Shown piece after piece: positions 1 through 64,000 of a DNA stretch of 64,000 nt. Below the pieces are notes generated by a model, which was given only the letters and a program-made list of their open reading frames with translations, searched no databases and was not told the origin of the DNA. This stretch comes from Psammoneis japonica (taxonomy: Eukaryota). How positions within the stretch are numbered: position 1 is the first letter of the stretch; each line of letters opens with the position of its first letter. The position numbers and the translations under genes were made by a program. The stretch lies in the NCBI GenBank assembly GCA_008632985.1, contig QPGO01000035.1, forward strand, positions 483,899-547,898. The letters are read 5' to 3'.

Positions 1-765
1 TAGGGTACCGGTATAAAAAGTGAGCTCTGTGTTCTTTTCCGGTTCACATGGAGGAGCAGGTGCTAGCGTTTGCGTCTCTTCGATTGGTACGCCTCCACTG
101 GATCCTGCTCCGCCACTTGAACCGGACTCTTCGATTGGTACGCCTCCACTGGATCCTGCTCCGCCACTTGAGCCACTCTCTTCAATTGGTACGCCTCCAC
201 TGGATCCTGCTCCGCCGCTTGAACCAGACTCTTCGATTGGTACGCCCCCACTGGATCCTGCTCCGCCACTTGAACCACTCTCTTCGATTGGCACGCCTCC
301 ACTGGATCCTGCTCCGCCACTTGAACCAGTGGATCCAGTGGTTCCTGCACCACTTGAACCAGTTGCAGTGGATGCCGCACCGCTTGAACCAGGGCTAGTT
401 GCACCTTCTTGAACACTGCTTCCACTGGCTGCGCCACTTGTACCAGCTGTAGTACCACTTGAACCAGTTGTAACGGATGCTGAGCCACTTGAACCAGTGC
501 TAGTTGCAGCTTCTTGAACACTGCTTCCACTGGGTGCGCCACTTGAACTGCTAGTTGCAGCTTCTTGAACACCACTGGATCCCGATCCTGAACCACTACC
601 GTTTCCACCGGAATCCGCACCGCCCGATGTAACTGCTGAGCTTCTAGAAGTACAGTCTGTACCGGAAAGCTGGCGGCCGCGAAGACCATGTCTCCGAGCA
701 CATCCATCTTGACCGAGAGCAACTCCCAGCGACGCAAACAACAAACCAAGTTGAAAGAACTTCAT
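1..765 (-). CDS. Secreted Gly/Ser/Ala-rich repeat protein (cell wall/adhesive candidate); 3' end runs off the window
   Basis: ATG at 765 (minus strand), manually translated and open to base 1; not in the ORF track because it has no stop. Reads MKFFQLGLLFASLGVALG (signal peptide), then HGLRGRQL (RxL-type motif), a G/S/A/T-rich body and 5 x GSSGGAGSSGGVPIEES. Confidence 0.8.
   Translation of the reverse strand, partial: MKFFQLGLLFASLGVALGQDGCARRHGLRGRQLSGTDCTSRSSAVTSGGADSGGNGSGSGSGSSGVQEAATSSSSGAPSGSSVQEAATSTGSSGSASVTTGSSGTTAGTSGAASGSSVQEGATSPGSSGAASTATGSSGAGTTGSTGSSGGAGSSGGVPIEESGSSGGAGSSGGVPIEESGSSGGAGSSGGVPIEESGSSGGAGSSGGVPIEESGSSGGAGSSGGVPIEETQTLAPAPPCEPEKNTELTFYTGTL
77..330. repeat. 51-bp coding tandem repeat, about 5 copies
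   Basis: Unit cttcgattggtacgcctccactggatcctgctccgccacttgaaccNNNct recurs with period 51 (17 codons). Confidence 0.9.
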
Positions 766-1547
766 CGTGTGATCGATCTTGCCTTGTGCCGAATGTGTTT
801 TCTGTTTTATTATGAGAAGCCGGAGAAGAGGAGATGGAAGTAGTCGTATTGGTTTATGTTGTTGATTGCTTTCAGGAATCGGACGCGGGATGCTGACACG
901 AAGAACACAATCGAATCTTCTTTTTGAGTTCACAAGTTTCAAATTTGATACTGATCAAACGGATCCCAAGAACGGAATCTTACTTCACCATGTTTGTCAG
1001 GATTGCCGATTACTATTGTAGAAAGAGTTGAAATATGAGAACCTTGTGAGATTTCTTTTCAGGGTTCCTGTCGTGGCAAAATGTTCTGCTCTTGTTGCAT
1101 TTATACTATCTTTGGGCTACGAATGAGATATTAAAAGTTTATCACATATAATGCACCCAAATGCGTTTGGACATATTCAGATACATATACCTAGTAAATG
1201 AACGATTTTTGGTGGGAAACTCTTATGACATTCTTCATCTCTTTAGCATTATCAAACATAATCACCATCGTAGAGTTCTACACGATATGCGGGTTTTTGT
1301 AGGTAAGTTTAAAAGACCGATTATGCGTGGTGTACAGAATTTGACATTAGACTATTTGACAACCAAACCAAATTTTATATCGTAAACGACAATGACACAA
1401 GATAAAAATATACGAGCCGTTGCAAAAAACACGGGTTGCTCTTACGAGAACAGAACACGAGACAAAAAAAGACGCGTGCGAGACATCGAAATTCGAGGCT
1501 CTGCCGCAACTGCAACCTGTTGTCAAGATGGCACAATGATGCTTAGA

Positions 1548-2176
1548 TTGAATTTGATTGAGCTCTTGCCAAGTTTTTTAGCATGTCAATCCACTGCAAG
1601 CATCTTCTTCTTGATTGCTGCTTTGTGAGCAAATCCCCCTGATGGCAGCCAGTGCAAGAGCAACAAAGAGTGCCAACTCTCTCTTTTTGCATCTAGAGCA
1701 AGGCTCTTTAATCTCTTGTTGTGAACAACCTCAATTGCAGTGCAGATGCATTCCAGCTCTGGAGGTGTTCCCTTGGTTGTGACAGAGCACACAGCAGTGC
1801 ACACACAGAACGTGTCAAAAATCACCTCTGCCAGTCTCCAACAACACGCGAGCACTTTTTTTTGTGCTTGGGTTGAATTTGATGGAGCTCTTGCCAAGTT
1901 TTTTAGCATGTCAATCCACTGCAAGCATCTTCTTCTTGATTGCTGCTTTGTGAGCAAATCTCCCTGATGGCAGCCAGTGCAAGAGCAACAAAGAGTGCCA
2001 ACTCTCTCTTTTTGCGTCGAGAGCAAGGCTTTTGAATCTCTTGTTGTCAACAACCTTCATTGCAGTGCAGAAGCACTCCAGCTCTGGGGGTGTTCCCTTG
2101 GTTGCAACAGAGCACACAGCAGTGCACACACAGAACATGTCAAAAATCACCTCTGCCAGTCTCCAACAACACGCGA
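1548..2176. repeat. Direct tandem duplication, period about 325 bp
   Basis: ttgaatttgat..gagctcttgccaag...ccagtctccaacaacacgcga occurs at about 1548-1851 and about 1873-2176. ORFs 1586..2053 and 1911..2363 have near-identical C-termini. Confidence 0.9.
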
Positions 2177-2559
2177 TCTCACTTGCGACACCTCCCTTGG
2201 TTTGTCTCAGCAGCATGCAGGCACAAATTTGCAGAGCTGACTTTTTTCTGCTGGCTCCAGCATCATAGAGATGCAACAAGAAATCATTGTTGCTTGGTGA
2301 CAACAAGAGACTGTTTGAATGCATGGCCGTCATGCACCATGGCTCCATGAGCACATTTTTCAAAGTTGCTTTTCATCAAATGGGGGCAGCCTCCACCTCC
2401 ACCTTGGCAATGCTGATGTTGCCAATGGCAACCTTCTTAGAAAAAATTCAAAGGCAGAGTTTGCCCTGACTCCCTGTGTGCACTGGAGACAAGCATGCTT
2501 GTGAGTGCATTGTGAGCCCCCCCCCCCCCCTCAGTTTAAATTTGTCGTTTCAAGCTCAT

Positions 2560-5200
2560 GATTGATGCAGCACAATGGTGTCAGGCTTTGGTGAAATGTG
2601 CCCTTTCAGCTCTGAAAAATCTCAAAGGAGCACATTTTGGAGCTCATCTCTTTTCCTCTCTCTGCCCCCAAGCCAATGTCCTTGGCTTCCATCTCTTGCA
2701 TTGCCCACCAGAAGAACGTTTTCATTTAAGGACAAGTCCAGCTTGCTTGGTTTGTCCATGGCTTTGGAATTTTGCAGTGCCAGAGTCAAGAATTTAGTTG
2801 GTGTTAGAGCAGCAGAGCTAGATCATCTTTAAGCTGGAAACCAGGATCTGAGAAATGCAATGGCACATGTTTTTTTTGTGCAACTCAACACAACAATGAT
2901 GTGTGGTTGTTTTGACAACTTTTTCCAACTTTGCAACTGTGGAAGCAGCGCTGATTGACAACATGAAGTGGGGACAACATGCATCACAAAGAAAATGGTG
3001 AGCTGTGGGGCAGCACAATTCTCACCAAGTGGGCCTGTTGCACTCCCTCAATTCAAAGGATTGTGCAGCTCTTTGATGTGTGCACCACAGAAAGTTGATG
3101 CACAAGGTTGCCAAAACAGGTGTGCATGACACAGAAAAAACATGCCTGCTGGACCAGTTTGGATGTGTGAGATTGATTGAACAGCACCGCATTTCCAAGT
3201 TGAGTGCAGGGCTGAAATGGCCCACACAAGAGATGAGGGTGCAAGACCTTCTCTGGGTTTGCATCACAGAAGCAAAGGTCCTTGTTGCTGAGAATCTTTC
3301 AATGAGAAAATCTTGTGCACCTTGGCCTGGCACTCAAGACATGCAAGGTTCCACATGATCTGGTCATGCACACAGCACCAAGATTCAGTCTTGCATGTCT
3401 CTTCAAAGACATCTTGGCTTGGCATTGCCAAGTTGCTGCCTGCTCTTCACACTCCAAGCAAACGACCTTTCTTGCCATTCACCAGCAGAGCACTGGTCTG
3501 CACAGCACACACCATGTGTTTCCATTTTGCTTGTGACACTGAGCACAAACCCAGCATTTGCTGTTCCACAGAAAGGGTGCTGGAGTCCCTCTGCCATCAA
3601 TTTTTGATGGCACACCTCTTTGTGCACAGGCGGACATGTTCATGGTGTCTTGTGTGAGTGAACATTTGTGGCTCTGGCTGAGCACTCTGTCTCATGGGTG
3701 TGGACACTGTGGTGAGCTTTGAGCATCATGCCACATGGCCAAAGTGACAAGTGGCACAACAAGCAAAGATTGTGCCTCACACTGCAACATTTCCCCATCT
3801 CATTTGCACAAACATTGTGCACACACATGTGATGTTGCCACAAGCCTCATGAAAACAAAAAACTGCAAAATGTGACAGCTGTGCACACGTCAATGTGAGG
3901 GCAACCCCGCTGGCTCTGTGCCCACTTCTTGCTTTGTCTCCACACCAGAGTTGCAACTGTGGGAGGATGCAACTGTGGGAAGAACCAACAATTGGAAAAA
4001 GGTGGCCACATGACCAGCAAGCACTCCAAATTTTGTCCAGCTTGCTGCAGCCTTTTCTGCAGGTCACTTTCTGCCAAGAAGTTCAAGCAGGCTTTGCTCA
4101 ACGCACCCTTTTGACACACACGCAGTCATCTCCAAAGCAAGGCAGTTTCTGCCCCCAACTCTTCTTCTGGTTTGACATTTTGACTGCACTTTTGCATGGC
4201 GCAGCTCTGTGCCACATGCTTGGTCAGTTCCTCCACACTGCTGCTGTGTTTGTGCTGACACATGGCATGTGCCTTGGAGTTTGAAGGCTGTTGTGAGAAT
4301 CTGTCATCTTTGGAGTGCACCAGGGAGCCCACAATGTGCTGATCAAGCTTGGATCCAGCCTTGGCCTCAGTGCTCAAGTCCCACAAATGAGATGTTGACA
4401 GCCCTTGACAAGCTGGCCACGGCCACCATTCAGGCAGACAACTTTTCTTTGTTTCTTCCTGCTTCTTGTTTTGAAAGGATCTCTGCAATGCATGGCAGCC
4501 AAGTCAGGAGGTTTGTTGTCCTTCCATGTCAGGTCCATTTCCAGTCCCAGCACATTTGTGAGCAAATCTAAAAGCTGTGCTGTGTGTTCATCTGGGTTGT
4601 TGCATCTGACCCCACCATCCTGTCAGAGACTTTTTCCAGCTGCGGATGCTGGCAGAGCAGATGTGGCCAGCATTGCCAGGCTTTTTTCAGCAGCATGCAA
4701 GTTGGAGAGACAGGATCATCATGGTGCCAATGTGGTTGTCCAGTGTCATCAGGGTTGGCACAAAAATTTGAGGATGAAAGGTTGCTCTGGATGACTTGGC
4801 TGACATTGTCATCAATGTTTGAGCACAGAGCTCCTTGGTGCCATTGTTGACTGAGAGTTCATTCAACCACAGTTGCAGAGGTGAAAGGAGCAATGAAGGA
4901 TGAGTGTGGATTGCTCTCTGTTTTTGCTGTGATCAAGAAAGGCAACAGGCAACAGGGAGGTCAAAGAGAATGTTGCAGCATCCAGACAAGTGGGAAATGC
5001 AAGAGACCTGGAAGTGCATTTGTTGAAGAGAAGATGCCTTGGATCCTCACATGGTGGATTTGGTGACACCTGACAAGCAAGTGTGCACTCATCACTGATC
5101 TTGCCAACCTTCTTTTTAGCTCACTCTTTGGAGTGAATCATCTGGTTTAGACAAGTTGCATTGTGGCACCAGGAGGCACCTGTCATGTCATGAGATCAAA
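2560..5200. mobile_element. Heavily decayed, unclassified transposon-derived sequence
   Basis: TpA/CpG-depleted composition identical to neighbouring recognisable TE remnants; only short Cys/His-rich ORFs; no motif confidently recognised. Confidence 0.35.
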
Positions 5201-5399
5201 GTTTTTGAGAGCTCAAAGGCAAACCACAGCTGCCACAGAGACCAGGACAAAGTGCGGTGAGTCATGCAGGAAAACCCAGAGGATTCCCTTTTGGTGACAC
5301 TGACTTGCTGGTTCAACATTCACTCCAAAAAGTTGCCACAAGCATGTGGTGTTTGGTGCATGTGGTGCTGACCTCCATTTGATCATCCAAAACAGGAAG

Positions 5400-6650
5400 C
5401 CTGCATCATGAGCAGCAATGGAGGCAGATTGGGTGCTGAAGGCTGAGGTGGTCAACAAAGCAGGGGTGTCAGAGGCCAGAAGTGTCTCTTGCTTCAATGA
5501 GAACAAGAAGAAGGCTGACCCCAAGAAAAGCTTCAAGCCAGAAATGAAGTTTTGTCCATCATCAATGAGCAGCAACTCATGCAGCCATGTGTTCAAAGAT
5601 GTCAAGGGAAAGATCTTCAGCCACCACATGCAGAAAGAGTGCAGTCAAGGCATTTGCCTGGCAAGGTCCTCCCCAGAAGACAATGACTGCATGACTTTCA
5701 CTGATGAGAGACCAATGCTGGAGATGGCAACAACAGCAGTGCAAGTGCCAACTGATGCTGACTGCCAGCAGTCTGTCAATGAGAGAGCTCAAGAAGAAAG
5801 GCAACTCAAACATGGGCACATGATGAAGCCACACAACTGCAATGAGAAGATGAGGAAACTCAAAGAACACAACAGTGTGGCATTTGCAGTGATCCCAGAG
5901 GACTGCAGCACCAAGCCAATGAAGCAGATTCTGCATGCACAAATGTCAGGGACAACCTGATCAAGCTGTTGAAGCTGATCCAATCACTGATGCTTGACTC
6001 CATGAGAGATTGACATCCATTCCATGCACTTGACAAGTGCCTGTTGCACATGCTGGAAGTGAAAGAACAAGAGAACGAGTCACTGAATGACCACCCATCA
6101 CAATTTAAAAATCAGAGAGATGCTGCAAATGAAGGTCTCGGCAGTGGGATGCTGGATGGATTTGTCAAGAACACCAAGCAATTCAAGAATTGTGCTGATG
6201 CAGTGGAAGAGACCAGCACATTGTCAGAAGCTGCATTTGAGACATGGACTGCATTCTTGTTTGTGGAGAACAGTGATGACCACTGCTGCAAGAGCCCATG
6301 AAAGAGCCTTGTGTGAGTCTGGGCCAAGCCAACATTGGCATTGAGTCAGATGAGATCATCCTTGACAATGGTTCTGCCCTTGGCATGGCAGCAAGCTGGA
6401 GTCCAGTGCACAATGTGTGACCAGCAAGGGTCAAGATTGACCTGTCCATGAGTGCAGGAATGGAGACTTTTGGATGCAGACTGTGCTGTGCCAGGATGGG
6501 GTGACATGAAGCTTGGATCACAGAAGGTGACAGCGAATGTCCTGAGTTTGAAGGATGCAAAGAGCAAGCACTGTCTTGTTTGTGACAACAGGGTGGCAGC
6601 TGAGTTCCGTCTGCTGGACAAGAAGTCTGGCAAGCAGGGTGTTGTCTGAT
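5400..6650 (+). mobile_element. Decayed LTR-retrotransposon gag/pol fragment (Copia/CoDi-like)
   Basis: Fragments such as DNLIKLLKLIQSLM, VKEQENESLNDHPSQFKNQRD and KVTANVLSLKDAKSKHCLVCD resemble diatom Copia gag and pre-integrase regions as I recall them; interrupted by frameshifts and stops. Confidence 0.5.
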
Positions 6651-7029
6651 CACACACACCTCCAAATTTGTGCAAGACCATGCTGGACATTTGGGGAGTT
6701 GGTTGTGGCCTTACAAAAGCATCGGCACTTCCCATTTGGTGAAAATGCCAACCAAATGCTCCTGTTGCCATGTCCAGAGAAGGAAAGTCATTAAAAACTA
6801 TGACCATTTGGTCGTTTTTAGCACCAAACAGGGCGTGCTGATGCTCGTCACAGTGTCATCATCCTTGAAGAAATGGTGATGCAACACAAGCTGCTGTTGA
6901 GGGATGGAAAGTGGAAAGGTGTTCCTGGCTGGTCAGCCCTTCTTAATGGGCCAACAAAGAAAAAAAAGAGCCTTCAAAGTCATCTTGGCTGTGTGCCACC
7001 TGTCAAAATGGAGATGGCTTTTCTCTTGT

Positions 7030-7350
7030 TGTTGTCATCAACACTTGGTTGAGCTCAATTTTGAATGACAAGAAGTGTCGGGGCCACAAGAATGGTTGTT
7101 TGTCAGACCATTGGTGACCCAGTTGAGGTTGCTGTTCTGCATGCCTTTGGCTGCAATGGTGCACTTGATGAGCCCATGCTGCGTCACCACAACAGTGCCT
7201 GTGGCGTCATTGTGCTCACGCTTGATGCCAAGCTGCTGCAATCAAAGTCTGTCAGCCTTCAAGGCACCAGCCAATCCAGACACCATGCATCCACATGAAA
7301 CAATGCGTGAAGCGGAAAGCACCAAGTTTCTCAAGGCAAACCAATGAACC
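7030..7350 (-). mobile_element. Copia reverse transcriptase fragment
   Basis: LGIKREHNDATGTVVVTQHGLIKCTIAAKGMQNSN matches the Copia RT pattern LGIxIxxxxxG.I.LTQ.GLI..II...GL. Confidence 0.55.
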
Positions 7351-7479
7351 TCAACAATCATTTTTGGCATCACAGTCTCCCTTGCATTGACCTGGAGGAA
7401 AAAAGGCTGATGGTGATCCATTGTCACCCTTGTCATCCAGCTCAGGAAGACTGATGATTGAGCAGGAAAATGTTTCTCC

Positions 7480-8620
7480 ATCCTCCTCCATCATGCTGTC
7501 TGGGACAAGATGGGACTCAATCACATGGATGACCTCATTGCTGGCTGACACATTGCCATGAATCACTGCTGGGTCCACAGAGGAGGCAGTCAGCATGGAG
7601 CTGAGAACAACAGAGTTCTTGATGACTGACATTTGAAGAAAGTGCTGTGAGTGTGCCTGAGGAACCAATGCAGCAAGCATTTGTGTTTTTGTGTGCAACC
7701 ATTGGCAGCAATGCTGCAAATGACAACAACCACAATAAAATGCATTGTGGTTGTTGAGAAGCTTGACAAACATGTCCTTGTGAGCTGGTTTGGCCAGCAT
7801 TTGCCGCATGCCTTCCGGCAGTTGTTGAATGGCACTGTTGGCAGGAGCCAAAATGGTGTGGGGGGCATCACCCACATGTTCTTCCACTGTTCTGGCAATG
7901 ATCAAGAGCTCAGTGAACATGGAAATGTCCAGCATGAAGGCCTTGGTTGGCAACAGGACTTTGTCCAGAACATGAACAATGCCACTGGATGCCATCAGAT
8001 TGGCGCAGATCACATTGGCCTGGTGGTTGATTTGCGTGGCGGGTTCAAGGCTGGTGACTTGAAGGTTTTCACCATTGCGTGCATCCACTTGCATGTCAGA
8101 TGACAGAATTGAGGCATCCAAAATGATGTGATGCAAGAGAATGCTTGCCAAGTGGGCAATGTAAATGTCACAAAAGAACTTGGCTGGGACCGCTGTGAAG
8201 GCTTCATTGCTGGGGACAAACAACATGATGGAGCCTTTTCTGACAATGGCATCAACAAGATTGGCACTCTCCAGAGAGCCTCTGCAAAGGACATGAATTG
8301 ATGTTTTTTTCACCAGTGGTGAGCTTGACAAGGGAACTGTTGGTGGCATTGAGTCTGAAAAAGCTGCCAGGTGTCGAGGTTGAAATCTTGGCACCGCTCA
8401 AATCAGCAGTTGTGCTGGTGACAGAGGATGGGGCCAGGGTGGGTGGATTGGCGGCATTCACCAAAAGCTTGGTTGGAGACATTGTTGGGCTTCCTGCTGC
8501 GCAGGCAATCTCAGTCAGCAAGTTCACAGCATTCAACACCTCAGTCAGTGAAAAGTGGGAGTTCCAGCAGCATTGGAGGCATCGGTTGGTGACAACATCT
8601 GGTGGGGCAATGATCTGACA
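7480..8620 (-). pseudogene. Fasciclin (FAS1) repeat protein pseudogene, 3' part
   Basis: FAS1 H1/H2 motifs in ORF 7351..8394: MLFVPSNEAF, ILLHHI (canonical YH), ASSGIVHVLDKVLLP, HTILAPANSAI, ASNEVIHVIESHLVP; degenerate. Confidence 0.75.
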
Positions 8621-8999
8621 TTGTGCGCAAACGCGTGCATGACAATCTTGCTTGTTGTGACAATGTGTTTTTGAATTGATGTAAAAATTCTTGCTTTGCA
8701 TGCAAAAAATCTTGGTTTTGATGTGAATTTTTTTTGTCATGCATTGCAAGAAATTTCAAACATGACAACCACACGGATGACGCACCCAACATTTTCAAGT
8801 GTAACACTCGGCCGCTTTCTCACCATGTGACAAGTCACCTTGTGACCATTCCCCGATTTGCACTGCTTTCAAATTGCGCCTTAAATGCAATGAGCACACG
8901 CATGTCTTTTCCGACAATTTTCAGTGTGACACTGTGTCACTTTTCAACGTGCGACAACTGAACTCCAGTGCACGTCCAATTCACATTCCATTCAGTTTG

Positions 9000-10660
9000 T
9001 TGCTGCTGCAGTTGTTTGAATTTACGTGGTTAATTTCATTGCTGTTGCCATGTGCTGGCAACTGCACCCCACTGGCAAACATCTCTGTTCCGCCATCTGC
9101 ATGCTTGCGCTGCCCTCTGCTGTTTCTGAGGGTTGTCATTCACTCTCCCTCCCCGAGAACCCGTTTGTGTCAAAGCACTGTTGTCAGTTGCTGCTGCTCC
9201 CAGAGCATCTTCATCTGTGTCCTCCGGGTCGTCATTCCCTCCTGTTGCCTCCTGCTTGCTGTGCTCCAATCAGTTTCTGGAGCAGCCCACCCACTCATGC
9301 TGTCCTTCTTTTTCTTCTTCCTTTTCTTCCCTCTTGCGCTCTCTAATTTCCTTGGCTGAAGGCAATGCACATCAACTCTGCCACACGTCACTCTTTCCTT
9401 TGCCACCGCATTGTAGAGTTTGTTGTGTTCTTCCATCCCATCCTGGTTCCATCCTTGATTTTGCCTGGCCCCTTTACCCTGAAATGTGTGCTTTGGGAGC
9501 ATGGGCTGTGTTGGCTGTTGCACCTCTGCTTCATTCTTGAATCTCTGTTCTTTCTCCACGATGGACATTGCTGCTTTGCAGTGGTTGTTGCACGTTGGCC
9601 TTGCAAAAGCTTCTGTGCTTGTTGTTGGCTGATTGCTGACACCTTGGGCATCTGCTGTCTTAAAGTGTTCCATTGCTGCCACAACAGAGCAGCAATTTTT
9701 CAAGAATCAGAAGTGTGTTTGCGGTTTTGCCCTGCCCTTTTTGATGTCATCAATGCTTGGCATCCATCCATGCCATGTGTCGGCACACCTGGTTGCAACA
9801 AATTCTCTGCCATGCGGTCAATGTCCGACCTGTCACAGGCCAATCTTGTTGGGTTCTTCCACAGCCCCAGAGCAAACAACAACATTGCAGCGTTGTAAGT
9901 TTCCAGCCTCTTTGCCAGGAATTTCCAATGCAATTCATGGGTGTGTGCCACAACGCTCAGCCACCTTGTCTTGTCTGCAATGGCTTCCATTGGTCATGGA
10001 CAGAGATCATTGGTGTTGCAGTGGATGTGTGTTCCTGCATCAGTGGTGTCCATCTTTGATGCATTTCGAACGCGGTCACCATCACTTTGAGCCTTGCACA
10101 GTGTCTCTCTTTCCATGCGTTCTGATGTCATCAAAGTCATCCCAGTGCCTGCATTGCAGGTCCACCATGCGCTGTGTGAAATGCAGTGCATCTCTTGCTA
10201 GAACTGGGTTGGCAATGGCAGTTTTCCTCCGTCAGGTCCTCCTCTCCTGTCAGGGTCAATGGAAGGATGCATCGCTCTGTGCCAAAAACCTTGCAGCTCT
10301 TGTGCTCTTGCATGCACTTGCTTGGCGCACCACTCAAATGTCACGGTCTTGTTTCCATTCCACCAATCTGTGGGTTGATTGTCCACAATCAACTCTTCTC
10401 TCCCAACAAACAAATCCTTGTTTCTTCACAATCTTGAGCAATCAATTCCTGGGCCAGCTGTCTGCCGCCTTGTTGTGCTCGTTAAAGGTGATGTGCTCAT
10501 GGCAACTAAGTTCATCAAATGCGTGGGCCTCGGCCGCTGCCACTTTTCCATCAAAACCTCTGGCTTCATCACCATCCATGGTTGTCAACACAGCAGATCA
10601 GACTGCAGCGTCTGTGTCAATTGCTGCCTTTTGCATCTGCACCCATTTGGGAAAGTGAGT
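9000..10660 (-). mobile_element. Decayed transposon accessory ORF (type commonly associated with diatom Plavaka-like elements)
   Basis: TTSTEAFA...PKHT...NQGWNQDGMEEHNKLYNAVAKER resembles the T.S.EAF...PKYT...GWS.EG...YN.L...V..R signature as I recall it; adjacent to the Plavaka transposase remnant. Confidence 0.5.
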
Positions 10661-10999
10661 TGTTCAAGCCTCATGGGCAGTTGTCCGCACAGTCACCCCA
10701 TGTGAAATTTTATAAATGGGGCAACAGTCCAGGCATTCTTGGCACCAAAATTTGTGTCATCCCCACATGAAATGATTGTTGCATTTGCTTGTGTGTCCTT
10801 TGTTTTGTGAAATGAATGACATGCAAAACTGCACCTTCTTTTTTACATGTCACTGAAACAGAAGGGCAAATTTTAATGTTTGTCACACATGTCACCAAGA
10901 TTTGATTTCTGCAGATTAATCGTGCAATTCATTGCACTGTGACAAAAACAGAGTTGCTGTTTCTGTTCTGTTTCTACACATTTGTGACACATTTCTTCA

Positions 11000-13450
11000 T
11001 GCTGTGACAGAAATGGGTTGCCAATTTTTTTGTGTTTGCTTTTCATTGATTTGGACAATTGCACTAACTTGACTGGTTGTCCCAAGTGATGCTTTCCACA
11101 TGTTGCCGCCGCGTTGCAACAATGTTGCACATCTACGTGCCTTAGAATGGACAGATTGGGCTTTGGACTTTGACATCACTGTGTCTGTTTGTGATTTGAC
11201 AAACAGATGCCACAGGCTTTTGGTGGAACCGGGGGGTGGTCCCAGAGCTGCAATGGTTGGATGCTCCATCAATTCCTGAGAAAAGAACTGGCAGCAATGC
11301 AACGGATTGTCGCTGCACATCCAGGAAGTGTGACAAGAATGACCAATGCGGCATGCATTTTTGCATCCTGAAACACTGCCGGTTGCTTGAGCAGCATTGA
11401 CTGCATTGCCCAACAAAGTCACGTTGTGCACAATCATGCACTTGAAACAATGCTGATCTCCCAGTTGGACTCGGCAGACAGGAGGAGATTCTTGCGCTTG
11501 AATTACAGACACAAGTGGGACAGACAAGACATTCATCCCAAATGCGGGGTTCTTTGTTTTGTGGCCTGTGTGTTTCAGAACAAATCCAAGAGGACACCAT
11601 GCTTCAAAACAACGGCGGGAAGATGCATTGATGAAAGTTGTGAAGCAAACAAATGGCTCCATCAAATGAGGTGTGACCTGTCCTTTCCCAGTTTTGTCTG
11701 TGCAGAACAAAACAAACACATGAAAGGAACCTCACACAGCAGGAATGTGACCACCACGCAAACAGTTGCTGCAGGTTTCTCCGTCCTTCATTTTGGCTTT
11801 GTCCCAAAGTTTTCAGTCACCATTCTTGTCCAGCAAGGGATTGCTGGACAGCTCCTGAGACCAACGTGAATCAGGATTGATGTCTGGATGGGAGAGATCT
11901 GCAAAAAAGGGTTCATCAAACAAATCCTGCAGTTGAAGGGAAAAGTCGCACACAGGGACACCGGGAGAAATCTCCTGGGGCGGGTCATTTTTGAATTGGT
12001 TGACGATGGACACGGACTCAAGTTGGACTCGCTTCAGCACCGGAGCAACAACACTGGGCAACATTGGCTTGAGCTTTGACATGAAAGTTCAAGAAGAGGG
12101 AATTTGTCGGACAACAGACAACCCACCACTCAAGAATTCCTCTTGCACAGTTCTCAGAAGTTCATTGGTTGCGCTGGTTGGGACACCCTTGGAGCAACAC
12201 AGACCCAACATGTGGACCATGGAAATGGTTTTGCTGTTGTGAACTTTGGGCACAACAAGGTCCTTGTTGGCGGAAAGGTGGCCCACTTGATCCAGTGCAG
12301 CAAACAAGCCTAATTCGGCGAACTCGGTGGCAGCACCCGGGGGTGTCAAAAAAGCGGATGCACCTTCATGAAATGGATCAGAAACAAATTTTTTGTTGTC
12401 AGGGAGAACTGGTGTTCTGAAACATCATCGGGTTGGGGCACAACGCCGTTGGAAAAGCACGACTCCAGCACAGATGAAACTGCACGATTAAAGCACAATG
12501 GCCGGTGATTGAGTCCAGTGCAACCTTGTGGAGTTGGCCCGGTGCTGGCATCAGACCCAGTTACAACAAATTGAATGGGAGGAGAGAAGAGGGTGGATGA
12601 GGCAGCAACGTCCCCTGGGTCTTCAGATTCTGCCGTTGGCAGGTGTCCGCCATGAGCGTTGTGTCACAGCTGGGAAGAAACGGCCAACAGGCTTTGAGAA
12701 AAGGAGAGTTTGCAAGGGAGACAAGTTCTCAGGTGGTGCTGAAGGCCAGTTGGGAGGAAATGTTTGCCACAAATGGGACAATCATTTCCAACAATGGAGG
12801 GGGGTGCCATTGTTCATGTTCTTGCAAGAATGTTGAGATGAGAATGTGTGGTGCGAGCCACGTGGTAAAAACAATGCATGGCAGGTGACAAGATTGTGTT
12901 GGATGAGTCAACTTGCATGTCAGCGTGCAACATTGTGCATTGATTTAATGCACAACATTGGTTCTCTGAACACCGGCATGCAGTGCTTGCATCAAATGGT
13001 TGACACCACAAGACAAATCGGGCTGTCCGCAGCAACGGAAATTTTGCCATGCTTGCACGCATCTCAGATCTTTGCCCTCCCAGATGAAGGTTGGAGTGCC
13101 AGTGGCATTGGGAGAGACAGTTGGGTGCCTGTGGCATTTGCAGCCTTGGCTTCACCAAGCTTGTTGTCCTTTGTGGGTGGAATGAGGACCTCATTCACAA
13201 AATCAATCACACTGTTGCTGGCCAACAGGTCCGACTCTGGACCACAGCAGCATCTCCAATTGCAAGGAAATTCAAAGATGTGACTGAAAGGGATGCGCCA
13301 TTCAAGGCATCCATCGGCCACCCTTGACAAGATCAGAACTCGTGGCAACCTCATCACCCAAAATTGGCAAAGCACAAGAGTTTGTGCAAGAGTGAGCAAA
13401 CCAACAAAACAAGACAAACGAGTGGGCAGACAGCAACATCGACAGATCCA
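11000..13450 (-). mobile_element. Plavaka-like transposase remnant
   Basis: VPVCDFSLQLQDLFDEPFFAD and FVLFCTDKTGKGQVTPHLMEPFVCFTTFINASSRRCFEAWCPLGFV match the Plavaka pattern LFIDKT...LEP..FT..IFN...R....AWRPLGY; fragmented. Confidence 0.65.
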
Positions 13451-13521
13451 GTCATGCTTGCCACGACACTTAAAAAGTCAGTCAACTCATCTGTGTTGGC
13501 CGGGTCCATGACTTTGCCAAG

Positions 13522-14037
13522 TCATGTACAAGGAAGTTTGGCAAAGGCCTCATTGGTCAGAGCAAACAGGGTAAAAGCCCCGTCCTGACGGAACAACGAA
13601 GCAACACCCACGGAATTCACAAATTGCAACAAAATGGAAAGATCTGGTGCACTGTAAATCACTTCTAAAATGTTCACACTCATGGATTTAGGCATGAGAA
13701 CGTGATCAACAGCATGGATCATCACACCACCACTCATCAAGGTGTTGACAACAGCAACATGGGCCTCATTGTCAATGGTCGTGCTGGGTTCGAGGCTGTG
13801 ATCACGGTGATGTCTTCACCGTTGAGCGTTCCAGGTGTTGGCCGAGCGTGGCAGGCCCACATCCACTTTTTGAACTTGGTGCCCCCGCGCACTCATTGGA
13901 GGGTTGTCATCAAAGGCCGTTGGGAGGAGAAGCAAAAAGTGTTGTGAGCAGCGGTCACACCGCCTTGGTCGCATACAAGAAAGAAAACAACTCCAACAAG
14001 ATGTAGAAAGGTAAAGTAGCAACAACCCTTTGAACAA
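13522..14037 (-). pseudogene. Fasciclin (FAS1) protein pseudogene, 5' part
   Basis: Signal-peptide-like MFKGLLLLYLSTSCWS at 14037; downstream in another frame GGVMIHAVDHVLMP...NILEVIYSAPDLSILLQFVNSVGVASLFRQDGAFTLFALTNEAFAKLP (FAS1 H2 then H1); truncated at the TE block. Confidence 0.7.
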
Positions 14038-14128
14038 AGAGCGGAGATGGAAAAAAATCTAGTGCATTTTCTATGGTACAACCTGCTAAAACCTACGGCT
14101 GTCCTATGGAGGCGCTGCGTTGAGGCTC

Positions 14129-15217
14129 TCACTCCGTCTTTAGCCGACTGGGGCTGGTGGGAGGGCTGTCGAGCGTTACACCCAATGCAATGAAGTATTT
14201 ATCGAAGCTGGCATTCAGCATCTTGAGCATGAACTTCGTGAGCGGCTGAGGGTTCCCATCTTGCCACTGCATAACTGCGTCCAAATACTGATTACGCTTT
14301 TTGTTGAGCACAATGAGGTATGGGTACTTCGCTCGAAGCAGTACAAAGTTCATGAGGAGTCGTGCCATCCTTCCGTTGCCATCTTTAAATGGGTGGATAC
14401 GAACAAAGATAGAGTGACATGTAATAGCGAGAAGGAAAGGATGCGTATTGTCGTTTTTCGCAAGCCACTCGAGAAACTGCTTGACCAAGTCCTCTACTGC
14501 GAGAGGTGGGGCCAATAGCACTTTCACTCCGTTGATTAAGGCAAGTTCTTCGCCTGATCGAAGAATACCTCCAATGCTAGACTCATGCATTACCATTTTG
14601 TGTAAGGACAACAGATGCTTCACAGTGAGCTTCTCATCAGCATTCACCATTCGGACAATCTCCTTCAGCGCTTTGTCATGGCCAATAATTTGATGGAATT
14701 CTGCTTGCGTAACCTGCTTCTGGAAGCGCGGGATCATAATTCCTGCCAAGATAATTGTTGTTTCTCGAGCTGTGATTTTATTCCCCTCAATAGCATTAGA
14801 GTTGAAGGTCATGTCCTCCCCTAGAGCTTTGGTGATCTTTGATACAGTTTCGTAGTCAAACGGTCTAAGAGACACCAGCTTTTCTTTCTTTCGTGTCAAC
14901 TCGTCCAATTTCGTGTCATCTTCCAAATTTGCCACTCTGGTGAACAAGCTTGCATAGTTGGCAAACTCCTGAGCACCAGATGTATCGTTCCTGTTTTCGT
15001 AGAGCTTATTATGCTCCGCAACCACCCACTCCGAAACATCCTTGTACAGCGCCTCTCGCTCCTGTGCAGCTGCCACCGCTCTTCGCTGCAACAAAATCAA
15101 AACAAAAAAGAAACCTATGACAGCGTACCACCCCCCAAGAAAGTTAAGGACTCCAAATGTCGCATGGGCTACGGCAGCGACAATAGACAGAAGGAGGAGC
15201 GGAGTAAACAAATCCAT
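14129..15217 (-). CDS. Fic/DOC-domain AMPylase with N-terminal hydrophobic helices (class II, FICD-like)
   Basis: Intact 362-aa intronless ORF with catalytic HPFKDGNGRMAR, upstream inhibitory motif SNAIEGN, and two N-terminal hydrophobic segments. Confidence 0.92.
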   Translation of the reverse strand: MDLFTPLLLLSIVAAVAHATFGVLNFLGGWYAVIGFFFVLILLQRRAVAAAQEREALYKDVSEWVVAEHNKLYENRNDTSGAQEFANYASLFTRVANLEDDTKLDELTRKKEKLVSLRPFDYETVSKITKALGEDMTFNSNAIEGNKITARETTIILAGIMIPRFQKQVTQAEFHQIIGHDKALKEIVRMVNADEKLTVKHLLSLHKMVMHESSIGGILRSGEELALINGVKVLLAPPLAVEDLVKQFLEWLAKNDNTHPFLLAITCHSIFVRIHPFKDGNGRMARLLMNFVLLRAKYPYLIVLNKKRNQYLDAVMQWQDGNPQPLTKFMLKMLNASFDKYFIALGVTLDSPPTSPSRLKTE

Positions 15218-15339
15218 AGTTGTAGTTTTACTGGTTGCGCGTTGCTGTCATGTCGAAGAAAAGAAGAAAATTGAACCAGCCAACAGTGCCAGTCGGTCGT
15301 CGGCTGTCAACGAAAAATCGCGCGCACAATAATTAATAA

Positions 15340-16603
15340 GGGTGGGAAATCCCTTGTGTTTTCGACATATATTCGCAAAAAGCATGAAAAATAACTAATA
15401 TTTTAATCATTTATGACGCAAATATGGAAAAAATATACCGACGCGTTCTGCGCTCACCGTGCAAACAACACGACAATGGCCGAAATGCCGTTCGTTCTCG
15501 GAAACTGAGTGGGTCAGCCTCCAAACTTTCTCACAGTATATCGCATTTGATATGGACAACAAACTTATGAAGAAAGTTTGAGGCTTACCCACCTACATTG
15601 CGTTCAACGAACGGCATTTCGGCCATTGTCGTGTTGTTTGCACGGTGAGCTCAGCATTCGCGCTCAAGCCTTTTGAACGTTTTTCCATAAATTGCACGTA
15701 TTCGCGAAAAACACTGTCTTATTTTAGCAGTTTTTCCTTTGAAATTTCTATAATTCACCCCAAAACAAGGGGGTTCCCAGCCTTGTTTTTCGCGAGACGT
15801 GCAATTTATGGAAAAACGTTCAAAAGGCTTGAGCGCGAATGCTGAGCTCACCGTGCAAACAACACGACAATGGCCGAAATGCCGTTCGTTGAACGCAATG
15901 TAGGTGGGTAAGCCTCAAACTTTCTTCATAAGTTTGTTGTCCATATCAAATGCGATATACTGTGAGAAAGTTTGGAGGCTGACCCACTCAGTTTCCGAGA
16001 ACGAACGGCATTTCGGCCATTGTCGTGTTGTTTGCACGGTGAGCGCAGAACGCGTCGGTACATTTTTTCTATATTTGCGTCATAAATGATTAAAATGTTA
16101 GTTATTTTTCATGTTTTTGCAAATATATGTCGAAAACACAAGGGATTTCCCACCCTTAAGGCTGGGAACCCCCTTGTTTTGGGGTGAATTTTAGAAATTT
16201 CAAAGGAAAAACTGCTAAAATAAGACAGTGATTTTCGCGAATACGTGCAATTTATGGAAAAACGTTCAAAAGGCTTGAGCGCGAATGCTGAGCTCACCGG
16301 GCAAACAACACGACAATGGCCGAAATGCCGTTCGTTTAACGCAATGTAGTTGTGGCGGCCTCCAAATTTCTTCATAAGTTTGTTGTTCACATCAAATGCG
16401 ATATACTGTGAAAAAGTTTGGAGGCTGACCCACTAGTTTTCGAGAACGAACGGCATTTCGGCCATTGTCGTGTTGTTTGGACGGTGAGCGCAGAACGCGT
16501 CGGCACATTTTTTCCCCATATTTGCATCATAAATGATTAAAATGTTAGTTAGTTTTCATGCTTTTTGCAAACACATGTCGAAAACACAAGGGATTTCCCA
16601 CCC
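15340..16603. mobile_element. Array of three ~445-bp MITE copies (PIF/Harbinger-Tourist-like): A 15340-15782 reverse, B ~15786-16155 5'-truncated, C 16160-16603
   Basis: Imperfect TIRs GGGTGGGAAATCCCTTG / GGCTGGGAACCCCCTTG, flanked by TAA/TTA(A); near-identical internal sequence; an internal ~47-bp inverted repeat (gctcaccgtgcaaacaacacgacaatggccgaaatgccgttcgtt). Confidence 0.8.
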
Positions 16604-16648
16604 TCAACGACGAGTCGTCGAGTGCGAGTCGTCCCTGCCTGCTCCGAA

Positions 16649-16870
16649 CAAAAGTGGCAGTGCAGTGCGGCGCTGTGTTTTGTGGATTGGTGTGCTGTGC
16701 CAGCCGTCACAGGTCATTTGTGACGTGTCATCGGAGGGAAACTTTTCTGTGGCTCACTTGTTGCATGATCAAGTTGCAACAGGCCTGTTGGAGCATTCTG
16801 TTGATTGTTGCATCACATCCCACTGGCACTGTGAGCAGCTGAGCCACTTGGCAGCAGGATTTGTTCGCTT
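16649..16870 (+). repeat. 5' LTR of the Copia remnant
   Basis: aaagtggcagtgc...ggcactgtgagcagctgagccacttggcagcaggatttgtt aligns with 19690-19925. Confidence 0.8.
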
Positions 16871-19689
16871 TGTCAGAGGTCAGAGCCACAGTCCTCGCTC
16901 GCGCTTGGTGAGTTCAACGACTTCATTGAATGGTTTGGTCATCTGGCATGGATGGTGTGAAGCATGCCAATCAAACCAAAGGGTGCACGATGATGTTTCA
17001 TTGCCTGGCACAAGTGTGCACACAGACAGTGGGGACAGGGCCCGCCGTTCCCGTGCTCACAAGGCTTCGTGTTGCTGCCAACATGGTGGCTGAAACATCA
17101 CTGTGATGAAGTGTGCCTTCCAACACAACTTTCTCCACTCCTTGCACTCACATGACACAGGCATCACCATGGTGACTGCTCCTCCAAACCCCATTGAAGC
17201 TGTGTGTGAGCAGATTGGTTTTGTCGTGCCTGCTCAGCGGGCATCGATGATGGCCGATTTGCAGTCTTTCGACAATGCAGCTGACCTCAAGGAGGGCAGT
17301 GTCAACTTCCTGGCATCCTTGCATGCAAGAAGGACAGTGGCTGAAGGGTGTTTCCATTTTGGATTTGCCCACACCCATTGTCTCAAGGCACTGATCCACA
17401 TTGTTTCCAAGACTTCCAGTGGTGTTGGCGAGACTCCAACTCTTGCGGGTTTGGACCAAGTGTCATTCCATGATGTGCTGCAAGCAGCTCTCAGTCAGGC
17501 CAAGATTTGCGTCCAGCAGAAAGAGCAGGCAGATTCTCTGGCTCAAGAGGCTTCTCTTGAACTCTCAAAAAACAAGAAACAGTGGCCTGAGTGGAGCACT
17601 GCTCTCAAGAACTTGTTGGGCACCATGCCAGGCGTGAATGGTGTGCCACTGATTTACGTGATCCAGGACAACAACAACCCAGACCCTGACGGGCATGCAA
17701 CTTTTGTCCAGAAGTGCGCTGCTTGTGCTCCTTTGGACAGACACCAGTCTTTGAAGCCAATGCTTGCACTGTCAATCAGTTGATCGTTTCCTTCACAAAA
17801 GGAGCAGCCCGTGAACAGTGGACAAAGGAGGATCATCTCCTCCAAAACTGTTGTGTTGACCATTGCAATCTGGAGGACCATTGCCAGGATGAAGGCAATG
17901 CCACCCGTCACATCTCAGAAGCTGAGAGGTTGGAAACCACTCTCTTCCACAGCAAAGAATGTTCTCTGACTTTTGAGGTGTTCATCAACAAGCTCCAGGA
18001 AATGTTCGACATCTTTGAGGAGAATGATGAACCCAAGACTGACACTCAGAAGTTGTGCATTCTGTTTGAGAAGACGCAGCACCAACAACTTCAGGCAACC
18101 ATTGAGACCTTCAAGGTGCAGAACAAGTTTGGAGGAGGCATCACATTTGCAACCATGGCCAACCATCTTGCTGCCAAGGTTGTGACCTTGCCGGAGACGA
18201 TGTCACACTGTTGTGTGATTTCATCAGTTGCTTCTGGTGAAGGCAGTGATCCCAGCATCTGTGACCCTGATTGTTCCATTGACACTGGGCTCCACAAGAA
18301 TTGGAGTGACTTGAGTGCAGAGGACAAGAAGAAGGTTGCAGATGAGCATGTGCATCTCCAGGTCTCAAGAAGAAACCTGGGAACCCCAAACGATGTGCTG
18401 CATTGGTCAAGTTGCTGAAGAAGAAGAACCAGAAGCTGTCATTACAGCTGACACTGGCAAACCAGAAGATTGCAGCTCTGAGTGTGCCAATCCAACTGGC
18501 TCTGGTTCCAGCGAGGGCAATGAAGGGGCTGACAGACAGCACCAAGGTGACAGTGGTGGAAACAATGCTGGAAATGTGTTTGGGGGATGCAACGAAAAAC
18601 AGGACAAGTGTGGCGGTGGTTGCAACTGACTGGTGTGCTGGGCCTTGCTCTCTAGCATCATCCAGTGTGCTTTGTGGATTGCACAATGGGGTGGGGGGCA
18701 GCATTGCCAACATGTTTGCCGATGCATTGGGGAGATTGCCGCTTCACCCAGGCACGTCTCAGCAGCACATACAAAGCAACAAGGCACCCACATGCGTCAG
18801 AATGACCAGGCAAAGCATGGGCAATTAGAGTTGGACTTGCATGCTGACACTGCTGTTTTTGGTCAGAATTGTTCCCTCTCAGGTTGTTCTAGATGCAAAT
18901 GTGATGTGTCACCTTGCAATGATGAGTGCGCCTCACTGCACCATGCAGAGAAAGGATCTGGACCCGCGCTGGTCTGGAATTTGGCAAGTGGTGAGGTTGC
19001 ATCATGCTTGTGGTCAGAGCTCTCTGTCCCACCAAATGTGCCACCACCTCAAGGCAAGTGTGTGTCCACACATCCTTTTGTTGACGCTTGCCATGCTGGG
19101 AATGTTGCAGACCATCACAGCCACACAGGTGTCTTGATCTTCTTGTGTTGGGCCCCAATTGTCTGGCACTCAAAGCATCAGAATGTGGTGGAGGCTGGCA
19201 CATTTGGTGCAAAGATGATGGCTCTCAAGACTGCTGTTGAGCCAATTGAGGCCCCAAGGTGCAAGCTTTGGATGTTTGGGGTTCCCATTGAAGGCTCTGC
19301 AAACATTTTCTGTGACAGTGAAGCTGCACACAAGAATTGTTCCATTTTTAAATCGACCCTGAAGAAGAAGCACCATTTGATCGTGCATCATTGCAATCAT
19401 GAAGCAGTGGTGGCTGGGACAGTTGGGATTGCAAAAGAAGATGTGGAGACAAACTCTCTGATCTGTTCACCAAGGTCATGACATCCATTTGACAAAAAAT
19501 TTTGTTGGACAAGTTCACTTGTTGTTTGGTGATTTGACAGTTGTCCGTGTGCATGCCCAGGGCGGTGGTGATGTTTTCCCCCAGTGTGGGTTGACACCAT
19601 GTCCAAGGTTTGGGTTTCATTTCACATTGACTGAATTGTCTCTCTCAAGCTGGACCACAGCTTGCCAGGAACACTTCAAGGGGACCAAA

Positions 19690-19925
19690 TGAAAGTGGCA
19701 GTGCGGCACCATGTTTTGTGGATTGGTGTGCCGTGCCAGTCATTGCAGGTCATTTGTGACATGTTGTCAGAGAGAAACTTTTCTGCGGCACTCCGGGAAC
19801 TTGTTGTGATCACTTGTTGCATGATTGAGTTGTGACAGGCCTGTTGAAGCATTCCATTGATTGTTGCATTGCATCCTGCAGGCACTGTGAGCAGCTGAGC
19901 CATTTGGCAGCAGGATTTGTTTGCC
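19690..19925 (+). repeat. 3' LTR of the Copia remnant
   Basis: Starts TG directly after the purine tract; homologous to 16649-16870. The right boundary and TSD were not resolved. Confidence 0.8.
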
Positions 19926-20999
19926 TGTGAGAAAATGCAGCTAGTTGTTTCTACATCCAGGTTTGTGAACCCAAACTTGGGTTCACTTCTGGTGAGACTT
20001 GGCTGGAACATTGAAGAACAGTCCAGCTGGCACCAAGCAGGGGAAAACTCCACCGCTTGTCAGGAGGCTTGGGTCATTTCGCCATTGTGTGACTGTGCAA
20101 TCATGTTTTGAAGATCTGTTGACCCCCCGCCCAGCATGAAATGGGTCCGATTCGGCACTCAACAGCTGTTTGATGCACTCTCAACCACAGTGCCCAAGCA
20201 GTTTCATTGCTGAAAATTCTGACAAGACTGATCTTTGTTGAGAACAGTTCTGGTGGTCAGCCAGCAGCATTTTAATGACCATGAAGAACCTTTTCTGTCA
20301 TCAAGTGCTTGCTCTTGTGGAGCTGGTTTGTTGACAGCCTTGCTGCATTGGAGCCAAGTGATGGTGGTGAAGAAGATGATGATGATGAAGACAACCACAA
20401 TGACTTCAACAAAATTCCAGAACATGCCGGTGCAGCTGTGCTTCAAGCTTGCAAACTTTAGAGACTTTGGAGACATTGCATCATGCGTTGTTGTTGTCAC
20501 CCTGCTTGGTCTTCCTTTTTTTCTTCTTGGGCAGTGGACTGTCATCTTCTGTGTCAACTGAACAGCTTTCAACAACCATGGCACTGATGATGCTTTGCCC
20601 TGTCATGGGAATTCTCTGAATCTCCCAAGAGCTCCATCACTTGGGCCAGCTTTCCATTGCAGTTCTTCTCATGCTTCACAAGGAACCTCTGCAAGAAGCC
20701 AGTGTGGCAAGCGTCAATGCTGCGCTGTTGTCATTTGCTGGTTCTGCCATTGCCATCTCCATGGTGCCTGCTTGCTCTCTCCTGCTGAACAACTCTGTGT
20801 TCACTTGTTGGCTGTCATCAAAAAGCAAAAACCAAGAAAGGACCCATCAGTTCCAGGAGTTTGGTTGAGTCACACCACAAGTGTTGTTTGCAGCAACTCA
20901 TCACAACTTCCAGCTGCTGTGACTGTGGCAGAGGCCTGTGTCTTGCTTGCAGGAAGTCTCACCCTCAGTCATCAGGGTGGCATTGTTGCTTGTTTCCCC

Positions 21000-23900
21000 C
21001 AATGCGGATGGCCCTTGGTGCTGCAGTCCCACGAAGCCTGCACTGGGTTTGAATGATGGTCTTTCCACAGACAGATCAGGCACAGGAATGGAGAGTCCAT
21101 GACTTGCAGAGGAATGGTGGGCCCTTTCATCAAGGAGAACTTGAATGAAAACATCTTGCTGTGGCTTGGGTGTTGCACTCACAATCCATGCTGGAATGCA
21201 GGGAGCAAAATCCTTTCTCCCTCAAAGAGCTCCACAATCACACCTGTCTGTCTTTGCTGCATCACCTTTTGCTCCCTGCCAGGTTGGCTTGTGGCAAAGA
21301 TGCCCAACTCTGCAGCAAGAACCCAGAGATTTTGGTGATTTGGAAGCCCAGTTGCTTCTTCCGCAAGATTCTTGATGTCTTCTGCTGGTGCCTTTCCCAC
21401 AGTGCAGGCTGCCTTGCAATGAAGCTGCTTTTCTGTTTTCCATTTGTGGTGCTTTTTCTCAAAGTGTGCGAAGGTCAACCTTGCATGCTTGGAGTGAATG
21501 ATGTGCCCACAGCCTTTGCACTTTGGTGGATGACCCTGCTTCTTGCTTTGTGGTTTGAACTCCAAGCTCACTTTCTTGAAAATTTTGGCACCCTGCCTTG
21601 GCTGGGGAAGGAGCATTTGGCTCCAATGTGGCCCCATGTTTGACAGCTTCTCTCTCATGTTTGATGGTGACTGTCCTGGTTGTGCCTTCCTCATCCATTT
21701 CATGGACAGCAACAATGGCTTCTTGCCCTGCTGTGTGAGCCAGCACTTGGCACTCATCTTTCTCTGAAAAGAAATGCAGCAGATTGCTTTTGTCACATCT
21801 GTCATAAAAAATCCACCCTTTGCCAGCATGCAGCTTGATGCAGCAAGTGAAGTGCACATTGTTTTGTGTGTTGATGGTTCCCTGCAGCAGCCCTTTTCTG
21901 CCTCCAAAGCTGATGGACTTTGGGGCAGTTGACAAGTCAGAGGTTGGACCTTTTGCTGGTCCATGACACACCAACAAATGAGGGCACCTCACAACTCTTT
22001 TTTCCAATGACCACACAGTGTTGCCAGCAAAGATGAGTCAGTCTCTCAGTTGAGGAGCTGCAGGTCATTTGGAGACATCTCATTGCCACCACCTTCCAGA
22101 CATGCACCGGTGTCCTCTCCCATTGTCCTGTGAAGTGTCTCTTGCAGGTGAGAGAGGTCATTGATGCACTCCAAAGTGGCACGGGTTTCTGTCACAGTGG
22201 TTGGCTCTGCATTTGGGCACCAATGTTTTCCACCAGCACACAGCCACTCAAACTTGAGCTCCACCTCAAATGATGCAAAGAGAATGGGTGGCCAAAAAGC
22301 ACCACAATTGATGGGCCAAACATGTCAAACGTTTTGGCATGTGTGCTGCTCCTCACCTCTGTGCAATCCATGCAAGGCAGTGCTGTTGGATCAGCAACCC
22401 AAAGGTGACAAGCATTGTCATGCCTCCCAACCTTCATGAGATCCACAGTTCTTACAAACAAGTGGTCAGGCTGCTGAAGCTCAGCCATTTGCCTGTTCAG
22501 CAGACCAAGGTGGTCAAGGCCTCCAAAAAGAATGATGAAGCTGTCCACAGGGCACATGTTGGTGATTCCTCTGCATGAGGGGGTGCCCTTCACACCCCAC
22601 CTTGGTGGGTCAAACATCCTGGCCAACACAGCATTGGGGTCATCATCATGGTAGAAGTCTGTCACTGATGTTTGCACAGATGTCTTGTTTGACCTTGTTG
22701 AGTGCTTCTTTTTTGGAAGATTGTTGTGCATGCTTGAGCAACTTGTCTGATGTGTCAGGAGCTCTCCCATCATTGGGAACTTGCACTTCTTGGACTTTTT
22801 CCTGGGCTTGTTGCAGCCACTCTGAGCACTCCTGTGTGTGCCATGGCAAGTGGCAATGCCTGCCTGCACTGCCTTCCTGTTGTGTTGATCAGAGTTGCAG
22901 AACTTCCATGCATGAAGAAGTGTTTCTCCAACCATCATTTTCCCCTGACGGTGCTTGTTTGAAAGAGTTTTCCAACATTTTTTTTAGCATTGGTGTCATC
23001 ACAAAGGCTTTCACTCTTTTGGGCTTGCCTTTCATTCAGATTTTTGCAAGCATGAAGAAAAACGGTGGCTTGTTTTGGATCAAGGTGCCACTTGAGCCAA
23101 GAGAACCGGCATTCGGGAAGCACTTGAAAAACATTTTGCAGCAATGCTCCAGCTTTTTGTGCTGTCCTTGGGAAAATGATCCATCTCATCAACCTGGCAG
23201 TTGAACTTGCCCTCCAATTCAGCAGAGACAACACCTCTGTTGTGCACAACTCTTGCGCCAGATCTCTCAAAGTGAGCGCTGCAAATCCTGCAAAGGTGGT
23301 TTGTTTCTTCATCTGCAACCTTTGATTTGTCAAACTTTTCTTTTGCAAATGCTTTCATGGCAGCAAAAAAAAAAACCATTCCAAATGGCATCTGACAAGT
23401 CACTGGCATTGCCATGAAACTCCTCTGCAAACTGTGGCCATGACGCAGCTCTGTGGTGCACCTGAGCACAGCCTGCCAGCGCACTTTGTAGTGGGCTGTT
23501 GTTTTCCCAATCAGAATGCTGATGCAAAGAGGGGTCCACATTTGCAGGGTGAGGTCAAACCCTGAGGTGAGCGTGATGTTAATTTCACCTTGGAAGTCCA
23601 GATCAAACACAAAACCTTCCACAGAGTCTGTTTGCAGGGGGCTGCAGCCTTCTTTCAACAGCTCAATCATGCCATCATTTTGCACAATGATGTGTTGTTT
23701 TCTGTGGTGAGTTGCTCACTTTGAATGAAGGAGCTGCCAATGTCATTTCTGAAGTTTGCCAGCTTTGCAATTGAGGGTCAATCAGACAGAGGCTTCAGGG
23801 CCTTTTTGAGCAAACAAGTCACTCTGTCCAAGTTGAGCAATGCTGGGTGCAGCTTTGAAACTGGTGCCCTGGTTGGGTTGCCAACCCTGAGCTGTGATGG

Positions 23901-26700
23901 AAATGCCTCTGAAGTCAAATGGACAAGGTTGTCAAACTCAATTTGTGCTTGATGTGTCAACTTGGTGGGCAGGGGCCTGGGTTGTTTGTGTGTTCCTTTG
24001 TGCTGCACAAGCCAAGCAAAGCCTCCTGTGTTTGTGAAGGTCATTGTGCAGGTGCAAGGAATGTGCTCCATTGGTGGTGGCTTGTCCTCTGGGTCACTGG
24101 GACAGTTGGTGCACACACCAGCTTTGATGGCATGGGAGCCATGAACTTCTTTTTTCCACCCTGTGGCTGGTGGGGCCTTTTAACAAAAAGGCTGCAACTT
24201 GTGCAAATGTGGACACCCATGCAGTGTTTGCAAATTGTCTTTTTGTTGCCGCGCTCAACACAAGAGTGGACTCCCATTGCCCAGCCAACACCCAGGCAGC
24301 AGCCTGGCAAGCCTCCTGCAACAGACCACAATTGAGAGAAGTTGTTGGGAAACTTGGGCAAGCCCCCATCCATGTCTGACAAGCCAGGGACAAAGGCAGC
24401 AGAGATGGATCTGTGTCTGAAGGGCCAGATGGAGCTTTGTCTGAGAACATGGGGAAGCTTTTGGCAGGGGATTGAGCCTGTCCCAGTGATTGGGTGCTTT
24501 TCCTGCCAATGGATGACGGTGACAGCTGTGACACCTGAGCTCTGTGGGCCTCAGACTGGTGGCTAGAGTTGGACACCTTTTGCAAAAAGCTGGCTTGAGC
24601 TGGAGCAGGCCAAGGTCTGTCAAGGTCAGGAGGCTCAAGATTGGCACTGGCTGCATTGTTCAATGTCAAAAGCATGTCTCTTTGGTGCTGCTCAAACTCC
24701 ATCCTCTTGAGCAAAAGCTTGGGCTGCACAAACTGAGCAAGTGGCCTTGCTGTGTTGGGGGGGGGGGGGGAGTGAGCCCATCCTCTGGCTTGCTTTCTGG
24801 GGTGCTCATGGCTCAGTTGATGGTGTTTTTTAGAAGTGACAACTTTGTTGAACAAGCTGGACTTGAGATTGTCTGCCAAAATTAAAAATTGGGCCGCCAC
24901 GTCTGGCAGGTGGGACAGACTTCCTTTTGCAAAAATGCAAAGAACAGAAAGAAGCAGCAAAGTCAAGATGGAACTTGCCACAAAGTGCTTTGCACTGGGC
25001 TCAGATCTGAACAAAAAACTTTCTCAGGCTTTTGGGGAAGGACCCTGCACAGGAGAGGAGCAGGGGAATTTTTCTTTCCTTGCTCTGAGAAAAGTTTCTT
25101 GAAGCAGAAATGAGCCCACTTTTTTTGTGGTTTTCTCCAACCAGCGCAAGTGCTCTGAGCACAATGAATTGATGGCTTCACCAACAGCAAAGAAAAAGTG
25201 AGGACAGTGAGGTGACACTGTTTCTCCACACAAAAGCTGCACCAGATTCCTGTGGAAACAATTTTCTGGACAAAAATTTGTTGGCACAACAGAAAAGCAA
25301 ATGCTGTTGAATTCTTTGTGTCACCAGAATTTCTGGTGAGTTTTGGTGAAGAGCAGAAAGAAGAAGAGGAAGAGTTGGTTGCGGAAGAAATGAAGCAACT
25401 GTTGGTCGGCGTTGATTTGCCATTTTGGTGTTTTGTGGTTCAGCATCATGTGAAAAGGCGTGGATTGAATGCTCAGTGCAGAAATCCACATGGTCAGTGC
25501 TGGGGACATCCACGGGATTGAACAGAGAAACTGCTTTTGAATTTTGGTTGCACGGACATTGGCAAAAAACGTCGTGCTGTGCACTTTTCCCTTTTCTGAC
25601 ATCAACTTGGCTGTCATTTTCATTGGGGGGGGGGGGGGCAACAGAAATTGGGTGAAAAAGTGTGCCAGGGCAGTGCAAATTGGCAAAACAGAGTGTCAGC
25701 AAGTGTGCCACCCTTGTGTTTTTGTCAAGTGTGTTGCCACAAGTGAGCGAGTGCATGTGACCCGGGTGCAGTTTGTGCAGAGCCCAGGTGAAGGCATGGT
25801 GCACCAAACACTCGTCACAAAAAATTTGTTCTGCTCCTTGGTCTCCAATCTGTGCCCCGAACAAGAAATGTTGCATGGTTCTGCATGATGTTGACTTTTT
25901 CCACACAAAACCTGTGCACTGTTTGAGTGCAAAATGTCGACGTTCCTCTTTGCCAGCAACTTCAGGAGAATGACTCAGCTTGACACATTTGGACCCACAG
26001 ACATTTGGCTTTGATGCTCATGAAGCAGTGCACATGGCCCTGATGACAAAACCCATGCACAATGCAAAACTTTGAATGGGACAGAAAATTCTGGAAATTG
26101 TTGCCAAAAGTCACAATTCGATGGTGTCTGCATGCTTCCCTGGCAAGGCATGCATGTGTCCTTCACTTTTTTGCACCCTGTTTGTTGCTTGCCCTGTGGT
26201 CCATTCAGATGTGTCGCATCATCCAGGTTTGCACGGCACAGCACAGATCTCTTCAAAAGCAGTGTCCAAACTGCAGGTCCAAACTCTGTCCGAGGGCTTG
26301 CAATGCCATTGGACAAAACTGTCACAGTCAAAAAAGCTCATGTTTGTTGTCAGTGTTCATTTGAGCAGAAGAGTGAAGAGTTCCGTCATTTGTTTTTTTG
26401 TTTTGGTTTTCTTCACAATTTTAAAAATTTTGTTGGGCCAACCCAAGCCAAGCAAAAAAAGAAAATGAAAAAGATGAAATGGCTCGAAAAGCTCGAACTT
26501 GCCCGGATTTTCACCCTCAACTCTTTTGCACGCAACTCGGCCGAAACAAAAAAGAGTCCGACTCTTTTTTCACAAACCCAGAAGCGTGAAAAAAGAGAAA
26601 AGAGTGATGTGGGCCCCACATGCTGTCACACATTTCGCACATGTGTCTTGGTTTGCACAGGACACCAGCAAAGCAAACCAAAGTTCGCCTCACGCACCAC
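21000..26700 (-). mobile_element. Decayed Mutator-like (MULE) DNA transposon with a GCM-like Cys/His domain
   Basis: CKHCMGVHICTSCSLFVKRP...MEHIPCTCTM...HKGTHKQPRP (GCM-like) at ~24.0-24.3 kb; TSGFDLTLQMWTPLCISILIGKTTAHYK and DDTNAKKNVG (MULE core-like) at 23.0-23.6 kb. Boundaries are approximate. Confidence 0.55.
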
Positions 26701-27583
26701 ATCATCAAGTCACACTGGTGGTCTGTGATTGTTTTTGACGACTTCTTTCAATGTCATGACTGCAGACGCAACACCAATTGACAATTTGAAGCAGGTGTGA
26801 CATGTCTCTTGAAGGAATTGGTGAAGCACGCAGCAGTTCTTCTGCAGCAGACCTTTTGTTTCAAATGGTGTTTTCGGTCTTGATGTGCATCACAGAAAGT
26901 CAACACATGAAGTCCCTAAAGTGGATCTGCGTGACACAGAAGCAGCCACGCCAACCAATTTAGATGTGACTCATTCAACAGCGCCATTCTCATGTTGTTT
27001 GATTTTAGATTGGGGGCTCAAAATGGCCCGAGAAGTGTGCAAAAACTTTCCACTTGACAACCACTCAAGTCATCCCATGAGCCTGTTGCATTTGCACTGA
27101 ACAAAAAAAGAAACAGCACCCACAGACTAGAAAAATGTGGAGGTTCTAACGGTGTTCTTATTTTTTCTGTGGTTGTGGGCAGTCATCTTCACTCATTGTC
27201 GTGTGAGGCCTCTCGCTTTGCTTGGCATCAGCATGCCCAAGACACCCGGATATTTTCAATTTAGCTTTTTAATTTTCTCACCAACCAGGCCTGCGGGAGG
27301 CATTGACCACTTGTCTTTCTTTGTGGGTGTGGGTGTGTGCATGCCGTTGCATGCTGCATTGCCTGTACGTACGTAGGGCCCTACCGCCGGGGCCGGTATT
27401 GTAGTATGTGGCGGCTGAGTGGCGTGGCCACCGCACCGGTGACGCGGATGACCGTTATATTTGATGTCTCATGCCATTTTTGGGGCTGTAGCGAGGTGCA
27501 CGGACACTCTTTTTTTCCAATTTATCGCCATAATAGCGCATCGCACAAACTCACTTATTGTTCGATATGTTTTCCCCAATAGG

Positions 27584-27937
27584 ACTTTTTCGTGTAGAAT
27601 TCACGATAAATTATCTTTGTATATAACTGAATACATTTTTGAACATGCCACGCCGGCAATCCCAATTTTTCAGAACTTTCGAGCTCTCCTGAAAAACCGT
27701 GCCACGTACCCGTCGTAGGGAATTTATCGATTTTTTAGGATGTCCCCACGACCTCTCATGTCCTCAATGATCATTCTACGAATCCGAAGAGTTCATCTGT
27801 ACTAAACAACCCATACCCTTTCCGAAATCCGAGGGACACACTTTCAAATTCAGACGGACTGCCCCACTGCCCGACTGCCCGACCCCCCGACTGCCCGACC
27901 CCCCGACTGCCCGACTGCCGGACCGACACGAAAAAGT
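27584..27937. repeat. 354-bp segment bounded by a perfect 12-bp inverted repeat, with internal (ACTGCCCG)n-type repeats; possible MITE
   Basis: ACTTTTTCGTGT at 27584-27595 and ACACGAAAAAGT at 27926-27937; ctgcccgac/cccccgac repeats at 27858-27925; no TSD seen. Confidence 0.4.
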
Positions 27938-28029
27938 GAGTGGTCAATGAAAAAATTTTCTTTTTTCGCTCGGCTCTACTCTGGGTGCGGAAAAAGTTAG
28001 ACCCCCCCTTTATCCCTTAGTAGAACAAA

Positions 28030-28698
28030 ATGGCGTCTCGCTGTTCTTCCAGATCGGTCACCACCTACTCACTTCGAGACTACTTCTTGAGTTCCATCGA
28101 CAAAACGAGGTGAGAACCGCAAAAGACGGTGAGATCATTTTGGAGCAAAAAAGACATGGGACGAGCAAGCCGTGTTAGCAAAACTCGCGGTCTCGGGCTG
28201 GGTGGTGTTGTCGAGGTTGCCGCCTCTGCCGAAGATGTCTGGAGAATGGTTACCAATGTGTTGAATCACCCTGAGATCTTTGATTGATGTGAATCTGTCA
28301 CCAACTTGAATACTAGAATACCTTTGAACTCCCTAAAACCAGGGGCCCGGTTCCTCTCCAAGCACGGACCCCTCGGAGACTTTGTGATTAGCGTTACGGA
28401 CATGGTGGATGAAAGGGATCGCAAGGTGTTTTCCTTTGCCACCACTCGATGGCAATGTACCGGAACATTCAGCTGCAACATTGCTGCCACGGGTGAAGAT
28501 CTCTGCCGCTTATGGGGAGGCTTTGCCTTGGTCCCCAATGGCTGGTATGGAGCAATCTTCATCAAGGTCTTTCGACGAAAGATCTACAAGGATGCGGAAT
28601 ACTTTATGTATTCTGACCTTCGTGACATTAAAATCGCCGCCGAGTCTGGCAAGTTTTTCAACACGGACGAAATGAAGGGCCATCTTCAATACCGGTAG
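28030..28698 (+). pseudogene. SRPBCC/polyketide-cyclase-like protein with two in-frame TGA codons
   Basis: A single frame runs from ATG 28030 to TAG 28698, with TGA at 28111 and 28285. VVEVAASAEDVWRMVTNVLNHPEIFD*CESV...KPGARF...DLRDIKIAAE is the typical SRPBCC layout. Confidence 0.6.
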
Positions 28699-29410
28699 AA
28701 AGAAAATTGACTGGAAGGTTGACACGGTTTGGCTCGTTCGTCTGAGCGTACGACTTGCTTGTTTCCTTTGTCCTGTCGCTGGCTTATCTGCCTCCCACAA
28801 GTTGTTGCAACACAAGTGTTCTTCCATTTTTGCTTATTATTCTTGCGTAAATAACAGCAGTTATTCCATCCGTACTCGTTACTTCCTGTGCACAAGTTAA
28901 GATTGTTGATAACACCAACTCGACATTGCGAAAAAACAAGCATTGCAAGTGCAAATCCATGAAAAGTATTGATTTTGAGATCCATGCTCAATGCCATCCA
29001 AAAGGGAGCAGTCACGATGTCTTAACTCTTGGAAAGTCGATCGTATGATGAACCGTTGGGAAACAGATCCCGACTCTATTCTTATCCAAATGTTTCACTC
29101 TTAATTGAATCAGAACTACGCTTGTGCTCCCGTGGAAGAGTGGCTACAAGTGACGGTGAATTTTTTGGGGTTTTTATAATTTTAGATTAGAGGACTGGAC
29201 TAGATAGAAAAACGTTCTCGTTTAGAAGGGAAGAAAAATATGAATGTAGACATCTTGTCGGTGCTTTCTAGGAACATCGGGTAGACTGTTGCAATACACA
29301 CGATATCGCCGACAACAGAATTTTAAGAAGTCGCGTAGAATGTAAGATGGACGCTATGTCCACTGAAGCATCTCCGCAACGAGTATAGGAGGCCCAGTCG
29401 AAACCACGAA

Positions 29411-31785
29411 TTACGATGAACCTGACAACTGGAATGCATAAGCAGATCCAGATAGATTTTCGGTGACGTCCGTTCCATACGCACCAACTCCAAGGATAAC
29501 TCCGTTGGAGGACAAAGACACGGAAACTCCAAACTGATCACCTTCGGCAACTCCACTAAAGTGTTGTCCCACTTGGGTCCATTCCTTTGTGATGCCATTG
29601 TATTGAAAGACCCCGACTCGACCAGCTTCAAACAACCCATTGACAACATTATGTTCAAAACTCCCTATAGCTACAACGTTTCCATTCCCACTTAGCGAAA
29701 CAGAATAACCAAACTGGTTGTTTGGCTGTGTTGTCAACAGCGTCTGGCCACGTTGTGTCCAGGTCGACGTTGCACGGTCGTACGCATAAATCGCTGCACT
29801 ATCATTTCCCCATGCACCCACAGCAACGACCAAGCCGCTGTCATCCAGAGAAACAGAAGAACCAAACCCATCATTTTCGATTGGATCACCCATTTGATTC
29901 CACCAAGACGATTCGGAATCCAACTCGTAGAAGGACGCTCGTCCAACCGCTCCAATGCCAACGATGGTTCCCGAGCGACTCAACGAAACGGAACGACCAA
30001 ACTCATCGTCCCGAGCAAGTCCGACAAGTGTTTGGCCAAGTCGGTTCCACGATGACTCGAAACGCTCGAATTGAAACAATCGCACCGATCCTCCATTCGG
30101 TGCTCCGACGGCCAGAACGTCTCCAGCCTCTGATAGAGACACAGAAAAGCCAAACTGATCGTCTTCTGATTGTCCATCCACATCAGAGCCGATTTGAACC
30201 CAACTATCCGTCAATTCGTTGTATTCAAATAATCGAACATGACCATGATCCAAACGATTGCCTGGACCGCCAACGGCCAAAATGCCGCCGTTTCCATTCA
30301 ACGACACAGACGCACCAAAGGAGTCATTATTCTCTTCTCCAATCAAATCTTGCCCCATGGGTGCCCACATTTTCGTGGCTTGATTCAATCGAAAGACAGA
30401 GACAAAACCAGGCTTGACTGCAATCGATTGTGGTGCCCCCACCGCCAAAACGTTGCCGTCACGTGACATGGAGACGGACTCTCCAAAAAAGTCATCTTCG
30501 GCTTTGCCATGCAGGACTTGCCCGAGGGCTTGCCACGGGCCGTCTGGCAACAAGGACACAACAGGAGTTGGCGCTGGACTTGGTGGAGCTGTGATAGTTG
30601 GAGAGATCGTGGGGCTGAGAGTTGGAGTTGGTGAAGTGGTGTTGGGTGGGTTCGTGGTGGGTCCTGTAGACACCGTGGAAGTGGGAGACGGTGTCGGACT
30701 TGGTGTCGGTGTGCCGAGACCAATTTCGACCAGATTGTCAAAAATGTCATTTTCAGCAGACTCTCCTGCGGCCTTGAGACTATTCACATACGCCGATTTT
30801 CGAGCTGCTGTGCGGAATGGTTCCACCACGAGACTCTCAACGGGAATATCGCTGTCGCCGTTGGATGTGTAAGTGAAAGCTTGCCTGTAGGTCACTTCGA
30901 GAGCCTTGGCATCCGATGCAACGCTCGTGCTAGTTACCTCCATCGTGGTTTCCAGGTTCTGTACGTTGGATATTTGCATCTTACGGCTCAAGAGGAGGCG
31001 ACGAGTTTGAAAGACGTTCTCTACGAAATCCTTCGTGGTACTCGTCCACAATTCAGAGTCCGAGGAATCAAAGGTGCGATTCACGCCGACCAAACTCATT
31101 GTCAAACCTGTTGCCTCCCTGGAAACAGTGTCAGGACCACTAGTCTTATCGTCCTTGTCTCTTAAAGAGAGTACAACCGCAACTACCACAGCCGCAATGA
31201 CAATCACTAGAGCAACGACTCCAAATACCACCAAACGTTTGCGGCGTTTGCCGTCAACCGGTTGATGATCCGCATCACGATCCGTATCCTGATGAACAAG
31301 TGTGCGAAGATGAGCAACCTCTTCGCTTAAACGCTGCACCTCTTCATGATCCATGTTTTCGTCTACCACATATGCATGAACATCAATAGCCCCGTCGTTT
31401 CTTCCACGTGATGAGGAGATAATTCGGTCAAGTGGGTCACATCATCGTCGGATGGAGCAATAGCTCGCTCGCGTTGGACCGTTTGCCCCCCACTGCCACG
31501 GACCGCAAAAGCCCCCACTACCGGAGGAACCACCTGTTGTTGCTCATCCAATCTGCTGGTTTCCGTCGTTGTGTCGATAGATCTACCTCGATCGGTTGTT
31601 GCCCGGTTCTCGTCTTGTTGTGCCGATGCGAACTCCACTTGTTGTCTTGTTGTTGTTGTTCCTCGATTTCCTCCTTGCGATGCATTGAATCTTCTTTTCG
31701 AATTCTTTACGACCTTCTTATTGTCTACAGCCTCCTGCTGTCTCCGTCTAGCTCCTCGTTTTTTAGATGATGGTGACGCATTCAT
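29411..31785 (-). CDS. Single-pass membrane protein with a Pro/Thr stalk and FG-GAP beta-propeller; one apparent frameshift near 31390
   Basis: N-terminal low-complexity part with VVGAFAVRG (ORF 31363..31785), continuing after a 1-nt shift as AIDVHAYVVDENMD; TM LVVFGVVALVIVIAAVVVAVVL; PT repeats; about 7 FGxSVSLSxxGxxLAVGA repeats. Confidence 0.8.
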
Positions 31786-32509
31786 GGCTTCCTATCGTGT
31801 AGCTAAAGTCTCTTGTGATTGCTGACCTTATGTAGTGTCGTGCCAAAGATCAAAGATCCAAGATCTGGGACAGGGCAGGGCAAGCAAGCTGGCACCGGTA
31901 TGAAAATACGCAGGGCCCTAGCTAGACCAAGGATTTATAAGTCTGTCAGGATGTACAAGCTCCTGTACAAATCTACGCACGAGCCTGTTGCCATGCGTGG
32001 TACGAACACCGTTAAAATTTGTACTTCGTTTTACGGCAGTCTACGTAGGGCTTCTGACGGGACGAACTTATCATTCATAAATATCCATGCACAAATATCA
32101 TAGATACCTCGAAGACGAAACGTGATGGAGGGGAGAAAACAGACGGCACACGAAACGTGATGGAGGGGGGATAACAGACGGCACGAAATGTGATGGTGCG
32201 GGCGGTGGCGTACGTGGATGAAGACAGAGACGAAATGGAATTTCAAATGTGGTAGCTCTAAAATCTGCCGCCGATTGCCAATCAACCCAATGACTGATTG
32301 ATTGTTGTAACGATGAGTGATGATGTATGCTGCTGTAGTTCGCCAAATTGTCATGTGTTTCAACAAGCGCTGATTCACGCTGTGCAATGATCCACTTTGG
32401 GGTCGCCCGCTGGCAAGGACACGCGTGACGCAAAACACACGATGCAAGCGTCTCGTCCAAAGCATTGTCCATTGCTTGAAGCCCGAGAGAAGCACTAAAA
32501 TTTTATGCA

Positions 32510-33650
32510 TTGCCCCTCATCACTGGCCAAGAATCAAAAACAAGACACCACCAGATGGGAAAGACAGAGATGGAGAATGACATTGTCAGTTTGTTTGTCA
32601 TGCCCTCCAGCTGTGCATGATGCCTGCAACATGTTTGATCTTGCAGAGTTGCCACCAGATTGCTGCACATGCCAACACAGAGTCCACTTGGCCTGTGAAG
32701 TGTGAAGACCTTGGAAACTTCACTTTGGCTGTCAAGACTCTTCCATTCACAGCTGAGCTGAGCATTTGCTTGCTCTCTTCTCAGCAAGAATGGTTGTTGC
32801 CACAGGAGCAGCCACAATTTGCCTCCTTTGACTCAACCACCCAGCCTCCACTCACATGCTCTTCATGCCAAGGTGTTCTTTAAATGCACACCAAGTGGTG
32901 TCATGCCATGTGGGGTTCCAGCTTGTTCCCCCGAAATGAGCTTGTCCATGGACACATGTCCTGCAGTGGCAAGAAGTCATGTGGTGGACCTTGCACCTTG
33001 ATTTTTCATTTGGGGTGAGGGCACAAATGTCTTTGCAGTGTGCCCAAATGTGCTCAATTTCCTTGTTGTTGCATGATGGAAAAATGTGCAAAGTGCACAC
33101 AGGCACAAAGCTCACATGCTGGCCATCATTTTGAGACTGTGCCATTGCCCCCATTTGCAAGATTGTTGCAAAGGCAAGATTGTGGCAACAGTTTGCTGCT
33201 GCTTGTGTTTGAAACAGTGCTTGCTCACATGCACAGTCAACAACTCTGGAGCGTGTTGGGGTTGAAGGCAGGCCACCCAGAAAAGTTGAGTGGCAATGAT
33301 TTTAATGCACTCTTTTGGTTGAGGAACTGACTGGGGTGCAAATGCACATGCACATCACATCTGCACGCATGATGTCAGAGCTGTTTTTTCTTTTCTCTCC
33401 CACCATGACAAGTGGGCAGCCATTCACAGGAGATTTTTTGGAAGGCGACAATGATGCATTTTGTTTGGGAAGGCGATGATGATGGAATTTCTTTTGGCAC
33501 GCACCACAACAGTAATTCAGAACAATGAAAAAGCCTTCAGTTTCTAAATGCAGCCAGGAAAAAGGGCATCACTTGGCTGCATCATTTGGTTGTGTTGAAC
33601 AAAGTGACTGCCCTTTCAGATGTGATGAAGATTCATTTCTTTGCACCGCA
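32510..33650. mobile_element. TpA/CpG-depleted patch, unclassified decayed TE
   Basis: Abrupt compositional switch like that of the larger TE blocks; no recognisable ORF. Confidence 0.4.
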
Positions 33651-34041
33651 ACAGTCTTACGAACGGAAATTAGGTCGCTTTCTTAGTTTTTAACGATACA
33701 ATCAGCAAAGGCCTACCGGTAGAGTGAAAGAATTGGGAGTCAGTTAGCTACGAGCGAGCACTGTACTATACTACCACGAACATTTCGTAAGTAAATCCGA
33801 CCCATTCTACAATCTGTGGGTGATCTATTTTAGAAAACGAAGGATGATTAGGTCTTCCCCCCATGCTTGTGTTATTACAAAGAACATTTTTTCTTACTTC
33901 AATTAGATAATTTTAGGATAAAATGATCTCCACCGAAAAATACTACCAACATATATGAGCAAGCTGCACTACACTACAACATACATGCTTGCCTCGAGAG
34001 TTCCAATAATCGCAATCGATTTTCATCTCGTATCAAAGGAT

Positions 34042-34557
34042 TCAAATGCAACCGCAGAGCATGCCAGTGCTGGTTGGCTCATCTGGAGCTCCGTACAATT
34101 TTTCTTTCATTTCATCGATTTCGCGCTCCATTTTATCATCGTCAGTGTGCTCCTTGTCCTTTGATTCCTCCGAGTCTTCTACCTTTGGCTCTTCTTCCGT
34201 AGCCTCGTCAGCCTTGAGCTCGTCCTCCTCCTTTTGCTCCTCTTTTGGCGCATCCTCAGCGTCAGATTCTTCTTTTTCGTCCTCTGGTACATCAGGTTTC
34301 TCTTCCTCCTTCGCCTTCTCTTCCGTCACACGACTTTCTTCCGTCTCTGTCTCTTCTGGCTTCTGACCTTCGGGGGCTTCGCGGGTTTCTGTGTGCTCAG
34401 CTGGAACTACTTTTTCTTCGGTGTCGTTCTTAGCCTCAGGTTTTGGGGCTTCCTCGACGATTTGCTCTTTCTTCTTTTGCACAGGCTTGGAAGCGCCCTT
34501 CGACGTCTTGTTGCTACCGCGAAAGCTCTTTTTCACTTTCTTGAGGAGCCTTTTCAT
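34042..34557 (-). CDS. Small Glu/Lys-rich disordered protein with a C-terminal Cys motif (CGCI, CaaX-like)
   Basis: ATG 34557 MKRLLKKVKKSFRG..., E/K-rich body, ends GMLCGCI*. Confidence 0.75.
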   Translation of the reverse strand: MKRLLKKVKKSFRGSNKTSKGASKPVQKKKEQIVEEAPKPEAKNDTEEKVVPAEHTETREAPEGQKPEETETEESRVTEEKAKEEEKPDVPEDEKEESDAEDAPKEEQKEEDELKADEATEEEPKVEDSEESKDKEHTDDDKMEREIDEMKEKLYGAPDEPTSTGMLCGCI

Positions 34558-35437
34558 AGGGAAAAAACACCAAGGAAAGGCAAGCAGGAAGTTAGAAACA
34601 ACCAACGACAAAACAGGTCATGTCGCATCATTTTCAACAATATATCATCTGACAAACTCACTTCATCGTGTTCTTCTGTTTGAGGAAATTGGCAAAGCCG
34701 AATTTTATGACAACCACAGACAACCACGGAAAAAGTGTGGAGGGAGTTGCATCGAAAAAGCGTGACAGTTCCAGCGACGTAGGAATCGTTTCGGCGAAGG
34801 TTTCTCTAACGATGTATTCATTTTATTAGTAGCCATAATAATTACAAGAGCGCTCTCTCGGTGATACTAAGAGGACATCTACGTGATAATATGGAATTTT
34901 CAGAGATTTCCTACTTATCACGTATGAAAAACCATACTTAGCGTAAAGAGTAAGCCCGCGTCACTTTCAGCGAAAACAAGGACAAAAAAACCGCTTGCGA
35001 GGAAAAACATAAGGCCAACGGCCGAGCGGGGGTCGCGCGCGCGCAACGATCTTCTATTCGATGGAGAGGTCTTCGAGTTCTTCATTTCGGAGTGCGAGGA
35101 GCAAGTCCGAGCCGTTTTGAGATTGCCATGTCCTTCTCTACAGACAAACTTACCGGTACTCTACTAGAGTAGAGGGCCCTCTACTCTAGCTAGCTCTAAT
35201 AGGGCCCTGGGCCCTACTAGCTAGTACCGGTAGAGGGCGTACGACGTAGAGGTAGCCCTATTCCTCCCAAAGTGTCGTTCCAGGTACATGAACAGTAGCT
35301 TAGAACCTTTCACCATTATCTACAGCAGAGAATCACTTGCTCAATGAATGTAGCTAGCTAGGGGCGGGCTAGGAGTACGTACCCGTAGAGGGCTATTGTA
35401 CGGAGTTTCTTTGTCACTACACACTGCTCCTACCGTA

Positions 35438-37430
35438 CTACCACGCATCGAAATCCTTGAACTCGGTTCCAGAATCTGAAAGCATGCCATCATGGGAAAT
35501 CATCTCCAAGGTTGTTCTGAATGCCCGTGCCGATGACAAGAGACCCAAATTTGTAGCCTTGCTTGTGTACAGACATGCGTAGTTTGACACATAAAAAGCA
35601 AAACGGGAGTCTTGGTAGCCGGCATTGAACATTGCTCCCCAAACTGGATGGAAAGCGGCGTGCCATCTCTCAGCCATGGTGGCCAGCTGCTCCTTTATTA
35701 CTAAGTCATCTTGCTCAATCTGTTCAAGGATGCTCGGGAGATCTTCACTAGTCACGTCCTTGTTGCGTCTGCATGTTTCGGCGTATAAACTGAGCTCGTC
35801 CCTAAGCTTTCTTAGCTCCGTGATTTGACTAGCCAAGTGTTCATTGTCGCTAAACACTTTCATCTCCTCTGCCAGTTCAGGAACGATAAAGGCGGATCGC
35901 CAGCCCAACGTGCGCTTGGATCGCAGCACATCGGCGTACAAGTGATCTCCCACATACAAGATTTCTTCGCCAGCCCTGGTTTCTAGCATTGCCTGGAGGT
36001 GCTTCCAGTTTCCACCCTGAAAGACCTTTCCCATTGAAGAAACTTTGATGCGCCGTCCTTCCCAAGTGCTTCAATCTCAAAGAGACCATCCGTATTAAGA
36101 AGCGATCCATCCTCTGGTCTCACTCGGAACAAGTTCAAGTATGGATCAACCATGTAGGCAGGCTTACAGGAGCCAACCACTACCAAATCAAACAGATCCA
36201 GCCATTCGTTCTTCTTTTGCAAGTCATCGTCCACTTTCGTTCCGTGGTAGAGATAATTCATGGCGACAGAAGTGTATTCCCAGTACGAGTTTGTCAATAG
36301 AAAAACCTTTTTGCCGTCTTTTTTGAGATTGTTCAACATGGGGACGAGTCCCTTGTCTAGAACAATGTACTTTTCCGGATTGCGTGCCACCTCGTCTTTG
36401 ATGACTCCATCGCGGTGACAAAGATCGACACATTCACGAACTTGCCGATACATTTCTTCATACGTTTTCATATCAAGAAATTCATACTCACCCTTGTCTT
36501 TCAATTCAATGAGTGACGCAAACAAATGGGCGTCCACCACTGGAATAGGGTATCCAGGTTGATAAAGGACTTTTCGGAAAAGGAAGGAACCACGTTGAAG
36601 GTGCGCGAGTAGAGAGCCTTTCGCGTGGTGGAGGAAATGGGATCAAACCCGTGATATGCCACGCGAACGTACTTGTGGCGATCAATCTTTAAAAAGTTGC
36701 CTCGCTGAGTATCAATAATGAGACCACGTGCCCAACGCTATATTGAGTGATTTTGTTCCGACATGATCAAGAAGAAAAAGTCGTGGTGAGAAAATGGAAA
36801 ATCAGAGAACAAAAAAGCATACTGAATGAATCACACAATTGGTAGATTGCATACCTCATGATCATATTCAAAATTCAACACCTCTTCTGGATAACCCAAC
36901 GCTGAGACAAGTTTCTCCTTGGCACCATCAAACGCTAGCTTATCAAACGCTGGTTGCTGATACTGTGCAAGCGTATAGTCCATGTCGAAACCGACCGCTT
37001 GAATAGCATCAAAGTTGAGCTCACGGTTGCAAAACACATCATTGGGACTAATGGTTCGTTTTTCTGGAAGATTCTGTACCTGTTGGAGACGACCCGCCAA
37101 GCCCGTTTCGGCAAGGACAGTGTCGTAGCGACCGCCGCCAAAGCTGTTGTGCCCGTTGACTACGCCGTTTACCAAGGTTGGAGGAGTGTCTTTGACATTA
37201 TCGTCTTGTGGTTCCAGTGGATGATCTGCTAGTAACTGTTCCGAATCTTCGTCACTATCAACTTCATACGATGACATGGGTAGTTGCATGCTGGAGTAAC
37301 GTCTTTGAGAGAGGGTCGTGAGACGCGTAGTAGTTGTTCTCGATATTGCACCGGCATTGGTGGCAGAAATTGAACATTTTCGTTTGATTCGAAGAGCTGG
37401 ACTAAACGCGTGGTGGGGTGAAGCCACCAT
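35438..37430 (-). CDS. HAD-family 5'-nucleotidase (cN-II/NT5DC-like), probably plastid-targeted
   Basis: GFDMDYTL, LLTNS and YVGDHLYADV motifs; intron 36854-36738; apparent 1-nt frameshifts near 36540 and 36035; AFSP motif near the N-terminus; the true start may be ATG 37464. Confidence 0.88.
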
Positions 37431-37930
37431 TGTGGAAACAACAAGGGGTAACAGCTTTTTTCATTGAGATAGCAATACAGTGAAGTGCAGTTCTGTAGAA
37501 TGTCCCGCCGAACTAACAATAACACAGCAATTTGATTCACAGAACAGAATCGGTCGAGATTCGGTCGACAAAACAGAAAAAGTGACGTGTTGTGTGCGGA
37601 GTTTGGTTGCGCGCGATTTTGGCGCCAAACTTCAACAGCACTGTCGGTACAAAACTGCGTTGGCTTCTACGTGAGCGCCAACGATAGCTCCTGCGCGGGT
37701 AGAGCTCTGGAGTCTACCGGGACTCTAGCTAGAGCTAGCTACTCGAGGGCCCTCTCTACTAGAGTCATAGGCCTCTCGTATCGGTAGGGCCCTAGCTAGC
37801 TACTCTAGAGGGAGCTAGAGAAGCGATAAAGGCTTTAGAGTAGTCTTCTGAGACATAGGCCTCATCAACCAAACTTAGTCGGAAGAACTGTCTACACTCC
37901 TTTACTTTCATGGTACAATTACTCGAAAAG

Positions 37931-39267
37931 CTAGCTAGTCTTTCGAAACAAAGATAGGTAGCGTTTGCCCTTTTGGTATGCGACTTGCGCTTGTTTTTGT
38001 GACAGTTGCTTGTCGTAGATTGCCAACATGTGAATGCCACCGAGAAAAGGAGGCATGTATTTGCCATGCCTCTTTTTCAAATGTCGCGTATCATAGTCCG
38101 AGAACAACTGGAGCAACATGGTTGGATTCCAGTCGTCAAAGCCGCCAATCCCCTCATAGTTGAACGATTGCTTGTCCACATTCTTTCCATTCATGAAAAC
38201 CATAGTACCCATTGACCTGTTGTGCAGCAATGAACGAATATAATGGTTATGAATTTGGATTGGAAGACGAGCGAAATCCAAGATAACAGTAAAACTTACA
38301 TTGTATCATTCATTGCCACCACAACTTGAGTTAGCTGTTGATCTCGCGGCAACATCATTTTCAGCGGATTGTAGTTGAAGTTACAAGTCCACTTGTCAAG
38401 TCCCGAATGTGAAACTGCAAAGGATCGTCCTTTTTGAACGAGACAAAAGTCAAAGTTGTGGCCCGTACCCGGACAACCCTTGCTCGTATCGCGTATTGAT
38501 TGATCACCTTGGGCAATGGAAACAAGAGGTAGTTTTGGAGGAATGGAAAAGGACTGACGAGGACGACATTGATTGTTATCGTCATCCCAACGACAAGGCT
38601 GGGGAGCAAAAAAGTGTGACTTTTCGCATGCGTGTTTGGTTTGGCTTTGATTGTTGCAATGCCGAATGGGCGGCATCCAAGGATTGAGAATTCCGTCGTC
38701 TTGTTGGACTGCAAAGCGATTGCCCGGGAAACCACAGTACGATTCACCAGTCACCGAAGCATTGTGTTGATTCGCATCAAACCAGGTACAGGATATTGGG
38801 CCGTGCATGTATGTAGATTGGGCAAAGTATTCGCAAATGTCCTTATCTGCAATGTGGTGACACGTGGTTTCGTTTTCGGGCGTGGTATCTTCCCATTGGC
38901 TTTCGTTTAATGTAGATGGCGTAAACCATAGCTCAATCGAAAGTCCTGGTTGCTCCATTGCCATGACGTGCTCGAGAAGTGAAGAGACGGTATTCTCAGA
39001 CTCAATCAGCGGCACCATTGCACTTGCATCATTCAGATGGAAATGGATTGGCGATATTCCCTGACCCGATGAATGACATCCAAAGAGCTCGGGATTGGTA
39101 GTATGCAGAGGGCCAAGAAAGGACTCCTCGAGTTGCGGGAAAATTCGGTGGTCCTTGGTAAACTCCTCGCATGAGAACGTGTACAGTTCAACAGGATGCA
39201 ACCTGTCGATCAACTCGTTCAACGCGCCTGATGCCGGAATTGCAAGCTCCGAAGACATGGCAAACAT
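37931..39267 (-). CDS. Hypothetical protein with a LamG/concanavalin A-like domain
   Basis: GLSIELWFTP, TQVVVA...VFMNG, FLGGIHMLAIYDKQLSQKQ...Y. A GT-AG intron at 38299-38217 joins ORFs 38296..39267 and 37931..38281 in frame. Start uncertain. Confidence 0.65.
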
Positions 39268-39675
39268 GGGTCAAGCTTATGACGAGAACCCTCGTTTGTT
39301 AGGAGTGGTCTTGAGAATGCCATTGTTTCCAAAGCTGCCGAAGGTAGTTGACAAAGCTGTGCTACCGTAGTTATCGAATCGTTTCGCAAAAGTTGCAGCG
39401 ACGGGGAAAAAGATTCAAGGATTCTTTGTTGAGACTTTTTTTCAACGGCTGGGCAAAAAAACTTGCCGCCGACAATGAAATGTACGTCTGCATGAATGCA
39501 TATATTGAAAATTCCACGTGGTGCCAACGCCATGCGGCAACATCGACCATGCTTTGCTTGGTGGCTTGCTGTTGGCGTCCTCAACTGCAGACAAGACAGG
39601 GCCCTCCCTTAAACTCGCGAAGCTGGAGCCCCGAAGAATCTGAAGGTGAAGAAGCATACTGTAGTTTGAAAAGTC

Positions 39676-40415
39676 ATGGACATTGAAGCAGTGACTGAAG
39701 AATCGTTGCTGTTGGCAACCAATGTAGCGGGAGGGAACGCAACAAACATTGACATTGAAAATGAGAGTACGCTATCGCGAAGCACTAGCAATCCATGGGA
39801 AGACTACAATATGATTCTGGACAAGCACCCATTAATTGTAAAGTCCATTACTGCGTTTTTCATCATGGGATCTGCCGATTTTTGCGGACAAGGCATTGAG
39901 CACTTGAGAGGAACGGCGGCGGTTGCAGGAGTCGATTGGCTTCGAGCCGCCCGGTTCTCGGCGTTTGGGTTGTTTGGTGCATCGTGGGCCCACTACTATT
40001 TTCTCTATCTGGATCACTTCCTGCCCCCGACTCCAGAACCGTTCACCAAGACTACAATGCTCAAACTGCTGATTGATCAAGGAGTCCAGGCCCCTATCTT
40101 GCTTTTCCTCATGATTTTGGCGCTAGATCTAATGAAAGGAATTGGTTGGAAGGGAGCCATGGACGAATTGTCGAGAGTTTATCTTTCTACACTTATTGCG
40201 AACTGTAAGTTCTTTACTATAGTGTGCTTTTCGTTGTGGTTGATATCAACACGTTCTTACTCATGTTCTTTTGCTATCCAGGGAAACTTTGGATCCCCGC
40301 TTCACTCATCAATATGGCGTTTGTGAAACCATCGCTTCGTGTACTATATATCAATGTTGTCTTTTTCATCTGGACAATCATTCTGTCGATAATGTTGAAT
40401 AGCAGTCCTTCATAG
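39676..40415 (+). CDS. Mpv17/PMP22 family membrane protein
   Basis: LDKHPLIVKSIT, DWLRAARF, KLLIDQ, NWKLWIPA..INMAFV; intron 40205-40281. Confidence 0.9.
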
Positions 40416-40446
40416 CTGGTAAATTCTTTCGCTAGTATCTTCCAAG

Positions 40447-41499
40447 TCACGTTGCTGCTTCTCTTTCCACCGGACCGTTGGCGTCATACCAACCACCTGC
40501 TTTTGGAAGAAACACGGTTTCGCCCGAAGTAAACTTGACTCGTACCGTGGGTGCTGTCGGATCTTTTGTTCGGTACGCACAAAAGTGCAAGTGAGGTTCA
40601 GGACTAAAGCCAACGCTACCACTAAAGCACAACACTTGTCCCTTTTCCACAACATCACCCGGCTTGACAGTAGCGCTATTTTCCTGAATGTGCACATATT
40701 CCACAAACAACGAGCCACCACCACTTTCCTTTGATTCAGTATCGATTTCCACAAGTATACTGTTCCATTTGAATAAATTGCTAACGGCTATACCCGACAG
40801 CGTGTTGTTGTCTTGTACGTGCACCACGGTTCCCTTCTCCACCGCCAGCACGGGAGTGCCAATGTCACATCGAAAATCAATTGCGTGTAGATTGCCACTG
40901 AAAAAGTGTGTCAACTCTCCCGATTCGCCCTGCGTACAAAGAAAGGGCCCGCCGCCCTGCAGGGGAAACCCAAGACGCAGGGGATGCGAGTCGTTGGGTG
41001 ACGGGTGTTTGTTCCAATCTTGCACATCACTTTCAATCTGAATGTCCAAGAGTGATTTGTCTTGAGGAACACTTAAATAACACAAGTGCGCAAACGTATG
41101 GGGTGGACATAAAACGATAAAGGTGACACACTCTTGTTTGTTGCCATCATTATCCGTCGTTGTCGCTTGCTGTAACACATTCCCGTGTCGATCCTGCACC
41201 TTTGCTTCATAAACCGTAACATAACACACTCGAGTTGTTGCGTGAATGTTGCAGAGAGACAAACTATTGTCGTTGGGGTCTAATGCAATGTCGGGCACGT
41301 CTTGGCCTTGATAATCACGTGCATCCACATCTTCCCAACCAATCATCCAATCCGGTTGCTGCGCCATGTCTTTTCGAGCAATGTAACATCCAATACCCGC
41401 CTCTGCCACAAAATTACTTGGAGTGTGGCGGCACACATTGTTTTTTGGTTTTCGTCGTCGACTCCTCTTTTTGTTCTGATTATTGTTGTTGCGTCCCAT
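40447..41499 (-). CDS. Peptidase M23 family protein
   Basis: HAIDF (HxxxD), GTPVLAVEKGTV, EYVHI, VKPGDVVEKGQVL, SGSVGFSPEPHLHF (HxH); likely start ATG 41499. Confidence 0.85.
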   Translation of the reverse strand: MGRNNNNQNKKRSRRRKPKNNVCRHTPSNFVAEAGIGCYIARKDMAQQPDWMIGWEDVDARDYQGQDVPDIALDPNDNSLSLCNIHATTRVCYVTVYEAKVQDRHGNVLQQATTTDNDGNKQECVTFIVLCPPHTFAHLCYLSVPQDKSLLDIQIESDVQDWNKHPSPNDSHPLRLGFPLQGGGPFLCTQGESGELTHFFSGNLHAIDFRCDIGTPVLAVEKGTVVHVQDNNTLSGIAVSNLFKWNSILVEIDTESKESGGGSLFVEYVHIQENSATVKPGDVVEKGQVLCFSGSVGFSPEPHLHFCAYRTKDPTAPTVRVKFTSGETVFLPKAGGWYDANGPVEREAAT

Positions 41500-42303
41500 G
41501 GTGCGGGTCAGGGGTCGGGGATGGAATGGGGAGAAACGGCCGCACGCCGCACTCATACTGCAAGGACATGGCGGGGGCAATAATGCGGACAAAAAGGGCG
41601 TCCCCGCGCCGGTCAGAGCTCGGGTTGGAAATTTGTACGTAGAGTTTAAGATGAAATTAGTACGGCGCAGGAGCAAGGGTGAGGGTGGGTTTTTGGGCCA
41701 TTGGAGGGGTGTCTGCCAGGCGGGTACCGGTAGGTACAGTATGTAATGCAATCATCACCGCCTGTCCGCCGAGTGAATTTGTGAGGTGGTCAACCCCGGG
41801 GAATCGCGAAGAAAAGCACGAGCCACGCACGAGCCAATGGTAGTTAAATATATTTATTTGAATTTTTATACACTATATATCAATATGTTTATTAAAGACT
41901 TAATAATATTAAAGATAAAATATTATAGGAACGATGAAATATTAGTATTTTTATGTACCCATATTTGTATTGTTGAACTTCACCTGAACTTGTCGTATCT
42001 TTTCGACCGTTGAAACGCATGTGCGAGGGTCATCGTGTGCTTTCCACTTTCCGCCCGCGTCATTTTGCATCGCTCGACGCTCGATCGCCAAGCGATCTTG
42101 TTGTTTATACGGTGTTGGTATCTCTACTGTCGTCGTTGTAGTAACTGGCAAAGCACTCTCCGTATTGACGAAGCGTCTCTGTTGTGTTCAAAAAGTGCTT
42201 ATTGAGATCACTAGGAAACAACAGAGAGTGTTGATTGAGCGACAACATACGCAAGGTTACTTGAGTTCAGTACGGGCAGTACGAGAAACTTCCAACAAAC
42301 ACC

Positions 42304-44471
42304 ATGTCGAACCCGTTTGATGCCATTGGAGAAGAGATGCGGGCGACTCTTCCCGGTTCTGCCCCTCCTCCCGCTTCTGCAGCCGCCCCACCACCGTTTC
42401 AGCAGCCGCCTCCTGCCAATGAGCCTCCAAAGCCCGTGATGAATTCTCCTCCGGCGATGCAAGGATATGGTGCTCCTCAGCCCGGTTTTGGTGCTGCGCC
42501 GGCTGCCTACGGAGCTCCTCCGCCAGCACAACAACCGCCTGCCTATGGTGCTCCTCCTCCTCCTCAAGCCGGATTTGGAGCTCCTCCGGCACAGCCTACG
42601 ACGAATGCAATGGTGCCCTCGGCCAACGGTGGTGGTGGATATGGAAACTATGGTGTTCAGGCTCCCGCAGCACCGGCGGCTGATCCGAATGCCAATCCCT
42701 TTGGTGCACCTCCAGCTGTAGCTCCTCCCGCTGCTGCTGCTGCTGATCCATGGGGTGCGGCTCCTACAGCGGCTGCTCCCGCTCCACCAGCGGCCGCTGA
42801 TCCTTGGGGTGCACCACAGCCTCCTGCCGGTGGAGCTCCTCCTCCCCCGCCGCCGCCTCCTGGTCAACCGGCACCACCTCCCGCTGCTGATGCTTGGGGT
42901 GTTCCGGTTCCTCCGTCTCCAGGTCCACCTCGTTCGGTTCCGCCATCCCCGGGTCCACCTCAGCCTGCTGCTTATGGAGCTGCTCCACAGCCTCCTGCCG
43001 GTGCTGCTGATCCATGGGGTGCTCCACAGCCTCCTGCCGCTGCTGCGCCTCCTCCTCCTGGTGCTGGCGATCCCTATGGTGCTCCTGCTCCGCCCGCAGC
43101 TGGAGGGGCTGATCCGTTTGGTGCTCCTGCTCCGCCCGCTGCTGGAGGGGCTGATCCGTTTGGTGCCCCTGCTCCACCGCCCCAGCCGCCGATCCATATG
43201 GTGGTGCTCTGACTCAACCGGCTGGATCGGTCGATCAGTTTTCGCAATTCTCGCAACCACCGGCTGCTCCCGCACCTCCACCGGCCGATCCGTTTGCCGT
43301 CTTTGCCGGAGCCCCGGCTCCTGCAGCGGATGCCATGGTTCCGTACGATGTTGGTGCAGCAGCAGCAGCACCCGCCCCACCTCCGGTGGATGACAATCCC
43401 TTGGGAGACTTTCTCGGTGCCCCGACTCCTGGTGCTGTAGTTGCTACTGCAGATGCAACGACCAATGGAGGTGCCCTTGTCGAGGCTCCCCCTGCTGCTG
43501 CTGCTATCGAGCCGCACAAGACGGGAGAGTTGCCACCCGGTGGAGAGTGGTATGATGCTCGCATCTTTACACCAACGCTCGGAGTCATGTTTTTCAAACC
43601 ACAAGAGCTTACGGATTCGTTGTTTCTACAAACGGACAAGAGTATTGTAGACGCGCTCGATGAACGGCCCGTGGTTGCATTTATTGTGGAAGGATCGTCC
43701 GCACGCTCTGCCGGTGTCGAACTCGGTCACGTTCTTCTCAAGGTAAATGGTGTTGACGTGAAAACGCCCAAGGATGCGTCCCGACTCATTAAGGAGGGGC
43801 CGAGGCCGCTCCCGCTCTTGTTTTATGTCCCCGACACGACCGCGGTGGTTGCGGAAGGTGAGCACATGGTCAAGTACGACTCGCGAGAAACGACGGCACC
43901 CAACAGTGCCAAGGACTGGAAACCAAAGTATGTGGTGATTGGTGGAATCATTGCTCAGCCGTGGATGATGAACATGTACCGCTCCAAGTCCGAGTATGAT
44001 ATTGCCGTGATTGAAACACAGGCTCGTCGTCCCGTTTCCGTCAAGGTGAAGCAATTCTCCTTGCAGGGTGCTCGGATCCAGAACGACTGGCAGGGACCAC
44101 AAATGGTCAAGTACAAGAACAAACTCCACCCGTGGAAGTATATTGTCGTTTTGCCCGTGGCACGAAATCCCATCAAGATTTCATCTCCCAATCTCAGTCA
44201 GCTTAAACCCGTTCACGAGGGTATTCGTCGTGTCTTGACGGCTCAAAAACGGGACCGCGGTGGATACAGCCATAGTGCGGCTCCCGTCCGCCAGGGAGGT
44301 GACCCCTATGCTGGCGGCGGCGGTGGCGGAGATCCCTATGGTGGTGGCGCCAGTGGACGGTATGGTCATGGACACTCCAATGGTGGTGGTGATCCCTATG
44401 CTCGTGGTCCTCCGCCTCCTCCCCATCATGATCCCTATGGACGGCAACAAAACTCACACGCGGCCTTTTGA
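42304..44471 (+). CDS. Pro/Ala-rich DPW/DPF/NPF-motif protein with a PDZ domain and a PH-like region; one apparent frameshift near 43180
   Basis: ORFs 42304..43212 and 43335..44471 are joined by the frame PAADPYGGALTQ; PDZ VVAFIVEGSSARSAGVELGHVLLKVNGVDV. Confidence 0.8.
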
Positions 44472-44893
44472 GTTGGCTCTAATTTGGGAAACCGCGTGGG
44501 TGCATGTTTTGTTGCGACTTTCTTTGTGTCTTGGAGCTTTTTTTCTGCTTTTGTATAATAACTATTTAGTGCACTGACATGCTCAAAAGTTATTTGATAT
44601 TTCTGTGGATTGTTTGTTAATACTTGTGACTCCATTCATACATAGGAGTGCGGGACTCCTCCCTAAAGTACCGAAGAAATAACCAGCTCCTTCTTGGCGG
44701 CATTTTCTGCCTACGTGTGCAGCATTCATGTTGGTCTTGCAATGCCAGGCGTCGAGGTCTGTGAAAGAAGCAGCAAGCACATCGTACGGTAGTTTGTTAT
44801 CGGCAAAATGACAGATACTTCAATCACTGTGAAATAATGACGCTTTCTATAATTATGGTCGCAAACGTAGCAACTAATATAGCGGTGGTAGTC

Positions 44894-46744
44894 TTAGGTG
44901 GAAGGACACGCATATGTGACATCGGCGGGGCATGTGATTTTCTTGTTTCCTGACTTGCTGCTCTTCGACTTCTTCCCTCCCTTTCCACCTTTTCCTCTTT
45001 TGCTAGACGATTTTTCGGTTTTGCTTTCACGCAATAATTTGGTTTTGCTTTTCGATGACTTTCCTCGTTCACTTTTCGATGACGACGACTGTCCTTTTTC
45101 GCTTTTCGTCGAAGATGACTTTCCTTTGCTGCTTTTCGACGATTTTCCTCTTTTGCTTTTGAGCGATAATACATGGATATCGCGTGCCTCAAAGACGGGA
45201 ATATAAATATCAACGAAACCATTAGCATAACGGAAAGCGGCTTTGCCAATGGTGGAAATTGTGGTCCCATCTGTCGTAAATGTCTGCGTCGTGTCTTCGC
45301 CGTAAAAGTCGTTAATGTCGAAAACAACGGCGCTTGTGTAATCAAAATGGCGGCCCTTGGGCTTCATGATCCAAACCTTTCCGGCCTCATCTCCACTTGC
45401 AAGAATCCAGGGCCTTTTCTTGGACTTGTCCTTCTTTCCATCCGGAGAAAAGGTTAGGGCGTGTCCTGGAGCCAAGCGAAAGCCCGCAGCAGCGTCGGGA
45501 GTTGGTTGTGGGAAGATATCATCAAGCAAGACGCGCACAGGCCAAGGGTCGTCAAAAATATTGCCACTCGCAGGCTGCTCCAGAGCGTATATCCGGCCTG
45601 GTGTCACCTGGAAGGGGGCGCAATTTGGCTGGTGATTTGTAGCCAAAATCTCAACCTTTCCGTCGGCGTTAAGATCCACAATTTCCACTGCAAAGGGAAA
45701 TCCTTGGTCAGTGCTGATGTCATGGGAGCGGATGTTGGTGACATTGGTGTTCGTCCAATTACCGCCATTCGTTGCCCCATATATGGCGATCTTTCCCTTC
45801 ATCGGCTGCACTGGCGGTGGCACCGTGTCGTCACCGGTGAAGAAGTGGGTGGCCACAATCTCTGGGATGCCATCATTTTCAAAATCGTACATGGCAAGGC
45901 TTATATCTGGGCCCAAAAAATTCACCATTGGACCTCCATACAGGACTTTCTCAGTCCAGGGCGTAGCTGGATCTATTTGTGCGCCAGGGTTCTTGAACCA
46001 GACGAGTTCCGAAAAGGGTGGAAGAGTCGTCGGCGGAGGCGGCGTCGGAATAATTTTGAAGCCCGACCGCACCGTGACAATATCTTGCAGACCATCACCA
46101 TCCATGTCGTAGAACAATACCTCGTGGTAGAATCTTGGTGAGTTTGCTGGAGAACCAGGGGGTTGGGATGAATCAAATGTGCTTTGGTGCACAATGTATT
46201 CCTCTCTACTAGGATCATTTAGATTGACAATTGAGAGACGACCCGGTGGCTGTACGGTATGGAAACCCTGGGGAATGATCACGGCCTCAAAGGGCAGAAC
46301 ACCATCAGGTACACGAATCGCCTCGTTTGGCCAAGTGGTCTTACCTGAGTCGTCAGTGATTCTCTCGAAATCTGTCAGAAAATCAAAATCATCTGGTTTG
46401 ATCTTTCCAACGTCCATGATTCTACCAACCTGGTCTGGCTCTACCGGCGGGAAGTCGGGAACGTAAATCCCTGCAAATGGATTAAAAGTATAGGTCACGG
46501 TGAAAAAACTTGAGACCGTTAAGCCGTCGACCTTGCCACCATCCTCTGTGTTATATTGATCAACGTGCAAAAATGCCGGATTGATATCAAGATGCATCAC
46601 TCCCTTGTGATAGATGTTGGGGCAAAATTCTTCCTTCTCAGATGACGTTCCACTTCCTGTTGTAGATGAAACTGCACCCACAGCAGCGATGGCAAAGGAC
46701 AACGCAGCCAGCAATTTATGAAGATTCGTGGGGTAAAGCTTCAT
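44894..46744 (-). CDS. Secreted FG-GAP/VCBS-repeat protein with a Lys/Ser-rich (KxxK) C-terminal tail
   Basis: Signal peptide; DMDGDGLQD, DFENDGIPE and DLNADGKVE loops; tail KSKRGKSSKSSKGKSSSTKSEKG...KGGKGGKKSKSSKSG. Confidence 0.85.
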   Translation of the reverse strand: MKLYPTNLHKLLAALSFAIAAVGAVSSTTGSGTSSEKEEFCPNIYHKGVMHLDINPAFLHVDQYNTEDGGKVDGLTVSSFFTVTYTFNPFAGIYVPDFPPVEPDQVGRIMDVGKIKPDDFDFLTDFERITDDSGKTTWPNEAIRVPDGVLPFEAVIIPQGFHTVQPPGRLSIVNLNDPSREEYIVHQSTFDSSQPPGSPANSPRFYHEVLFYDMDGDGLQDIVTVRSGFKIIPTPPPPTTLPPFSELVWFKNPGAQIDPATPWTEKVLYGGPMVNFLGPDISLAMYDFENDGIPEIVATHFFTGDDTVPPPVQPMKGKIAIYGATNGGNWTNTNVTNIRSHDISTDQGFPFAVEIVDLNADGKVEILATNHQPNCAPFQVTPGRIYALEQPASGNIFDDPWPVRVLLDDIFPQPTPDAAAGFRLAPGHALTFSPDGKKDKSKKRPWILASGDEAGKVWIMKPKGRHFDYTSAVVFDINDFYGEDTTQTFTTDGTTISTIGKAAFRYANGFVDIYIPVFEARDIHVLSLKSKRGKSSKSSKGKSSSTKSEKGQSSSSKSERGKSSKSKTKLLRESKTEKSSSKRGKGGKGGKKSKSSKSGNKKITCPADVTYACPST

Positions 46745-47049
46745 CGTGTTTTACCTTCTTGGCGCCCAGAGGATTGACCCAATGAAACCGGCGCATCACG
46801 AAAATTTTGACAAGATGTGCTTCCAGAGCTTTGACACTGGTTTCACTCTAGAGTAGAGCATCTTGTCCGACCCAACGGCTCACACAAATGATTTTGTTGG
46901 AGGGAACTTTTGAAAAGTCTGGTGTTTCAGATATTCATGCATGAATATTAAAAAGTCAATTTTAAAATGCGTTTTGTGACACAAGTTGAAGTTGGAAAAA
47001 TTCTCCTAAGACCCTTAAGATCGCGACAAGATCACTAAAAAATTTCGCG

Positions 47050-50000
47050 TGATGCTGCACGAGATGGACCAACCTGAGAGATGTTGACAATGGTCTCTCT
47101 GATCTCAAGAGAGTGGGCCCTCCTCTTTTTGTTGGATTGCCACCATTCATGGGCTCTGGGCTCTGGTGTGACATGAGATTGAGCCCCGATGAGATCAGGG
47201 GGAGAAAATGGCAAAACCAACGTGACTCTTGGCTTGGCGTCTGACGTGCATCACACCTCCTGGTGCAATTGGTTTGTCCCAATCCTCTTCCACCAGAGCC
47301 AGGTTCCACATCCTTTGGTGAATGGTCTCTCTCTGTGCAAAACATTGGGTGTTGAAAACAGCGAGCAGAAGATTTTTCAACAAGAGCTGCGGCCCTTCAA
47401 GCAAATCCCACAGGCACAGATGAGTGCGAACTTCAGGGGGGGGAACTTTTTGATTTGAGACTTTTTCTGCAGGAAAAGCATGAAGCAAAGGAAAAAGGAG
47501 AGGGACAGACAGGGCAAGAGCACCTCTTTTCTCTCGTTGCTTTGCAGTGCTCTGGATCGCACATTGGAGGAAAATCTTGTTGCAAGGGGGAGGCACAACA
47601 ACAAGACATTTGGGCTGACTTCACAAACAAGGTTGCCACTCACAGGTGCATGTGAGAAAATAAAAATGACCAGCACAGCAGCACACTGACACACAAAAAC
47701 AACCAACAACTTTGGATTTGTGCAATTTGCACCTGTGCTCTCACACTCTGCAAAGGGGTCAACATTTCATCTGCCACTGCAGTGCACTCATCTGCTCCCA
47801 AGGAGCTTCCAAAAACATTGCTGCATCAGCCAGCACACTTTTGTGAAACAGCACAGTGTCTGCATGCTTGGTGGCTGGTTGCATCAAATTGTCAGTCCAT
47901 TGCATGCAGACAAAGCAACTGAACAACATTCATCAAACCTGTGCTCTGGGTGACTGGGGCCAACTGCAAAGAGAAAAGAAAGGGTTTTGAAGCAAGAAGC
48001 GTGCACACATGCTCACATTCCAAAGCTCAGATTTTGGCTTTTGATTCTCACCAGCAACCCCAATGAGGCTGAATCTCTCTCAGCAAAAATGAAAAAATGC
48101 ATGAAATTTTTTGTTGTTGTCTTGATGAGCTCCTGTTTGTCTCTCTCATTTTTGCAGCTGCCTTGCCCCAAGCACCAGCAAGCTCCCTTGCTGTGTGATT
48201 CTTGGCAGCAAAGCAAGTTTTTGGCAGCTGCCAAGGCTGCACAAAATGCCAAAAATCATGCTGGTGTCACAGTCAAACACCTGTTGTTCTTCAAAGCCAT
48301 GCCTGGCTCACAAGAGAGTGCAAAAGTGCAGCAACAAGTTGGCAGCAAAATGCACTGCTCAGGATGGGTGCTGCTGGTGCCAAGACAAAAAACATGGTGT
48401 TCTCCAGGGACAAACACAGGTGAGCAACATTGTCAGCAAGGTCATGTCCAGGGCTGAAAGACAGATTGCTCCATTCTCCAAGCAAGCGTTTTTGCACTTT
48501 TCGTGTGCTGTGGTGTGCCCTTTGCCAAGCTGCACAAAAAGAAGAAAAACCTCGCTGCTGGGTGGGAAACAATGTTTGCCAACCACCCAGCAACAAGGCA
48601 ACTCAATGGTGAAGGAGATGAGTCCCTTGGAGCAATGACACAGTGGACTCAGGTGGCGCCATCATTGTGCGAGATGGATCTTGGTGCTGCAACATCCAAA
48701 TCACTGAAATTCGTGATTGTGAGGGCAATTTGTGCCGCATGCATTCACGAAGGAAACTGTGATTGTTGGCAGTGTCCAGTGCAGCAGGGCCTGCACACAG
48801 TGCTCTGTGCACGAGTGAGTGTGACAGAGTTCAACATGCAATTGAGTGCTGCATCATGCATGCAGTCAAGTGTTGCACAACATCATTGCCAACAAATTGT
48901 CGCTTGGTGCACCCAAATCACCCACTTTTTTGACAGCACAACAATTTTTGAAAATTTCCTCTTGCCCCGCGCATGGCAAGGTGTGCGATCTTTCCATCAA
49001 CCAACTCAACACGCACACCGCACATGCGGCAAAATGTGCTGCATCCACACTGCATGCCTGGGACATTCCCGAATCCGCCATCTTGAGACTGTTTTGTCAA
49101 AATTGTCAATGCTTGCATGTCGTGTGCTCGCCACATTGGTTGTCATGCTTTGTCGCTAAAACAATTTTGTGTGTGTGGATGCTCGCACATTGCAGAACAT
49201 GCACAAACAATCTGGCGAGGCATTCTCATCGCTTGAATGATCGCAATGACTCAGAATGGAGTCGACGGGTTCTAGCCCCAGGCGGGACTCCGTGTGACAT
49301 TGGGCCGGCAGAATTCTGCATGTGAGCTCCGCATTAAATTTGTGCTGCAATGTAAATGCAAATGATCGCCAACAGAAAAAGAGGCAATTTTACGAACGCA
49401 TCTCCTCCTTCATGCTTGGAGCACATCATTTGCAGTTTGCCCGGGTGCATTCTGCAGACATTCAAGAACACACCCAGCATGTTTTTATTCTCATGAATGT
49501 TGAAAATAGAAAGCCTTTGGCTTCACAAAACAGGGAGTGTGAAACAATTTTGTAGAATGCAACACGCAGAAATGCACGTGCGCGACATGCGACGTGATCC
49601 AAAAAACTGTTGATGTCACAGTGCAGCAGTGCGAGGTCCCACCCAGAGCTGGAGCGCATCAGTCACTCAAAAAAGTCACAGTTGTTGAACATCACTTGTG
49701 ACTCAGGACAACTCATGACCAGTCACGACAACTCCCGACAGCTCCCAACAACTCACGACAACTCACAACAACTCGCGACAAATTTCACTTGACTCACTGC
49801 AACTCACGACAATTTTTCAGATGGCACGTGCACATGTTGTCAGAACAAATTTTTGTGTCTCATCACGCTCAGCATCTAAAGACTGCATGTGAGCACTCCT
49901 GACAACTCATGACATTTCTCGCTCAAGTCCCAACAACTCCTGACAACTCCCGACAACTCACGACATTTTCGTTTTGGCAGACATTTCGGGTCATTCAATG

Positions 50001-50250
50001 CAATGACCTTGGCGACAAGTGGTTCTTGCCAAATTGATCGTTGCTTGTTCTGTTGCAGCGCGGATTGTGCAAACGGATGTCATTTTCACTGTCAACCGGT
50101 TGCGCCAGTTGAAACACCAGTCAACGCATGTGTCGCAATTTGTCGGGATCGCCAAAAAAAGAATGTCATTGATGTCACATTCGCAGAAAAGAAAATGCAC
50201 AAGTTGGCTGTTTCAAAAATGTCCCTGTGCCAGGTGCACAATGAAGCACT
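47050..50250. mobile_element. TpA-depleted decayed TE, unclassified
   Basis: Compositional block between intact genes; subterminal-type 10-bp repeats at 49.7-50.0 kb; no intact ORF. Confidence 0.45.
49700..49965. repeat. Degenerate 10-bp tandem repeat (gacaactcNN)
   Basis: gacaactcat, gacaactccc, aacaactcac, gacaactcac, aacaactcgc and further copies to 49965. Confidence 0.75.
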
Positions 50251-50660
50251 CTCCATCGTGAGTCCATGCGTCGACCGTTCTTCGCGTGCGCTCATGCGCA
50301 CCCGAAGGTCTCCTCGTGGACTCTCAATGAAGTCAGACGGACGGGTTGTTACGATGCCTCCGGAATCCCCGTACCGGTGTGTTTCTACATACACAAAAAA
50401 CTTTTCTACGGAGAATTCTACCTACACGAAACATGCCAGGAGGGCATGTTAACAATTCTCCTACATACGACCCTGGTACATCGTCCGTCTTACTTCCGCG
50501 AGACTTCGGGTGTGCGCAGCGCACACGACAACGGTCGACGCATAGACTCACGATGGAGAGTGACAACGGCGAAGATCGATGAGGCAAGCAGCAAGCAGCA
50601 ACAAACGACTTCATTCTTCATTCAACAGCGAGAACAAGAACAGAGAACAGAATTACAACC

Positions 50661-52061
50661 ATGACGATTTATCATTCTCGCACCGACTCAAGTGAACCGC
50701 TGGAGCAACCGCGGTACACCCTGTATGGCACCAATCTGACGGATCAAGATTTGGGAGCGCGTGTCGTTTTCGCCACGGACGAGTTCTTTGCTGTGGCTGA
50801 CAATCTATTGGAACGGCGCGAACCTTCTTACGACCCGAATGCGTATTGTTCGCAGGGCAAAGTGATGGACGGATGGGAAAGTCGGAGAAGACGCCAACCA
50901 GGTCATGACTGGTGTGTGGTGCGATTGGCGTTCTCCGGCATGATTGCTGGCGTTGAAGTGAATACGGCCTTCTTCACCGGGAACTACGCTCCCAAGATAT
51001 CGATTCAAGCGGCCAATCTGCCCCAGTATGCTACAGATGAACATGACGAATGGATGCCAGGCTCGTTTGATAGGTTTGAACGTGGAGGTAAGTTGTTTCA
51101 TCGATTCGAATGTGTCTTGTGAAAAATCTTGTTCCTAACTCTAGACATGTGTTGTATTTTAGGAGGCATACGGGGTAGTAAGGCAAGCGCAGAGGTGGTT
51201 GCCCGAGCTGAAGAAGCGTGCAACCAATACGAGTGGCACACCTTGGTGCCACAATCGCCATTGCAGCCAGGATATCCCCAAACCAAAATGCACTTCTTTG
51301 CTGTGTTGGATCAAGCCCTTAAACGACATGCCTTTACCCACATTCGACTCAACCTGTTCCCTGACGGTGGGGTGGCACGCCTCAAGGTCTATGGCGCTGT
51401 CAGTGTCAACTTTAACAGAATCTTTGCAAGTTTGAAACCGAGCCAACCCATTCCGCTTATGGATTTGGCAAGCATGGCTCTGGGTGGACGCGGTTTGGCC
51501 TGTAGCAACAAACACTTTGGCATACCTCGCAACTTGCTCAAGCCGGGTCGAGGATTGGATATGGGCGATGGCTGGGAAACTATGCGGCATGTAGACCGAC
51601 CTTCCGTCATTGCTACAAATGCCGAAACAGGTCTCGTGGATACGGATTTGGGAGATTGGTGCATCTTGCAATTGGGTACAGTCACGGCTCTCGTAGAGCG
51701 TCTTGAAATCGACACTCGTCACTTCAAGGGGAACTATCCCGAAAGCATTATGGTTGAGGCAGGGTGTGCAAAAAATACAAATGCCACTATTCACGATGAA
51801 ACCATTGACAGAGACGACGTTAAATTCGACGACCTTACCATTCAATGGTTTCCTCTCCTGAATCGCACCAAGTTAGGCCCCGACAAGAATTTTGTCTACA
51901 ACCTGGAGGATGGAAGCTTGAATCCACCCTTTGTCGATGCACCCTACATTAGTCACATTCGTGTCTTTATTTATCCTGACGGAGGAATCAGTCGAGTTCG
52001 CGTGTTTGGACGACCAAAACGCATGGAGGGGGCAATGCGCCGTGTCTTGAGTGATTTGTAG
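50661..52061 (+). CDS. ALLC: Allantoicase
   Basis: ATDEFFAVADNL, MDGWESRRRRQPGHDW, NTAFFTGNY, LNLFPDGGVARL, MGDGWETMR, IYPDGGISRVRVFG; intron 51088-51162. Confidence 0.93.
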
Positions 52062-52199
52062 TATCATGCGGGGACAAACAGTTCCCGGCAACATTTGTTA
52101 ATACCTATATCTTTGCTTGAAATCACTCCTTTCTCAACATGGTATGTAGAAGAATTAAACGAGAGAGGGTGGCTGTCCGCGCCTGAAGCTACACTATTA

Positions 52200-52984
52200 G
52201 GCTCGGTCTACAGGTGAACCGAGCCGGATCGGATCGCCGGATCGACTCCTTCATAACCCATTAAAATGTTAGTCCATCGAGTCAAAAAGTCGATCCGTGG
52301 CCTTCGTGGGACTGATCCGCCATCTCGGATCGGATGTCGGATCGAATTTGGAAGATTCCGTGCCGTCATCACGACAATGGCGCAACATCACACGATTATG
52401 ATACAGGGCGGCATAACATTCAGCCATAAGGGCACAGAACTTCCTTAGCATTACAGCCTTACTCTTCCCATGCTTGAAATGGAGATGAAAAAGGTCGTAT
52501 GGCAATAGAATAGCTTGTCAAACCGATAATGCCGTAAAGATTTGTTGGAGAAACATTGAATAAGCAAAATAACAAGTATTTATTATGTAATTCGAAATTT
52601 CAATACGAAAACATAGCGTCAGTTTCTGAATTGCAAAAGTGATAGCTTTTTCTTCCTTAGCGTGCTGCAAACACTGAGTGACAATGATGCTCAATGATGC
52701 GGTCAAGTAAGTATGTAAAGCAGTAATAACAGCATAGTTCTGTCGTCATATTGTCTCGTTATGACAAGATGTGAAGCATCATGGCCACACTCTCTCTGTT
52801 GTTCGCTATTTCAGTGCTTTGTGTTCTTGAGAATTTGGAATCTTGAAACTTACGTCGTTTTGCGACTCATCAAAATGTCGAATCCGATCCGCGATCCGAT
52901 CCGGTTCCACCTGTCGACTAACGGAATTCTGACGCGATCCGATCCGGCGATCCGATCCGGCGCGGTTCACCTGTAGACCGAGCC
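52200..52984. mobile_element. 785-bp non-autonomous PIF/Harbinger-type element (MITE)
   Basis: TIRs GGCTCGGTCTACAGGTGAACCG(a/c)GCCGGATCGGATCGCCGGATCG at both ends; TTA target-site duplication at 52197-52199 and 52985-52987; subterminal GATCC/GGATC repeats. Confidence 0.9.
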
Positions 52985-53413
52985 TTAGAAGTATTTGTAC
53001 CGGTAGATTGTACGGTAGGTCTGTTCGTCGCATCTGACACAGATTTGGGGAACAACTCTGGACAGAAGCTGTCCAAAGAATCTTGTGTAAATTTTGTAAG
53101 GAAACAGTCTGTCAATCTGTGCATAATATCCAAATTGGGTGGCTGGATAGCCTCCGTGGCCGGCCGTTTCTCACGTAAGAATTGTACTTAACCTTACTGG
53201 GGGGGATGACAGAAGCTTTTTCGACAGCTTTCATCCAGAGTCAGTCGACCGAAGAGAGAAATGAAGTGGTTGATGGGCATCCAAGATCCAACGCATCCGA
53301 CATCCGACATACTGTACGTGTAATCTTCGCATCATCAAAAAATACAATTGGAAATAGTTGCCGAACACAAGAGGCTGGTATAGTATTCAAAAAAGCTGTA
53401 AATTTGTTCCAAA

Positions 53414-55012
53414 ATGAGATTGTCCTTCATCAAGCACGCATTTTTTGCGGTTATGCTGGCAGCTTGCAGGCACAACGCACATCACTCGGTCACTGCGTTG
53501 ATGGTTGGAAACGGACACTTGTTACACGATCAAAGGGTATTTGGGTACAACAGGCGATTGACAATTATTCAGAAAATGGTATCGAAAACAAAGGCTGCCA
53601 CAGAGACGACAAGTGATGTTTCGTTGGAAGAGTTCGATCCCGTCATGGCCGACTTGATTCAGTCCGAGGACAAGAGACAGCGATTCGGTCTTGAATTGAT
53701 TGCGTCGGAAAACTTTGCAAGCAGCGCGGTTAGACAGGCGCTTGGTAGTTGTCTCACTAACAAATACAGTGAAGGAGGTGTTGGAAAGCGTTATTATGGA
53801 GGAAACGAATTTATTGATCAAATCGAGACCATTTGCATGGAACGAGCGCTGGAGCTTTATGGACTCGATCCCGAAGAGTGGGGAGTCAATGTGCAACCAT
53901 ACTCGGGTTCTCCCGCCAATTTTGCCGCTTATACGGCTCTGTTGGAACCGCATGATCGCATCATGGGTTTGGACCTACCTTCTGGTGGACACTTGACTCA
54001 TGGCTTTCAAACGCCAAAAAAGAAGGTCTCTGCCACCAGCGTGTACTTTGAGAGCATGCCCTATGTCGTTTCGTCCGAAACTGGTCTGATTGACTATGAT
54101 GATATGGAACAACGCTGTAAAATGTTCATGCCCAAGTTGTTGATTGCTGGTGGATCCGCGTATCCTCGTGAATGGGACTATGCCCGCATGCGACAGATTG
54201 CCGATTCGGTGGGAGCCATGCTCATGGTGGACATGGCGCACATTTCTGGCCTGATTGCGGGTGGGTGTGCCCAGAGTCCCTTTGAGTATGCTGATGTGGT
54301 GACAAGCACAACACACAAGACTCTTCGGGGACCAAGATCCGGCATGATTTTTGGAAAGCGTGATCTGATGGACCGGATCAATGCCGCAGTCTTTCCGTCT
54401 CTTCAAGGAGGTCCGCACAATCATCAAATTGCAGCGCTAGCTGTCGCGCTCAAAGAGGCCAATACGCCAGAGTTTCGTTCCTATGCTCAGTCGGTCGTTT
54501 CGAATGCGCAGGCGTTGGGGCAAGGGTTGGTTGATCGAGGTTATGAACTGGCCACAGGCGGCACAGATAATCACTTGTTGCTTTGGGATGTTCGTCCGCT
54601 GGGATTGACGGGAGCAAAAGTGGAAAAGGTGCTGGAACTGGCCAGCATTACTACCAACAAGAATAGTATTGCGGGTGATACATCGGCGATTAACCCGGGT
54701 GGAGTCCGCCTGGGGACTCCGGCCTTGACGACTCGAGGAATGAACGAGAAAGACTTTGACAACGTGGCGGAGTTTTTGCATCGTGGCTGCCAAATTGCTG
54801 CTCGAGCGCAAGAGATCGCTGTTGCGGATTTCAAAGTCAGACTGGCTGCGGGAGACGTGCCACCAAAACAGAAAAAGGCACTGCTCAAGGATTTTATGTC
54901 CGTGATGCTTTCCAACAAGGAAATCCAACAATCGATTGCTCAGCTAAAAGAAGAGGTGGAGGACTTTGCCATCAAGTTCAGAATGCCAGGGGACGGTGTT
55001 AGCATCTCGTAA
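53414..55012 (+). CDS. SHMT: Serine hydroxymethyltransferase with an N-terminal targeting extension
   Basis: [44 protein letters not shown] and GGTDNHL motifs; intronless 532 aa. Confidence 0.96.
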
Positions 55013-55199
55013 CTTCGAACTCAACTACTCGGAGTACAACTTTTGTAGGGAGCATCTTCTTTCCAAATGCTAACTACACAACTTATGTCGTTATGCCTGA
55101 CTCTGATAATGAACCTCATACTAATGGTTCAAACTAATTGTAAACAACGACAGATATACCGTTTTCCCCATACTCCTTTTGTAAAGCAGCCGGCCAAGA

Positions 55200-57974
55200 T
55201 TAAGCACCGCAATTGAGGCACTCTTCCTCTTCATCCTTAACAGCCAATCCAGCAATGCCCTTTCCAACGGCAGGTTCCAGAGGCGCAGCGTTCTCCTTCT
55301 CGCCAATTTCGGCTGCGCTTTTCCTGTCTTTTGCAAGCTGTTCCTGGTTTACGGTAAACTGAATGGCATCCGCCTTGGGGCGGGTACGTAGGTAGTACAT
55401 GCCCGTCTTGAGTCCCTTCTTCCAGGCATAAAAGTGCATGGAAGTAAGCTTGGACGAGTTTGGTTCAGCAATGTGAACATTGAGACTCTGGCTCTGACAA
55501 ATGTATGGGCCGCGGTCGGCCGCCATGTCTAGAATGGAACGCTGGGAAATCTCCCATACCGTCTTGTACACGTCCCGAATCTCTTTGGGGATTTCCGGCA
55601 CGTTTTGAACAGAACCACCGTCGGCGATAATGCGGTTGCGAACCGATTCGGTCCAGAGACCAAGCGACGTGAGCTCTCGCAGCAAGTGCTTGTTGACAAC
55701 CGTAAACTCTCCGGCCAACACACGGCGATTGTACCTGTATAGGGTGAGAGTATGTGAGTGAATCCTGATTCACACAAAATTAATACAATAAACAACAACT
55801 CACATGTTGGAAGTAAAGGGCTCGATGCTTTCATTGTTTCCCAGAATCTGCGCCGTGGACGCCGTCGGCATGGGAGCCACCAGCAACGAGTTGCGCATAC
55901 CGTACTGGGCGATTTTCCCCTTGAGTCCGCTCCAATCCCAACGGTCGCTGGGCGTGACGCCCCACAAGTCAAACTGAAGCTGCCCCTTGCTCGCGGGCGA
56001 GCCCTCATAGCTCTCGTACGGTCCCTCCTCCTTGGCCAAGTCACAACTGGCCATGCACGCTCCAAAGTAAATGGTTTCAAAGATATCCTTGTTGAGCTGC
56101 CGCGCCTCGGGCGAATCAAAGGGAATTTTCAAAAGTTGAAAGGCATCCGCCAGTCCCTGTATGCCCAGTCCAATGGGGCGGTGGCGCATATTGGAGTGCT
56201 TGGCTTCCGGAATGGGATAATAGTTGCGATCAATGACGCGGTTCAGATTGCGTGTCGCCACCATGGTCACTTGCTTGAGTTTTTCAAAATCAAACTTGCC
56301 GCTCTTGCCGCCATCGTACGCGGTAGCAGGCGTTACCAATTTAGAGAGACTGATACTTGCAAGGTTGCAAACAGCCGTTTCGTCGGGAGCTGTGAATTCC
56401 ACAATTTCCGTGCACAAATTCGAACACTTGATGGTTCCAAGATTCTGTTGGTTGGATTTGCGGTTGCAATGGTCCTTAAACACCATGTAGGGCGTTCCCG
56501 TTTCCACTTGCGAGTCCAAAATGGCAAACCAAAGCGCCTGCGCCTTGATGGTCTTGCGCGCCTTGCCCTCGCTCTCGTATCGTTCATACAAGGTCTTGAA
56601 TTCGTCACCCCAACAATCCGCCAGTCCGGGGCACTCGTTGGGGCACATGAGACTCCAATCACCATTGTCGCGGACCCGCTCCATAAACAAGTCGGGAATC
56701 CAGAGCGAATAAAACAAATCGCGAGCACGCTGGCTCTCGTCGCCGTGGTTCTTGCGCAAATCGAGAAAGGCAAACACGTCCGCGTGCCACGGTTCGAGGT
56801 AAATGGCAATGCTGCCCTTTCTCTGTTGAACGAGAAAGAAGAATGGTGTTAGATTACATGGCAAACTCAGACAACAACAGACGCTATTCATGCACGCTAT
56901 ACTCACTTTCCCACCTCCCTGATCGACATAACGGGCCGTGTTGTTGAAGACACGCAGCATGGGCACGATACCATTGGAGGTTCCATTCGTACCTCGAATA
57001 TACGACTGCGAGGCGCGAACGTTGCTAATAGACAGCCCAATACCCCCGGCATACTTGGAGATGACAGCACAACTCTTCAAAGTATCGTAAATGCCGTCAA
57101 TCGAGTCCTCCTTCATACACACCAAAAAGCACGAGCTCATTTGCGCCTGCGGCGTGCCCGCATTAAAGAGCGTCGGAGTGGCGTGGGTAAAGAAACGCTG
57201 TGACAACAAGTCATAGGTTTCAATGACACGCGGAATGTCGCTCCCGTGAATGCCCACGGCAACACGCATGAGCATGTGCTGGGGTCGTTCGGCAATCCGG
57301 CCGTCGAGTTTGAGGAGATAAGATTTTTCCAGAGTTTTGAATCCAAAGTAGTCCAACTCGAAATCGCGATCGTGGATAATGGCCGAATCGAGCTCGTCCC
57401 GGTGATCCATGACGACTTGATGGACTTGCTCGGAAATGAGCGGCGCCGGTGCGCCCGTCTTGGGGTGCACATAGGCATAAAAGGCCTCAATGTTGTCGGA
57501 AAAATTCTTGGTGGTCATTTTGTGCAGGTTCGACACGGAAATGCGAGCCGCCAAAATGGAACAATCGGGATGCTGTGTCGCAAAGGAAGCGGCCGTCTGA
57601 GCGGCGAGTCTGTGTATATGGAGTAGAGTGTAGGATAAGAAGTGAGTTTTTATGCGCATATACGAACTGCATCTGACGTAAGAAACAACTTACTCATCCA
57701 ACTCGACCGTCGTTACTCCAGGATACACACCCTGAATGACCTTTTGAGAAATAAAGACAGGATCGACATGCTGTGTGTGTGTGCAAGCGAGAGGTGATGA
57801 GATGTAAGCACGGCTATGTTTTTTATGCGCATACGAGACATACAACTCCAGAATGCTAAAACAAACACGTACCTTTGGATCGAGTCCGTAACAAAGCTTG
57901 GAAATGCGACTCGTAATCTTATCAAAGTGAACTGACTCTCGTCGTCCACCGCGCTTGACAACGTACATGGACAT
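55200..57974 (-). CDS. RNR1: Ribonucleotide reductase class Ia large subunit
   Basis: ATP cone [43 protein letters not shown]-terminal CLNCGA; introns 57872-57771, 57693-57610, 56906-56823 and 55803-55735. Confidence 0.96.
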
Positions 57975-58209
57975 GGTTGCTATCGAGAAGTTTCAGCAAC
58001 GGGTGTTGTTGTTTTTGACGTGGTGCAAAAAGTTGTGTCTGAAAGAAAAAATGAAAGTAAGTGGCGTCGGCATGCATGAAGCGCGCCATTTTTTGTGCGT
58101 AAAAATCCGGTACAAACGTACACACGTGCAAATTGTACCAAACTTTACACACACGCGAATGCGCGCAGAAGCTCGCAATCGCGATCAACTCGACTCAAAT
58201 GACAAAAAA

Positions 58210-58850
58210 GATGCTTTTGTCCCCCCTGCGGTCACCTCCTGCTGAACGCAGCAAAGAATGAGACTCTAAAGCCAAGGCACAGAGCACGGACAAGGGCCAG
58301 TGATGAGAACTGATTGAACAGTGCATTGTGAAATTCCCAGGTTTTGAACATGTTGGAAACAGGGTGGGACGAGAGACAAGAGCTCTGGCCTCAAGAGCCG
58401 GCCATGCAGAACAAAGGGCTGCCGAGGAGCTTCTGTCACATCATCATGGAGAGGAGTGCAGGGCAAATTGCTTCTTGTCATGCTTGCACTGCACCACCTT
58501 CTGAGCAGGTGTGTCTTGATTTTTCCCAGGTGGGCAACAATGCACCCAGTGATGACATGTTGTGCCGCACATCTTGAAGAGCCTGCTGGAGTGATCCCCT
58601 CTGTGCGGCACCCAGCACTTTGCAGCAAATGACCGCACAACAGCCGCCAGCATGTTCCCCAGCATTTTGCACAAATGAGCTTGAAAAAAGCCCCACGCTG
58701 CTGCTGCAAACCCACCTGCGGCCTTCAGCCCCCCTGGGTTGCTGCAGCCCGAAAAAGGGTGTGCACTTTTCTTGTGTGGTGTGAGTGTGAAGGAAAAAGG
58801 TTTTGAGCCAGATTTTGAATGGCAGTGAAACTTGTGTGAACAAGCACATG
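58210..58850. mobile_element. Small TpA-depleted TE-like patch in the divergent RNR1/ABCG intergenic region
   Basis: TpA nearly absent, CpG partly retained; no intact ORF. Confidence 0.35.
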
Positions 58851-59146
58851 TAATCGGCGACACAATCATTGTTACACCCACAAAACAATGATCAACTCCG
58901 AACCAGTCACATCGAAGACTGCTCAGGGGTGCTTCTGCTTCGTTGGAACAGCGCGATTTTCGTGGAAGCGACAAAAAAATGTGGCGCATCACGCGAAGCG
59001 CAACACTGCATGCAGAAGCACGGAGCACGCCACGCACTTTTTTCCTTTTTGATCGATGTCGATCGCACAGCAACATCCAACATCTGCTCTCATTTATCTT
59101 CGCAATCGCGACTGCTATAGATACACCCGTTTAGATATAGGCTACC

Positions 59147-61487
59147 ATGATGGAGCAACCCTCGGAGGAGAACGGTGTGGTGGATGTGGAGGAGGCCCAC
59201 AAAAACGGTGCGGTGGATATAGAGGAGGCTGCCCACAAAATGGAGAACGGCAATGGCGCTGTTGTTTCCGAGAAGAAATCCGTGACCGTTTCTGGCGGCA
59301 GCAACAGCGGCGGCGGTGTTTCGCGCAGAAAACTGTCTCGTCACCAGTCCTCTGGAATGGAATCGAGTGTCTTTCGTTTCAAGGATGTGGATTTTGTTGT
59401 TGATCAGGGAAAGCGCAAGGAAAAATCTATTCTGCAGAACGTGAGCGGGACCGTCAAGTGGGGGCGTGAGTTACTTTCAAACTTGTCGATGATAGCTCGA
59501 CTTCTTTTCTGTTATTCTGACAGTTCCAATTCTTTCTTTCTCCTTTTTGCAGACGTTCTCGCGATCATGGGTCCGTCGGGTGCGGGCAAAACGACGCTCA
59601 TTTCAGCTCTCACGCTGGATGCCTCTTTCGGACAATCCTATGGATCCGTGACGCTCAATGGCGTCAAAATGTCTGACAAGATTTTCAAGAAGCATTGTTA
59701 TGGTGCGTGTGAAATGAGAAAATTGACAAGTGTTTTGTTTGAAACTAGTTTCTGAAACTAACATCTATTCCTCATTCCACTTGTTTTCAGTCGTCAAGCA
59801 GCAAGACAAGCACTGGCCCTATCTCTCGGCACGCGAGACGCTTTCCTATGCCGCCGAGTTGTACAATGTTGCTGACAAGGCTGACATTCCCGAGGTTGTT
59901 GATGAAATTGTGGAAAAAATGGGTCTCCAGACCTGTGTCGATACACGCTGTGCCCGTTTGAGTGGCGGTCAACGCCGTCGTCTCTCGATTGCCGTGGCGC
60001 TTCTCAAGCAACCCACTCTGCTCTTTTTGGATGAACCAACGAGTGGTCTCGATGCTGCCGCAGCGAGCAGTATTATGCAAGAAATTATCCGTGTCGCCAA
60101 GGACGAACGTCTTGTGATTTGTTGCACCATTCATCAGCCATCCACCAAGGTGTACAATGGCTTTGATCAAGTCATGATTCTAAGCAAAGGCCGGGAAGCC
60201 TTTGCCGGCAATGTGGACGATGCCATTCCCTACTTTGATTCTGTTGGATATCCACTTCCCCCCGCCATGAATCCCGCCGAACACTTTTTGGATTTGGTCA
60301 ATGCCGACTTTTCGTCGGGCGATGAAGTGGATCGGATTTTGGATAACTGGGAAGAGTGCAAGCCCGATGCCGGATCCATGCACGGCAAGAGTCTTGAAGA
60401 TGATGAACAAGAGGGAGTGGCAAAAATTGCACGGTCCAGTCCACTCAAGGAATTGGCAATCATGTTTCGTCGCCATTTTCAACTTGTCATCCGGGATCCA
60501 ATCTTGTACCTTGGGAGGTGTTTGATTTTTCTCATTGCAAATACTGTCTTTGCGTTTGTGTATTGGAATGCGCGATATTTTACTCAAGACCAAGCTGCCA
60601 ACAAGCTGTGGTTGGTCGTTTGGTTTGTGGGTGTGCCATCCAACAGTGAGTATCAGTATTGCGTGAATTTGCGTTCTTATTAGTCAAATCATGACTTCGT
60701 CTAAGCCAACCTCTGTTCTTCTCTGTTGATTCATTACAGTGGGTGTTGTTGCCGTGTACGCGCTCAATGACGAGTTCAAGTCTATTCAGCGAGAAACTAA
60801 AAACGGAATGGTGACTCCGTCGACCTACATCTTGGCAAAGACCGTCTTGGTCATTCCTATCATGTTTCTCTTTGCGCTCTTTGCCCTTGGCATTCCAGGC
60901 TATGCCATTCAGAACTATCCCCCCAGCAGCTTTGGATTGTCCATTTTGCTGTGGTCCTGTCTGATTTACGTCTTTGAGTGTGTGGCGGAAGCGCTCTCGG
61001 TTGTCTTTGATGATCCCATCATGGGCATGCTGCAGTTTTTGAACTTTTGGTTTGCCAGTTTCTTGTTTGGAGGTGCGTCGGCTTGGATGCCTTTTGTATT
61101 GTGTGAACTTCACGACATGGTCTCACCTTGCTTCCGCCCGTGTATACAGGATTCCTCATTTCGGTGGATGATTTGTACTGGCCGCTCAAGCTCTTTTACT
61201 ACATCATGCCTTACAGCTACTATGTGCGCAGCACCATGTACAATCTCTTTACCAACTCGGATTGGACGCCGTGCTTGGATCCCGAAAACCAGGCTGTCTG
61301 CACCAACAGCACGTCTGGACTTGACGTTTTGGACGAGCTCGGAAAGGTTTATCCGGTTCTGACGAGCGACAATACCATTGCGCAAGACATTGGAGTTCTC
61401 GTTGCCATTGCCATGTTTTACAAGATTGTCTCTGTCGTTGGGATCATGGTGAAATCTCGAAAGGTTTCCAAAATCAAAGAGATGTAG
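59147..61487 (+). CDS. ABCG (White-type) half transporter
   Basis: Walker A GPSGAGKT, LSGGQRRR, LLFLDEPTSGLD, CTIHQPS, NPAEH, C-terminal TMD; introns 59466-59552, 59703-59790, 60646-60739 and 61073-61149. Confidence 0.94.
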
Positions 61488-62009
61488 GGGCTGAAGATGA
61501 GGTGGTTCGAATCTTGTTGTGCACAAAAGTTTATTCTCCTTGCCTTTCCTCTGTCTTGCCCTTTTTATCTTCTCGACATAATATCTTAGTACGCAAGAAG
61601 GTGTGAGCTAGCATCACCGGTTTTGTCTAGTCTGAAGTCTGTGGTGTGGTTGTCTAGCTGCACTCTAGAGGGCACTAAAGGATAGTATCACAGAGTTTCA
61701 TACCGAGCTAGTTAAGTCTTTCCACTCGTGTCGGAGGCTGCTGCACGCCACAACTCTCTTGCCATCGCCAAGAAATAACAGCCTATATTGCAAAAGCAAG
61801 GATTGCTCTGTTCGCCCTTAAATTTTTCTCCTACCCTAAACAACAAAAGAACGAGAATCTTCTAGAGAGTCATTAAGCTGAACGTTTTTCACTGAGACGC
61901 AACTACTACTCATTACTTTAGGTATACCGTATTACATGTCATTCCGTTGGCACCGTAATATGGAATCGTTCCCCGCCGCCGCCGCCGCCGCTTCTTGTTA
62001 CCATTTCAA

Positions 62010-63137
62010 TCAAGCATCAAGATTGCCGTCGTTGTCACTGGAACTGTATTCCTCAACAGTCGAAGACACCCCACAGCTATTTCCCTCCTGGCCAGCTGCG
62101 CGACTTCCTACGGGCGGCGATTCTCCAAGACTAGAAACTTGATCACCTGAATCGTTTCCAATTGCCATAACCAAGTCTACGGGAAGCTGTTTTCCTCCAC
62201 CTGCAGCCCATGCAACGGGGTTGTCGCTATCATAACACGCTTCTCGTAGTGGGGACACTGCAGTCCTATTCGAGTCGCTGCTGGACGAAGACGAGCCGTT
62301 ACGTGAAACGTTGTCGGGTGAAGAGGCAGTACGGGCCTTTTTGTTAGCAGAAGGAATGATTTGATTATCGCGCTTCATCGATTCCAAAGCCCGCTTGCTA
62401 GACCTGTTGACCCGTACGTTAACCTCACGGAGCTTCTCGTGCATCTCAGCTTGGTCACGGTCGCTCTTCTTTTCTGCCTCGGAAAGCCTTGTATTCAGAT
62501 CTTCAACGCGCTCTTCCAGCCATCCGTTTCGATCTTTCAGCCATCCGTTTCGATCTTTCAGCCGTTTGATCTTTTCTTCTTTCTCGGCGTTTTGATGCTC
62601 CAAAGAGATCAAGCGCTCACGATGATCAATAAGATTGGAAAGCTGCTGGACAAACGGCGCTCGAACATCAGGAGGGAGAACACCGACGAAGTGGCCGAAA
62701 CGAAAAAAATGACGATCCCACGTTTCGTAATCATCCAAATCAGTATTCTGCAACTTCACAAAGATCTCCACGACCCTAACTATGGTCAGTGTCGAATCTT
62801 TTTCGAAACCTAAGAACACGAAGTCATGGACAAGGGGTGAGCAATCAGTCGCATGGACGCCGTGGAAGTGTTGAAAAGAGGAACTTACCCATTCCAGCAA
62901 CAGAAGATTCATAACTTTCTGATGCCATGACGGCTTTTCTTGGAGCGTTCGCCTTCTCTTTCTAACGGATTGAAGACACAAGGGAGATGCAAACAACAAC
63001 GTGGTCAGGGAAATGACAAGAAATCTGATGCGTCTCTGCTTTGCGCGGTCTTCAGTAAAACGGCTGCCGCGTAGAAATTGTACCCATGTCCACGTACTAC
63101 CCAAAGTAACGGCAATCAAAGGGAAAAGGGCGCTCAT
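62010..63137 (-). CDS. Hypothetical protein with N-terminal hydrophobic segments and a coiled coil
   Basis: 375-aa ORF; heptad-rich EKEEKIKRLKDRNGWLKDRNGWLEERVEDLN (includes a 21-bp duplication); low-complexity C-terminus. Confidence 0.55.
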   Translation of the reverse strand: MSALFPLIAVTLGSTWTWVQFLRGSRFTEDRAKQRRIRFLVISLTTLLFASPLCLQSVRKRRRTLQEKPSWHQKVMNLLLLEWVSSSFQHFHGVHATDCSPLVHDFVFLGFEKDSTLTIVRVVEIFVKLQNTDLDDYETWDRHFFRFGHFVGVLPPDVRAPFVQQLSNLIDHRERLISLEHQNAEKEEKIKRLKDRNGWLKDRNGWLEERVEDLNTRLSEAEKKSDRDQAEMHEKLREVNVRVNRSSKRALESMKRDNQIIPSANKKARTASSPDNVSRNGSSSSSSDSNRTAVSPLREACYDSDNPVAWAAGGGKQLPVDLVMAIGNDSGDQVSSLGESPPVGSRAAGQEGNSCGVSSTVEEYSSSDNDGNLDA

Positions 63138-64000
63138 CTCGATACCGTAGGTAACGGCTGTCTTTCCCAGGGGGGTGACGAAGCGCTTTCAAGCTGGCGA
63201 TTCAAGAAAGAAATGCAGCCGGATTGCCGACACGTCGGCAGACAACAACATCTTCACAGCAAAAGCGACACGTCCTTGGATCCATACATGGCGTCACGTA
63301 CACGGAATAGTTCTGTACAAAGAGACCACGACACTTCCTCTCCACAATGAGTACAACAAGTCGAACTCACCTTTTTCTTCTTGCTAGCGGCGATCACGTT
63401 AGATGTCTTGACGGTGCGAGCGCTTGAATAGGACGCGACACTGATGTCGTCGTTTGCCATGGTAAGGGGTTATGTATCAGAGAAAGCTTGAGGTTTTGTC
63501 TTGATTGTGAGAGAAAGCGTTGGCGCCCGTCCAAGCTTGCCACGACCGATGGCTCGAAAGAAGTTTGCGAAAAGTTTTCAAGTGGGATTCTTGGGCGGAC
63601 TTTTCCTTCCTCAAAGGCAAAAACCATTCACGATTCTGTCACCGCTAAGAAGCCATGCGCTCAAGAAAGACAGGCTTTTCGTCTCCCCCCCTAGTAACAT
63701 GCCTCAATTAGAGCAGGTACGAAGTGCCTCCGCTCACCTGATAAAATACGAAATCTCTCGATCCTATGCTCATAGCTCATGCCACACAAACACCCAACAT
63801 GACATGTCTGCGCCATCATTTGAATACCTCTCGAGGATGTGGTACCGCTAAAATGAGCCTACGTAGCTGAACTCCAGAATGCTAAACCACAACCCATTAT
63901 TCCCTTGCGATGGTGCACACAACATGAAGCACCTTGCCTTCTCCCCACCCCACACCAACTACACCACCGTTGTCGGCCGCAATAGGCAAGCTATTCTATT

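Follow-up and report, generated by a model that had tools for sequence, protein, structure and literature searches.

The closest described system is that of the chlorarachniophyte Bigelowiella natans, in which integrated NCLDV and virophage DNA undergoes A/T>G/C hypermutation at TpA only, and for which an ADAT2-like deaminase has been proposed (Mettrop et al., bioRxiv 10.64898/2026.01.13.699255, 2026). According to the available part of this preprint, two integrated viral regions acquired 231 new mutations, at about 1000x the background rate; 230 of these were A>G/T>C, each at a TpA. A sequence-only reading of the diatom DNA analysed here had called such a process undescribed, a claim that the B. 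natans work overtakes; for diatoms, our literature search found no report of TpA hypermutation. The locus also bears a likeness to fungal RIP, by which saturating, context-specific transitions ruin repeated or invasive DNA of ascomycetes in place, with spill-over into single-copy neighbours, and to APOBEC3 (retroviral cDNA) and ADAR (dsRNA) of animals, which edit invading nucleic acids in a context-specific manner. A further likeness is with 5hmU/base J of dinoflagellates and kinetoplastids, described in the available part of PMC11572971 as a SAR-lineage DNA modification, a mark of TEs with a preference for the T of TA steps.

The window, that is the whole 64-kb stretch of Psammoneis japonica DNA analysed, contains five blocks (Table 1). 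Pooled over 27,805 bp (27.8 kb), their observed/expected ratio (o/e) was 0.05 for TpA and 0.24 for CpG, versus 0.58 and 0.99 in the neighbouring genes, which bears out the earlier description of TA-poor, TG/CA-saturated blocks beside normal genes. The 60-bp line 5401-5460, said to be free of TA and CG, was re-counted and contains neither. Within individual blocks, per-kb and 250-bp counts gave o/e ranges of 0.00-0.13 for TpA, 0.02-0.5 for CpG and 1.6-2.1 for TG/CA; the genes flanking them ranged from 0.5 to 0.8 for TpA and from 0.8 to 1.2 for CpG.

Compared with 34,395 bp of the window outside them, the blocks had lost TA (3.7 versus 38.5 per kb) and CG (14.2 versus 57.8 per kb) and gained TG+CA (223.7 versus 144.8 per kb). 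The gain of 78.9 per kb balances the losses of 34.8 TA and 43.6 CG, and neither the total of YpR steps (241.6 versus 241.1 per kb) nor the GC content (0.483 versus 0.484) was changed. AA, TT, AT and the other A/T-containing dinucleotides were almost the same inside and outside, and TC o/e was 0.95 versus 1.07. The 102 TA seen, where about 1,070 were expected from the outside density, rule out chance. The longest runs without TA measured 1739, 1539, 1496 and 1346 bp, and the stop triplets TAA and TAG fell to 1.8 and 1.2 per kb, versus 7.9 and 8.6 outside.

Table 1. Coordinates of the depleted blocks and of the features recognised in or next to them (run X1, public sequencing run).
Feature	Position in window	Strand	Basis or remark
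Block 1, TA/CG-depleted island	1445..13975	.	composition, borders
Block 1, single-copy parts	2335-5002, 7004-8337	.	run X1 depth
Block 1, multi-copy parts	5003-7003, 8338-13673	.	run X1 depth
Fasciclin-domain gene remnant, single-copy, TA-free	7354..8397	-	PF02469, E 5e-27; X1 depth 69-80
Second fasciclin fragment, profile positions 2-40	13525..13815	-	E 3e-7
Spill-over zone, end of otherwise normal 445-bp repeat unit adjoining block 2	16390..16607	+	three-copy alignment
Block 2, TA/CG-depleted island with copia remnant	16551..27250	.	composition, borders
Direct repeat, left copy, possible 5' LTR remnant	16655..16870	+	79% identical to 19694-19926
Short match to N-terminal region of copia-type polyprotein (P0214 residues 121-185)	17550..17729	+	tblastn E 3e-8
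Ty1/copia Pol C-terminal (RNase H) part, hypermutated	19023..19457	+	residues 132-276 of ORF 18630-19478
Direct repeat, right copy, possible 3' LTR remnant	19694..19926	+	paired with 16655..16870
Block 3, 1-kb TA/CG-depleted island	32505..33512	.	TA o/e 0.04, CG o/e 0.09
Block 4, TA-depleted island	47037..50349	.	composition, borders
Block 5, short TA-depleted island	58150..58850	.	TA o/e 0.08, CG o/e 0.33

The blocks had been described as TE-derived. One copia Pol remnant and a multi-copy read depth agree with this; the lack of other TE protein matches and the equal mutation of a single-copy fasciclin remnant do not. Among about 320 block ORFs, no match to transposase, RT or integrase Pfam domains was found, the only matches above cut-off being to fasciclin, and most of the 27.8 kb is without recognisable TE protein. 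The two fasciclin pieces lie 5 kb apart with multi-copy DNA between them, and the larger one keeps a 348-codon open frame with 2 Tyr left. Some 70 ORFs of at least 110 aa are found within these 28 kb of dead DNA; TA-free DNA offers only TGA as a stop, which calls for caution in gene prediction.

For the copia Pol remnant, 2893 relatives were found with E<=1e-3 (best E 1e-40). All five long relatives tested carry RVT_2, and one of them also rve. No block ORF matched either domain, so the element at 16.65-19.93 kb has no RT or integrase of its own, and tblastn with 21 long relatives recovered only 18990-19454 and the short piece 17550-17729, the protein matched by the latter (P0214) having its RVT_2 further downstream. 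Judged from these matches, the element is an internally deleted remnant. It has on both sides a direct repeat of about 215 bp; between the two copies there are 8 adjacent TG/CA swaps, and 7 sites are CG in one copy and TG/CA in the other.

Direction of change was examined with neighbouring genes and foreign copia relatives as proxies for the ancestral composition, true homologues giving polarity over only about 0.45 kb. In a protein alignment of 117 of the 150 relatives listed, the copia remnant was identical to the consensus in 65 of 103 conserved columns. All three consensus-Tyr columns read H, C and H (codons CAC, TGC and CAT), and six consensus-Arg columns read H, H, H, H, Q and W. Relative to 76 of 80 intact metagenome relatives, three of three majority-TA sites read CA, TG and CA, and five of seven majority-CG sites read CA or TG. 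The 80 intact relatives themselves have a normal TA o/e of 0.47-1.05 (lowest 1-kb window, 0.32). In the repeat unit adjoining block 2, private ATA/GTA>ACA/GCA changes were present at 16390, 16504, 16572 and 16574, together with CG>CA at 16526, and both sister copies agree on TA at the four T>C sites. These alignments show the signature and its direction, from TA to TG/CA. The divergence of the direct repeats and the private changes in the 445-bp unit likewise show that the loss of TpA acted in place, after insertion. The earlier proposal of a second transition process (T>C or A>G at TpA), distinct from 5mC deamination, is thus upheld by the YpR balance, the Tyr columns and the private changes. 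Only one TA/TG difference was present among those listed between the assembly and run X1.

Loss of TA depended strongly on the adjacent bases. Counts in the blocks versus outside were 2 versus 414 for RTAY, 19 versus 348 for RTAR, 19 versus 344 for YTAY and 62 versus 222 for YTAR. Deep inside the blocks, the numbers seen and expected were 1/212, 7/178, 6/176 and 23/114, respectively, which corresponds to a survival of 0.5% for RTAY, about 4% for RTAR and YTAY, and 20% for YTAR. In the R_R context, CA gained 16.0 per kb versus 5.5 for TG, and in the Y_Y context TG gained 13.5 versus 5.3 for CA. The ratio (RCAR+YTGY)/(RTGR+YCAY) was 1.47 in the blocks, 1.10 outside (Fisher p 3.5e-8) and 1.05 in copia relatives. 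A>G at 5'-TAY is therefore the targeted change, which reads as T>C at RTA on the opposite strand; this rule is new here. Strand choice in RTAR and YTAY is near 100% if CpG decay is presumed strand-symmetric, and about 75% from survival ratios alone. At the 3' neighbour, T was preferred at least as much as C (0.18 TAT and 0.58 TAC per kb left). The preference of TadA is for UAC, with which this pattern agrees only in part. Both strands were equally affected, and no strand-coordinated runs of TG versus CA were left in the blocks (autocorrelation near 0), which lends no support to a processive single-strand enzyme.

Borders of the blocks are sharp, lying within about 100 bp by composition, and the TA-free zone extends beyond the CG-poor zone; at the left edge of block 2, DNA is TA-free from 16551 and CG-poor only from about 16733. 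Single-copy stretches (run X1 depth 57-80) were depleted as much as multi-copy ones, with the proviso that old copies may have diverged past the 80% threshold. Where blocks 1 and 2 are single-copy, contigs of run X1 match them with 1-6 differences per 0.9-2.4 kb, at a depth of about 58-68, equal to that of the neighbouring gene; as this run comes from a single sample, perhaps the very one that was assembled, the agreement is not independent support. Depletion looks regional and not tied to sequence copies, and the earlier term "repeat-targeted" does not fully fit, given the sharp borders, the spill-over into the flank and the affected single-copy stretches.

TpA loss is separable from CpG loss and can run without it. 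In the right part of block 4 (48500-50250), TA o/e was 0.08 while most CpG was kept (o/e 0.68), and two database proteins (P0193 and P0280) have His or Cys in Tyr columns with Arg retained. The CpG half of the signature has the features of 5mC decay: CpG>TpG/CpA change is seen in the CG deficit, in the Arg>His/Gln/Trp replacements and in CpG polymorphisms relative to run X1, 10 of the 22 differences listed inside blocks being CpG versus TpG/CpA. It would be the expected decay of methylated CpG, methylation being presumed here, and the DNMT5-type CG methylation of diatom TEs (PMC9998398, in the part available) explains this half. Such decay cannot remove TpA, the loss of which is faster, wider and present where CpG is kept.

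A fairly probable overall reading is that the blocks are islands of silent repeats decaying within a diatom chromosome, and that two separate DNA-level transition processes have rewritten them in place. Between them, the islands would hold multi-copy DNA, one or more Ty1/copia elements with internal deletions, and a host fasciclin gene that insertions have broken up. One process would turn CpG into TpG/CpA through decay of methylated CpG; the other, much faster, would be a near-complete TpA>TpG/CpA hypermutation aimed at 5'-TAY-3' (A>G), that is 5'-RTA-3' (T>C). RTAY sites, attacked on both strands, would disappear first and resolve either way, RTAR would mostly become RCAR and YTAY become YTGY, with YTAR a poor target. 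The aim would be a chromatin domain rather than sequence copies, single-copy DNA within the island included, the hypermutation overshooting the CpG-poor zone by 200-300 bp and halting about 100 bp or less from genes that look expressed. All TAY (Tyr) codons would be erased along with the stops TAA and TAG, so that proteins would be crippled by missense, with no added stops.

The process is very probably of the same kind as the TpA-only hypermutation of B. natans, and we think it somewhat likelier to be enzymatic and guided by silent chromatin than not. Our leading guess for the enzyme, still a tentative one, is an adenine deaminase of ADAT2/TadA type that would act on DNA at T-A-Y. It is more speculative still that a chromatin-guided A-to-G editor at 5'-TAY in silent invading DNA is common to diatoms and chlorarachniophytes, perhaps to SAR protists generally, erasing all Tyr codons, TATA-like signals and TAA/TAG stops within short evolutionary time, independently of cytosine methylation and faster than it.

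An unlikely but coherent alternative is that thymine is the modified base, a TET/JBP-type enzyme oxidising the T of R-T-A to 5hmU or 5fU in silent chromatin, with mispairing to G leading to T>C. 5fU mispairs with G. The context rule reads equally well with the T of R-T-A as the target. Dinoflagellates, which also belong to SAR, have TET/JBP-made 5hmU that silences TEs and replaces T preferentially in TA and TC (PMC11572971, in the part available); however, TC steps were not lost in the blocks, and our literature search found no report of 5hmU in diatoms. Still less probable is that no dedicated enzyme acts and that compact chromatin biases repair or replication: T:G or A:C mispairs might, for example, be corrected one-sidedly at TpA, a flexible step, or repeats might undergo GC-biased conversion. 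The regional pattern, the equality of strands and the excess of transitions in all four directions among run X1 repeat-copy differences (822 versus 354 transversions) would suit such a bias, but the effect is about 95% complete, obeys a strict trinucleotide rule, has borders within 100 bp and is accompanied by no other AT>GC drift. That single-copy DNA is affected further argues against conversion among repeats.

It is very improbable that retrotransposon transcripts were hyperedited (A-to-I) at the RNA level and the changes fixed via reverse transcription before integration. ADARs prefer a 3' G and are not known outside animals; here a 3' pyrimidine is favoured and strands are equally affected. 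A retrotransposon remnant is indeed present in block 2, and ADARs typically have a 5' U beside the edited A (bioRxiv 10.64898/2026.01.13.699255, in the part available). Nevertheless, changes were not limited to retro-copied sequence: the direct repeats diverged at YpR sites after insertion, and the host fasciclin remnant and the neighbouring repeat flank are also mutated, so that in-place change contradicts this scheme. Scarcely credible, finally, is that there is no mutation footprint, the blocks having been born TA/CG-poor through foreign word bias or selection, or being a sequencing or assembly artefact, to which the possible identity of run X1 with the assembly source lends something. This is already contradicted by the equal YpR total and GC content, the conversion of Tyr and Arg codons in a Pol that can still be recognised and whose relatives have normal TA, the polarised spill-over into a repeat with normal sister copies, and the normal genes on the same contigs.

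If the main reading is true, the TpA hypermutation of Bigelowiella is not one alga's curiosity but a long-running force shaping the chromosomes of diatoms, which are major primary producers, and the match with an unrelated alga suggests a widespread genome defence. The trinucleotide rule, the saturation, the regional reach and the independence from CpG decay give handles for the enzyme hunt, since candidates can be compared on TAY versus TAR. They should also aid the dating of insertions and the annotation of diatom repeats, as hypermutated TEs are left with no Tyr, acquire long spurious ORFs and evade Pfam. A shared SAR editor, if real, would be a naturally occurring adenine editor that treats both DNA strands alike, and would add a new arm to the genome defences of eukaryotes.

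Among the known systems, APOBEC makes C>T changes in TC/CC contexts and ADAR acts on RNA, whereas here chromosomal DNA is changed on both strands at T-A-Y. 5hmU/base J is an epigenetic mark without known mutational footprint. Fungal RIP converts CpA to TpA, raises TpA, lowers GC and makes TAA/TAG stops; the blocks have instead lost TpA and such stops at constant GC. RIP itself is rejected by the TpA o/e of 0.05 and the unchanged GC, the opposite of C>T at CpA, and the TpA process is its mirror image. The likeness to B. natans, as described in the available part of the preprint, is closer. There too, only TpA>TpG/CpA changes affect A:T pairs, GC-ward and against the genome's usual bias; here this was found in the dinucleotide balance, three of three Tyr columns, three of three TA sites and four private TA>CA changes. 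There too, the targets are silent, well-delimited stretches that stem from TEs or foreign DNA, TpA-poor clusters rich in CpA+TpG that include RT/DDE genes; here discrete regions lie among normal host genes, though most of their DNA is without TE protein and a fasciclin remnant is included. The hosts differ, a diatom (Stramenopiles) and a chlorarachniophyte (Rhizaria). Over 27.8 kb, the diatom footprint is saturated (TA o/e 0.05), versus a TA o/e of 0.45 in the B. natans NCLDV region, and it coincides with, yet is separable from, CpG decay and affects single-copy host DNA, unlike in B. natans. The words "trinucleotide" and "flanking" do not occur in the available part of the preprint, to which the diatom locus adds a TAY/RTA target with predictable strand outcome, saturation, a regional, chromatin-like reach with sharp borders beside live genes and independence from CpG decay.

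Dinucleotide observed/expected ratios (o/e) per kb and raw counts per 250 bp delimited five blocks depleted in TA and CG. In the pooled blocks (27,805 bp) versus trimmed non-block sequence (34,395 bp), TA was 3.7 versus 38.5 per kb (o/e 0.05 versus 0.58), CG was 14.2 versus 57.8 per kb (o/e 0.24 versus 0.99) and TG+CA was 223.7 versus 144.8 per kb. These values confirm the depletion claimed in the sequence-only reading, and its example, 5401–5460, contains neither dinucleotide. The longest TA-free runs measured 1739, 1539, 1496 and 1346 bp. Block borders are sharp: on the left of block 1, TA goes from dense to sparse after 1443, and on its right no TA is found in 13690–13973 and TA is dense from 14004, 130 bp from the stop codon of a Fic gene. 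Where blocks 1 and 2 are single-copy, they were recovered in contigs of X1, a public sequencing run that may be the assembly's own sample, with 1–6 differences per 0.9–2.4 kb and at the depth of the adjacent Fic gene (58–68), which argues against a local assembly artefact. Coverage by a second run, X2, is limited to 13.7–17.0 kb.

Features of the window (block borders are taken from individual TA and CG positions)
Feature	Position	Strand	Remarks
Block 1	~1445–13975		
Block 2	~16551–27250		
Block 3	~32505–33512		
Block 4	~47037–50349		
Block 5	~58150–58850		
Fasciclin-domain frame	7354–8397	-	348 codons; E 5e-27; single-copy stretch
Second fasciclin fragment	13525–13815	-	parted from the first by multi-copy DNA
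Pol remnant ORF	18630–19478	+	
Direct repeats flanking the Pol remnant	16655–16870 and 19694–19926		79% identical
445-bp unit, three copies	15337–16607		inverted and direct order; 93% alike
341-codon open frame	9633–10655	+	multi-copy block DNA

The SHMT gene at 53.6–55.0 kb places the host among the diatoms: it has best matches of 70–80% identity, and among the matches listed those with a named source are all from diatoms (for example Helicotheca, Seminavis and Cylindrotheca; 75–79%). A stretch at 42000–44500 is GC-rich (0.59 versus 0.48 elsewhere). Long ORFs overlap there on both strands, and the one at 43155–44468 (+) has a PDZ domain. A 312-bp tandem duplication (1540–2176, 94.5% identical) lies on block 1's left edge; at TTAG/TTAA sites its border-side copy retains TA and its inner copy reads TG.

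The gain of TG+CA in the blocks (78.9 per kb) equals the loss of TA (34.8) plus that of CG (43.6). YpR steps totalled 241.6 per kb in the blocks versus 241.1 outside, and GC content was 0.483 versus 0.484. Such totals are exactly what TA>TG/CA and CG>TG/CA transitions predict, so that their preservation points to a mutation footprint. Sequence born TA-poor would have no reason to keep its YpR and GC totals, and this origin was rejected. No strand-coordinated runs or clusters of TG versus CA are left in the blocks.

Because transitions never alter purine or pyrimidine class, the class (R or Y) of the bases flanking each step is a fixed record. The number of TA steps in blocks and outside was 2 and 414 for RTAY (survival 0.6%), 19 and 348 for RTAR (7%), 19 and 344 for YTAY (7%), and 62 and 222 for YTAR (35%). 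For the blocks' deep parts alone (17.7 kb), observed over expected TA was 1/212 for RTAY, 7/178 for RTAR, 6/176 for YTAY and 23/114 for YTAR. There the square of the mixed-class survival (0.0014) is near the survival of the two symmetric classes multiplied together (0.0009), which fits a separate hazard on each strand that is high at TAY but low at TAR. The products in R_R and Y_Y contexts agree with this per-strand reading: gains per kb were 16.0 for CA and only 5.5 for TG in R_R, and 13.5 for TG and 5.3 for CA in Y_Y. The ratio (RCAR+YTGY)/(RTGR+YCAY) was 1948/1328 in the blocks; outside it was 1403/1279 (Fisher p 3.5e-8), and the copia relatives described below gave 1.05. Assuming strand-symmetric CpG decay, TA loss in RTAR and YTAY is nearly all TAY>TGY; from the hazard ratio by itself the share is about 75%. 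TAT was depleted no less than TAC (0.18 per kb remaining from 11.2, and 0.58 from 10.7). Genes outside the blocks showed no TAY deficit, RTAY being the commonest class there.

The direction of change was read from an ORF in block 2, whose residues 132–276 have 2893 relatives (E<=1e-3, best 1e-40). The match falls at the C-terminus (140 residues) of proteins 1,280–1,430 aa long, and RVT_2 was found in all five long relatives scanned, one of which also has rve. This identifies the ORF as the RNase H end of a Ty1/copia Pol. An alignment with the 117 of 150 listed relatives having an HSP of at least 110 aa gave 103 conserved columns, 65 of them identical. Tyr is absent from the ORF, which has His (CAC), Cys (TGC) and His (CAT) at the three columns where the consensus is Tyr. 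At six columns with consensus Arg it has four His, one Gln (CAA) and one Trp (TGG). Other mismatches are compatible with GTA>GCA, CTA>CCA and GCG>GTG, the ancestral codons being inferred. At the DNA level, comparison with 76 of 80 intact copia relatives from metagenomes showed that all three majority-TA sites are converted in the window (CA, TG, CA) and that five of seven majority-CG sites are CA or TG. TA o/e in the 80 relatives, which are the best of a metagenome scan favouring intact copies and so give no gauge of the signature's frequency elsewhere, ranged from 0.47 to 1.05, with a lowest 1-kb window of 0.32. Intact members of the lineage, all from other organisms, are thus not TA-poor. 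The proposal, made from the sequence alone, of a second, TpA-directed process is supported.

The repeats of block 2 and its border record where the change took place. The direct repeats flanking the Pol remnant, which may be leftovers of the element's LTRs, differ at eight sites with TG in one copy and CA in the other, which requires that an ancestral TA or CG was resolved separately in the two copies. CG is retained in one copy at seven sites, and other substitutions number only five; extensions of this alignment were spurious, consisting mostly of transversions. The 445-bp unit is multi-copy in X1 (depth 330–525), yet its TA and CG are normal except in the last 220 bp, beside block 2, so that repetition alone is insufficient for hypermutation. 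The copy adjoining block 2 carries T>C changes of its own (16390, 16504, 16572 and 16574), all ATA/GTA>ACA/GCA with TA kept in both sister copies, as well as one private CG>CA. Judging from these copies, the TpA change took place in situ, after insertion. Outside the spill-over zone, the inverted and direct repeats at 15.3–16.6 kb have diverged in an ordinary way (12 transitions/12 transversions; 12/11).

TpA loss is faster than, and separable from, CpG loss, since the TA-free zone extends 200–300 bp past the CG-poor zone at 13.8–14.0 kb and 16.55–16.73 kb, and since at 48.5–50.25 kb TA o/e is 0.08 yet CG o/e is 0.68. CG methylation of transposable elements (TEs) by DNMT5 is established in diatoms (PMC9998398). 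CpG decay in the blocks looks ongoing. Among 22 listed differences between assembly and X1 (2700–21000, all in blocks 1 and 2), 19 were transitions, 10 were CpG versus TpG/CpA and one was TA versus TG. A 2.5-kb X1 contig over the Fic gene had only two differences.

X1 depth indicated multi-copy DNA at 5003–7003 (400–1480), 8338–13673 (185–1120; 174 in the last bin, 13007–13673) and 17676–19676 (up to 370), and single-copy DNA at 2335–5002 and 7004–8337. The two fasciclin pieces suggest that a host gene would first have been broken by insertions and then mutated together with them. The eight protein relatives of the fasciclin ORF are all distant (at most 34% identity); the YH-box Tyr is His in the window, but also His in one natural relative, which makes this column weak. 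In Pfam searches of about 320 block ORFs (251 of 55–109 aa and about 70 of at least 110 aa), no transposase, reverse transcriptase or integrase was matched; beyond 28.5 kb, 85 of 91 ORFs of at least 110 aa were scanned, the other six all lying outside blocks. Sub-threshold matches of block ORFs to DUF7828 and GP4 were discounted. A tblastn search with 21 long copia relatives recovered the Pol end and, besides it, just one short N-terminal piece (17550–17729). The description of the blocks as TE-derived is therefore demonstrated for no more than part of their DNA. The 341-codon frame has 29 Cys, 15 His and no Tyr, and no Pfam match. It exceeds chance length even with TGA as sole stop, and could be what hypermutation has left of some element's coding sequence.

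The same mark was found in three of the best 150 of the 2893 Pol relatives (P0193, P0182 and P0255). In pairwise alignments, P0193 had 228 His and 183 Cys opposite the Tyr of homologues, with Arg kept 890 times, and P0182 had 208 Cys there; P0255 showed Tyr>His plus Arg>Gln/His/Trp. Tyr was kept in the control relatives P0130, P0132 and P0135. P0280, an 85% relative of P0193, differs from it by two His/Cys swaps; both come from JGI metagenome contigs, and the named relatives in their search are from the diatom Fragilaria crotonensis. In all four copia-derived ORFs, P0193, P0280, P0182 and P0255, nearly all Tyr had turned to His/Cys. Arg is kept in P0193 and P0280, a TpA signature without CpG decay at the protein level. 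To judge from these proteins, public sequence from elsewhere also carries the TpA signature, in some cases with no CpG loss.

As to the cause, our leading guess, held tentatively, is a DNA adenine deaminase acting on T-A-Y, as a candidate activity only. Thymine oxidation ranks below it and seems unlikely. This model is kept alive by dinoflagellates, where a TET/JBP enzyme produces 5hmU that acts in TE silencing, with a preference for TA and TC steps (PMC11572971). Repair bias is more improbable still.

The process strips all Tyr codons as well as TAA and TAG (1.8 and 1.2 per kb in blocks versus 7.9 and 8.6 outside) and leaves TGA as the sole stop (25.7 versus 18.1 per kb). Old frames, such as that of fasciclin, consequently remain open, and many false long ORFs arise on both strands. 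This is the opposite of RIP, inactivation here being by missense change. The process can no longer be presented as a candidate undescribed system, given TpA-only hypermutation in Bigelowiella natans. According to a preprint on that alga, 231 of 302 nuclear mutations in mutation-accumulation lines lay in an integrated NCLDV and a virophage. Of these 231, 230 were A>G or T>C, every one at TpA, with a rate of about 6e-7 per site per generation and some 1000x background; 124 TpA-poor, CpA+TpG-rich clusters were also reported and an ADAT2-like deaminase proposed (bioRxiv 10.64898/2026.01.13.699255). The terms "diatom", "trinucleotide" and "flanking" are absent from that text, and no description of TpA hypermutation in diatoms was found in full-text searches, whose coverage leaves out most subscription journals. 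The TAY/RTA target, regional reach, post-insertion action and separability from CpG decay are supported additions to the original idea. With the B. natans precedent, the process in the window is probably of a kind described in 2026, here in a new lineage.

Follow-up and report, generated by a model that had tools for sequence, protein, structure and literature searches.

Large parts of a 64,000-nt stretch of Psammoneis japonica contig QPGO01000035.1 (the window, in whose coordinates all positions are given) have lost nearly every TA dinucleotide. In the block to the right of a small gene island, CA-versus-TG doublets between the two LTRs of a retrotransposon, together with the replacement of conserved tyrosines by histidine or cysteine in its coding remnant, firmly indicate by sequence comparison that TA was turned into CA or TG after the element had integrated. 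A MITE copy at the edge of this block, copy C, carries CA at several sites where two related copies carry TA, and these TA-to-CA changes hint at a spill-over of targeted mutation into adjoining DNA.

TA-depleted domains in the window

The window is diatom nuclear DNA. Its SHMT gene (53414-55012) has diatom proteins as closest relatives, with up to 79-80% identity, and the long open reading frames outside the depleted stretches, including that of the ribonucleotide reductase (RNR) large subunit at 55800-57659, encode ordinary eukaryotic enzymes. The SHMT, RNR and Fic genes are undepleted in TA. Scored in 500-bp steps, five stretches are depleted, at approximately 1.6-14.0, 16.55-27.1, 32.3-33.6, 47.0-50.4 and 58.1-59.1 kb, with TA observed/expected (o/e) ratios of 0-0.2, CA and TG o/e ratios of 1.5-2.3 and a GC content of 0.44-0.53; in their cores, the CG o/e ratio is 0.0-0.4. 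An undepleted island of 2.6 kb between the first two of these stretches holds an ORF with a Fic domain and three MITE copies:

1580..13974, no strand: second TA-depleted domain, on the opposite side of the gene island; TA o/e 0-0.15, CA/TG o/e 1.5-2.3
14129..15217, minus strand: Fic-domain ORF in the undepleted island
16551..27150, no strand: TA-depleted domain on the right side; TA o/e 0-0.15, CA/TG o/e 1.5-2.3

A TA-free run of 1105 bp reaches from 16550 to 17655, that is, from MITE copy C into the right-hand domain, where CG is depleted in the core and spared in the first ~130 bp. Depletion of CG is likewise narrower than that of TA at 13.0-14.0, 16.55-16.75, 26.45-27.1, 49.0-50.35 and 58.85-59.1 kb; TA loss thus outreaches CG loss at several edges, so that the two processes are separable. 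The proposal of an earlier note on this DNA that the process does not strike every repeat equally holds, given that the MITE copies keep 16-22 TA each and that a repeat at 27.0-28.3 kb has no TA depletion.

Among 130 ORFs of the blocks, a Pfam search returned two matches to real families, both Fasciclin, and a GP4 match below the cut-off; a lenient Pfam rescan of six block ORFs yielded nothing credible, and a search against Rfam gave no matches. The Fasciclin-domain ORFs sit within a depleted domain, and in a comparison with eight homologs, which at 25-34% identity are too distant for a count of polarity, one conserved Tyr is replaced by His and another by Met.

Contigs from three sequencing runs of one sample were compared with the window. 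Those of run X2 are absent over the depleted segments 9001-13669 and 17005-26342 and none of run X3 could be placed, and both runs were left out of the evidence; run X1 is possibly the source sample of the assembly and hence not independent. Unique X1 contigs (depth 58-66) agree with the depleted parts to within 2-4 differences per 0.9-2.5 kb, so that the composition is not an artefact of one consensus, and an origin of the blocks in faulty calling of modified bases is ruled out by these same contigs of the possible source sample. Among the 40 of 2042 differences listed between contigs and window, CG/CA differences make up 9 of the 12 transitions in depleted parts (10641-23571). A single-copy contig covering 12886-15366 reaches into the depleted domain left of the island.

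Polarity and timing of TA conversion in a copia-type element

The element nearest to the left edge of the right-hand domain is recognisable from its sequence as a degenerate Ty1/copia-type LTR retrotransposon:

16645..16875, plus strand: 5' LTR of the degenerate Ty1/copia-type element (BLAST core 16662-16868)
19023..19457, plus strand: C-terminal RNase H part of a copia-type polyprotein, by homolog match
19686..19930, plus strand: 3' LTR (BLAST core 19698-19924)

The ORF piece at 19023-19457 aligns with the last 140 aa of proteins of 1300-1400 aa; homologs number 2893 at E<=0.001. Among the long homologs scanned, RVT_2 is present in 4/4 and rve in 1/4; Pfam gave no match for the window ORF itself.

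Of 235 aligned positions, 39 are mismatched between the two LTRs, 35 of them by transition. Ten CA-versus-TG doublets account for 20 of the transitions, and eight further differences set CG against CA or TG. A doublet is the result expected where one ancestral TA (or CG) underwent conversion on one strand in one LTR and on the other strand in its partner. Since LTRs are identical at integration, each must have been converted independently, on integrated DNA. The RNase H remnant, compared at 73 columns conserved among 40 homologs, points the same way: all three conserved Tyr now read His (CAC, CAT) or Cys (TGC), and four conserved Arg now read His (CAT, CAC, CAT) or Trp (TGG). We also considered conversion in strand-coordinated tracts, which was rejected on a variance of (CA-TG)/sqrt(CA+TG) of 1.08-1.17 inside the blocks, compared with 1.25-1.61 elsewhere; of the LTR doublets, 8/10 share one orientation (p=0.11).

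Tetranucleotide context of surviving TA sites

The few TA that are left in the blocks follow a context rule. Among the 80 remaining in 25.8 kb of blocks, 49 are of the form YTAR (TTAA, CTAA/TTAG or CTAG) and only one is of the form RTAY (ATAT, GTAC or ATAC/GTAT), compared with 251 YTAR and 431 RTAY among 1400 TA outside the blocks (p=1.5e-16 and p=2.4e-11, respectively). Scaled to the densities of the same TA contexts outside the blocks, estimated survival is 52% for TTAA, 26% for CTAA and 13-16% for CTAG and GTAA, 1-4% for CTAC, ATAA, ATAG and ATAC, and 0% for GTAC and ATAT. On either strand, sensitivity goes with 5'-TAY and resistance with 5'-TAR.

The MITE trio and its kinship

Three copies of a short, non-coding element of ~445 bp with termini GG[C/G]TGGGAA..CCCTTGT.TT occupy the right part of the undepleted island, the features by which we classify it as a MITE:

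15339..15782, minus strand: MITE copy A, full length (~445 bp), with imperfect terminal inverted repeats
15784..16156, plus strand: MITE copy B, 5'-truncated at alignment column 80
16160..16604, plus strand: MITE copy C, full length, with its last TA at 16550
16605..16644, no strand: spacer of 40 bp between MITE copy C and the LTR, with 0 TA and rich in CG

Further contigs that bear this MITE next to other flanks exist in run X2 (loose end at 16159), while a metagenome scan with a 20-nt MITE core found two loci only, both of them chance matches of 20-32 nt. The left flank of copy C is TTAA and its right flank TCAA, copy A lies between ATAA and its junction with B, and the end of another MITE copy reads ...CCCACCC TTAA. 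Target-site duplications of TTAA are of the piggyBac type and those of TWA of the PIF/Harbinger type.

Copies A and B form a 99% palindrome whose arms of 322 nt (15378-15699 and 15797-16118) are joined end to end, and copy C shares 93.9% identity with A and 92.8% with B. Being one local inverted duplication, A and B represent a single lineage rather than two independent offspring of a master copy, and a vote of two copies against one therefore gives no polarity to the changes in C. The idea that the three copies supply a built-in outgroup fails for this reason. To root the right arm, the left arm of the MITE was considered as a paralogous outgroup and dropped, as the arms are too diverged beyond their 25-bp termini. 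The earlier note describes the right end of C as touching the depleted block; from the LTR of the element, C is separated by the spacer of 40 bp.

Base differences of copy C

All bases quoted in the earlier note for copy C against A and B are present in the assembled sequence, and the comparison of the three copies gives the following sites:

16390, plus strand: CA in C, TA in A and B, context ATAT; a site absent from the earlier note
16504, plus strand: CA in C, TA in A and B (T of B at 16059)
16506, plus strand: CA in B and C, TA in A
16517, plus strand: CA in A and C, TA in B
16526, plus strand: gCAtcat in C, gCGtcat in A and B
16544, plus strand: TG in B and C, TA in A
16572..16574, plus strand: CACA in C, TATA in A and B (T of B at 16124 and 16126); two sites in ATAT context
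16605, plus strand: flank cccTCA in C, cccTTA in A and B; TCAA against TTAA/TTAT at other termini

At 16605, the right terminus of C has G when read on the reverse strand, in a place where the left end of C, both ends of A and the end of B have A. Because four other termini thus carry the T, comparison of the ends marks 16605 as the sole change in C with intrinsic polarity. A polarised change from TA to CA, as had been claimed for C as a whole, accordingly stands at this base and falls away at the remaining sites, where the tree is unrooted.

Overall, C differs from A and B by 20 substitutions and two indels. Eleven of the substitutions are transversions, and seven of the changes are clustered at 16350-16366. 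Copies A and B differ from each other by just four substitutions (columns 358, 369, 396 and 421), all in the right arm and all setting TA or CG against CA or TG. With C as outgroup, parsimony would make these differences gains: of TA at 358 and 396 in copy A and at 369 in copy B, and of CG at 421 in copy A; the allele that B and C share at column 421 also occurs in nine other contigs (difference at 15374).

A concentration of changes in the last ~105 bp of C had also been proposed. By class of change it is there, with 4/5 changes of the TA/CG-versus-CA/TG class against 1/15 others inside this segment (p=0.005, for a 105-bp cut chosen after the data had been seen), and by TA sites it is not significant: among TA common to A and B, 3/8 are absent from C in the right arm and 1/7 elsewhere (p=0.57), and the site at 16390 lies outside the segment. 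The clustering of changes in C largely tracks where the TA sites are.

What the variable sites do respect is the context rule of the blocks. The trio has 25 TA positions, of which seven vary to CA or TG (columns 241, 356, 358, 369, 395, 424 and 426), and these are 7/12 of the positions in sensitive contexts and 0/13 of the others (p=0.0016). In the right arm of C, 6/7 sensitive sites are no longer TA and 0/4 resistant sites have changed (p=0.015). To the right of 16550, all three TA sites of C are lost, including a resistant one, the TTAA at 16605. If TA was ancestral at all seven sensitive sites of the right arm, losses amount to 1/7 in A, 2/7 in B and 6/7 in C and so increase towards the block. 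A generic drift from C to T in A and B would have no cause to keep to the context rule, which makes the action of the same process in the MITEs likelier.

Origin of the changes in copy C

Whether the block process leaks out of its domain with declining strength is a different matter, and the spreading with distance that had been suggested from copy C does not find support: A and B vary in the same class and the same arm at 0.45-1.3 kb from any block, other edges are sharp, and age is a confounder. All four A/B substitutions (at columns 358-421) lie within 97 of 373 aligned columns (chance 0.005), and the right arm of A, located ~1.2-1.3 kb from either block, faces away from the right-hand one, so the right arm itself may be a hot spot. 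Substitutions outside the class number 15 in C and zero between A and B. C is thus the longer branch, which confounds time with distance, and its dose may mirror age instead of distance. Losses in copy C affect 6/7 sensitive sites of the right arm and 1/4 elsewhere (p=0.088), and a sensitive ATAT at 16519 is kept between lost sites, which means that there is no monotonic gradient. The hits specific to C are 5/5 CA and 0 TG (p=0.06); the first 100 bp of the block have 15 TG and 4 CA.

The other edges give a mixed picture. Several are sharp to <30 bp with sensitive TA intact: at 58137, three GTAC remain no more than 26 bp from the edge, and past the edges at 50386 and 59116 sensitive sites are present again immediately. 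Elsewhere, margins of 100-400 bp hold only resistant TA (13572-13689 and 27006-27147). Pooled over ten edges, no general spill-over was detected, the sensitive class making up 16/50 TA within 100 bp and ~42% farther away (p=0.19). Edge behaviour is heterogeneous, and a spill-over into MITE copy C is plausible on about 5-7 sites that include one truly polarised base.

Against this background, the reading that we favour, though at even odds, places copy C on the blurred left margin of a chromatin-scale domain hit by a post-integration process that turns TpA into CpA or TpG. The same process might instead have acted without any spreading, with each MITE copy, wherever located, taking low-rate hits in its AT-rich right arm, which perhaps melts easily or sits in a susceptible context, and with the C lineage being simply older. 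The four A/B substitutions, confined to this arm and to this class with none outside it, would be expected under such a scheme, as would the orientation of copy A away from the right-hand block, the 15 non-class substitutions of C and the lack of a near-edge deficit of sensitive TA over ten edges. It accounts poorly for the loss of 3/3 TA in the 55 bp nearest to the block, among them the polarised 16605 in its resistant context, and for a TA-free run that continues unbroken from 16551 into the block, and it needs parallel hits at columns 358, 369 and 396; we consider it unlikely. Taking the boundary reading and the one without spreading together, the changes in C probably come from the process that shaped the block and ran from TA to CA or TG.

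Ordinary divergence between subfamilies, by which the CA alleles of C would be ancestral, A and B would have gained TA by C-to-T changes and the cluster would just reflect an AT-rich arm, strikes us as rather unlikely, though several observations speak for it. The tree of three copies is unrooted with A and B as sisters, parsimony on the A/B differences runs from CA/TG to TA, the family allele at column 421 is that of B and C, 11/20 differences of C are transversions unrelated to the process, and the clustering, once normalised to TA sites (3/8 versus 1/7), is not significant. What it leaves unexplained is why variable sites occur only in contexts preferred in the blocks, why two changes occur as a pair, at 16572 and 16574, 30 bp away from the saturated block, why C departs from four other termini at 16605 and why A and B differ by four class changes and no others, which is unexpected under a general spectrum. 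We see very little room for an assembly or consensus artefact in the local triplicated repeat, such as reads mis-assigned from other MITE copies. The contigs of the sequencing runs do break inside the MITEs, the sole contig covering 16271-16312 differs from C at eight positions, and the best run lacks 15% of the words sampled from 12001-22000; yet unique contigs match the flanking island and the blocks at the low rate of differences given above, and C shows a pattern that, unlike random error, is specific to context and runs on into the block.

Proposed mechanism

Under the boundary reading, a domain-wide process at the DNA level would turn nearly every TpA into CpA or TpG, most simply by deamination of adenine at 5'-TA-3' with greatest strength at TAY, and a slower decay of CpG to TpG or CpA would run alongside. 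The saturated zone would start between 16551 and 16571, inside MITE copy C, and a mosaic zone would extend 50-200 bp leftward from there, with the CA at 16572, 16574 and 16605, and probably those at 16504 and 16390, as low-dose hits of the block process. The sequence of events would open with a mark on the retrotransposon domain, for which cytosine methylation is suggested by the CpG decay in the cores and by the preponderance of CG/CA among the transitions listed for depleted parts. An enzyme would then change the A of 5'-TA-3' on either strand of chromosomal DNA to a base that pairs like G, and replication would fix the result as TA to TG or TA to CA.

An adenine deaminase of the TadA/ADAT2 type would fit the requirement for TA. 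The tRNA substrate of ADAT2/TadA-type enzymes is U33-A34. A route through modification of thymine, with T-to-C changes at RTA, is also conceivable. The most far-reaching form of the proposal is that diatoms possess a TpA-specific, TAY-preferring, deamination-like defence that is targeted to chromatin domains, saturates retrotransposon domains and leaks over ~50-500 bp with falling dose; we put this forward tentatively and hold it to be more doubtful than the boundary reading of copy C. Were such a graded leak true, the MITE trio would be a natural dosimeter, with 6/7, 2/7 and 1/7 sites lost at ~0-100, 450-550 and >1100 bp, respectively.

Comparison with known mutational systems

The closest counterpart is the de novo TpA-to-CpA/TpG hypermutation of integrated viral DNA described in April 2026 in mutation-accumulation lines of Bigelowiella natans (bioRxiv preprint, 10.64898/2026.01.13.699255). 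According to the main text of that study (Mettrop et al. 2026), the targets are integrated NCLDV and virophage DNA, the de novo rate in these lines is ~1000-fold above background, and an ADAT2/TadA-like adenine deaminase is proposed as the agent (10.64898/2026.01.13.699255). As presented there, the Bigelowiella mutations are exclusively T/A-to-C/G transitions at TpA, and the signature of the depleted domains and the direction of change in our block match them. The two cases also share a target of viral or transposon origin with ordinary genes spared, although Fasciclin-domain ORFs are depleted here as well. They differ in the host, a chlorarachniophyte there and a diatom, that is, a stramenopile, here; in the target, to which a Ty1/copia LTR element and an ORF with a Fasciclin domain belong in the window; in strength, with a TA o/e of 0-0.15 here against a Rho of 0.45 reported for the NCLDV region; and in the loss of CpG from the block cores of the window. 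The main text of the Bigelowiella study contains no mention of sequence context, flanking DNA, boundaries or diatoms, whereas a TAY/RTAY preference and the behaviour of edges can be described here. Conversely, the events in that study are de novo, and ours are deduced by comparing sequences. Our literature search turned up the Bigelowiella study only, and nothing on depletion or hypermutation of TpA in diatoms.

Fungal RIP resembles the process in the window as a regional, post-integration defence by point mutation that ruins transposons and leaves a dinucleotide signature, and the likeness possibly extends to leakage, RIP being able to reach a few hundred bp into the DNA next to its target. 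RIP itself can be rejected as the cause, since it changes C to T at CpA and enriches TpA, whereas here TpA is nearly absent and GC, at 0.44-0.53 in the blocks, is not lowered, the reverse of the RIP signature. With regard to a dependence on duplication, a possible further difference from RIP is that a single-copy contig (12886-15366) reaches into the depleted domain.

Methylated transposons in diatoms undergo CpG decay driven by 5-methylcytosine, and the low CG o/e of the block cores and the 9/12 CG/CA differences among those listed are of this kind. Such decay cannot explain the loss of TpA, and the CG-depleted area is also the smaller one at several edges. ADAR and APOBEC enzymes, of which ADAR prefers a 5' U, edit the RNA or cDNA of retroelements before integration and would likewise leave a deaminase signature on retroelements. 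Pre-integration editing of this sort was rejected because the LTRs diverged by independent TA conversions and because sequence outside retroelements was converted too, both of which place the process on integrated DNA.

Significance

Regardless of what is claimed for the MITE, hypermutation of TpA to CpA or TpG occurs also in a diatom, where it is near-saturating and strikes retrotransposons. What is new compared with Bigelowiella is the stramenopile host, an LTR retrotransposon as target, near-saturation, the TAY rule, the proof of post-integration action and the coupled decay of CpG. The rule that TAY is sensitive and YTAR resistant constrains the enzyme, and CpG decay forms a separable layer. 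If the direction and the distance dependence of the changes in copy C hold, they would show how tightly a eukaryotic mutational defence is confined and how far its danger reaches into neighbouring genes. How sharply such a defence is confined is a central question for fungal RIP, too, and the mechanism is testable in diatoms as a transformable group of algae.

Sequence context of the remaining TA sites

The TA dinucleotides that remain in the depleted blocks, stretches of the window in which TA is nearly gone and CA and TG are raised, show a strong context bias, for which the following blocks were counted:

1710-13470, depleted block
16551-26917, depleted block
32504-33513, depleted block
47036-49157, depleted block
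58267-58851, depleted block

With Y for C or T and R for A or G, the context YTAR holds 49 of the 80 TA left within these blocks compared to 251 of the 1400 outside them in the window, while RTAY holds 1 of the 80 within and 431 of the 1400 outside. These biases imply that 5'-TAY is the favoured target of the conversion of TA to CA or TG and that 5'-TAA is the most resistant context. The few TA at 42000-44000, a GC-rich region (59-66% GC) with long ORFs overlapping on both strands, are due to composition and not to the block signature, because CA and TG are not doubled there.

TA loss and CG loss

At several block edges, the TA-depleted span is wider than the CG-depleted span and leaves margins that are poor in TA at normal CG density:

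13000-14000, margin
16551-16750, margin
26450-27150, margin
49000-50385, margin
58850-59095, margin

The two losses are therefore separable, and TA loss appears to be faster or wider than CG loss. Within the depleted parts of 10641-23571, CG/CA accounts for 9 of the 12 transitions among the differences listed between the window and the unique contigs of sequencing run X1, a majority suggesting that CpG decay there is ongoing or heterozygous.

Repeats and genes in or near the blocks

The window holds several repeats:

15378-15699 / 15797-16118, palindrome arms of MITE copies A and B (322 nt, near-perfect, 97-nt spacer)
50247-50312 / 50500-50562, inverted repeat (66 nt) across the edge of a TA-depleted zone
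1540-1851 / 1865-2176, tandem duplication within a depleted block (94.6% identical)
27010-28343, high-copy repeat

Copy B of the MITE is truncated where it joins copy A, and the pair looks like a local foldback duplication rather than two separate insertions. One site of the inverted repeat is CA in the arm inside the zone and TA in the arm outside. Where the tandem copies differ, one of the sites is TA/TG and two are CG/CA, and a TG/CA doublet is also among the differences. The repeat at 27010-28343 counts as high-copy because its summed contig depth in run X1 is 3900-7200 versus about 60 for unique contigs; it adjoins a depleted block, yet it is not TA-depleted (TA observed/expected 0.45-0.63).

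Two ORFs inside a depleted domain encode Fasciclin domains:

7354-8397 (-), Fasciclin-domain ORF
13525-13815 (-), Fasciclin-domain ORF

Fasciclin is not a transposon gene family. Of the 348 residues encoded at 7354-8397 (-), just 2 are Tyr, and a conserved Tyr-His dyad is now His-His. The conversion process hence acts on any sequence that lies in a depleted domain.
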